Made by a program: the position numbers and the translations under genes. A stretch of 32,000 bases of DNA from Candidatus Omnitrophota bacterium. GTDB lineage: Bacteria; Omnitrophota; Gorgyraeia; Zapsychrales; JANLHA01. Location of the stretch: contig OY759724.1 in the NCBI GenBank assembly GCA_963662715.1, positions 1,290,001 to 1,322,000 of the forward strand. The letters run 5' to 3'. Shown here one piece after another: positions 1-32,000 of this stretch (the first letter of the stretch is position 1; each line of letters begins with the position of its first letter). The notes beneath the pieces are model-generated. The model searched no databases. It saw only the letters and a list, made by a program, of their open reading frames with translations, and was not told the origin of the DNA.

Positions 1-1708
1 TATCTAAATGTTCTTCTAAATATTCAGCCACTTTTACCTGAATATAAGCCTTAAGAGCTCCAACAGCAAAACCTTTAGCAAAGGCCTTGAGAATATCCCA
101 AATTCTTGCCCCCACGCCCATATTACTTGTGGTGGCGTAAGGATTTCCTCCTTTACCAAAAATCTTAGTTAAAAATCCTTTTATTTTACTAAATGCAGAT
201 TTTATCTTAGTAATTATTTTACCCCAAACACTTTGGGCATCCGAGCCAAAACCGGCATAGCCGGCAATAAATCCAGCTGCGGCGCCAATAAGAGCGCCTT
301 TCAGAGCGCCTTCTTTACCATCCATCAAATACCCTATGGCCGCACCGGCTGCAGCTCCTATTCCGGCATTTATGGCAACAGCACTCCAGTCAACGGAAGA
401 AGCCGCATCTGCCCCACCTCCATCTCCGATGGCTGACGGGTCAGCACTTGGGTCAGCCGCTCCGATACCCGCCATATAATTTAACCCTATAGAACAAGCA
501 ATCGTTATAGCCGTGCTTAATATAAAAGCGGTGCTTTCACAATCATCGCCTCCGTCATTAATACAATTTACATAATAAGCCTCCCCAACAGCTGAACCAA
601 AGGTTGAGGACGCCAAAGAGATAATCACCCCCAGAGGGCCGCCCATAATATAAGCAATAACTATTTGAATGACCATAGAGATAACAGCGGCAAAAATATC
701 CGATCCGGACATCAAGCCAGGCAAATCATCTGATTTATCGACCCACTTGTTGCCCCAAACAAAGGCTTTCATCGCATCCGAAATAGGCTCATAGGCAATA
801 TCTTCCTGGCGGTCCAGATTTAAGGCAAGCACAAAACCACTGGCTTTTGCCTTGAAATCACCCCGGCCCATAGAATGCGGTTTCCCTATATCATTATAAT
901 AAACTTTTTCTGTATCAACTGAGGTAACAGTCACAAAGTGTTCGGAACCGAAATTCGCAACAAACGGAGTCTTCAGATAAAGCATGTCCTCCGCATCAAT
1001 TTTTACGGCCTGAACATTTAAGCCATATCCTCTTGCCACTTCTTCGATGGCAAAAAGCGACGTTTTAAGAAATTTTTCTCCCGGCCTGACAATATCATTC
1101 AACAAATCCACAGAAAGCGTAGCCACAGATATTTCCGAAAGAGAAGTAGGAATACTTTTTTGATCTAATAAATCTTTTAAGGCATAAACACCGCAGTTGA
1201 AAGGATGAATGTTGGGATCGCTGATCCATTCTCTTACAGATTGGACATATTTAGCGTCAATTTTCGTCTTTGAAGAAATAAAAACGCTTTTTTCTCCGGC
1301 CAAAGGGTCCTGAGGATCGGACGTAAGGCCAAGCTTAATCTGCGCATTGTCTTTATTTTCAATCTGTTCCAGCAAATTTCCTACGCCGGAAGCCAATTGA
1401 GCAGAAAGTATCTGTTCTTGAGAAATCTGAGGATTTTGCGGATCTAAAGCAACAACTTGAACCGGAGATGTTTTTGCTCCCCAAAGCACTGCGGGGTTAT
1501 AGTTAAAAGCCCAGCTAACCTGTTCCGGCACAAATATTAACACAATTGCTAAAGCGACTGTCCTGATCCAGGTCTTAAATCGGCTTCTAAAATATTCTTC
1601 TTTAACTTCTTTTTGGACATTAAGATTGGACGCAGAGTCTAACCCGTTGCTAGCAATAACACTAGACACACTTTGTCCACCTTGGTTTTTGTCCAATCTA
1701 AAGTTCAT
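1..1708 (-). CDS. Membrane protein with a C39-type (papain-like, bacteriocin-processing family) cysteine peptidase domain. The N-terminus is in the window and the C-terminus lies beyond position 1.
   Basis: Absent from the supplied ORF track because it runs off the window edge. Reading the minus strand from ATG at 1708 gives an uninterrupted frame to base 2 (MNFRLDKNQGGQSVSSV...EYLEEHLD). It has one N-terminal TM helix (TWIRTVALAIVLIFV). C39-like motifs follow: HPFNCGVYALKDLL (catalytic Cys context xCGxxAL), FGSEHFVTVTSV (His, HFVxV) and VYYNDIGKP (DxxG region), at roughly nt 808-1213. After that come several Gly/Ala-rich glycine-zipper helices (GIGAAAGAAIGYL, GALIGAAAGFIAGYAGFG). Confidence 0.75.
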   Translation of the reverse strand, partial: MNFRLDKNQGGQSVSSVIASNGLDSASNLNVQKEVKEEYFRSRFKTWIRTVALAIVLIFVPEQVSWAFNYNPAVLWGAKTSPVQVVALDPQNPQISQEQILSAQLASGVGNLLEQIENKDNAQIKLGLTSDPQDPLAGEKSVFISSKTKIDAKYVQSVREWISDPNIHPFNCGVYALKDLLDQKSIPTSLSEISVATLSVDLLNDIVRPGEKFLKTSLFAIEEVARGYGLNVQAVKIDAEDMLYLKTPFVANFGSEHFVTVTSVDTEKVYYNDIGKPHSMGRGDFKAKASGFVLALNLDRQEDIAYEPISDAMKAFVWGNKWVDKSDDLPGLMSGSDIFAAVISMVIQIVIAYIMGGPLGVIISLASSTFGSAVGEAYYVNCINDGGDDCESTAFILSTAITIACSIGLNYMAGIGAADPSADPSAIGDGGGADAASSVDWSAVAINAGIGAAAGAAIGYLMDGKEGALKGALIGAAAGFIAGYAGFGSDAQSVWGKIITKIKSAFSKIKGFLTKIFGKGGNPYATTSNMGVGARIWDILKAFAKGFAVGALKAYIQVKVAEYLEEHLD

Positions 1709-1718
1709 TTTTTATAAT

Positions 1719-1880
1719 TTAAAAATTAACCAGCTTTAATTTGCAGCATTTGGCCAACTGGCGACCCTGAGTACAAGTGGTAGGAAAAATTTGAAGCTTA
1801 CTAGGTAATGACACAGAATAACAATTATTATATTTTACTTTGAATCCACCTCCGTTTAAATTTGATTTAGTTTTAGACAT
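1719..1880 (-). CDS. Candidate 53-aa secreted or processed peptide with an NGGG (double-glycine-like) motif and 4 Cys. The ORF track extends it to 1928.
   Basis: Sequence from the internal ATG at 1880: MSKTKSNLNGGGFKVKYNNCYSVSLPSKLQIFPTTCTQGRQLAKCCKLKLVNF. The stop is only 10 nt upstream of the C39-protein ATG (1708). The longer track start (1928) would place an intrinsic terminator hairpin inside the coding region. There is no strong SD (gggtaagcca-ATG), so this remains tentative. Confidence 0.35.
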   Translation of the reverse strand: MSKTKSNLNGGGFKVKYNNCYSVSLPSKLQIFPTTCTQGRQLAKCCKLKLVNF

Positions 1881-1890
1881 TGGCTTACCC

Positions 1891-1924
1891 AAAAACAAAA
1901 AAGCCACCAAGTGGTCTTGGTAGC
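1891..1924 (-). terminator. Intrinsic terminator or attenuator hairpin
   Basis: The minus strand reads GCUACCAAG-acca-CUUGGUGGC (9-bp stem with one G-U, 4-nt loop) followed directly by UUUUUUGUUUUU. It lies 11 nt upstream of the ATG at 1880. Confidence 0.55.
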
Positions 1925-2049
1925 CCATAAAATTGCTACAAAATTTCAGAAATGCTTTCTGTTAGCAAAAATTTCATTATTCTGTTGGCCCTCTTTTTTG
2001 AAGAATTTTATAAGGCTTTTCTTACCACTTGCCTTATAAGTATAGCATT

Positions 2050-2078
2050 ATTATAGAGGTGTCACAACGATATTGCAA
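2050..2078 (-). promoter_or_regulatory. Near-consensus sigma70-type promoter
   Basis: The minus strand reads TTGCAA (2078-2073), 17 nt, TATAAT (2055-2050). It points toward the leader, terminator, small ORF and C39 gene. Predicted TSS is near 2043. Confidence 0.5.
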
Positions 2079-2341
2079 ATTTTTTTTAAAAAAAATGTTG
2101 TTTAATATCAACAACTTACAAGCCAAAAAAAATATTTCTAATAATTACATTCGAGCCCTTACACAGCAAGGAAGAAGAAAACGCTTTCCCAAAAAGCCAA
2201 CAGAAAGACATCTTACGAAAAATCAACAAACCATGATTCCCGTCAAATACCCGGTTAAATCAAGGCAACGCCCTGTGAGTATTTAAATTTATACATAAAA
2301 AAGAGATGCTTTTAAACCAAAAGACCTCTTCTCCGGGGATT

Positions 2342-2368
2342 AGAGTGGACAAAACAGAGTGGACAAAA
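2342..2368. repeat. Perfect tandem direct repeat of 13 bp (AGAGTGGACAAAA x2, 14-bp period)
   Basis: Read directly: agagtggacaaaa c agagtggacaaaa. It sits in the 560-bp ORF-free spacer between tadC and the small-ORF/C39 unit. Confidence 0.8.
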
Positions 2369-2491
2369 TAGCGCTTAAGAAAATTTGGGGGGTTCTAAAC
2401 AATAAACACAAATCAAGATATTTTTTTGATATTTGATCAAAAATTATCCAAGAAACCCTTTTCCCTGAGAACGAGGCCGGGGCACCCCTTA

Positions 2492-3379
2492 TTAACCGCC
2501 CCCAAGCTCTGCCAACGGGTTCTCTTCGATAAACTGCAGAAAGATAGGTCCCGCAACAAGGATCCCCACAACAGGGAAAATAAAGAACAACAGCGGCACC
2601 AAAAGCTTCATAGGTGCTTTCATGGCCATTTGTTCACCCCTGCGGAATCTCGCAAGACGCATATCTTCGGAGAGGAGATTTAAGGCTTCGGAAACAGATG
2701 TTCCCATCTTGTCTGCCTGCAACAGCGTTCTGGAGAAAGAAGAAACCTCCGAAAGGTCAAACTTTGACGCAAGGTCCTTCAGGGCATCTCTTCGAGTCTT
2801 TCCAACATTGATTTCCTGCAGCAAAATGTTAAGCTCATTAACCATAACCGAAGGGGTGGACTTTTCAACAACCCATTTGAGGGCCAACATAAAGTCCAAA
2901 CCAGCATTCACACAGAGCCCCAACAAGTCAATGGCGTTCGGAAGCTCTTTGACAATAATAGCCTTAACTTTTTTTATCTTTCCTTTTAGCCAGAATTCCG
3001 GCATCATATAACCGACAGAAAAACTCATAAACAGCCAAAAAAGTATCATATCCGGCTGAATCATCTGAAACGTCAACAACAACACCAAAACAATGCCGAC
3101 TTCTTTCATCAAGAAAAATTCTTCCGGAGTCATATTCACATGCCCCACAGACAAATCCTTGGAGATTCTTTTTCTTAAGCCTCCAACACAAAGAGGCTTA
3201 TTAATCATAGCCAAGCCCCTAATGAGAGATGTTGTGCTTTTTTTCTTTTTTGCCGGGGTGACCTCGTAGCCAAATGTTTTTAAAGTTGGTCGGCTTTCTA
3301 TGTCTACCGGAAAAATACCCATAATAAAACTGAAACCCGCCAAGAAACACATCGTTAATAAAAATGTCAACATTACCAT
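2492..3379 (-). CDS. tadC: Tad pilus inner-membrane platform protein TadC (T2SSF domain)
   Basis: 295 aa. T2SSF-type core: ELPNAIDLLGLCVNAGLDFMLALKWVVEKS...LQEINVGKTRRDALKDLA...SEALNLLSEDMRLARFRRGEQMAMKAPMKLLVPLLFFIFP. SD AAGGAAGG upstream of the ATG. It is the second of two adjacent T2SSF paralogs. Confidence 0.88.
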   Translation of the reverse strand: MVMLTFLLTMCFLAGFSFIMGIFPVDIESRPTLKTFGYEVTPAKKKKSTTSLIRGLAMINKPLCVGGLRKRISKDLSVGHVNMTPEEFFLMKEVGIVLVLLLTFQMIQPDMILFWLFMSFSVGYMMPEFWLKGKIKKVKAIIVKELPNAIDLLGLCVNAGLDFMLALKWVVEKSTPSVMVNELNILLQEINVGKTRRDALKDLASKFDLSEVSSFSRTLLQADKMGTSVSEALNLLSEDMRLARFRRGEQMAMKAPMKLLVPLLFFIFPVVGILVAGPIFLQFIEENPLAELGGG

Positions 3380-3415
3380 GATCGACCTTCCTTAATATAG
3401 TGGATTACCTTAACA

Positions 3416-4270
3416 TTAAAAATCTTTAAAGCTACTGATTTTGAAAATCATAACAGCGCCTACAATTTCCGAAATAACGGCATAAACAAGCATCCCCCTT
3501 CCGACCGGAGATTGAAACATATGGTCAAAAAACGTGGGATTCGTTCCATAAATGATCGTAAAAAACATAACAGGCAAAGCCGACATAACAACTCCCTGTA
3601 TTTTTCCCTGGATAGTCAATGTGTCTATCTGGGATTTGATCCTTTTCTGCTCCCGGATAACATTAACAATGCGCTGAAAAATACTCGGCAGGTTCCCGCC
3701 CGTTTCTCTTGCGAGCAGAATTGCTGTCGTCATCTGCTGAACGGCTGCTGATGGCTGGCGGTTATATAAATGGTTCAGGGCTTCATCCAAAGAAACCCCC
3801 ATATTATTTTCCCCCAAAACAATGGAAAACTCCTGATTTATAGGATCCGGCATTTCTTCCACAACGGCTTCCATGGCTTGCACCAAGCTTAAGCCTCCGC
3901 GAAAAGAGCTGGACATAATCATCAAGGCGTCTATAAGCTGATCATCAAATTTTTTCCGATTTTGATTTATAAGAAGGTTGTTGTAAACCCCTGGGAATAT
4001 TAAACCGAAAACAATACCAATCCCGATACCAAAAACCCTTAAGTCTTCGGGGAAAAAGATGTAAAAAATACCGGAAAAAAGGATAGGGGCAATAACATAA
4101 AAACGGGTAATCTTTTCCACTTTGGACCGTGGAAGAACCCTGTCCAATCTTGAAGAAAGCTTATGAGCTCTCTTTTGCCCTATTTCCACTGTTTTGTCAT
4201 ATAGCAACGGAATAACAAAATAGCCAAACAAAGCGGCTGAAATAAATATGCAGAAAAAAGATACGTACAT
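3416..4270 (-). CDS. tadB: Tad pilus inner-membrane platform protein TadB (T2SSF domain)
   Basis: 284 aa. LIDALMIMSSSFRGGLSLVQAMEAVVEEMPDPINQEFSIVLGENNMGVSLDEALNHL...ARETGGNLPSIFQRIVNVIREQKRIKSQIDTLTIQGKIQG is a typical TadB/T2SSF pattern. SD GAGGAGG. Confidence 0.88.
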   Translation of the reverse strand: MYVSFFCIFISAALFGYFVIPLLYDKTVEIGQKRAHKLSSRLDRVLPRSKVEKITRFYVIAPILFSGIFYIFFPEDLRVFGIGIGIVFGLIFPGVYNNLLINQNRKKFDDQLIDALMIMSSSFRGGLSLVQAMEAVVEEMPDPINQEFSIVLGENNMGVSLDEALNHLYNRQPSAAVQQMTTAILLARETGGNLPSIFQRIVNVIREQKRIKSQIDTLTIQGKIQGVVMSALPVMFFTIIYGTNPTFFDHMFQSPVGRGMLVYAVISEIVGAVMIFKISSFKDF

Positions 4271-4308
4271 GTCTTAAGCCTCCTCATAGAATTAAACGCA
4301 AACACTTC

Positions 4309-4734
4309 CTATAAAATCACATCCGCACAAAGATCGCCTTCCGCAGTGTCTTCGGAACAGCCTTCCAGGCAAGAGAGACAGTCGGTTATATATTCAGGCG
4401 TTCCTACCGGAACCGTACAATCACACCCATGATCACTATAACATTCCTTGGAAATCCATTTATTAATCAATGTACACGGCCTTGTCGGTCCTGTTGCCGC
4501 AGTACAATGAGCTGCGTCAAAAAAACATTCCAGCGTGCCCCCGGCATCTCCATCTGTCCCGTAAGGACGAGGATCGTATTGCCTGCCTGACCCAAAAACA
4601 TCGCCTGCTTTTTTCCAGCCCCCGGCATAGGCTCTTATGATATAATTTTGAAAGACAAAAATGGCTGTTATCAAAAAAACCATTAATGTCATATATTCCA
4701 TAATAGACTGGGCTTCTCTGTTTCTTTTTAACAT
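4309..4734 (-). CDS. Pilin-like protein with a class III signal peptide and a Cys-rich C-terminal domain (candidate minor pilin)
   Basis: 141 aa. N-terminus MLKRNREA|QSIMEYMTLMVFLITAIFVF. It shares the GRQYDPR motif with the pilin paralogs. By my count there are 10 Cys in the last ~75 aa. Confidence 0.75.
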   Translation of the reverse strand: MLKRNREAQSIMEYMTLMVFLITAIFVFQNYIIRAYAGGWKKAGDVFGSGRQYDPRPYGTDGDAGGTLECFFDAAHCTAATGPTRPCTLINKWISKECYSDHGCDCTVPVGTPEYITDCLSCLEGCSEDTAEGDLCADVIL

Positions 4735-4769
4735 GATACTTTACCCTTTAAGCAACAAAAGCCAATTTT

Positions 4770-7700
4770 TTAGTTAGTTCCCGCAATAAACTGATCATCA
4801 CATTGATAAAACCTGATCCGGAAACTCTGCAGCCCGCTATATCCTCCTCCCCCGCCTCCTAAATAATACTGGGCACAGGAAGTGGTTACATATCCATATC
4901 TTAGAAGGCTTTCATGAATGAAATCCCAACAATCCTTATACTGGGCATCGCCTCTGGGATATCCCGCGCTGGCTGTGGGGGTCCGATTTATCATAAAGGC
5001 GTTTTTCCAGCCCCATTCCCAAGACGTTCCGGCAATATTCGGATCAATCATAATGCTACAGGTCAATTCCAGGTCCGTGGGATCATTATCCTGGCCTTCC
5101 GGATGATAAAACATGGGCTTCCACAGCCGTGTGCCGTTTGCGAAATTAATATTTCCGCTAACAGAATCTTCGTCATAACGAATGACCATGGCTTTGACCC
5201 GGCCGGTCCTCTCTTGCAGTTCATAACAACGCTTTGTTCCCCAATCCTTGGTCCAGGTTTTTATCCACGGCCATCTGTCTGTTCCGCAAGCACCATTACA
5301 CCGCCCCGGAGATCTGACTGTCACTTTAACAACATGCCAGTCTCCTCTGATTGTGTTGTAGACATCCTTGGGTTCGTCCTGCCATGCGTAAATAGCAAAA
5401 GACGTTGTCGCCGGAGGATAAAGGTTGTCCCAGCTTTTACAGGCATCTATCACCGCCTGGGCCGGACCGGTAAGAAAATTGTTTATCTGGAGCAACCCAT
5501 TAAATAACTGGTTGGTTATCTCCTCCGCTTCGTCCCTGCGACCGGTAAGCAGATTAACCCGTTTCTCTATCTTGGCCGCCTGATTTTGAGCAGCCAAAAC
5601 ACTCCAGTCTAGCAAATCTTTCCATCCTCCGGGATCTGTGTCTCCGCAGGACCCTACAGAGTTTTCCAAAGCGGTGCCGACAGCATCAAAAAATGGGGTT
5701 GCGCCATAACCGCAGGTTTCCTCACAGGTTCCCAAGACGCCCACTCCGGCCCAGGTACAGGAGCAGTTCAAAAGCTCTGATTCAATCGTAGCGCTGGCGC
5801 AGTTAATGGTGGTGGACTGGTCGCGGCACTGATTTGTCAAAGTGCCCGTAGGGTTTGCTATACAAAAATCGTACATATTATTTATTTTTGTTAAAACATT
5901 GTCATCCGGCGGAACAGCCGGAGGATCCGGAGTATCATCCGTAGCGGTGAAAGCCGGGATACCGTAACCTCCCGGCAACACGGCGCATTCAATATTACAG
6001 GTATAAATATTCGTGGTTCCGTAGCATTCGTCCAACTCTAAAAGATCATTCGGATCCCCTGCCACAGTATAAGTCATCTCATCAAAACCCGGGACAAGAG
6101 ACCGGGGCAACACCTGGCAGGAAGATATCGAGGCCGCGATATCATTATCGCAATCCCACTTGCAGGCATCAAATTTTTCCGCATTCCCCTGGGCTTGTGC
6201 CCCGGTAGCGCCTGAAATAATAGCGTTTCCGCTGGCATCCTGGGCCAAATCAGCAAGGTTCCAATCTAGACAAGCGATAATATCTTCCAAATCTCCTCTT
6301 GTGCCGTTTCCGTTAAAATCAAAAACAGCCTGTTCTTCCTGGCTGACCCCCGGACATTCAAGGCCATCATAACCAGCCTGAAAACCGACATACGCTGGAT
6401 CCGCATATTTATTAGCTGCCCCCTGCGGAGGCGGGACACACCAGACAGCCGGGGTGGCGGCAGAACTGTCAATTTTACAGCCTGATCCGACATATGGAAC
6501 CGTAGGCTCCATCCATTCCACAATAGGCTGATAAAAAGAATTCAAATCATCCCGCCAGACATACCAGTATCCTCCGTCCTCGTTCCCCGTACAGCTGGAA
6601 CCGCAAGCCGAAGGATCGCCCCCCGGACACGGGGCTTCAAACCAATCCGCAAAGCCGCCGCTTCCTGTGGCGGCCAGACCAATTTCGTACCAATCTATAA
6701 AATTATCTTCAATCTCATCCGGATCCAGTTTGTATTGTTCCATGGCCCAACTATAAAATTCCGTAAGTCCGTAAATAAAGTCATCCAGCTTGTCATCCGG
6801 CCAGTTTGACCAGACATATTGCCAGTTTGTGCCTGCCGCAGGCGCAACCGGAGGATAAGGATCCAGGGCTCCGCCCTCCCCGCAATTACAATCCACGCCA
6901 TACACAGTTCCATCTTCCGGATCAACTTCAGTACAATTGACGCCGTTCCCGGCTTTGACACATTCTGCCATATAGGGCCATTCATCCGGAGGATCACAGA
7001 ACAGGTCCGCTCCTCTTTTCCAGCCGCCCTCATCCTGCGCACATTCCGAATCTTCCGCTAAAATATCATCAATATTAGGGACCAAATCCAACAATTGCGG
7101 CGGATCCGTAAAATCAGACCCCATATTTGTGGCATCAACACACCACCCACCGCTATACGGAGCATCATCCGGAGTGTTAGGAAGAATCAAGGCCGGGGAA
7201 ATCTCGGCAGGGAAGGTCAGCCCCGTACACTCAACGGGAACATCTCCCGTAGGCGGAAGTCCGGTAGGGTCACAGAGATGACATTCCAGGTCGTCCCTGT
7301 TCGGTAAGGCCAAGGCCCCGTAAGTTAATTCCTGTAAATTCATGCCCCAATCGTCAAGCTTATAAAAAAACGGAAAGATCCCAAGCCGGTCATCCGTGGA
7401 ATAAAAACCCGTGGCGTCTTCCATATAAAAATCATATTCTGCTTGAGGCCGGAGCAATTGCGAATGATCCGCAACCGTCCCGCTGCCGTCAATAAGCAGA
7501 TGCCATTGAGGCCTTGCCGAATTCACTTCATACTGATGATGAGTATCATCCTCTCCAATCCATTCCCTGAAGGAAATAAATTCCTGTCCGGTTGAATTGT
7601 TGGTGGAGTCTTCATAAAAGCCTTGATATACATAAGGATAAGAAACAGCCAAATTAGGCGCCACCGGCGGCAACGGGTCATGAAAAGGCGACCTGTTATA

Positions 7701-8729
7701 ACACGTGTTCGGATCGCCTCCGGTAAAGCCTTCATCCGCGATACAGCTTCCTGTCGCGCAACATGCCGGGCGAAACGCCGAGTCCACGCAGCAGGGATCA
7801 CACATCGAAGGGAAACGGTTGTCCGTCGTAGGGCTGATAGGGCAACAGGGATGGGTCGGATTCCCTTCGCAATCTAAAGGATCAAACAATCCCCAGTTGT
7901 CTGTATCATAAGAATTGTCGCCTCCGTATAAAAAATCTCCCAAAGAATCCAAGAATTGTTCAACAACATTGGAATTGTTGTCCTGAATCCCCTGCAATCG
8001 GCGCGTATAATAATAAGCAAATCTGGAGACATAATCTGGAGCCGTTGTTCTGTCAAGAGGATCTGACAAATCACCAAAAGCCGTATCCGTATCCATATCA
8101 AATAAATCGGGAATTTGCGCCGGATCAGTAACCGCAGACATTAAAGCCGTCTGTATCCCGTATTCTATAGCCATTTCTTTCGTGGTCAGGGAATCGGACA
8201 TCATTTTGTTCCACATCGATGTGATCCCCGGCTGAGTAACCGTGACATCTATAACCGCCGCAGCAATAACCAAAACCGCGGCCACAATCGCAGCCGCTAA
8301 TCCCCACCCCTCTATCTGCCCCGTTGCCGCGCAAACCACGACAAGGACAATAACAATAATGGCGGCAATGAGTTTGACAAGAAAGCCGGTCCAGGCACAA
8401 ATTTTCGTTTTGCCTCCCAAAGAAGTCATATACAGCATTTGTCCGTAACTGGCAATAAAGGAAGCCATTTTGCTTGCGGCTGTATTAGCCCCGATGATCG
8501 TTAAGGTCTTTCCCGAAGAAATTTTCCCGATGTTAATGGTGGCGGCATATAAAATTAAGCCAATGGCCGCTGCCAGAATAAGAATTAAACCGACTTGTCC
8601 TGCAATATGTCTGGGAGGGTTTCTTTTGGAAGAAAAAGAATCTTCCGGTCCCATACGATCATCGCCATAAAAATACCGGCTCTGCTGCTTGCGAATTTTC
8701 TTAAACCATTTATGGACACGTTGAAACAA
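4770..8729 (-). CDS. Giant (1319 aa) TadG-like protein: TadG/Tad_N-type N-terminal anchor, two more TM helices, and a ~1150-aa Cys/Asp/Pro/Gly/Trp-rich exported domain
   Basis: Single uninterrupted ORF. TTG start at 8729 is preceded by AAGGGGA at SD distance. N-terminus HIAGQVGLILILAAAIGLILYAATINIG resembles the TadG-type N-terminal helix. I count about 51 Cys, including CC pairs (HPCCPIS, DPCCVD, PACCATGSC). I recognise no other domain. Confidence 0.8.
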   Translation of the reverse strand: MFQRVHKWFKKIRKQQSRYFYGDDRMGPEDSFSSKRNPPRHIAGQVGLILILAAAIGLILYAATINIGKISSGKTLTIIGANTAASKMASFIASYGQMLYMTSLGGKTKICAWTGFLVKLIAAIIVIVLVVVCAATGQIEGWGLAAAIVAAVLVIAAAVIDVTVTQPGITSMWNKMMSDSLTTKEMAIEYGIQTALMSAVTDPAQIPDLFDMDTDTAFGDLSDPLDRTTAPDYVSRFAYYYTRRLQGIQDNNSNVVEQFLDSLGDFLYGGDNSYDTDNWGLFDPLDCEGNPTHPCCPISPTTDNRFPSMCDPCCVDSAFRPACCATGSCIADEGFTGGDPNTCYNRSPFHDPLPPVAPNLAVSYPYVYQGFYEDSTNNSTGQEFISFREWIGEDDTHHQYEVNSARPQWHLLIDGSGTVADHSQLLRPQAEYDFYMEDATGFYSTDDRLGIFPFFYKLDDWGMNLQELTYGALALPNRDDLECHLCDPTGLPPTGDVPVECTGLTFPAEISPALILPNTPDDAPYSGGWCVDATNMGSDFTDPPQLLDLVPNIDDILAEDSECAQDEGGWKRGADLFCDPPDEWPYMAECVKAGNGVNCTEVDPEDGTVYGVDCNCGEGGALDPYPPVAPAAGTNWQYVWSNWPDDKLDDFIYGLTEFYSWAMEQYKLDPDEIEDNFIDWYEIGLAATGSGGFADWFEAPCPGGDPSACGSSCTGNEDGGYWYVWRDDLNSFYQPIVEWMEPTVPYVGSGCKIDSSAATPAVWCVPPPQGAANKYADPAYVGFQAGYDGLECPGVSQEEQAVFDFNGNGTRGDLEDIIACLDWNLADLAQDASGNAIISGATGAQAQGNAEKFDACKWDCDNDIAASISSCQVLPRSLVPGFDEMTYTVAGDPNDLLELDECYGTTNIYTCNIECAVLPGGYGIPAFTATDDTPDPPAVPPDDNVLTKINNMYDFCIANPTGTLTNQCRDQSTTINCASATIESELLNCSCTWAGVGVLGTCEETCGYGATPFFDAVGTALENSVGSCGDTDPGGWKDLLDWSVLAAQNQAAKIEKRVNLLTGRRDEAEEITNQLFNGLLQINNFLTGPAQAVIDACKSWDNLYPPATTSFAIYAWQDEPKDVYNTIRGDWHVVKVTVRSPGRCNGACGTDRWPWIKTWTKDWGTKRCYELQERTGRVKAMVIRYDEDSVSGNINFANGTRLWKPMFYHPEGQDNDPTDLELTCSIMIDPNIAGTSWEWGWKNAFMINRTPTASAGYPRGDAQYKDCWDFIHESLLRYGYVTTSCAQYYLGGGGGGYSGLQSFRIRFYQCDDQFIAGTN

Positions 8730-8759
8730 GGATTTTCCCCTTTTTTAATGTTATATATT

Positions 8760-9065
8760 TTAAGGGATTTCTTCTCCAAAAATATTACTGTTAACCGTGG
8801 CATTAATCTGGGTGGCTGAGTAAAACATCGGTCTCGTTTGCTCTAACGGCCCGCCGGAATCATTCGTACTTATAGGAGACTCCAGAATAGCTTCGTGCCG
8901 GACAAATCTTTTTATCAAATCTGAACCTGTCCACGCAAAAACCTGAATCATGCCCACGATCAACAAAACGACACCTATCATTCCGAACATAAATTCCAGG
9001 GTAACCTGTCCTGGCCATTTGATTTTAACCAAATTTTTTTGAAAAAATTTTCTATTTTTCATCAT
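8760..9065 (-). CDS. TadE-like pseudopilin
   Basis: 101 aa. MMKNRKFFQKNLVKIKWPG|QVTLEFMFGMIGVVLLIVGM has the TadE-type G|QxxxEF N-terminus. Confidence 0.75.
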   Translation of the reverse strand: MMKNRKFFQKNLVKIKWPGQVTLEFMFGMIGVVLLIVGMIQVFAWTGSDLIKRFVRHEAILESPISTNDSGGPLEQTRPMFYSATQINATVNSNIFGEEIP

Positions 9066-9092
9066 TATAACTGATTATTCCGTAGCTATAAA

Positions 9093-10832
9093 TTATGGGG
9101 CAAAACGGCGTATCCAGCGCCGCCCTCTTAAATCACTTATACGGCTCCGCACATACAATATATAGCTGTCCCGGTCAAAACACGTAAGCTGAATAATCCC
9201 CGGATCAAAACATGTCGTTCCTGTGCTGGGACGGGAACAGGCTTCAACAGGGTTTTCTATCCCGTAAAGACCATTGCTCCTGGCCCAGGCCGTTGTTCCC
9301 CAGTCCCGGGGTGTAACATCGTTTGAACAAAACCTGCCTGAATCTCTCGTAAGCTGCAGCTGCCGCTCAACCACATCCAGCTGGTCGTGTCTCTCTGTGC
9401 TGCGGGAAAACTGTCCGGGAATGGCCGCCGGCATGATATTTTCCCCTTCTTCAACCCTTAAATAAGCCCCCTGCCCGGTTGTCTGGCCTGGGTCAGAGGA
9501 CGTAATCGTATATATCTGGGTGTCATCGGAAAATCCTGCCGACTGCTCAAGACAGCGCCAATTAGAACATATTCCCGCCCCATTATTGCCGGTTGCTGTG
9601 CTTCCGATCGTACAATTCCCGCTCGGTGCCGCACCGCAGGCCCCTCCGACAGTCCCGGCAAATCTCCATTCCCCGGGCATGCGAGCGTCTTCCATAAACG
9701 AACTGTTCAGATCTCCTTCCTGGCTATCCACAACGTAAAGCGTTCGAATAACTCCCGAACTCAAAACACTATAATTTAATATTGTTTCTTCAAAATAATC
9801 CCCGTCACAATCAATTTGAGAGTTCTCCGGAGAGTCCTCCCCGCTGGGATCAACAAAAATCCCCTGGACCCCGCCCCACGGCAACCCGGGTGTGGCCGTC
9901 CCGTTTCTTACGCCGGCAATCAAAAACCATTGCCAAAAAAAACCGTCCCGGTCTCCCGCCGGAACATCTGAAACTCCGTCAAAATCCAAATCAAAACGGA
10001 TATCCTGGGGAAGATTGGAGCAATCCTTAACGCAGACGCTCCCAAAACAGCATTTTTTGCTTTTCGGATAATTCCCGACAATGGTAAATATAACCGTACA
10101 CCCGGCATTGCTGGAAACGATATCATAATCCCCGGTTCCCGGGCCACCGGTGGCCAAAACACATTCATTCATATAGCCCATCTCATAATCCCCGTTGTTA
10201 TACCCGACAAAAACGCACGTATCATAAGATACGCAGTCGCTCCACCAGCACATGCCATACGGCGGATCATTGGGCGGGGCATTGTTATTGAAAAATGCCG
10301 GACCTGATTCGTTGCAGGGCGGAATCCAGGCCGGCCTTCCGCCGCTTGCCGTTGCCAGCGTAATAGTCTTAAAATCAGAAACAAGTAAAGGAATTCTTTG
10401 GCCGTTTATAAATAAATCTGACAAAGGAAGGTCATAGCGGTCGCCATAGTCTGTCGGACGGAATAAATTTTTGCTATGTGTGGCCGAAGCTGAAGCAGAA
10501 ACAGGAAACCGGTCTTTTGTCCCGAACTTGCTCCCGGCGGTTATGCTTATCCTGTCCTCCAGAATAACAACCGAAGCTCCTGTCCTGGCGTTAGCCCCGT
10601 CTTTGCCGGTTGAAAAATTAACATATTCTCCTTCCGTGGTGCGATAAGACTCGCTCAAAGCCAGACGTAAAGCACGCAATTGCAGGTTGTTCTGCATACT
10701 GGCTTGCACGCCGGCTTTAATGATAGAACCAATGATAAAAATTAATAAAGCTCCGAAAATAGCCAATTCCGTGCCTGATTGAGCTATCACAGACCGTTGT
10801 CGAGGCGTATTTTTTCTCTTTAGAAACATCAT
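9093..10832 (-). CDS. Large (579 aa) Cys-rich TadE/TadF-like pseudopilin
   Basis: N-terminus MMFLKRKNTPRQRSVIA|QSGTELAIFGALLIFIIGS (TadE-like). The remainder is Gly/Asp/Cys-rich (about 19 Cys by my count) with no domain I recognise. Confidence 0.75.
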   Translation of the reverse strand: MMFLKRKNTPRQRSVIAQSGTELAIFGALLIFIIGSIIKAGVQASMQNNLQLRALRLALSESYRTTEGEYVNFSTGKDGANARTGASVVILEDRISITAGSKFGTKDRFPVSASASATHSKNLFRPTDYGDRYDLPLSDLFINGQRIPLLVSDFKTITLATASGGRPAWIPPCNESGPAFFNNNAPPNDPPYGMCWWSDCVSYDTCVFVGYNNGDYEMGYMNECVLATGGPGTGDYDIVSSNAGCTVIFTIVGNYPKSKKCCFGSVCVKDCSNLPQDIRFDLDFDGVSDVPAGDRDGFFWQWFLIAGVRNGTATPGLPWGGVQGIFVDPSGEDSPENSQIDCDGDYFEETILNYSVLSSGVIRTLYVVDSQEGDLNSSFMEDARMPGEWRFAGTVGGACGAAPSGNCTIGSTATGNNGAGICSNWRCLEQSAGFSDDTQIYTITSSDPGQTTGQGAYLRVEEGENIMPAAIPGQFSRSTERHDQLDVVERQLQLTRDSGRFCSNDVTPRDWGTTAWARSNGLYGIENPVEACSRPSTGTTCFDPGIIQLTCFDRDSYILYVRSRISDLRGRRWIRRFAP

Positions 10833-10847
10833 GATAAAAGTATGAAG

Positions 10848-11156
10848 TTAATAAGCGGCAACCGTCGTAGAGCCGAATTTTTCTTCTAACATATTAGAAT
10901 TATCGTCCCGCATAGTCCAGACACCGCCATTAACAGGAATTGTTTCGATAACTGTTGATTGAAACCCCTGCACTCTTTCTGTTATATCCGTATTTGTTAC
11001 CCGGGGATCATATTGATCCCCCATCCCGTCAACAGCCTCTTTCCATCGTCCCTGGACCCCTCGTTTAAAATATGTCCCTATCCCCAAGAAAACACCTAAA
11101 ATTATCGTAATTAACGCTAAATATTCTAAAGAACTCTGTCCTTTTAATAACTTCAT
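10848..11156 (-). CDS. Flp-like pilin paralog (102 aa), class III signal peptide
   Basis: MKLLKG|QSSLEYLALITIILGVFLGI, then YFKRGVQGRWKEAVDGMGDQYDP. SD GAGGGAG. Confidence 0.82.
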   Translation of the reverse strand: MKLLKGQSSLEYLALITIILGVFLGIGTYFKRGVQGRWKEAVDGMGDQYDPRVTNTDITERVQGFQSTVIETIPVNGGVWTMRDDNSNMLEEKFGSTTVAAY

Positions 11157-11187
11157 TCTTGCGCTCCCTCAAAATACTGGTTAATGA

Positions 11188-11520
11188 TTAGTCATATCGA
11201 AAGCCAAGATTTGTTGACGTCGCCGTGATCGTTCTCGAATTGGTCCCGTCATAAATATAAGAAACTTCCCCTAAATTTTCTCTCGTACGCTTTACGGTTA
11301 CAGACGTGACATCCGTGGTTTGTTCATCAAGCTGTCCGTCTAGCCCGCCGGGCTGTTCCGCGTCAGTCTGATTACCTATCTGATCAGCAACAACTTTAAT
11401 CATCCCCTGTGCGCCTCGTCGTAATAAGGGGGTGAAAGAAACAAGAACTGCCACCACTGTACTTACTAGCATAGCATATTCTAAAAAGGTTTGAGCAGAT
11501 TTCTTAGTCTTTTTACTCAT
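11188..11520 (-). CDS. Flp-like pilin paralog (110 aa), class III signal peptide
   Basis: MSKKTKKSA|QTFLEYAMLVSTVVAVLVSF, then LLRRGAQGMIKVVADQIGNQ. No obvious SD. Confidence 0.78.
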   Translation of the reverse strand: MSKKTKKSAQTFLEYAMLVSTVVAVLVSFTPLLRRGAQGMIKVVADQIGNQTDAEQPGGLDGQLDEQTTDVTSVTVKRTRENLGEVSYIYDGTNSRTITATSTNLGFRYD

Positions 11521-11549
11521 AATAAAAAAATTTTTTAAATACAGTAAGT

Positions 11550-11975
11550 TTAATCCGCATAAGCAGGGGCTAACTGCATCTGATTGGTAATACCGCTCAT
11601 CGTATGATCAAATATTTGTGTGACAATTCCCGACCCCAAAGGATAAGCCCCTTCCTCTGTCATGAGGGTCGTATCTTCTTGATACTTAATCGACAAAGAA
11701 TTTGAGTAATAAGGCTCGTATTGATAACGGAAAGTCCCCGGATAATCGGCCCGCACCGTGCTGGCCATATGGTGTAAGGCATCCAGAGTCCTCCCCTGCA
11801 GAATACGCCGGACATAAGTCGCCATCGTCGTTATAATAGCTACAACCAAGAAAAAGGTTGTCGCATATTCAACGAATAAATTTTGCCCTTTTTTATTCAG
11901 TTTCATATCCAAGGTTTCTGTTTTATTAATAAAGTATGGCTTACCCGAAAGCTTTTTCCCCCTCAAGTAAGCCAT
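11550..11975 (-). CDS. Flp-like pilin paralog (141 aa as tracked, 118 aa if started at ATG 11906)
   Basis: MKLNKKG|QNLFVEYATTFFLVVAIITTM, then YVRRILQGR...YQYEPYY. The start is ambiguous (11975 or 11906) and neither has a clear SD. Confidence 0.72.
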   Translation of the reverse strand: MAYLRGKKLSGKPYFINKTETLDMKLNKKGQNLFVEYATTFFLVVAIITTMATYVRRILQGRTLDALHHMASTVRADYPGTFRYQYEPYYSNSLSIKYQEDTTLMTEEGAYPLGSGIVTQIFDHTMSGITNQMQLAPAYAD

Positions 11976-12024
11976 ACTTTATTCAGCTTAAAAAAATTCT
12001 GGTTTTATTATCTAAACTAAAATA

Positions 12025-12345
12025 TTAGCCCCAGAATTCGTTTTCAGCGTTGATCAGAACTTGGTTCGCCAATGTCTCGGTAACTTCATCCGTGTTCAAA
12101 GATGTCGTAGAAACACCATAGCTGAATGCTTCAGCAGTATTACTTACAGTTGAAACCATTCTACGGACATTGGTGTTACCTGGTGAATATTGGTCACCGA
12201 TATCATCTGTTGCACTCTTTAATCTACCCTGCACACCTCTCTTAATATAAACCTGGATAGATAAAAGAGCACCGATAACGATAATAATCAAGACGGCGTA
12301 CTCTAAAGTACTTTGCCCTTTTATTTTTCTTAGAAACTTAAACAT
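12025..12345 (-). CDS. Flp-like pilin paralog (106 aa), class III signal peptide
   Basis: MFKFLRKIKG|QSTLEYAVLIIIVIGALLSI, then YIKRGVQGRLKSATDDIGDQYSP. SD AGGAGGA. Confidence 0.85.
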   Translation of the reverse strand: MFKFLRKIKGQSTLEYAVLIIIVIGALLSIQVYIKRGVQGRLKSATDDIGDQYSPGNTNVRRMVSTVSNTAEAFSYGVSTTSLNTDEVTETLANQVLINAENEFWG

Positions 12346-12397
12346 TGAAAATTCCTCCTTAAAATACAGATTTCTATTACACTAAATTATCTGGATC

Positions 12398-12772
12398 TTA
12401 GATGCTATTCAACACACCAAACGCAGAATCATAATTTGATCTCTGGAAACCACCTGTTCCACGAGTTCTGTTGCTAGTTGTATCTAACTGGAACAACCCG
12501 CTGGCATCTGCTCTTTGGGTTTGAACTTCGAGTTCAGTATCCTGACGAAGAACATCGTAATCTGATTCAAGGTAGTAAGGTTCATATTGGTTGGTTCTAC
12601 CTAAAGCGCTTGTTGCATCTGTCAAATAAGCAGAAGCATCACGAATTCTCGCCTGAATGGTTCGTTGAGCATAAGTTTGCATAGCAATAACCGCCGCAAC
12701 AACAAGGGAAATTAACAGCGCATACTCGGCTGTTTGCTGTGCTTTTTTATTTCTAATTAACTTTCTAAACAT
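12398..12772 (-). CDS. Flp-like pilin paralog (124 aa), class III signal peptide
   Basis: MFRKLIRNKKA|QQTAEYALLISLVVAAVIAM, then YAQRTIQARIRD...NQYEPYY. SD GGAGGT. Confidence 0.82.
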   Translation of the reverse strand: MFRKLIRNKKAQQTAEYALLISLVVAAVIAMQTYAQRTIQARIRDASAYLTDATSALGRTNQYEPYYLESDYDVLRQDTELEVQTQRADASGLFQLDTTSNRTRGTGGFQRSNYDSAFGVLNSI

Positions 12773-12810
12773 TTATTTTACCTCCATTAACTTTTTCTCT
12801 GTGATAATTA

Positions 12811-13017
12811 TTACGGATTATCATAACGAGATGTTTGTAACCGATTGGCCATATCAAACATGCCATTCGTACCCGTACGTAATGTTGCATTGAATGCTGT
12901 GTTAAAAATACCAGTACTCGGGTTTAAGAAAATAATCAGAATGGCAATAACACCTGTCACCAGGATGATATACTCGAGGGTGCTTTGCCCTTTCTTTTTT
13001 CTGTTCTTGTATACCAT
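12811..13017 (-). CDS. flp: Flp-family pilin (68 aa)
   Basis: MVYKNRKKKG|QSTLEYIILVTGVIAILIIF. Classical Flp size. SD AGGAGGA. Confidence 0.85.
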   Translation of the reverse strand: MVYKNRKKKGQSTLEYIILVTGVIAILIIFLNPSTGIFNTAFNATLRTGTNGMFDMANRLQTSRYDNP

Positions 13018-13081
13018 TATTAATTCCTCCTATAAGTTGTTTCCTACAACACAAAGCAAGGTGGTTATCCGACCCACCATT

Positions 13082-13240
13082 TTAATCTCTGAATCCTTCT
13101 GAAATCAATTGCTGAGTTGCTTGAATAGATCTGAACACGTAGGTGCTCATGGCCAACATAGCTGAAGCCACTAATGCAACGACGACGGCATACTCTATAA
13201 TATTTTGACCGTTCTCATACCTTAACCTTTTATGCCTCAT
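13082..13240 (-). CDS. flp: Flp-family pilin (52 aa from ATG 13240; the track start 13288 is a TTG artefact)
   Basis: MRHKRLRYENG|QNIIEYAVVVALVASAMLAM. Strong SD GGAGGTG sits 8 nt upstream of ATG 13240. First gene of the pilin array. Confidence 0.85.
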   Translation of the reverse strand: MRHKRLRYENGQNIIEYAVVVALVASAMLAMSTYVFRSIQATQQLISEGFRD

Positions 13241-13576
13241 CGCGCTTACACCTCCATGCCGCAACTGATTCGTGCCCAACTCTTGCAACTTAAGAGCGGA
13301 TTACACTACGGGCTATATTCCAATCTGCCGATTGGATCCACGGCCCCAAGACGCCAAAGGCCTTTGGGAAAAGTGGATTAAACCCCTATCAGGGGTTGAA
13401 AGCGAAGTCACTAATATAAGAGAAGGAGCAACAAAAAAAGCCTCTTCACAAACTAGAAGAAGCCTCTTAACAAAAGCGTACTGTTGAAGTACCGCTTTAT
13501 AAAAAAAAGAATAAATCTGATAAATTCTTTTGACTGTTATTGTCATTTTATGACCAATTAAGTTTCTTTATTTGAT
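13241..13576 (-). promoter_or_regulatory. Long (~335 nt) structured 5' leader of the pilin operon
   Basis: No credible ORF. It contains, in plus-strand coordinates: a hairpin followed by a U-run (13475-13496, AGCGGUACU-ucaac-AGUACGCU then UUUUGUU on the minus strand); a direct repeat AAGCCTCTT at 13438-13446 and 13460-13468 (22-bp spacing); a perfect 7-bp hairpin AACCCCT-atc-AGGGGTT (13381-13397); and a 14-bp palindrome CCAAAGGCCTTTGG (13354-13367) enclosed by ATCCAC/GTGGAT. GC content here is visibly higher than in other intergenic DNA of the window. Confidence 0.45.
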
Positions 13577-13582
13577 GAATGA

Positions 13583-13612
13583 AGTATATCATAATATACA
13601 ACAAAATGTCAA
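13583..13612 (-). promoter_or_regulatory. Sigma70-type promoter for the pilin array
   Basis: The minus strand reads TTGACA (13612-13607), 18 nt, TATACT (13588-13583), with an extended -10 (TGaTATACT). Confidence 0.5.
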
Positions 13613-13642
13613 GAATTGAATCAGGGGGGGGCAGAACTTCAT

Positions 13643-15352
13643 TTACCGTCGAGAAAAAATCTTTATCATCAAGCGTCTTCCTTGAAAATCAACGATATTT
13701 CTTTCATTAATTCTGGAGGCCGCGGATATCAAATCCTCCAGGCAGGCATAATCATTATCGGGCATCAATAAAACCTGAATGTTGTTTTCGTCAGTATTTA
13801 TGGTGCCGTTTAAAGGGGTAATGATGTCCATGAGATCAACAGGTAAAAGACTTTTCTTTCCCGAGGAGAAATACGTTTGCCATGAAAAATTTGCCAGCAA
13901 ATTTTTTGCTCTTTGGATAATATTTTCAAAATTTTTGTTAGTATTAATATTAATTTTATAAGTATTAGTAATTAAAGAAATAAGAGGTTGCGCCTCTTTA
14001 GAAATAATTTTACCAACAGAATAATTAAAACCTCTTTGTAAATTTGGCCATCGGGCATAATATGAATAAACTACGTCATGAGCGCTCATCAAATCCTGAG
14101 GGGCATTGGTCAGGACCAGCCCAAAAGGAGCGGAAGCCTTGTTTTCCCTTAAGGGAAAAATCCTCAATCCCAGGCGGGGCTGAAAATCATCTTCCAGCGG
14201 AATCGTGGTAAAATATTCTGAATAATAAAGATTTTCATCGAAAAAAATATCTACCAGCTTTTCTACCTTACTTGTCCTTATTGACCGGATTAACGGTTGG
14301 AATTCTGGCTGCCATGGCCACAAACAGGAAATAAAGTATCTTTTTTTCTGAGGAATAACATCAAACAGGGCAATTTCATCTCCATTCACATCCAATAAAA
14401 AGATTCTCTTTAATCTCTTTCCCGCTTTGTTTTCAAAAGAAGCGCATAAATCTAAAAATTGTTTTGCGCAATACGCTTTTTGAGACAGGTTTTCTGACAC
14501 ATCCAAGATTGGACAAAAACAAAAAACTGCAGATTGGACATTGTTTATTATTTGATCGAAAACCACTCTGGTTGAATTGTTTACAGTGTTATAAAATGGC
14601 AAATCTAACTTTTTTGTCCAAACTGAACTCATCTCCACATCCAGCAACAAATCCGAATCATCTTCCAACTCCAAACGAATAAAAGCAACTTTTGTCATAC
14701 AATACTGAGCATCGACCACAAGCTGAACCACGGCATCGTCCCAATCATCAATCGTGTTCAATCTTTCTAATACCCCTTCCACATCTATTATTCGCTTATC
14801 TTTTTGTGTTAATATTTTCTCCCACAGATCAGCAGAGATATCTGTTTTATTAAAAAATTCCTTAAAAACCAATCGTTCAACCAAACTTTTTATCTGAATT
14901 TCATCCAAAAAAGAAATTCGCCCCTTGAGCAATTCAGCTAAAAGGGAATGATTTGACATTTCCCATTCCGCAGATTTAATAAAAACATAGCCAATATCAT
15001 CAACAAGCTCCTTCCCCTTGCTGGGAGGAGCAGGGAGCTTTAACAAATCTTCGGAAGAATCAAAAGGCTTCAACAAAGCCAAACTGTCACTTCGTATCAA
15101 TTTTTTCTTTCTCCTTCTCTTTACCGTCTTCTTGCGGGGCTTCTCAGAAAGCTGTCTTCTTCCTACAGGGCTGTTAAGATGCGCTTCCTTTAAAATAGCG
15201 CTAATAGAAGACTTGGAGACCATTATATGATAATTCTGTTGAACTAAATCGGACAGTTTTCGACAGCTTAAGGCAGGATTAGCCGCTTTTTCGGCTAAGA
15301 TAAAATCGATCACTTGAGTTGTAAGTTTATATACGACACCCATTGAAAACAC
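13643..15352 (-). CDS. Hypothetical 569-aa protein with an N-terminal helix-turn-helix and a basic KR-rich segment. The rest is unrecognised.
   Basis: Long clean ORF. GTG start at 15352 or ATG at 15343; no SD at either. The N-terminus (VIDFILAEKAANPALSCRKLSDLVQQNYHIMVSKSSISAILKEAHL) looks like a winged-helix/transposase-type HTH and is followed by EKPRKKTVKRRRKKK. I see no DDE or other catalytic signature. Confidence 0.7.
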   Translation of the reverse strand: MFSMGVVYKLTTQVIDFILAEKAANPALSCRKLSDLVQQNYHIMVSKSSISAILKEAHLNSPVGRRQLSEKPRKKTVKRRRKKKLIRSDSLALLKPFDSSEDLLKLPAPPSKGKELVDDIGYVFIKSAEWEMSNHSLLAELLKGRISFLDEIQIKSLVERLVFKEFFNKTDISADLWEKILTQKDKRIIDVEGVLERLNTIDDWDDAVVQLVVDAQYCMTKVAFIRLELEDDSDLLLDVEMSSVWTKKLDLPFYNTVNNSTRVVFDQIINNVQSAVFCFCPILDVSENLSQKAYCAKQFLDLCASFENKAGKRLKRIFLLDVNGDEIALFDVIPQKKRYFISCLWPWQPEFQPLIRSIRTSKVEKLVDIFFDENLYYSEYFTTIPLEDDFQPRLGLRIFPLRENKASAPFGLVLTNAPQDLMSAHDVVYSYYARWPNLQRGFNYSVGKIISKEAQPLISLITNTYKININTNKNFENIIQRAKNLLANFSWQTYFSSGKKSLLPVDLMDIITPLNGTINTDENNIQVLLMPDNDYACLEDLISAASRINERNIVDFQGRRLMIKIFSRR

Positions 15353-15354
15353 AT

Positions 15355-15425
15355 TTATTTTTGGACATTAATAAAACAAGTATATCATAATTAACTTTTA
15401 ATAAAAGAAAAATGTCCAAAAATAA
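15355..15425. promoter_or_regulatory. Perfect 15-bp inverted repeat (TTATTTTTGGACATT / AATGTCCAAAAATAA, 41-bp spacer) bracketing a TGaTATACT extended -10 for the HTH gene
   Basis: The arms are at 15355-15369 and 15411-15425. The minus-strand -10 TATACT is at 15384-15379 within the spacer. The 14-mer ATTATGATATACTT is identical to the one in the pilin promoter (13581-13594). Confidence 0.5.
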
Positions 15426-15696
15426 CGAAAAACTTTCTCTTAGCGTTTTCGAAAACACATTTTCGGAAACGCCAAGCCCCAGACGCACATGCGTCTACAC
15501 GATGAGAAATATCGGGAAACCCAAGTTATCTAAAAAACAAACCGCCATTCCTGGCAAAAAAACAAATAATAAACAAGCTTTATTGGCAATTACTTATAAA
15601 AATTGTATAATGAGATTGTCCGAAAAAAGGGGGGCGTTAGGAAAAAATGATTTTGCCCTGACCGCATGAAAGCAAATAAATTTCCAAGGAAAAAAC

Positions 15697-15939
15697 ATGC
15701 TAAAATGTCCTTATTGTTACGAACTCTTAAAATCCGGGGATGAATTGCGCTGCCCAACTTGCTCCCAGTACATCATTGATGAAATTCTCAGCGTAGACTT
15801 TCCAAGCCTTGATAAAAAAAACTGTATTTTTTGTGGAAAAAAAATATTGCTAGAAGCGAAAATCTGTAGGTACTGTAAAAAATGGTTGGATGAGATTGAC
15901 CGTGCCGCAAACGATATAGATCCGGAGGATCTGGTTTAA
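15697..15939 (+). CDS. Small double zinc-ribbon protein (80 aa)
   Basis: Four CxxC pairs (CPYC, CPTC, CIFC, CRYC). AAGGA lies 7 nt upstream of the ATG. This is the only credible plus-strand gene in the window. Confidence 0.55.
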   Translation: MLKCPYCYELLKSGDELRCPTCSQYIIDEILSVDFPSLDKKNCIFCGKKILLEAKICRYCKKWLDEIDRAANDIDPEDLV

Positions 15940-16038
15940 GACTATCAAAGCTGCTTCTTACAATCTGCGGTTAGATAAAAAAACGCCTACAGAATAAAAC
16001 CTGTTCAACACTTCCGGACAGTTTGAACTTCTTCCTTT

Positions 16039-16386
16039 TTACGCCTGCTCCAGGAAAAGCTGGTCCCCCTTTGCTGTGCGAGAAGAATCGATCACTCCGA
16101 CAGGAAGTTCTATGGCCTTTTGTGCGGTAATATAGTAAGGGCTCATACGGAATGGCTTAATATTCCGAACTACTCCGACAACAACGTTTCGCTTGTTTAC
16201 AAAAATAACATCTATAGAAAAACGCATAAAAAACATGTGGATCGACCGGCACTGTGTAATAATCAATGCTTCCTGAGATTCTATAGAAGTCCGGTTCAAT
16301 AACCCAACAAGTCTTGATACAGCCGTATCGGCAAGATCTGCCTTTTCAGCAATAATAGTATTTTTGGTCTGATTGATTATCTTCAC
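16039..16386 (-). CDS. DUF192 (COG1430) family protein
   Basis: 115 aa. CRSIHMFFMRFSIDVIFVNKRNVVVGV...AIELPVG matches the DUF192 core pattern (IHTFFMRFPLDVvFld). The start is 4 nt after the tadZ-tadA stop. Confidence 0.75.
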   Translation of the reverse strand: MKIINQTKNTIIAEKADLADTAVSRLVGLLNRTSIESQEALIITQCRSIHMFFMRFSIDVIFVNKRNVVVGVVRNIKPFRMSPYYITAQKAIELPVGVIDSSRTAKGDQLFLEQA

Positions 16387-16390
16387 GCGA

Positions 16391-18547
16391 TTAGGAAGGT
16401 TTTGTAAAGATCGTCTTATCTATGGAGAGGCCCATAGTTATAAAATCGTTAAAACTTTGCGGAGTATATCCCGTAGCTTCGTATTCCCCAACAATGATTC
16501 CGTTTTCATCGATGCCTTTTTGGTTAAAAATAAAAATATCCCGCAAATCAAGAGCGTGTTCAATCGTCAAACCAACAACTTCTGTGATCCCGGTAATTTT
16601 CCTTGAACCGTCAGAAAATCTGGCAACATGAACAATAAGATCAATGGCTGAAGAGATCATTTCATTAATGGCCCGAACCGGCAATTCAATTCCGCTCAAC
16701 AAGATCATTGAGCTCATGCGGACGAGAACGTCACGCGTGGAGTTGGCATGCAATGTTGTCATAGATCCGTCATGCCCCGTATTCATGGCCTGTAACATAT
16801 CAAGAACTTCCGGCCCGCGACATTCACCAATGATAATACGATCAGGCCGCATACGAAGAGAGTTGATAAAAAGATCCCGGATGGAAACGGCTCCTTTGCC
16901 TTCAATGTTGGTCGGTCGTGACTCCAGCCGTCCCCAATGGCTTTTTTTCAGCCTTAATTCAGCGGCGTCTTCTATGGTAATAATTCTTTCATTGTCCGGA
17001 ATGAACTGAGAAATAACATTAAGCAAGGTCGTTTTTCCAGAACCGGTTCCTCCGGAAACTATAATATTTTTTCTGGCAAGAACGCTGGCCTGCAAAAACT
17101 CCCTCATGGTCTTGGTAAAACTGCGGTATCTTTGCTCCAGGTCTTCCACGTCCAAGCGTTCAGCGCCAAATTTACGAATCGTAATCATCGGCCCGTTTAA
17201 TGAAAGAGGAGGGATGATAGCATTGAAACGGGAACCGTCGGGAAGACGGGCGTCCACCATCGGGGTGGATTCGTCAATTCGGCGTCCGAGCGGGGCGATA
17301 ATACGGTCAATAATGGCTCTCATTTGTTGTTCGGAAACGAATTTCTTATTTGTATAAATAAGCTTCCCGTGTTTTTCAATATACAGTTCATCCTTATTGT
17401 TAGCCATGATGTCGGAAACATCCGGATCCGCTAAAAATTCTTCAAGGGCCCCGAGCCCCAAAGCCTCGTCAACAATTTCTTTTACTAATCGCCGTCTTTC
17501 CTCGTGGGAAGAGATCATCGCGCCTTTTTCTTCTATCAATAAATTGCTGACAATCTTTCTTGCGTCGTCCTTCAGTTCCGCGGCTTTAATGGGGTCGCTT
17601 AGGTTGTCCGGGCTCAAATCTTCAATATTAAGACGGCCGACCAGTTTTTCATGTATTCTTCTTTTAAGAGAAATAATCTCGTCTTCTTCCTTTTCAAAAA
17701 CACCGCCCGGAAGATATTGCGGCGTGATGCCAAATTTTTCCCAAAACTTTCCTGGCTTATCTAATCCTTCTGTTGTTCTTTCCCGCTCAATTTCAAAAGC
17801 TTGAACAAAAAGATCCTCTTTCTTCAAATCATTGACCATGCGGTTAAACGCATCTGTAACCTGACTTTTGGGAGAATCGATAACGACCGGGACGCCCCGA
17901 TTCAAGGCCATACCCACGGCACGGCCGTCAGAAGGGATACGTGAAAATATCTCACAGGCTAACGCTGACCGGACTTCCTGCCAGGCAACGCCGCCGCGAC
18001 TCTCCGACCGGTTAAGAACCAGCTTAACCATTTTAAGAGGAAAATGAAGGCTTTGCAGCATTTCTAAACACCATTTCACCTGATAAACAGCCAAAACATC
18101 CGGAGTGGCCACTAAAAAGATCACGTTAGAGTGATCCAGAACGGTTAACATTGTTTCGCTAAAAGATTTTCCGACATCAACAATAACAAAGTCGTAGACT
18201 TGCCCGACTTTTCTAAAAAACGGCTTGATGTTATCAGAGGAGACATGACCAACTTGTTTTGTGTGAAGCACTCCCGGAAGAAAATCCAACCCGCTTGAAT
18301 GCGAGCTTACATATTTTTTTATAACACCGGCTTCTTCGCTTTTTTCAATTTCAGCCAAAAGATCCACCAAGCCATGCCTGGGGGCAAGATTCAACATCCG
18401 GGCCATGTCGTGCGCCGCCTGAAAATCCATATCAAGCAACAGAACTCTTTTTCCAGATAAAGCAAGAACCGTGGCCATATTAACAGAAACAAAGGTTTTC
18501 CCAACACCACCTTTATTGCTAAAGACTGTAATGATTTTTGAACTCAT
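16391..18547 (-). CDS. tadA: Fused TadZ/CpaE-like (MinD/ParA-type) ATPase domain and TadA/CpaF secretion ATPase (718 aa)
   Basis: aa 1-~255: VFSNKGGVGKTFVSVNMATVLALSGKRVLLLDMDFQ...YDFVIVDVG...VLNRSE (deviant Walker A, CpaE/TadZ-type). aa ~300-718: CpaF-type domain with LGLGALEEFLADPDVSDIMAN, ARLPDGSRFNAIIPPLS, Walker A VSGGTGSGKTTLLN, IITIEDAAEL, RPDRIIIGECRG and GHDGSMTTLHAN. Confidence 0.92.
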   Translation of the reverse strand: MSSKIITVFSNKGGVGKTFVSVNMATVLALSGKRVLLLDMDFQAAHDMARMLNLAPRHGLVDLLAEIEKSEEAGVIKKYVSSHSSGLDFLPGVLHTKQVGHVSSDNIKPFFRKVGQVYDFVIVDVGKSFSETMLTVLDHSNVIFLVATPDVLAVYQVKWCLEMLQSLHFPLKMVKLVLNRSESRGGVAWQEVRSALACEIFSRIPSDGRAVGMALNRGVPVVIDSPKSQVTDAFNRMVNDLKKEDLFVQAFEIERERTTEGLDKPGKFWEKFGITPQYLPGGVFEKEEDEIISLKRRIHEKLVGRLNIEDLSPDNLSDPIKAAELKDDARKIVSNLLIEEKGAMISSHEERRRLVKEIVDEALGLGALEEFLADPDVSDIMANNKDELYIEKHGKLIYTNKKFVSEQQMRAIIDRIIAPLGRRIDESTPMVDARLPDGSRFNAIIPPLSLNGPMITIRKFGAERLDVEDLEQRYRSFTKTMREFLQASVLARKNIIVSGGTGSGKTTLLNVISQFIPDNERIITIEDAAELRLKKSHWGRLESRPTNIEGKGAVSIRDLFINSLRMRPDRIIIGECRGPEVLDMLQAMNTGHDGSMTTLHANSTRDVLVRMSSMILLSGIELPVRAINEMISSAIDLIVHVARFSDGSRKITGITEVVGLTIEHALDLRDIFIFNQKGIDENGIIVGEYEATGYTPQSFNDFITMGLSIDKTIFTKPS

Positions 18548-18604
18548 AGAATACCTATTAATAATATTAATATGAAGAGTTAATCCGTTAAACTAATAGT
18601 CTTT

Positions 18605-18633
18605 AGTATACAAATGAAACTTGTTTTTGGCAA
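18605..18633 (-). promoter_or_regulatory. Candidate sigma70-type promoter for the tadZ-tadA/DUF192 unit
   Basis: The minus strand reads TTGCCA (18633-18628), 17 nt, TATACT (18610-18605), in the 190-bp spacer after the secretin gene. Confidence 0.4.
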
Positions 18634-18739
18634 GAATTCTTTGGCAGGAAATCTATTTTAGCCTCTTAGGGCACAATTATCTTTTCATTCAACGCTTAAA
18701 CGGCTGTCAGTTCAATAATATACAATCAAAAACAAGGCG

Positions 18740-20776
18740 CTATTCTTCTGTTCCTTCCAACGAAGCCTCTTGACTATATACAATAGGTATCGTCACAACT
18801 AACTCTTCGAGATCAAGATCCGGAGGGAAAGAAGAAAATGGCGCTAAAATCCGGGCGGTATTAATGGCATCTTTATCAAAGGAATCAAAACCCGATGAAG
18901 ATTGAATTTTAGCATCATTGAGTGTGCCGTCATTTAGAATAGTCAGAGAAAGGACAACGGTCCCTTCCCACCCTTGTTCTTTGGCTTCCATTGGAAAAGA
19001 AATGGCCCGGGAAATCTTTTTCTGAATAACCTGAACATATTCAGAAATAATTTGAGACGTCCCCTCATCAACCACCGCCTCTTCCGCCTCGGCTGGCTCT
19101 GGAGCAGGTTCGGCAGTCTCCGCAACTTCCATCTCTTCCGGCATTTCCATCGGTTCTTCCATTTCCATGGCTTCTTCCTCGGAAACAGCCTCCCCGTATT
19201 CCTCTTCTCCTGCCGGCATTTCTTCTTCAACCGCAGGTTCTGTTTCTTCCGGTTGCTCTTCTTCCATAACAGGAGGAATGGTCTCCATCTCTTGGTTGGT
19301 TAATTCTTCCGGAAAATCCTGAACATCAAATTCTTCTTCTATTTTCTCCAAATCCTCTTCAAGGATGGCATCGATTTCATCTGAAATGGAATCAAGCTCT
19401 TCCGAAGACAATTCTTCCGTAGGATATTCTTTTTCCTCTTCAGCAGGAGGTAAAGCTTCTTTTTGTTCCTCGGCAAGATTTTCCTGATAAACTTCTTCCA
19501 TAATAGAGTACTTCTTTCGCACCTCTTCACTATCATAATCCATGTGTTTCTGGGTCACAATGCGCGGCGTTAAACTGATAACCACTTCCTGCTCGGTGTC
19601 TGTCGGCCAGTTCTTGTCGCGGAACAAAAATCCGATGATCGGAATTCGGCGCAAAAAAGGAACCCCAACTACTGTTTCGGCTTTGTTCTGTTTAATTAAT
19701 CCGGCCAGAACAATGGTTTGCCCGTCATTCAAAATCAACTTGGTTGATGCTGTTCTTGTCGTAAAAGCCACATCCTCTCCCACGGCATTTGAAGCATCAA
19801 TATCACGAATAGTCGTTGTCAATTCAAGAGCTATTTTAGATCCTTTTATATCAGGAGTAACGTCGATATCAATACCGTAAGAAGTATAGGAAATATTCTC
19901 TTGGACGCTTGACCCCCCTGACGCCGTTGTCGTGGTTCTTACGGGAATTTCACCTCCGACCAAAAGATTGGCCGACTCTCCGTTAGCTACAACAATACTT
20001 GGCTTTGACAGAATTCTTGCCTCCCCTTCCGCGATCAAGGCTGAGACAATCGTCTGTATGGCCGTAACTCTTTCAAAATCACCAATTTTAAACAAATCTT
20101 TTACGCTTCCGTCGAAAGTCGGCTGGGTTTCTTGATAGCTTAAAATTATCCCATCGGCACCCGTGTTCCAGTTAAAACCCAATGCTTTCTGTAACGTCGT
20201 ATTCAATTCGGAGACCTGAACATCAATCTGAATCAAGTCATTATCTTCATCAATATAGTTAAGAATATGCGATTTTATATCGGGAGAGGAGATTATGTCC
20301 TTAAATTTATCCGCCTTCTGCTCGAAGACCGATCCCGTTAACACAACTTTTCTTTCAAATATATTTTTATGCAAGTTGACAGTCGTTATTCCCACAGAGT
20401 CTAAAAGCGTCTGAATGCGCTTCATGATCAGATCCAGGTCCGCAGCTAAAACCCGGATAAAAACCTGTCTCTTTCCGTACTCATCCCAAATAAAAAGCTG
20501 GGTCTCTCCAACCCTTTGACCAACAATGAGCAACTCATCGATATCGGCATTCGCAATTTCAACAATACCAGGATTACTAATAGCAATTCTGGTCAATTGA
20601 TAAACTTTTAGCGAAATCAAATCCCCCTTATACAGGTAAACATCCGTATCTTCCGCAGAGTCAAAAACATCTTGGACCTGAGCGGAAACCGGTGTAAACA
20701 TGAACTGCGAAAAGACCAAACATAAAATTAAAATCCTGGTAAAAATAAATTGTTTATTGTTTATTAGTTTGTACAT
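18740..20776 (-). CDS. cpaC: CpaC/RcpA-type secretin fused to an acidic Glu/Pro-rich linker and a C-terminal TonB-type domain (678 aa)
   Basis: Signal peptide (ILILCLVFSQFMFTPVSAQ). Pilus N-terminal (BON-like) domain (RIAISNPGIVEIANADIDELLIVGQRVGETQLFIW). Secretin core (ILSKPSIVVANGESANLLVGGEIPV...LILNDGQTIVLAGLI...VPFLRRIPIIGFLFR). A ~165-aa E/P-rich low-complexity segment follows, then GWEGTVVLSLTILNDGTLNDAKIQSSSGFDSFDKDAINTARILAPF...LVVTIPIVY, which is the TonB C-terminal domain pattern. SD AAGGGAG. Confidence 0.9.
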   Translation of the reverse strand: MYKLINNKQFIFTRILILCLVFSQFMFTPVSAQVQDVFDSAEDTDVYLYKGDLISLKVYQLTRIAISNPGIVEIANADIDELLIVGQRVGETQLFIWDEYGKRQVFIRVLAADLDLIMKRIQTLLDSVGITTVNLHKNIFERKVVLTGSVFEQKADKFKDIISSPDIKSHILNYIDEDNDLIQIDVQVSELNTTLQKALGFNWNTGADGIILSYQETQPTFDGSVKDLFKIGDFERVTAIQTIVSALIAEGEARILSKPSIVVANGESANLLVGGEIPVRTTTTASGGSSVQENISYTSYGIDIDVTPDIKGSKIALELTTTIRDIDASNAVGEDVAFTTRTASTKLILNDGQTIVLAGLIKQNKAETVVGVPFLRRIPIIGFLFRDKNWPTDTEQEVVISLTPRIVTQKHMDYDSEEVRKKYSIMEEVYQENLAEEQKEALPPAEEEKEYPTEELSSEELDSISDEIDAILEEDLEKIEEEFDVQDFPEELTNQEMETIPPVMEEEQPEETEPAVEEEMPAGEEEYGEAVSEEEAMEMEEPMEMPEEMEVAETAEPAPEPAEAEEAVVDEGTSQIISEYVQVIQKKISRAISFPMEAKEQGWEGTVVLSLTILNDGTLNDAKIQSSSGFDSFDKDAINTARILAPFSSFPPDLDLEELVVTIPIVYSQEASLEGTEE

Positions 20777-20869
20777 ACAATCACTCCCTTGCCATCAGAA
20801 TAATTTATCCGAAAAACCTCTACGAAGACCAAAAAATCTTTCAGACCCCTTATAAGAAAACCCGTCTTA

Positions 20870-21673
20870 TTAGAGTGATTTGCCTCCCTGAAAGATTTGA
20901 ATAAAAGGCTTAACTTCCTCAGCTCTACCCGTAGAAACAGGCTGAATAACAGCCCGCTCCTTCGGAATAATTAATTCTGTACCTTGTTTTTCAAAAACGT
21001 AATCCGCCAAAGCGCTCCACGATGCCGCTTGAATAATTTCGGTTTCAGTTTCGGCTGGAGCGCGAAGAATAAGCTGCATTCTTCCGTGCTTTTCAATAAA
21101 GGACATCAAGCTCGCCTCTTCTGGTGTTAAGGCAAACGTAATATTCAAGGCTCTGGCGCTTTGTTGTTGTTCATACCCGCCCGGTGCCTGCAAATTGGTC
21201 CCGACAGCCAGTATTTGCACATTCTGAAAGACCATTGAAGAGACTTTTTGATCCGAACCGGAAACCGGATCCGGAATATTCATATGAGCGATAACATCAA
21301 TATAATCCCCCGGGTTCACCAAACCGCCGACCGCAGACAAAGAATCAATACGGACAGTATAGGCTCTTTTCCCTGCCGGAGTACGCAAGGCCAAAGAGGA
21401 CTTGGGAACCGCCGGCAATTCTGCGGGTTTCTGCTCCTGCACCTTAGTCGCCGTGGCTGCCTGCATGCTTGCGAGTTTTTGCATTTCTTTACGTAAAGAA
21501 TCAATTTCTCGCATCATGGGTTTGACTCTTTTATTTTCAAACTCCTGAGATATCTTGGCTGTTTCCTGATCAACTCTCGTTTGAACATAATGCCCGGTAC
21601 CAACGGAAGCCACAAGGCCAAGACCTATAGCCAAAATAATAATGGCTATTTGTTTTTTATTCTCTAAATTCAT
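20870..21673 (-). CDS. cpaB: CpaB/RcpC-family Flp pilus assembly protein
   Basis: 267 aa. N-terminal TM, a coiled-coil-like stretch, then KRAYTVRIDSLSAVGGLVNPGDYIDVIAH...VFQNVQILAVG (RcpC/CpaB C-terminal domain pattern). SD AGAGGAG. The start is 4 nt after the PPIase stop. Confidence 0.82.
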   Translation of the reverse strand: MNLENKKQIAIIILAIGLGLVASVGTGHYVQTRVDQETAKISQEFENKRVKPMMREIDSLRKEMQKLASMQAATATKVQEQKPAELPAVPKSSLALRTPAGKRAYTVRIDSLSAVGGLVNPGDYIDVIAHMNIPDPVSGSDQKVSSMVFQNVQILAVGTNLQAPGGYEQQQSARALNITFALTPEEASLMSFIEKHGRMQLILRAPAETETEIIQAASWSALADYVFEKQGTELIIPKERAVIQPVSTGRAEEVKPFIQIFQGGKSL

Positions 21674-21677
21674 TTCC

Positions 21678-22697
21678 CTACTCCTCTAATAAATTTAAGT
21701 TAACTTGTATATCCGTCTGCTGTCTCAGCTTATCTAAATGTTCTAAAATAGCCTGCTGTTGCTTAAGTAAAGTCAGTCCTCCAACAATATCTTCTTTTAT
21801 CTCCTCAAAAGCCTGCGCTTCTCCACCCTGTTTCTCTTCTAGCTTTATAATATAATAGCCTTCTGGCCCGGAAAAAACCCCGCTGACATTCCCGACGTCT
21901 AAGCTTTCGGCAACTTTCTGCATTGTCGGAAAATCAAATTTTGCTTTCAGCCCCAAATCTCCTTTTTGCCAAACAGAATTACTCTTCGATTTCTCTTTTA
22001 CTTTTTCAGCAAAATCAGCTCCCTGATAAAGCTCAACAAGAATCTGCTTGGCTTCCTCTTCCGTGTCAACGACAATCTCTCTAACGCGCCACTGGGCCTC
22101 CTCGGTAAAATCCTCTTTATTGGCCTCATAATATTCCTTGGCTTCTTCCTCTGTGACATCAATGTCTTTCGTCAACTTATTCGCCACTTCTCTCACTAAA
22201 AGAGTTTTTTTGAATTCCTCAACGGCTTTGACAATATCTTCATTCCCGGCCAGTCCGGTTTTAATGGCATCCTGAACAATTAGCTCTTGCCGAATCAATT
22301 CCTCTAATATCAACTTATTTTGATCTATATTTGTGGGATCATATTCAGGGACAACCTCTTTTAAAGCGGCCAACCTCTCTTTAAATTCTTCTACTGTTAT
22401 CGTCCAGCTGCCCACTTTTGCCAAAACATTTTCTGGTATTTTGGCTGCCGGGGCTGGCTCAGAGGCTTTAGGGGCTTCCGGTTTGGGGGTCGCCTTTTTT
22501 TCTTCTGTTTTTTTAGGCATAACAACGGCTTGAGCCGCAGCTGTTGGTTTTTGCATCGCGGCAGAGGAAGGAATCGGTTTTACTTTTTGATTTGATGAAT
22601 TATTTGTTTGTGAAGAAGAAAGCTTTTCACAACCAAAAGCAGATACAAATAAAAAAAACCCGACAACTATTGTCAATTTTTGTTTATTGAGCAACAT
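21678..22697 (-). CDS. Parvulin-type peptidyl-prolyl isomerase (PrsA/SurA-like), probable lipoprotein
   Basis: 339 aa. Signal with FVSAFGC. An Ala/Pro/Lys-rich linker, a SurA-like helical region, and a C-terminal parvulin-like segment (GDLGLKAKFDFPTMQKVAESLDVGNVSGVFSGPEGYYIIKLEEK). SD AAGGAGGAAAT. Confidence 0.78.
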   Translation of the reverse strand: MLLNKQKLTIVVGFFLFVSAFGCEKLSSSQTNNSSNQKVKPIPSSAAMQKPTAAAQAVVMPKKTEEKKATPKPEAPKASEPAPAAKIPENVLAKVGSWTITVEEFKERLAALKEVVPEYDPTNIDQNKLILEELIRQELIVQDAIKTGLAGNEDIVKAVEEFKKTLLVREVANKLTKDIDVTEEEAKEYYEANKEDFTEEAQWRVREIVVDTEEEAKQILVELYQGADFAEKVKEKSKSNSVWQKGDLGLKAKFDFPTMQKVAESLDVGNVSGVFSGPEGYYIIKLEEKQGGEAQAFEEIKEDIVGGLTLLKQQQAILEHLDKLRQQTDIQVNLNLLEE

Positions 22698-22730
22698 ATT
22701 TCCTCCTTAAGTTAAGGTGTTACAAATGTA

Positions 22731-22759
22731 AGTATAACCTTTGAAATATCAAAAAACAA
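22731..22759 (-). promoter_or_regulatory. Weak candidate promoter for the PPIase-cpaB-secretin unit
   Basis: The minus strand reads TTGTTT (22759-22754), 17 nt, TATACT (22736-22731). The -35 is poor. Confidence 0.3.
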
Positions 22760-22841
22760 GCACAAAGCCAAATTTTTTATTAAATTATCATATTTATTTA
22801 ATATTAATATTAATATTAGTAATATATAAAATTAAAATAAT

Positions 22842-23825
22842 TTAAAAGAAAATTTCTTCAACTTCGTTTCTTTCATTTAAAAGTTCTTTTTTTGTTATTT
22901 CAATTTTTTCTTGCGCAAAATCATTGTGTTTTATTCCCTGCACAATATTCCAGTTCTTCCCATCAAAATGGATTGGAAAACCAAAAATCAAACCTTCTTC
23001 AACGCCATAACTCCCGTCGGAAGAAACGGCAACAGAAAAAAATTCGCCTGTTTCTGTAGGATAAGTTAAGTTTTTTACTGTTTCAATAATCGCATTCGCT
23101 GCCGAAGCAGCGGAAGATTGTCCTCTCGCTTTGATAATCTCTGCCCCTCTTTTCTGTATTTTTTCAATATATTCATTTTTCAGCCAATCCGTATCAGATA
23201 TTACATCATTTATCGGCTGTCCTTGAATTGTCCCATGAAAAAAATCAGGAAACTGGGTTGATGAATGATTTCCCCAAGCAGCGATATTTTTGACATCATG
23301 AACCTCTACGCCTGCTTTAATGGCTGCCTGTGCCAAGGCTCTCTTCTGGTCAAGCATCATAAGTGCAAAAAAATTACAGGAAGGGAGGCCTTTAGCCGCG
23401 GTCTTTGCAATATAACAGTTAGTATTGCAAGGATTTCCAACAACAAGAACCTTGCAGGTTCTTTTGGCATACAAATCAAGCGCCTTGCCCTGGTCAATAA
23501 ATATACCCCCATTAATCTTCAACAAATCTGCCCTTTCCATGCCTGTTTTTCGGGGAACGCTTCCTGTCAGGATAGCCCAGTCAGCCTCCTCAAAAGCTTC
23601 CTGATAAGAAGAAGTCGCCGTAATCCTTTGTACATTCTCAAACGCACAATCCTGCAGTTCCATAACCACGCCTTCCAAAGCGGGTAGCGCTTTCTCAATT
23701 TCCAGCAAAGAAAGATGAAGTTTGGTGTCCGGGCCGAATATCTCACCGGAAGCCAGACGGAAAAGAAAGGCATACCCAATTTGCCCTGCTGCACCTGTTA
23801 CTGCTATTTTTAAACTTTTTGACAC
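22842..23825 (-). CDS. mdh: NAD-dependent malate dehydrogenase
   Basis: 327 aa. N-terminal Rossmann motif KIAVTGAAGQIGYAFLFRLASGEIFG. Also VGNPCNTNC and WGNHSSTQFPD, typical of the cytosolic-type MDH family. Confidence 0.92.
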   Translation of the reverse strand: MSKSLKIAVTGAAGQIGYAFLFRLASGEIFGPDTKLHLSLLEIEKALPALEGVVMELQDCAFENVQRITATSSYQEAFEEADWAILTGSVPRKTGMERADLLKINGGIFIDQGKALDLYAKRTCKVLVVGNPCNTNCYIAKTAAKGLPSCNFFALMMLDQKRALAQAAIKAGVEVHDVKNIAAWGNHSSTQFPDFFHGTIQGQPINDVISDTDWLKNEYIEKIQKRGAEIIKARGQSSAASAANAIIETVKNLTYPTETGEFFSVAVSSDGSYGVEEGLIFGFPIHFDGKNWNIVQGIKHNDFAQEKIEITKKELLNERNEVEEIFF

Positions 23826-23857
23826 GCTTTACACTCCCTTAATTATAGATTCTCTTA

Positions 23858-24670
23858 TTAATAGTGTTTTTTTTCCTTAATATACCCCGGAAACTTTTTG
23901 CGAAAAATTTCTATATCCTTCCTATTGATATCCGCCACAATAACTTCTTCTTGGGTCTCTGAAGCCGCGGCCAACACCTCTCCCCAGGGAGATATGATCA
24001 TGCTGCGGCCATAACACGTTATGCCCCTTTCATCCGTTCCCGTCTGGTTGGGCGCTAAAACGTAACTCAAAGTCTCAATGGCCCTGGCTTTAAGCAAGGC
24101 CTCCCAATGATATTGACCTGTCGAAGCGGTGAAGGCCGAAGGAACGCAAAAAACAGAACATCCCTTTTTAACATAATATTGATACAGATCCGGGAAACGA
24201 AGGTCGAAGCATACGCTTAGCCCCAAGGAAAAGGAATGCACTCTGGCTATGGCCTTTTTTCTGCCTGGAATAAAATGCCTGCTTTCTTTGATCGATGCCC
24301 TTCCCAATTCGGCATGAAACAAATGGATCTTTCTGTACCTGGCGCAGATTTCTCCTCTCCGATTAATCAAAACCGAAGTGTTATATGCTTTTTGAGGCGT
24401 TCGGCTTTTTTCATAAATGGACCCGGCCAAAATTGTTACGCCTTGTTTTTTGGCAAATTCCATTAAAGGAAGGGTTGAGGGCCCCGGAATTTTCTCAAAA
24501 ACATTTTCCTTTCTTTTTTTATCATTCAACCCTCCCCGAAAATTATACACTTCGGGAAGCAGAATCAAGTCAGCGTTTCTTCTTAATGCCTCGTCGAGAA
24601 AAACAAAAGCTTTCCGGAGGTTTTGTTGTTTGTCTGCTTGCGAATTTAATTGAATAACCGCTGCGCGCAT
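23858..24670 (-). CDS. Carbon-nitrogen hydrolase (nitrilase superfamily) protein
   Basis: 270 aa. Glu-Lys-Cys triad contexts: LILLPEVYNF, YRKIHLF, LSVCFDLRFPDLY. Confidence 0.85.
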   Translation of the reverse strand: MRAAVIQLNSQADKQQNLRKAFVFLDEALRRNADLILLPEVYNFRGGLNDKKRKENVFEKIPGPSTLPLMEFAKKQGVTILAGSIYEKSRTPQKAYNTSVLINRRGEICARYRKIHLFHAELGRASIKESRHFIPGRKKAIARVHSFSLGLSVCFDLRFPDLYQYYVKKGCSVFCVPSAFTASTGQYHWEALLKARAIETLSYVLAPNQTGTDERGITCYGRSMIISPWGEVLAAASETQEEVIVADINRKDIEIFRKKFPGYIKEKKHY

Positions 24671-25106
24671 TATACGTTGATCATGTCAAATTATTTTTTA
24701 TTTTATAAAACAGATTATTCCCGGCGTTCCAAAAAAATGTGATCCTCTTAACATCCTTTGTCAAATGATTTGTTTCCAGAAGGACATCATCTTTTATCAG
24801 CCGAATGTTCACCAAAAACGTTAAGTATATTAATTATATTATTAATAATTAGAAATATTTAGTATTAGTTTGATTTTTTATTTCCTAATAAATATTTCTT
24901 CCCTGGTCTTTGGCCAAACAAAAAAAGCATTCCCGCATCGATGTTCTTTATGAAAACATCAAAAAAACGGATATAATCCTCGCGCCATAATAAGGAAACC
25001 ATTTAATTGCGCTGGCTCACCCACGGCGAACGAGGGTCCCGTTTTATTCTATAATATGAATTAAGGTAAAACAGTGCTTCGTTTGCGGGTCTCCGGGCAG
25101 ATATTC

Positions 25107-25137
25107 AAAAAAGATAGGGGAGCGTTCCGCGCTCCCC
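25107..25137 (-). terminator. Intrinsic terminator downstream of tRNA-Glu (the hairpin is flanked by T-runs on both strands)
   Basis: GGGGAGCG-loop-CGCTCCCC 8-bp GC-rich stem (25117-25137). On the minus strand it is followed by TATCTTTTTTG, and on the plus strand by TCATATTTTTT. Confidence 0.7.
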
Positions 25138-25147
25138 TCATATTTTT

Positions 25148-25224
25148 TGGCGACCCCAGCGGGATTTGAACCCGCGCTGCAAGCTTGAAAAGCTTGTGTC
25201 CTAACCAGGCTAGACGATGGGGTC
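25148..25224 (-). tRNA. tRNA-Glu (anticodon UUC), CCA encoded
   Basis: The minus strand reads GACCCCATCGTCTAGCCTGGTTAGGACACAAGCTTTTCAAGCTTGCAGCGCGGGTTCAAATCCCGCTGGGGTCGCCA. This folds as a cloverleaf: 7-bp acceptor GACCCCA/TGGGGTC, anticodon stem CAAGC/GCTTG with loop TTTTCAA, and T-arm GCGGG-TTCAAAT-CCCGC. Confidence 0.95.
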
Positions 25225-25306
25225 GATATTATCTATCGTAAATCGTGGTTCTACTATTATATTCAAGATTTCTTCATGGTCAAGAAAAAACAAAGAAGGC
25301 CATGCT

Positions 25307-27760
25307 TTATTCATCTTCTTTCGCAACGACATTCGCTACCGATGTCACAACATCCCCCTGGCCCAAAGAAATAAGCCTCACGCCTTGTGTGCTGCGGGCA
25401 GACTCTCTTATACCGGAGACAGGACACCGCACCATCATACCTCCTCTGGTAACGGCCATGATTTCATCCTCCGGCATCACGCCTAAAACGCTGACAACTG
25501 TTCCGTTTTTCGGCGTCACCTTCACGTTAATAATGCCCTTTCCTCCCCGGGACTGAACCCGATAATCACCAAAGGACGACCGCTTGCTGAATCCCAAAGA
25601 AGTCACCGTCAACACGGTGCTTTCTGTCCGGTCTATTTCGGAAGGGAAAACCTGCATGGAAACAACGACATCTTCTTTTGCGAGATTAATCCCCCGAACA
25701 CCTCTGGTTGCGCGCCCCATATCTCGAATTTGTTTTTCAGAAAAACGCAAAGCTTTGCCCTGTTTCGTGGCCAGCAATATCTCGTGCTTCCCGCTGCTGA
25801 CAGCCGTGCCAATAAGGGCATCTCCCTTGTCTAAAGAAATCCCGACGATACCGCCTTTACGCGGGTTGCTAAAGGCGGATAGCTTCGTCTTCTTGACATT
25901 TCCTTGCGCCGTTCCCATCACGACAAAACGGTCATCGGAAAAATCCTTAACAGCGACAATCGAGCTGATGTATTCCTCTTTTTGGAAAGACAATAAATTG
26001 ACAATGGCTTTCCCTTTAGCGCTCCGTGACGCGATCGGAATTTCGTAAACTTTAAGCCAGCGCACGATTCCTTTGTTTGAAAAAATAAGCAAATAATCCT
26101 TGGAGGAAGCCACAAAGATCTGTTTAACAAAATCTTCTTCCCGGGTCGCCATAGCGCTGACGCCTTTGCCGCCACGTTTCTGTTTCCGGTAAGCGCCAAC
26201 CCCCAAACGTTTAATGTATCCGGCATTGCTGATCGTAATAGCCATGTCTTCTTCTGCAATCAAATCCTCCAATTCAATCTCTTCGGCTTTAGCCGCTATT
26301 TCCGTCCTTCGTTCATCACCATATTTTTTCTTCATCTCTGTCAATTCATCTTTAATAATACCGTCTATTTTTTTCTCGGACGCCAAAATAGCCCGGTACC
26401 GTTCAATATCCTTTAAAAGCGCCTTATATTCCTCTTCTATTTTATTGCGTTCCAATGCCGTTAAGCGCTGCAGCTGCATTTCCAAAATGGCCTGGGCCTG
26501 AATCTCCGAAAGCTTAAAACGCTTCATAAGCTTACCCTTCGCCTCCGGAGTGCTTTTGGAAGAACGGATCAGGCGAATAATTTCATCAATAAATTTAACG
26601 GCGATGCGTAAACCTTCCAGAATATGGGCTCGTCTTAAGGCCCGGTCCAAATCAAACTGTGTTCGGCGGCGGACAACAACCCGGCGGTGATTGATATAGT
26701 GGCTTATCAGTTGTTTCAGAGAAAGAACTCGGGGGCTGTTGTTAACCAGCGCGAGATTAATGACGCCGAACGTTGTCTCCAGCTGCGTATGTTTATATAA
26801 ATAATTTAAAATAATCTGGGGCTGAACATCCCGGCGCAGCTCAATAACAACGCGTATCCCTTCTTTATCCGATTCATCCCGGATGTCGACAATGCCTTCA
26901 ACGCTTTTATTATTGATCTGGTCGGCAATGGCTTTTACAAGATTCGCCTTGTTCACTTGATAAGGCAATTCTGTGATGATAATCGTGTCTTTGCTGCCTT
27001 TCTGGCGTTCAATCGCGGCTTTAGCGCGCACGATAAGTTTCCCGCGGCCCGTTGTATATGCGGACTTAATGCCTTCCCGTCCGCAGATAATCCCGCCCGT
27101 GGGAAAATCAGGACCTTTGATATATTTCATAAGATCCTTCACCGAAGCTTCGGGATTATCAACATGATAAATCATGCCGTCGATCACTTCCGTTAAATTA
27201 TGCGGGGCCATATTCGTAGCCATCCCGACGGCGATGCCGCTTGAACCGTTAATCAACAGGTTGGGAATTCCCGCGGGAAGAACTTCGGGTTCCTGCGTGC
27301 TTCCGTCAAAATTCGGGGTAAAATCAACGGTGTTCTTTTCAATGTTCTTCAACATCTCTTCCGAAATAGCGGCCAAGCGCGCCTCCGTATAACGATAAGC
27401 CGCTGCGCTGTCTCCGTCAATCGACCCGTAATTCCCCTGCCCGTTAATCAGGGGATAACGTAAAGAAAATTCCTGAACCATTCTTACCATGGTGTCATAA
27501 ACAGCCGCGTCGCCGTGAGGATGATATTTTCCCAAAACCTCACCGACGATCGTTGCGCTCTTTTTGAAAGGCTTACCGTAGTCCAGCCCCAGGCTCTTCA
27601 TGGCATAAAGAATTCGGCGATGAACAGGTTTTAATCCGTCCCGGACGTCCGGCAAAGCACGCCCGACGATAACGCTCATCGAATAAGAGAGATACGAGCT
27701 TTTCATCTCATCTTCTATATAAACAGGAATGATTTTCTCTTTCATAATTGAACTGTCCAT
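25307..27760 (-). CDS. gyrA: DNA gyrase subunit A
   Basis: 817 aa. [47 protein letters not shown] and the active-site context [11 protein letters not shown]-terminal beta-pinwheel repeats. Confidence 0.98.
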
Positions 27761-27817
27761 CTATCCGTACACCTTTCTTTGAAAACCTGTCAATAACGCC
27801 ATGTAACAAAAAAACTT

Positions 27818-30543
<2,726 letters not shown>

Positions 30544-30598
30544 AATATCATAATTATATTCAGGACCAAGGATTCTTCCCTCTAAATTTCCCCAAGAA

Positions 30599-31699
30599 TC
30601 AAATCCTCATAGGCAAGGCCAAATAAAGATAATCATCCATACGTATCACAGCGGCTTTATCTGGCCCCAACAATTCCAAATCTATGGTTGCGGCATCGAC
30701 ATTTTTTAAAACATCCATCAAAAATTGCGGATTAAACCCAACGATCATCTCCTTACCGCTGTATTGAATGGAAACCTCTTCCCGGGATTCCCCTATATCC
30801 GGCGTTATTTTAGAAATAACTATTTTATCTGTAAAAACTTCCAGCTTTATGGCCTGAAAATCCGGGGTTGAAAGTAAATTGGCTCTGCGAATAGCATAAA
30901 GAAACTGCTGAGTATTTACTTTTATTTTTGTGGCTATCGGACCAGGAATCACTTGATGATAATTAGGAAAATCTCCTTCTATAATTCTGGTGGCTATGAG
31001 AATACCATTAATATCAAATAAAACCTGATTTGTTCCGCTCACGAAAGCCACTTCGCCTTCATCGTTTAAATTGCGGTAGATTTCCTGAATAGCTTTTAAG
31101 GGAATAATTACGGAAATATCTTTTTTGGTCGCAGATATTAATTTTTTTTCTATCTTTGCCAAACGTTTTCCGTCAGTCGCCACCATACGAATCTGATCTT
31201 CGGATATTTCCAAAAGAATACCATTTAAAATATATCTGGTCTCTTCGTGAGAAACAGCAAAAGATGTCATACGTATCATATCTTTAAGAACCGGCTGCTC
31301 TATTTTTATAATTTCCTTATCTTTGAATTCGGGAAATTTGGGGAATTCTTCTTTGGGTAAACCGATGAGCTTAAACCGGCACTTTTCTCCGTCTATATCG
31401 ACTTGATTGTTTTTCTTAACATGAATGGAAATATCCCCGGAAGGCAATTCTTTTATTATATCACTAAATCTTTTAGCCGGAATAGTTATTGCGCCTTCTT
31501 CAATCGTTTCCACAGGTATTCCACAAGATATACCGATATCTAGATCGGTGGTGTTCACTTTAATATCTTTTCCTCGGGTTTCTATAAGCATATTAGATAA
31601 TATAGGAAGTGTTGCTTTTGAAGAAACAATATTCTGTACTATTTGAATGCCTTCTAATAGTTTTTCTTTACTAACTTTGATCTTCATAGTTTTCCCCAC
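30599..31699 (-). CDS. dnaN: DNA polymerase III beta sliding clamp
   Basis: 366 aa. Three-domain clamp pattern (LPILSNMLIE, TRYILNGILLE, MVATDGKRLA, PDKAAVI). Located immediately downstream of dnaA. Confidence 0.96.
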   Translation of the reverse strand: MGKTMKIKVSKEKLLEGIQIVQNIVSSKATLPILSNMLIETRGKDIKVNTTDLDIGISCGIPVETIEEGAITIPAKRFSDIIKELPSGDISIHVKKNNQVDIDGEKCRFKLIGLPKEEFPKFPEFKDKEIIKIEQPVLKDMIRMTSFAVSHEETRYILNGILLEISEDQIRMVATDGKRLAKIEKKLISATKKDISVIIPLKAIQEIYRNLNDEGEVAFVSGTNQVLFDINGILIATRIIEGDFPNYHQVIPGPIATKIKVNTQQFLYAIRRANLLSTPDFQAIKLEVFTDKIVISKITPDIGESREEVSIQYSGKEMIVGFNPQFLMDVLKNVDAATIDLELLGPDKAAVIRMDDYLYLALPMRI

Positions 31700-31900
31700 C
31701 TTTTGCCTACTAAGGACTAATTAATTATTTTTAAAAGATAGTAATAGTAACAGTAATGCTTGTGTAAAATTTGAACAAGTTTAAAAGTTGTTGTAGTTTA
31801 TTAAGTTATGAGTTTTTGTTTTGTTGAAAAACATTTTAAAGAACTGTGATTATTGTTTTAAAGTTGTTAATAATTTATCTATTTCATTTTTTAGTTGAGG

Positions 31901-32000
31901 ATCATCTTTTAAATTTTCTTCAATTTTTTTTAATGAATGTAACACTGTCGTATGATCTTTCCCACCGAAAGAATTTCCAATCTCCGGCAAAGAAAGATTT
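31901..32000 (-). CDS. dnaA: Chromosomal replication initiator DnaA, 3' end only (5' end beyond the window). The conserved tail continues in another frame to 31849.
   Basis: The minus-strand frame gives [32 protein letters not shown]-stop, which contains the DnaA domain IV signature. It is not in the ORF track because it runs off the window edge. See the frameshift finding. Confidence 0.85.

Follow-up and report, generated by a model that had tools for sequence, protein, structure and literature searches.

The Omnitrophota are ultra-small, probably predatory bacteria. A complete Tad complex, expressed in co-culture, was described in Velamenicoccus archaeovorus LiM (accession no. CP019384.1; position 12382-29832), and the same paper reports that Omnitrophota TadB/C group with those of Bdellovibrionales (Seymour 2023, PMC10066038). 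According to another study, a conserved type II secretion-like locus precedes Omnitrophota giant genes and contains a Rotamase_2 PPIase gene, rcpC, gspD/E/F homologues and class III signal peptide genes (West-Roberts 2023, bioRxiv 10.1101/2023.11.21.568195). The Tad system of Bdellovibrio, which is required for prey attachment and invasion, includes a TadZA fusion, has no TadV in its tad loci and relies on PilD for the processing of Flp1 (Tesseur et al. 2026, bioRxiv 10.64898/2026.07.08.737194). Canonical Tad/Cpa systems (A. actinomycetemcomitans tad, C. crescentus cpa and P. aeruginosa rcp/tad) were represented here by approximately 35 Tad loci of other phyla, which were compared with approximately 25 Omnitrophota Tad loci.

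The window, i.e. the entire DNA stretch analyzed (32,000 nucleotides), contains such a locus, situated approximately 9 kb from dnaA, with all of its genes on the minus strand. By domain assignment, the Tad core is complete: CpaB and an RcpA-type secretin are present together with a TadA ATPase, TadB and TadC as two genes, and prepilins of Flp type. These data support the identification of a type IVc (Tad/Flp-type) machine whose architecture departs from that of canonical Tad. The features of the window are listed below in the direction of transcription of the locus.

21678-22697, minus strand: PrsA/SurA-like parvulin PPIase lipoprotein, first gene (Rotamase_2 1.5e-18, weak SurA_N)
20870-21673, minus strand: CpaB/RcpC (RcpC 2.7e-23; TIGR03177 3.5e-24, above cut-off; N-terminal TM segment)
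18740-20776, minus strand: RcpA/CpaC-type secretin with C-terminal TonB_C (Secretin 1.5e-40, T2SS-T3SS_pil_N 1.6e-9)
16391-18547, minus strand: TadZ-TadA (TadZA) fusion ATPase, 718 aa (AAA_31/ParA aa 3-241, T2SSE aa 364-643)
16039-16386, minus strand: DUF192 protein (PF02643 2.5e-16)
15697-15939, plus strand: small double zinc-ribbon protein, divergent from the locus (DZR 4.5e-5, below Pfam cut-off)
13643-15343, minus strand: 566-aa cytoplasmic HTH protein (p569), at the same position in 14 Omnitrophota loci
13241-13612, minus strand: pilin-array promoter (sigma70-like site) and conserved 5' leader of approximately 330 nt with a terminator-like hairpin
13082-13240, minus strand: pil1, Flp-type prepilin, 52 aa, mature form 41 aa (Flp_Fap 2.2e-5, below cut-off; G/QNIIEY)
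12811-13017, minus strand: pil2 (Class_IIIsignal 2.9e-7; prepilin motif and hydrophobic helix)
12398-12772, minus strand: pil3, [GA]Q-x3(-4)-E-Y motif and hydrophobic helix
12025-12345, minus strand: pil4, same motif and helix
11550-11975, minus strand: pil5, same motif and helix
11188-11520, minus strand: pil6, same motif and helix
10848-11156, minus strand: pil7, same motif and helix
9093-10832, minus strand: 579-aa pilin-like protein, 19 Cys (p579; A/QSGTEL prepilin motif and TM)
8760-9065, minus strand: 101-aa pilin-like protein (p101; G/QVTLEF motif and TM)
4770-8729, minus strand: 1319-aa membrane-anchored protein, 51 Cys (p1319; variant pilin-like N-terminus, three predicted TM segments)
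4309-4734, minus strand: 141-aa pilin-like protein, 10 Cys (p141C; A/QSIMEY motif and TM)
3416-4270, minus strand: TadB platform protein (one T2SSF domain, 3.7e-18; 64% identity to locus L082)
2492-3379, minus strand: TadC platform protein (one T2SSF domain, 1.2e-13; 69% identity to L082)
2-1708, minus strand: N-terminal 569 aa of a gene running off the window, outside the Tad locus proper (TM, Peptidase_C39, Gly-zipper)

All seven unusual features named in the initial annotation are present in the window, apart from the corrections given below. Its assignment of the core parts (CpaB, secretin, TadZ/TadA, TadB, TadC and Flp-like pilins) also stands, but the labels "TadE-like" and "TadG-like" do not, as no TadE/F/G homology was detected by Pfam.

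Comparative analysis revealed that approximately 25 independently assembled Omnitrophota loci (ATPase identity 50-93%) share one gene order: PrsA-like parvulin lipoprotein, CpaB, secretin with TonB_C, fused TadZ-TadA and DUF192, followed by the 566-aa HTH protein, 4-13 prepilins, large pilin-like proteins, TadB and TadC. The downstream part (large Cys-rich gene, p141C, TadB, TadC) is kept in L082 and L084, and gyrA-nitrilase-mdh often adjoins the cluster, which nearly all sampled Omnitrophota carry close to the origin of replication, with a giant gene downstream of it. Between the window and L082, the machinery and pil1, pil3 and pil4 show 61-74% identity, compared to 28-38% for p569, p579, p101, p1319, p141C and pil5. 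Since the departures from canonical Tad are retained in so many independent assemblies, they are neither chimeras nor one-off oddities. The reading that this is an ordinary canonical locus, or that its atypical ORFs are assembly or annotation artefacts and the HTH protein an inserted transposase, was rejected on these synteny data and is exceedingly improbable. Although p569 gave a weak IS481-type HTH match (E 0.003), and two of its homologues have precomputed transposase-type HTH Pfam matches, its position is constant in the 14 loci, its family contains 989 full-length clusters and no DDE/RNase H fold match was obtained for it; moreover, the fusions and gene order recur across the assemblies, and Tad loci from other phyla differ on each of the points listed.

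The parvulin PPIase reported to head the operon does so in 20 of the 25 Omnitrophota loci. It gave weak PrsA-type NCBIfam matches and has a signal peptide followed by the only Cys of the protein; the L-x-G-C lipobox is kept in approximately 18 orthologues. In line with the noted absence of a TadD/RcpB-type lipoprotein, no TPR/TadD-like Pfam match was found in the window ORFs, but the PPIase is itself a lipoprotein. This foldase may aid the folding of the exported Cys-rich proteins or of the secretin. The latter indeed ends in a TonB-type module (Pfam TonB_C, 2.6e-14; aa 592-667), located behind an acidic E/P-rich linker. The corresponding region was matched in 24 Omnitrophota secretin ORFs and in none of the non-Omnitrophota secretins of the retrieved loci. 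TonB_C might tether the secretin, standing in for the missing TadD/RcpB.

TadZ and TadA form one polypeptide, followed by DUF192, as initially described. The fusion (Walker A, NKGGVGKT) has more than 120 full-length homologues of approximately 720 aa with 65-100% identity, and is a single ORF in 22/25 Omnitrophota loci (it is split in L006, and contig ends cut L016 and L070). It lacks the N-terminal region of 120-180 aa present in canonical stand-alone TadZ, while its TadA part shows 45-56% identity to stand-alone TadA proteins from many phyla. It is a MinD-like TadZ module that has lost its N-terminal region and been fused to TadA. A DUF192 gene comes after the ATPase gene in 22 of the 25 loci, and such genes also occur in Tad loci outside this phylum. 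The reported absence of a prepilin peptidase was borne out: an HMM built from 7 Pfam-verified TadV proteins, which matched 19 non-Omnitrophota Tad loci, detected no A24 prepilin peptidase in the 32-kb window or in any Omnitrophota locus. A peptidase whose gene lies elsewhere in the genome, probably type IVa PilD, would cleave the prepilins, as PilD does in Bdellovibrio.

The HTH protein in the middle of the locus is a real gene, but of its open frame at 13643-15352 the ATG at 15343 is the more likely start, giving 566 aa (as in database entry P0121) rather than the 569 aa originally assigned. Nor is it an "orphan", being a conserved member of the locus with a large family (989 clusters at 50% identity); 43 homologues were found, and all named ones are from Omnitrophota. 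It consists of an N-terminal Pax/transposase-like HTH, a K/R-rich disordered linker and an alpha/beta domain of approximately 450 aa. No Pfam match was obtained, and a search of its confident AF2 model (pLDDT 78, pTM 0.73) against PDB and BFVD gave no fold match outside the HTH.

Of the sigma70-like sites in the locus, the one at the pilin-array leader is the best (TTGACA-18-TATACT with TG); this promoter, the hairpin and a 3' block are kept in L001, L003 and L082, and no Rfam family was matched. The HTH protein may regulate this promoter and leader. The location of this strong and conserved promoter, immediately after the HTH gene, was counted as support for the pilus-machine explanation. A 77-aa ORF at 13313-13546 falls within the conserved leader and is probably not a gene. 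The conserved zinc-ribbon gene on the opposite strand, missed initially, has a promoter-like site (15583-15611), and a DZR gene of 81 aa occupies the same position and orientation in L082 and L083.

The seven tandem pilin paralogs originally noted were recovered between 10848 and 13288, each with the [GA]Q-x3(-4)-E-Y motif followed by a hydrophobic helix. The first, previously given as 68 aa, has to be shortened to 52 aa, and gene calls of 51-52 aa in L001, L082 and L084 agree with this size. It is the most conserved pilin (66% identity to L082) and a candidate major pilin. One-to-one orthologues of pil2-pil7, in unchanged order, are present in L001, L002, L003, L082 and L084. The prepilin motif occurs in ten proteins rather than seven (pil1-pil7, p579, p101 and p141C), bringing the locus total to 10-11 prepilin-type proteins. 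The polymerised pilin would be pil1, possibly together with pil3 and pil4, and the longer prepilins may be minor pilins.

The three Cys-rich proteins were confirmed at 19, 51 and 10 Cys. Orthologues of p579 occur in 11 loci (28% identity to L082), and no Pfam or PDB relatives were found. The position of p101 between p579 and the 1319-aa gene is conserved, and p141C lies between the large gene and TadB in L082 (162 aa) and L084 (121 aa) as well. For p1319, 25 homologues were identified, all named ones being Omnitrophota "hypothetical proteins"; despite fast evolution, at least 21 Cys columns are invariant or nearly so. Its AF2 model (aa 171-1319) reached a pLDDT of 70, and no PDB fold or sequence match was obtained. 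Since its prepilin motif is a variant without Glu5 and three TM segments are predicted, p1319 may never enter the filament. The prepilin-type N-termini and fast evolution of these proteins fit a surface-exposed, pilus-associated location. The initial annotation took the large exported ones for the likely payload (adhesion or cell-cell contact), a tentative reading that is also incomplete, as the giant-gene homologue described below was outside its view. The 579-, 141- and 1319-aa proteins might form a tip or base contacting the host or prey cell; since neither they nor the HTH protein have fold or sequence relatives, the roles proposed for them are purely conjectural.

The gene next downstream of TadC is the start of a giant-protein homologue: over 336 aa, its product shares 41% identity with the N-terminal end of a 25,316-aa ORF that is likewise downstream of TadC in L082. 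Giant-gene linkage fits a secretion role as well as a pilus role. The locus could instead encode a type II secretion-like machine, in which the prepilins would assemble into a short periplasmic pseudopilus for pushing or presenting cargo (the giant itself, fragments of it processed by C39, or the Cys-rich proteins) through the secretin, with no adhesive pilus. The shared position of the giant-gene homologue is consistent with this, as are the description of the locus as a secretion system generally preceding giant genes in West-Roberts 2023, a 2026 preprint in which 13 of 14 giants have secretion or pilus genes at their flanks, and a set of at least 10 pilin-like proteins with a dedicated foldase, recalling T2SS pseudopilin complexity. 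T2SS (Gsp) also resembles the window in having a secretin, an ATPase of the GspE superfamily and a platform with T2SSF domains, as well as several pseudopilin-like proteins and possible cargo encoded in the adjoining DNA. However, the parts are of Tad rather than Gsp type: two single-domain T2SSF proteins in place of a two-domain GspF, a CpaF-type instead of GspE-type ATPase, CpaB, TadZ, and prepilins of Flp size with G/XXXXEY, not of GspG type; GspC/L/M homologues were not found by domain searches. The linkage is also not strict, since five unrelated genes lie between TadC and the giant-gene homologue in L084. Most giants carry SecA-like domains, which, it was suggested, may help to secrete the Dockerin-type giant itself (West-Roberts 2023), and the experimentally studied relative, Bdellovibrio Tad, serves attachment and invasion. 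We consider a secretion machine unlikely.

Still less probable is a pilus for DNA uptake or another non-adhesive function, comparable to Micrococcus, whose natural transformation depends on Flp pili. A role of Tad-like pili in transformation is thus on record (PMC4322843), and DNA binding by minor pilins would be compatible with all contents of the locus. However, neither the window nor the regions flanking related loci contain ComEA/ComEC or other competence genes, and the fast-evolving Cys-rich surface proteins and giant-gene linkage point to cell-cell interaction.

The locus is likely to encode the form of the Tad (type IVc) pilus machine that is typical of the phylum Omnitrophota, producing a host- or prey-contact pilus. 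TadZA, acting on the TadB/TadC platform, would polymerise the short conserved Flp pilin through the secretin. With canonical Tad/Cpa this machine has in common CpaB, the RcpA-type secretin, the domains of TadZ and TadA, a TadB and a TadC of one domain each, and Flp prepilins bearing G/XXXXEY. In the canonical loci, TadZ and TadA are encoded separately, TadA is immediately followed by TadB/TadC, the secretin has no TonB_C and TadV is common (19 loci), whereas in the window the two ATPase genes are fused, approximately 12 kb of pilin-like and uncharacterised genes separate TadA from TadB, and TadD/RcpB is missing; TadV was detected in none of the Omnitrophota loci.

TadG-type tip proteins and large or modular minor pilins are known kinds of protein. 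The Cys-rich proteins resemble them in having a prepilin-like N-terminus and a large exported domain, and in lying among minor pilins; they differ in their extreme Cys content, in the lack of a vWA domain, of any other known domain and of a PDB fold match, and, for p1319, in the extra TM helices and missing Glu5.

The initial annotation regarded the locus as a probably undescribed variant, but it is already contained in Seymour 2023 and West-Roberts 2023. Going by the accessible descriptions, the published locus agrees with the window in phylum, origin-proximal position, size (approximately 17-20 kb), gspD/E/F-like genes, rcpC, Rotamase_2 PPIase, many class III signal peptide genes and linkage to a giant gene, with no known difference. 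The TadZA fusion, TonB_C secretin, DUF192, HTH family and Cys-rich pilin-like proteins are unmentioned in the accessible parts of these two descriptions; TonB, MinD, DUF192 and cysteine have 0 occurrences in the searchable text of West-Roberts 2023, as have TonB, DUF192 and peptidyl in Tesseur et al. 2026. No published description was found of TonB_C on every sampled Omnitrophota secretin, of the HTH family of this locus or of the fast-evolving 1,319-aa protein with conserved cysteines. Since the cluster was previously reported, it is not a discovery: it is a known but poorly understood system, whose odd features are real and conserved.

The TadZ-TadA fusion and missing peptidase are likewise not new, being documented in Bdellovibrio. 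The TadZA of Bdellovibrio bacteriovorus is similar by description (N-terminal ParA/MinD-like region, linker, TadA), and both systems lack TadV in the tad loci and share a predatory lifestyle context; in Bdellovibrio, however, the tad genes are spread across several loci and tadC stands apart, whereas those of the window form one cluster.

The Tad/Flp-type pilus gene cluster occupies positions 22697 down to 2492, and the genes of the window lie on the minus strand, with the exception of a small zinc-ribbon ORF on the plus strand. From the right end of the window leftward, the gene order is the dnaA C-terminus, dnaN, a gene of DUF721 size, gyrB, gyrA, tRNA-Glu, a nitrilase-family gene, malate dehydrogenase (the latter two assigned from their translations and from Pfam matches of the orthologues in L001, a related locus of another genome) and then the locus, which therefore starts approximately 9 kb from dnaA. 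The DnaA C-terminus and an AT-rich spacer at this end place the locus in an origin-proximal position; no enrichment of consensus DnaA boxes was found anywhere in the window. The identified features are as follows.

31850-32000, minus: C-terminus of DnaA, with an AT-rich spacer (31700-31850) before dnaN
21678-22697, minus: parvulin PPIase (Rotamase_2, 1.5e-18; weak SurA_N and PrsA-like matches)
20870-21673, minus: CpaB/RcpC (RcpC, 2.7e-23; TIGR03177 above cut-off)
18740-20776, minus: secretin (Secretin and T2SS-T3SS_pil_N, then a long acidic E/P-rich linker and TonB_C at aa 592-667, 2.6e-14)
16391-18547, minus: TadZA, the fused TadZ-TadA ATPase (single 718-aa ORF; MinD/ParA-type aa 3-241, T2SSE/TadA aa 364-643)
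directly after TadZA, minus: DUF192 gene (2.5e-16)
15697-15939, plus: double zinc-ribbon ORF of 80 aa between the DUF192 and HTH genes, with its own promoter-like site
13643-15343/15352, minus, after the DUF192 gene: p569, HTH protein (566-569 aa, no Pfam match)
13241-13612, minus: promoter and leader (approximately 330 nt) before pil1
13240 down to 10848, minus, after p569: seven small prepilin genes in tandem, pil1-pil7 (motif [GA]Q-x3(-4)-E-Y, then a hydrophobic helix)
9093-10832, minus: p579 (19 Cys; same class III/Flp-type motif)
8760-9065, minus: p101 (same motif)
4770-8729, minus: p1319 (51 Cys; variant motif AGQVGLIL without Glu5; three predicted TM segments)
4309-4734, minus: p141C (10 Cys; class III/Flp-type motif)
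end of the locus, minus: TadB and TadC (one T2SSF domain each; 284 aa and 295 aa)
1708 down to 2, minus: partial ORF running off the left end of the window (569 aa in the window), 780 bp downstream of TadC

This organization bears out several observations of the initial annotation, namely that a parvulin PPIase heads the locus, that the secretin carries a TonB-type C-terminal module, that TadZ and TadA form one polypeptide followed by a DUF192 gene, and that three pilin-like or anchor proteins (p579, p1319 and p141C) are very rich in Cys. The zinc-ribbon gene, missing from that annotation, is conserved: an 81-aa DZR gene occupies the same place in the related loci L082 and L083.

The locus encodes a complete Tad core together with prepilins. 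Of the features that define a Tad/Flp system, a TadA-type ATPase, separate single-domain TadB and TadC proteins, a TadZ domain, a secretin with CpaB, and short Flp prepilins were found. The TadA part of TadZA matched T2SSE in Pfam (6.7e-59) and the TadA family TIGR03819 (4.2e-94; 315 bits, under the 373-bit cut-off), and it shares 45-56% identity with the stand-alone TadA proteins of other phyla. The TadZ module constitutes the N-terminal domain of the fusion (aa 3-241; AAA_31 4.4e-18, ParA 3.8e-16; Walker A motif NKGGVGKT) and lacks the N-terminal 120-180 aa present in stand-alone TadZ. The set of components that defines a T2SS (a two-domain GspF, a GspE with N-terminal domains, GspC/L/M and the GspG-K pseudopilins) is absent from the locus: the GspF and GspE models scored far under their cut-offs in the window, and no GspC/L/M matches were obtained.

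The prepilin processing motif was identified in ten proteins of the locus, and eight longer proteins are among those with prepilin-type N-termini. All seven of the previously proposed tandem pilin paralogs contain the motif, but the first is 52 aa long (13082-13240) instead of 68 aa; this protein, pil1 (G/QNIIEY), matched Flp_Fap with an E value of 2.2e-5, under the cut-off, and pil2 matched Class_IIIsignal above it. None of the locus ORFs gave a TadE or Tad match in Pfam, and the labels “TadE-like” and “TadG-like”, used in the initial annotation, are without backing from this database.

The reported absence of a prepilin peptidase and of a TadD/RcpB-type lipoprotein was borne out for both components. 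An HMM for TadV (A24 prepilin peptidase), built from seven Pfam-verified TadV proteins of Tad loci of other phyla, retrieved 19 peptidases in non-Omnitrophota Tad loci and no A24 prepilin peptidase in the window or in approximately 28 Omnitrophota loci. By analogy with Bdellovibrio, the missing function may be provided in trans. No TPR or TadD-like Pfam match was obtained for any ORF examined, and neither a TadD pilotin nor an RcpB lipoprotein was found in the locus. Yet the PPIase is itself a lipoprotein, the only one of the locus, with an L-x-G-C lipobox kept in approximately 18 orthologues.

Homologues of TadZA are numerous (more than 120 full-length proteins of approximately 720 aa, 65-100% identity), and those with names come almost exclusively from Candidatus Omnitrophota. 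One homologous database protein (P0041) is named “Bathyarchaeia archaeon”, and several MAGs with an Omnitrophota-type locus (L002, L003, L008, L009 and others) are titled “uncultured Planctomycetales bacterium”; both labels are probably taxonomic mislabels or the result of bin contamination.

For the analysis of synteny, one genome per GTDB species was scanned with a TadZA alignment, and the window proteins were compared (blastp) with the ORFs of the fetched loci. The same gene order was found in approximately 25 Omnitrophota loci, with ATPase identity of 50-93%. An ATPase homologue is present in 25/25 of them, in 22 as a single full-length ORF (the ORF is split in L006 and incomplete in L016, and L070 contains a 131-aa fragment), CpaB and the secretin in 23/25 each, DUF192 in 22/25, the PPIase in 20/25 and a p569 homologue in 14/25. 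A TonB_C match was observed in every Omnitrophota secretin ORF sampled (24, counting L070, which lies outside the 25). The number of ORFs with a prepilin motif ranges from 4 to 13 per locus, and p579, p101 and the large protein are present wherever the contig extends far enough; gyrA, nitrilase and mdh also flank several of the loci. Two further loci, fetched via homologues of the large protein, retain the downstream order large protein, small Cys-containing pilin-like protein, TadB, TadC. Since the order recurs in independent Omnitrophota assemblies, the unusual ORFs are neither recent insertions nor assembly chimeras, the latter being one of the outcomes that the initial annotation had named as refuting its own reading.

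Two peculiarities were noted among the Omnitrophota loci. L061 contains two tandem full-length TadZA paralogues (7148-9325 and 9335-11488; 58% and 52% identity to the window protein), and the gyrA ORF beside the locus in L015 (1232-5254) encodes 1340 aa, compared to the usual approximately 817 aa, and could contain an inserted segment or an intein.

The same scan provided approximately 35 Tad loci of other phyla, in which TadZ is a separate gene, the ATPase domain begins only at residue 120-180, TadB and TadC directly follow TadA, the secretin is without TonB_C, and TadV is often present. The possibility that the TadZA fusion is common outside Omnitrophota was rejected, as tblastn spans over residues 1-714 correspond to two adjacent ORFs, except in L026. 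In this locus, from a Vulcanimicrobiota MAG, positions 9725-11830 encode a single 701-aa TadZ-TadA ORF (41% identity over residues 1-710), a fused ATPase outside both Omnitrophota and Bdellovibrio. The existence of this second fused lineage indicates that TadZ-TadA fusions can recur.

DUF192 genes were detected in or beside Tad loci of Vulcanimicrobiota, Brocadiia, Syntrophomonadaceae, Planctomycetota and Sporosarcina, so that the association extends beyond Omnitrophota. Their positions in the other-phyla loci are:

L026: 14137-14493
L029: 13168-13575
L033: 14108-14494
L034: 6848-7195
L037: 3212-3577
L059: 6431-6775
L063: 6494-6832

DUF192 thus seems to be an accessory gene that recurs with Tad systems. 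Literature searches for DUF192 together with pili returned nothing relevant, and a PDB sequence search with DUF192 nothing useful.

The HTH protein p569 was confirmed in the middle of the locus, but it is not the orphan it was taken for. Although its family is absent from Pfam, 43 word-index matches were obtained, and a profile search yielded 989 clusters at 50% identity, 667 of them with E <1e-30; the 150 matches listed cover the profile wholly or almost wholly. The AlphaFold2 model of p569 (33 homologues) is confident (pLDDT 78, pTM 0.73). In this model, a predicted N-terminal three-helix HTH superposes on Pax paired-domain and transposase HTHs, which are the only high-probability fold matches, and is followed by a disordered K/R-rich linker and an alpha/beta domain of approximately 450 aa, for which Foldseek found no match in PDB or BFVD (E <= 0.001). 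Neither a signal peptide nor a TM segment was predicted. An origin of p569 from an IS or transposon was ruled out, given its position kept in 14 loci, the 989 clusters and the lack of a transposase-fold match.

Among the sigma70-like sites of the locus, the best one (13612-13583; TTGACA-18-TATACT with an extended TG) lies directly after the p569 stop codon and is conserved in the related loci L001, L003 and L082. The leader downstream of it contains a terminator-like hairpin (13468-13435), for which four sequences show compensatory changes, and a 3′ hairpin, conserved in sequence, that precedes the pil1 ribosome-binding site. No Rfam family matches this leader, which may be an attenuator, a riboswitch-like leader or a small RNA. 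A 77-aa ORF (13313-13546) falls within the conserved leader and is probably not a gene. We propose that p569 may act on the promoter or the leader (13241-13612).

For p1319, 25 homologues were identified, and the named ones are all Omnitrophota “hypothetical proteins”. Across 27-70% identity, at least 21 alignment columns hold an invariant or nearly invariant Cys. A model of aa 171-1319 (pLDDT 70) had no PDB match by fold (E <= 0.001), and none was obtained for p1319 by profile sequence search; the PDB sequence search with p579 gave nothing useful. No paralogy was detectable among the three Cys-rich proteins. Comparison of the window with L082 separated a conserved group (TadZA, TadC, TadB, DUF192, pil1, pil3 and pil4; 61-74% identity) from a fast-evolving one (p569, p579, p101, p1319, p141C and pil5; 28-38% identity). 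The conserved short pilins would fit a major filament subunit, and the fast-evolving exported proteins with conserved Cys would fit surface-exposed contact proteins; the earlier idea that the Cys-rich proteins are the payload is incomplete.

The partial ORF downstream of TadC (2-1708) encodes a TM segment, a Peptidase_C39 domain (2.5e-7) and a Gly-zipper region. In L082, an ORF of 25,316 aa stands at the corresponding position downstream of TadC, and its N-terminus shares 41% identity with the partial ORF over 336 aa; in L084, the homologue lies five genes further on. By this homology, the partial ORF probably represents the beginning of an Omnitrophota giant gene. N-terminal C39 domains on giant proteins are noted by West-Roberts et al. 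2023 (bioRxiv 10.1101/2023.11.21.568195), and the ORF, known here from its first 569 aa, has this domain, which is typical of giant proteins.

In the proposed mechanism, TadZA acting on TadB/TadC would polymerize pil1, perhaps together with pil3/pil4, via the CpaB-secretin conduit, and the longer prepilins would serve as minor pilins. p579, p141C and p1319 might form a tip or base complex touching host or prey, while the PrsA-like lipoprotein would fold exported components. TonB_C and its linker could anchor or couple the secretin, TadD/RcpB being absent, and the prepilins would be cleaved by a peptidase encoded elsewhere, probably PilD. The main rival explanation is a T2SS-like pseudopilus devoted to the giant protein encoded alongside. 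We regard it as unlikely: the parts of the locus are of Tad and not of Gsp type, the linkage to giant genes is not strict, the giant proteins have SecA-like domains of their own, and the studied relative, the Bdellovibrio Tad system, works in attachment.

A more far-reaching reading, which we consider quite improbable, is that of a distinct type IV filament sub-type, in which a Tad core rebuilt around lineage-specific parts (a TonB_C-tethered secretin, a PrsA-like lipoprotein foldase, the cytoplasmic HTH protein p569, more than 10 prepilins and a disulfide-rich pilin-like membrane protein of approximately 1,300 aa) would export the neighbouring giant protein or present it to host or prey cells. 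If true, this would be a mode of filament-assisted secretion or display not described for any TFF system.

Omnitrophota, which are abundant, uncultured and ultra-small, are believed to live as predators or parasites, and the locus, adjoining giant genes, is among their most conserved candidate host-interaction machines.

The locus as such has already been described, in two publications. Seymour et al. 2023 (PMC10066038) describe a “complete Tad complex” in V. archaeovorus LiM (genome positions 12,382-29,832), expressed in co-culture with Methanosaeta, as well as TadBC/RcpA in 74/116 Velamenicoccia species and a phylogeny in which Omnitrophota TadB/C group with Bdellovibrionales. West-Roberts et al. 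2023 describe a phylum-wide secretion-system locus of more than 10 subunits before Omnitrophota giant genes, naming gspD/E/F homologues, rcpC, a Rotamase_2 PPIase and many class III signal peptide genes; genes of all these kinds are likewise clustered in the window. A 2026 preprint repeats the flank observation for giants and mentions TonB-domain flank genes, with no link to the secretin. Of the initial view of a distinct, probably undescribed variant, the distinct and conserved Tad variant (approximately 25 loci) thus stands, but not its novelty. In the searchable literature, no description was found of the TadZA fusion in Omnitrophota or DUF192 in the locus, the TonB_C module on Omnitrophota secretins or RcpA-TonB fusions, the protein family to which p569 belongs, the foldase as a lipoprotein, the conserved pilin paralogue order, or the Cys-rich pilin-like proteins. 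The locus is therefore a further member of a described but uncharacterised kind, with several undescribed details, and because its existence and conservation are already published, the gain is in detail and not in kind. With a real parts list (fused TadZA, TonB_C secretin, lipoprotein foldase, a large uncharacterised HTH family and conserved-Cys pilin-like proteins), what was a vague “Tad/T2SS-like locus” yields hypotheses that can be tested.

This list also ties the locus to the experimentally tractable Tad system of Bdellovibrio (bioRxiv 10.64898/2026.07.08.737194, July 2026), for which an “atypical TadZA fusion” and tad loci devoid of TadV have been reported, with Flp1 processed by the type IVa PilD, and which is needed for prolonged prey attachment and invasion. 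Both the TadZ-TadA fusion and the absence of TadV are common to the window locus and Bdellovibrio, whose Tad system is the closest experimentally studied analogue.

Follow-up and report, generated by a model that had tools for sequence, protein, structure and literature searches.

A conserved cysteine-rich four-gene module in an Omnitrophota Tad operon, a putative pilus priming and tip complex

We analysed 32,000 nucleotides of a Candidatus Omnitrophota genome (GCA_963662715.1 OY759724.1:1290001-1322000; the window) and found support for four genes, p579, p101, a 1319-aa giant and p141, as a conserved unit within a Tad operon. They are probably the minor-pilin set of the Omnitrophota Tad (Flp) pilus, i.e. 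the counterpart of TadE/TadF/TadG, CpaJ/K/L and KilL/M/N, and the module is most likely a complex that initiates the pilus, caps it and contacts a host or prey cell. An initial annotation of the window had described three of these genes; p141, the giant and p579 are real ORFs, all on the minus strand, and the same interval holds a fourth module gene, p101, with a pilin-like N-terminus.

The Tad operon and its neighbours

The window carries a minus-strand Tad/Flp (tight-adherence) pilus operon with a complete gene set of CpaB, secretin, TadZ-TadA, two T2SSF proteins and Flp/class-III pilins. The components that define such a system, i.e. a CpaF/TadA ATPase, a TadB/TadC pair, an RcpA/CpaC secretin and RcpC/CpaB, were all detected (T2SSE, E=6.7e-59; T2SSF, twice; Secretin, 1.5e-40; RcpC, 2.7e-23), with a ParA-like TadZ domain fused to TadA, and the Flp-family processing motif G/xxxxEY occurs in seven pilins. 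No A24-type match for a prepilin peptidase (TadV/CpaA) was found among the window ORFs, and this gene may sit elsewhere in the genome. A promoter-like site at ~13600 and a terminator-like hairpin at ~1900 bracket the tightly packed minus-strand genes, and the module genes, the seven Flp-type pilins and TadB/TadC are predicted to be co-transcribed. The features are as follows; the upstream machine genes (16391-21673) were assigned from domain matches.

20870-21673, minus: RcpC/CpaB
18740-20776, minus: secretin with a C-terminal TonB_C domain
16391-18547, minus: TadZ-TadA fusion
13583-13612, minus: candidate operon promoter, sigma-70-like (TTGACA-18-TATACT, 11/12, TG), the best consensus match upstream of the first Flp gene; a consensus match only
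13082-13240, minus: Flp pilin, 52 aa from an internal ATG, G/QNIIEY, no Cys (PF04964 E=1.2e-5, 25.4 bits, under the curated 32.2)
12811-13017, minus: Flp-like pilin, 68 aa, G/QSTLEY, no Cys (PF04021 Class_IIIsignal, 30.7 bits, over the cut-off)
10848-12772, minus: five Cys-free pilin paralogues (124, 106, 141, 110 and 102 aa) with N-termini [GA]/Q-x-x-x-E-Y
9093-10832, minus: p579, extended minor-pilin-like protein, 19 Cys
8760-9065, minus: p101, short minor-pilin-like protein, G/QVTLEF, no Cys; conserved in every locus, flanked by p579 and the giant
4770-8729, minus: the giant, 1319 aa, TTG start, 51 Cys; TadG/KilN analogue by operon position
4309-4734, minus: p141, pilin paralogue, A/QSIMEY ... 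GGWKKAGDVFGSGRQYDP, with a ~70-aa head holding 10 Cys
3416-4270, minus: TadB-like platform protein (T2SSF domain match)
2492-3379, minus: TadC-like platform protein (T2SSF domain match)
1901-1926, minus: terminator-like hairpin after TadC (11-bp stem and T-run), candidate operon end; a consensus match only

Directly downstream of TadC, an ORF with a C39-peptidase-like domain begins at ~1492 on the minus strand and runs off the window. At least 19 related loci have an equivalent super-giant ORF that stays open up to the end of the locus, with called lengths of 9,516 to 60,566 aa.

We compared gene order across L001-L006 and 28 GTDB species loci, and found it fixed in ~30 independent loci as pilins, p579, p101, giant, p141, TadB, TadC. 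The possibility of an assembly artefact is excluded, since 28 GTDB species genomes and a large number of metagenome contigs contain full-length homologues. The giant family comprises 435 clusters at 50% identity, without annotation.

This neighbourhood could also be read as a T2SS-like pseudopilus that works as a piston rather than as an adhesive pilus, with a Cys-rich tip (cf. GspK-I-J) that engages the super-giant protein encoded downstream of TadC and expels or presents it. Such a reading draws on the C39-peptidase-like ORF and its open equivalents, and on the report by West-Roberts et al. (bioRxiv 10.1101/2023.11.21.568195) of a conserved 'T2SS-like' locus upstream of the giant genes in Omnitrophota. 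However, the machine genes are Tad-type (CpaB/RcpC, TadZ fused to CpaF, a pair of TadB/C paralogues and Flp pilins), the presence of seven pilin genes, one of them for a 52-aa Flp, suggests a true filament, and a terminator-like hairpin separates the two operons. A secretin is moreover unlikely to carry proteins that run to tens of thousands of residues, contain numerous TM segments and have SecA-like domains of their own, and we regard the piston as decidedly improbable.

Relationship to TadE and TadG

The initial annotation named the giant 'TadG-like' and p579 'TadE-like', which is not supported as a statement of homology. The PF13400 (Tad) HMM matched neither the giant at E<=1 nor 23 full-length homologues at E<=10 (a TadG-related protein of S. 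meliloti, the positive control, scored 1.1e-11), and hhalign of the giant against that protein was non-significant, though in the right register (E=0.62, 13 columns). PF07811 (TadE) likewise failed to match p579, p101 or p141 (positive control TadE, 5.3e-17), neither HMM matched a family member at E<=10, and hhalign against a genuine TadE protein was non-significant. As had been noted from the sequence, the giant has no vWA or other known TadG-associated C-terminal domain, in Pfam/NCBIfam or in a PDB fold search, and no other Pfam/NCBIfam domain. By position it nevertheless resembles TadG, being the largest pilin-like gene of the tad operon, adjoining the minor pilins and having a hydrophobic N-terminus without Glu5. 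The other three proteins have the prepilin-type N-termini with Glu5 of TadE/TadF, and p579, the one of them that was modelled, has a helix and a beta head. Both labels should thus be taken to describe only operon position and N-terminal pattern.

All four module proteins have class-III (prepilin-type) N-termini. The pattern [GA]/Q-x-x-x-E is found in ten pilin-like proteins, and the giant has G/Q-[VI]-[AG]-[LIV]-[IVL] instead; Glu5 occurs in 0/118 representatives of the giant family, in which the G-Q motif is retained. In p579 the motif is A17/QSGTE22L, and hhalign places it in register with that of the giant (E=0.054). The motif GRWK..GD..G.QYDP links p141 to the Cys-free pilins as a paralogue.

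Cysteine content and predicted disulfides

The extreme Cys content reported earlier as approximate numbers is exact: 51 in the giant, 19 in p579, 10 in p141 and none in the seven pilins. The other 22 window proteins average 0.55% Cys, and against this background the giant (binomial p=1.6e-26), p579 (1e-9) and p141 (8e-9) are all enriched. The pattern persists across loci, with 36-78 Cys in the giant, 7-30 in p579, 8-14 in p141 and 0-1 in the pilins.

Conservation of the Cys positions, on which the earlier proposal of disulfide knots would depend, is strong in the giant and partial in p579. In the giant family no residue class is better conserved than Cys (88%, compared with 31-65% for the other classes). 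In the p141 head 8/10 Cys are conserved (seven of them in 30-31/31 family members, C104 in 23/31), and six sequences have jointly gained an extra pair. In p579 only four C-terminal Cys (C502, C532, C541 and C551) are invariant, and its Cys-rich inserts are lineage-specific.

The number of Cys in the mature sequences is even for p141 in 26/27 cases and for p579 in 31/34. For the giant, the ectodomain count is odd in 77/84 sequences, and adding the single conserved loop Cys (C111) makes it even in 75/84 (binomial p=4e-14, which overstates independence because the sequences are mutually related). Since parity is even once C111 is included, we argue for complete disulfide pairing outside the cytoplasm; conservation of Cys position and parity across the phylum is what would be expected of structural disulfides.

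The cysteines could alternatively serve mainly as ligands for metals (Zn, Fe-S or other), with a redox, electron-transfer or metal-dependent role for the module in place of disulfide knots. Several pairs in the giant are short-spaced (CxxC at aa 310 and 483; CxC at 614/616 and 989/991; CC doublets), and many Omnitrophota are anaerobic (PMC10066038). Even parity held across counts of 34-78 is, however, a disulfide signature rather than a metal-site one, and the domains are extracytoplasmic. There is no CxxCH motif, and Pfam/NCBIfam profile searches matched no Fe-S or Zn family. In addition, several CX3C pairs of the giant (aa 856/860 and 911/915) fall in predicted helices (model helices 678-692 and 738-746), which is the pattern of helix-helix disulfide staples. 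Metal ligation as the main role is therefore very hard to credit.

Architecture of the giant and p579

The features of the giant that had been read from the sequence were borne out: three N-terminal hydrophobic segments (about aa 40-70, 108-145 and 137-170), CC doublets at aa 295 (HPCCPIS), 313 (DPCCVD) and 323 (PACCATG), a GGGGGG run beginning at aa 1291, and a bias in composition (D 121, G 121, P 86, W 38, Y 59). Its regions are:

8520-8600, minus: aa 44-70, pilin-type hydrophobic N-terminal helix, G/QVGLILIL; Ile/Val/Leu replaces Glu at +5
8220-8408, minus: aa 108-170, conserved juxtamembrane C111, then a hydrophobic helical hairpin (TM2-turn-TM3) ending QPGITSMW
4773-8219, minus: aa 171-1319, ectodomain, 49 Cys, pI 4.05
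5670-5969, minus: aa 921-1020, most variable, insertion-prone and Cys-rich; candidate target-facing region
4773-5612, minus: aa 1040-1319, conserved C-terminal domain, a long helix then a beta-sheet in the model; WHVVKV and KRCYEL motifs

The AF2 models are monomer predictions of moderate confidence only (pLDDT about 70). That of the giant ectodomain (pLDDT 70.7, pTM 0.63) had no fold match in PDB or BFVD. That of p579 (pLDDT 69) is a long N-terminal helix (aa 10-66) followed by an all-beta head, and searches of Pfam, NCBIfam, PDB sequences and Foldseek gave no match. In p579, DxDxDG-type loops occupy aa 281-289 and aa 341-349.

The three hydrophobic helices argue against the giant being a simple extractable pilin. 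It might instead be a resident inner-membrane protein, held by its three TM helices, whose disulfide-rich periplasmic domain provides the Tad machine with a base, an anchor or an alignment element, e.g. linking platform to secretin or holding the pilus root, with p579, p101 and p141 as the only minor pilins. The helices are conserved in all homologues, the conserved TM1-TM2 loop (ASYGQ, invariant C111) points to a fixed interaction close to the membrane, and TadG of Aggregatibacter is reportedly an unprocessed membrane protein. A static membrane protein would not, however, readily explain why the prepilin G-Q register is kept while Glu5 is systematically lost, and a hypervariable, insertion-prone zone and an extremely acidic surface would sooner be expected of a domain that is exposed and faces a target. 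In current Tad models, too, the tip is where the TadG-type protein is placed (PMC12075869, PMC13170226). We consider a membrane-resident giant unlikely, albeit the strongest of the alternatives to a tip complex.

A model for priming and tip formation

A disulfide-rich tip or adhesin complex, as first proposed, is the best reading because the genes form a conserved Tad-operon unit, their products have prepilin N-termini, the p579 model is pilin-like, Cys positions and parity are conserved, and the giant lacks Glu5; display on the pilus is the part that we infer. The subunit that caps T2SS/T4P tip complexes (GspK/PilK type) is the member without Glu5. The giant is the only module subunit that lacks this residue, which fits the signature of a tip-most subunit: it would need no subunit above it and would therefore sit outermost.

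In the proposed model, the N-terminal helices would first insert the module proteins in the inner membrane. The heads would then fold in the periplasm and be locked by ~25 disulfides in the giant, ~9 in p579 and 5 in p141, with one disulfide of the giant acting as a staple between juxtamembrane C111 and the ectodomain, and conserved DxDxDG/EF-type loops would probably bind Ca2+. A priming complex would form on the TadB/C platform, the TadZ-TadA ATPase would polymerise Flp pilin on it, and the complex would be pushed through the secretin to become the distal tip. The giant would be outermost, its acidic variable region (aa ~921-1020) exposed to bind the host or prey surface. Against this model, the conserved second and third hydrophobic helices of the giant, which known minor pilins do not have, should hinder membrane extraction, and this extra hairpin is outside what the model explains.

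Comparison with known systems

A tip-most subunit without Glu5, the place proposed here for the giant, and a large non-pilin-like head at the tip are shared with GspK-GspI-GspJ of the T2SS and with T4aP minor pilin/PilY1 tips. These belong to a different pilus class, have no sequence or fold match to the module, and neither a beta-propeller nor the GspK alpha-domain was detected. Ca2+-binding loops are described as mattering for PilY1 function (PMC8833165), and the module has conserved DxDxDG/EF-type loops.

West-Roberts et al. (2023, bioRxiv) and Seymour et al. (2023, PMC10066038) described a conserved 'T2SS-like' locus upstream of the giant genes in Omnitrophota, and the present locus is that one, with gspD/E/F-like genes, rcpC, a Rotamase_2 PPIase, small class-III signal peptide genes and the downstream C39-domain giant ORF in common. 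The Cys-rich four-gene module is absent from those papers, which call the remaining proteins 'less well conserved'.

With TadE/TadF/TadG and CpaJ/K/L the module shares a place in a Tad operon beside TadB/C, prepilin-type hydrophobic N-termini and one large TadG-type member. Caulobacter CpaJ/CpaK/CpaL are proposed to form a priming complex on the platform (PMC13170226), as we propose here. Unlike those proteins, the module lacks PF07811/PF13400 matches and a vWA domain, its heads are 3-10 times larger with 3-7% Cys, and the giant has three hydrophobic helices. To place it far outside canonical TadE/F/G was nevertheless an overstatement, as large TadG-type tips are known, i.e. KilN with many predicted disulfides (PMC12075869) and CpaL with extra domains (PMC13170226).

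The best reading by analogy is that the module matches the 'Tip' paradigm of the Myxococcus xanthus Kil system, in which the KilL/KilM/KilN complexes have numerous predicted disulfides and KilN ends in a large distal domain whose fold is unknown (Herrou et al. 2025, PMC12075869). In that study the Kil tip HMMs found tip1-4 only in Myxococcota. The differences are that there are four genes here as against three, in a different phylum, that the giant is larger and has an extra hydrophobic hairpin, and that the neighbour is a super-giant ORF whereas that of Kil is a T3SS* partner. In both, minor-pilin genes lie side by side in the Tad system of a (here putative) predator and encode a short pilin, an extended pilin and a large subunit whose distal domain has an unknown fold, with numerous predicted intramolecular disulfides (here from Cys conservation and parity), a variable distal region, and a proposed role in pilus priming and prey contact.

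A complete Tad/Flp locus

Pfam searches showed that the window carries a complete Tad/Flp pilus machine, with all of the relevant genes on the minus strand.

Features of the window, from the left end (rows marked Pfam were assigned by Pfam match)
2-1492 (-): ORF cut by the left edge of the window; Peptidase_C39 domain (E=2e-7), glycine-zipper segment
2492-3379 (-): TadC, T2SSF platform protein (Pfam)
3416-4270 (-): TadB, T2SSF platform protein (Pfam)
4309-4734 (-): 141-aa Cys-rich protein (p141)
4770-8729 (-): 1319-aa Cys-rich protein (the giant)
8760-9065 (-): p101
9093-10832 (-): 579-aa Cys-rich protein (p579)
10848-12772 (-): five pilins, 102-141 aa
12811-13017 and 13082-13240 (-): two short Flp pilin genes
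13643-15352 (-): 569-aa protein (p569) of no Pfam family, between the DUF192 and pilin genes, conserved in all loci
16039-16386 (-): DUF192, COG1430 (Pfam)
16391-18547 (-): TadZ (ParA/MinD-type, AAA_31/CbiA) fused to TadA/CpaF ATPase, 718 aa (Pfam)
18740-20776 (-): secretin with a C-terminal TonB_C domain (Pfam; TonB_C E=2.6e-14)
20870-21673 (-): RcpC/CpaB (Pfam)
21678-22697 (-): SurA-like PPIase (Rotamase_2), upstream of CpaB
25151-25224 (-): tRNA gene
25307-31699 (-): gyrA, gyrB, dciA and dnaN, at the right end of the window

The giant, p579, p101 and p141 form a four-gene module, and adjacent genes are 15-50 nt apart. Of the promoter-like sites, the best match is found immediately upstream of the first Flp gene, and a strong terminator-like hairpin lies 3' of TadC (1926-1901, minus strand), both being consensus matches only. 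Because this promoter-like site is directly downstream of the p569 gene, p569 may regulate the pilin/tip operon. At its N-terminus p569 weakly matches the IS481 model (E=0.003), a likeness to HTH regions of the transposase type. The ~1 kb from TadC to the C39 ORF (1493-2491) has promoter-like sites near 2050-2079 (minus strand) and no convincing ORF; the gap is of similar size in related loci (0.6-0.9 kb), and an Rfam scan of the window matched only the tRNA, with nothing in 1493-2491.

Other features of the locus recur in its relatives. Most related loci keep the TadZ-TadA fusion, with a length of 720 aa, the DUF192 gene directly follows it in every one, and the secretin-TonB_C fusion is also found in three of them (L004-L006). 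The Rotamase_2 protein, which is the conserved PPIase remarked on by West-Roberts et al., is a candidate for assisting the large heads to fold in the periplasm. The gyrA, gyrB, dciA and dnaN genes place the Tad locus near the replication origin, and in V. archaeovorus LiM the Tad locus is likewise beside the origin region, at 12-30 kb of the genome (PMC10066038).

Composition and distribution of the module

The compositional claims of the initial annotation proved accurate: the giant has 51 Cys, p579 has 19 and p141 has 10, all seven pilins are Cys-free, and the giant contains CC doublets, a run of six Gly (at aa 1291) and three hydrophobic segments within its first 170 residues. The Cys content of the 22 other proteins in the window is 0.55%, and the enrichment is well beyond chance in the giant (p=1.6e-26), p579 (p=1e-9) and p141 (p=8e-9). 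The ectodomain of the giant (aa 171-1319) is strongly acidic (pI 4.05; D+E 176 vs K+R 59), and self-BLAST found no internal repeats in the giant.

Full-length homologues of the giant were found at identities as low as 27%, those bearing names being Candidatus Omnitrophota MAG proteins. Scanning one genome for each GTDB species recovered 28 loci, titled either Omnitrophota/Omnitrophica or with the placeholder 'uncultured Planctomycetales'; we took the placeholder to be uninformative because one genome carrying it is 66% identical to the window and one labelled Omnitrophota is 67% identical. Among 1.84 billion cluster representatives, a profile search returned 435 giant-family clusters (counted at 50% identity) at E<=1e-3, of which 272 reached E<=1e-30, with lengths typically of 1050-1730 aa and a median Cys content of 3.6%. 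Gene order is constant in every locus of sufficient length, i.e. TadZ-TadA, DUF192, p569-like, 5-8 Cys-free pilins, p579-like, p101-like, giant, p141-like, TadB, TadC, and the contrast between Cys-rich and Cys-free proteins is preserved across related loci. The survey shows the module to be phylum-wide in Omnitrophota and to lack annotation. The possibility that the giant is a frame-fusion or assembly artefact was therefore ruled out by the full-length homologues and the constant gene order.

No module protein matched Pfam or NCBIfam, ~29-30 further family members (24 + 6 homologues) gave no Pfam match, and profile searches of PDB sequences with the giant-family (A1) and p579-family (A3) profiles found nothing. 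The AF2 model of the giant ectodomain is mixed alpha/beta (pLDDT 70.7, pTM 0.63), with a 51-residue helix and then a beta-sheet domain at its C-terminus. Foldseek searches gave best E values of 1.0 (PDB) and 0.07 (BFVD) for this model and 0.31 (PDB) for p579, with negligible TM-scores. The earlier view that no vWA or other known TadG-associated domain is recognisable in the giant thus stands, with Foldseek being a weak test as it was run on whole multidomain models of medium confidence.

The initial labels TadG-like and TadE-like are not supported at the level of family membership. As expected, TadG-related and TadE proteins from a Sinorhizobium plasmid, used as controls, matched PF13400 and PF07811. 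Comparison of the Omnitrophota profiles with the S. meliloti TadG-related and TadE proteins by hhalign was non-significant, and family membership is therefore not established; the giant and p579 resemble TadG/TadE in their position, their N-terminal pattern and their architecture.

Prepilin-type N-termini

A [GA]/Q-x-x-x-E-[YFL] motif followed by a hydrophobic helix is common to ten operon proteins, i.e. the seven pilins, p579, p101 and p141. As far as GRWK..GD..G.QYDP, p141 is clearly paralogous to the Cys-free pilins, and the head beyond this point is Cys-rich. In the AF2 model of p579 (pLDDT 69, pTM 0.64) the N-terminal helix spans 57 residues and the head that follows is all-beta; the predicted layout is that of an enlarged pilin.

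The giant is in the same G-Q register as the pilins and is paired by hhalign with the p579 motif (E=0.054). Its +5 residue is Ile, Val or Leu, with Glu in 0 of 118 representatives with an intact N-terminus; in T2SS and T4P tip complexes the filament-capping subunit is the one without Glu5. The loop next to the first helix is strongly conserved (…AAN.AAS.MAS..ASYGQ…C); a hydrophobic hairpin that turns at Gly/Pro comes after it, and then the QPGITxMW landmark. We know of no minor pilin with such a hairpin, which is distinctive and outside current tip models. A homologue search with the N-terminal 190 aa of the giant alone gave no scored match. With this extra hairpin the giant might instead remain in the inner membrane and serve there as a base or for alignment, which, set beside the pilin register and the absence of Glu5, we consider unlikely; the reading that we favour as reasonably probable is that the module is a minor-pilin priming and tip complex.

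Conservation and parity of Cys

Cys positions proved to be conserved among homologues: Cys is the best-conserved residue class in the giant family (88% vs 31-65% for the others), and 26 Cys are invariant in the 12-sequence giant alignment. Eight Cys make up the core of the p141 family: seven are present in 30-31 of the 31 sequences and C104 in 23 of them, while C77 and C87 were gained only as a pair, in six sequences; Cys-pair co-loss analysis, being swamped by phylogeny and whole-segment gaps, was used for this pair only. In p579 the four C-terminal Cys and no others are invariant, and the Cys-rich inserts (aa 173-271 and 399-427) are lineage-specific.

The Cys count of the mature protein is even in 26 of 27 distinct p141 sequences and, for p579, in 31 of 34. 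Among the 84 full-length representatives of the giant, 77 have an odd count in the ectodomain; once C111 is added, a conserved single juxtamembrane Cys just ahead of the second hydrophobic helix, the total (34 to 78) is even in 75 of 84 (binomial p=4e-14, an overstated value because the sequences are mutually related). This parity is the most telling result for structural disulfides. We read it as indicating that the extracytoplasmic Cys of the giant, p579 and p141 would be completely paired and, because parity becomes even when C111 is counted, that C111 would lie on the ectodomain side of the membrane, where it is probably stapled to the ectodomain. The giant also has CX3C pairs (aa 856/860 and 911/915) within helices predicted by the AF2 model, and such pairs are typical of helix-helix disulfide staples. 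That the Cys are chiefly metal-binding is, beside this parity, extremely improbable. A multihaem cytochrome was rejected, as CxxCH is absent from the module proteins.

The p579 of the window, with its 19 Cys, differs from its closest five relatives (18 in four, 20 in the fifth). The extra Cys, aa 342 (about 9807-9809), is inside an invariant D-x-D-x-D loop that reads IDCDGDY in the window vs VDVDGDY, i.e. Cys for Val (Ala or Leu in two relatives), so that one Cys would be left unpaired.

Acidic loops and the variable zone

The conserved acidic loops of the giant and p579 match the DxDxDG/EF-hand pattern, from which we infer that they may bind Ca2+.

Acidic loops
Giant, aa 208-220: P-D-x-x-D-x-D-x-D, invariant
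Giant, aa 804-815: DFNGNGTRGDLE, then a helix
p579, aa 281-289: DLDFDGVSD
p579, aa 341-349: D-x-D-x-D-x-x-x-E, invariant

The second giant loop includes a conserved RGD (aa 810-812; 6294-6302; family consensus G-RGDLEDV), which is probably part of the putative Ca2+ loop and not an integrin-type motif. The giant can be aligned across the family over aa 1-~900 and ~1040-1319; aa 921-1020 are the least conserved zone, at which homologues have insertions with a mean of 66 residues and a maximum of several hundred. A ~45-residue Cys-containing motif in a variable insert of p579 (CVFVG..DY..CV.A.GGPGTG.YD; aa 206-250, about 10083-10217) recurs in a close relative, whose giant has it as an insertion at aa 850-893 (78 aligned columns at 36% identity; E=5e-6 as a single comparison), which hints that small modules may be exchanged between tip proteins.

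The super-giant ORF downstream

To our knowledge, the Omnitrophota Tad locus adjoins the largest known bacterial genes. The C39 ORF starts ~1 kb downstream of TadC, and its equivalents are super-giant genes with called lengths of 60,566 aa (L004), 25,316 aa (L002) and 9,516 aa (L006); in at least 19 related loci the equivalent ORF runs on to the end of the locus without a stop. This agrees with the giant genes with C39 first that West-Roberts et al. describe. The system could on this basis be a pseudopilus serving the super-giant protein, which, next to a complete Tad/Flp machine, we regard as highly unlikely.

Discussion

The four-gene Cys-rich module is likely to be a pilus tip. The giant would be outermost, locked by disulfides and probably Ca2+-stabilised, and would offer a variable acidic surface to host or prey. 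A bolder combination, distinctly unlikely as a whole, is that the giant represents a new class of pilus tip, a ~125-kDa, Ca2+-loaded, fully disulfide-locked 'harpoon head' of novel fold, whose three hydrophobic helices would take the place, within the filament cap, of several pilin alpha1N helices and whose variable zone would set the host or prey specificity of ultrasmall Omnitrophota, with tip and Tad machine acting physically with the super-giant surface proteins (10,000-60,000 aa) encoded next to them in attachment or predation.

Omnitrophota are widespread, mostly ultrasmall and uncultured, and are suspected predators or parasites. The module is worth pursuing because it offers a concrete handle on their contact with other cells: the variable, exposed zone of the giant gives targets for host-specificity studies, the probably new fold is a target for structural biology, and the proteins are targets for antibodies or labels to visualise contacts with hosts.

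The Omnitrophota Tad or 'T2SS-like' locus upstream of giant genes was already known, and neither Seymour et al. nor West-Roberts et al. mention the Cys-rich proteins of the module (PMC10066038; bioRxiv 10.1101/2023.11.21.568195). The Kil Tad pili of Myxococcus have interchangeable KilL/M/N tips, in which one pilin is short, another is extended, and the large KilN ends in a distal domain whose fold is unknown; numerous disulfides are predicted in these tips. Herrou et al. propose the same role for TadE/F/G elsewhere, and their Kil-tip HMMs matched Myxococcota only (PMC12075869). A model of Caulobacter CpaJ/K/L makes them a priming complex that sits on the platform (PMC13170226). By analogy, the Omnitrophota module is consistent with this KilL/M/N and CpaJ/K/L paradigm, and would widen the idea of an 'adaptable Tad tip' from Myxococcota to a distant phylum. 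Unlike tips of the Kil/CpaJKL type, however, it has four genes, its giant lacks a vWA domain and carries an extra membrane hairpin, and its head is much larger and denser in Cys.
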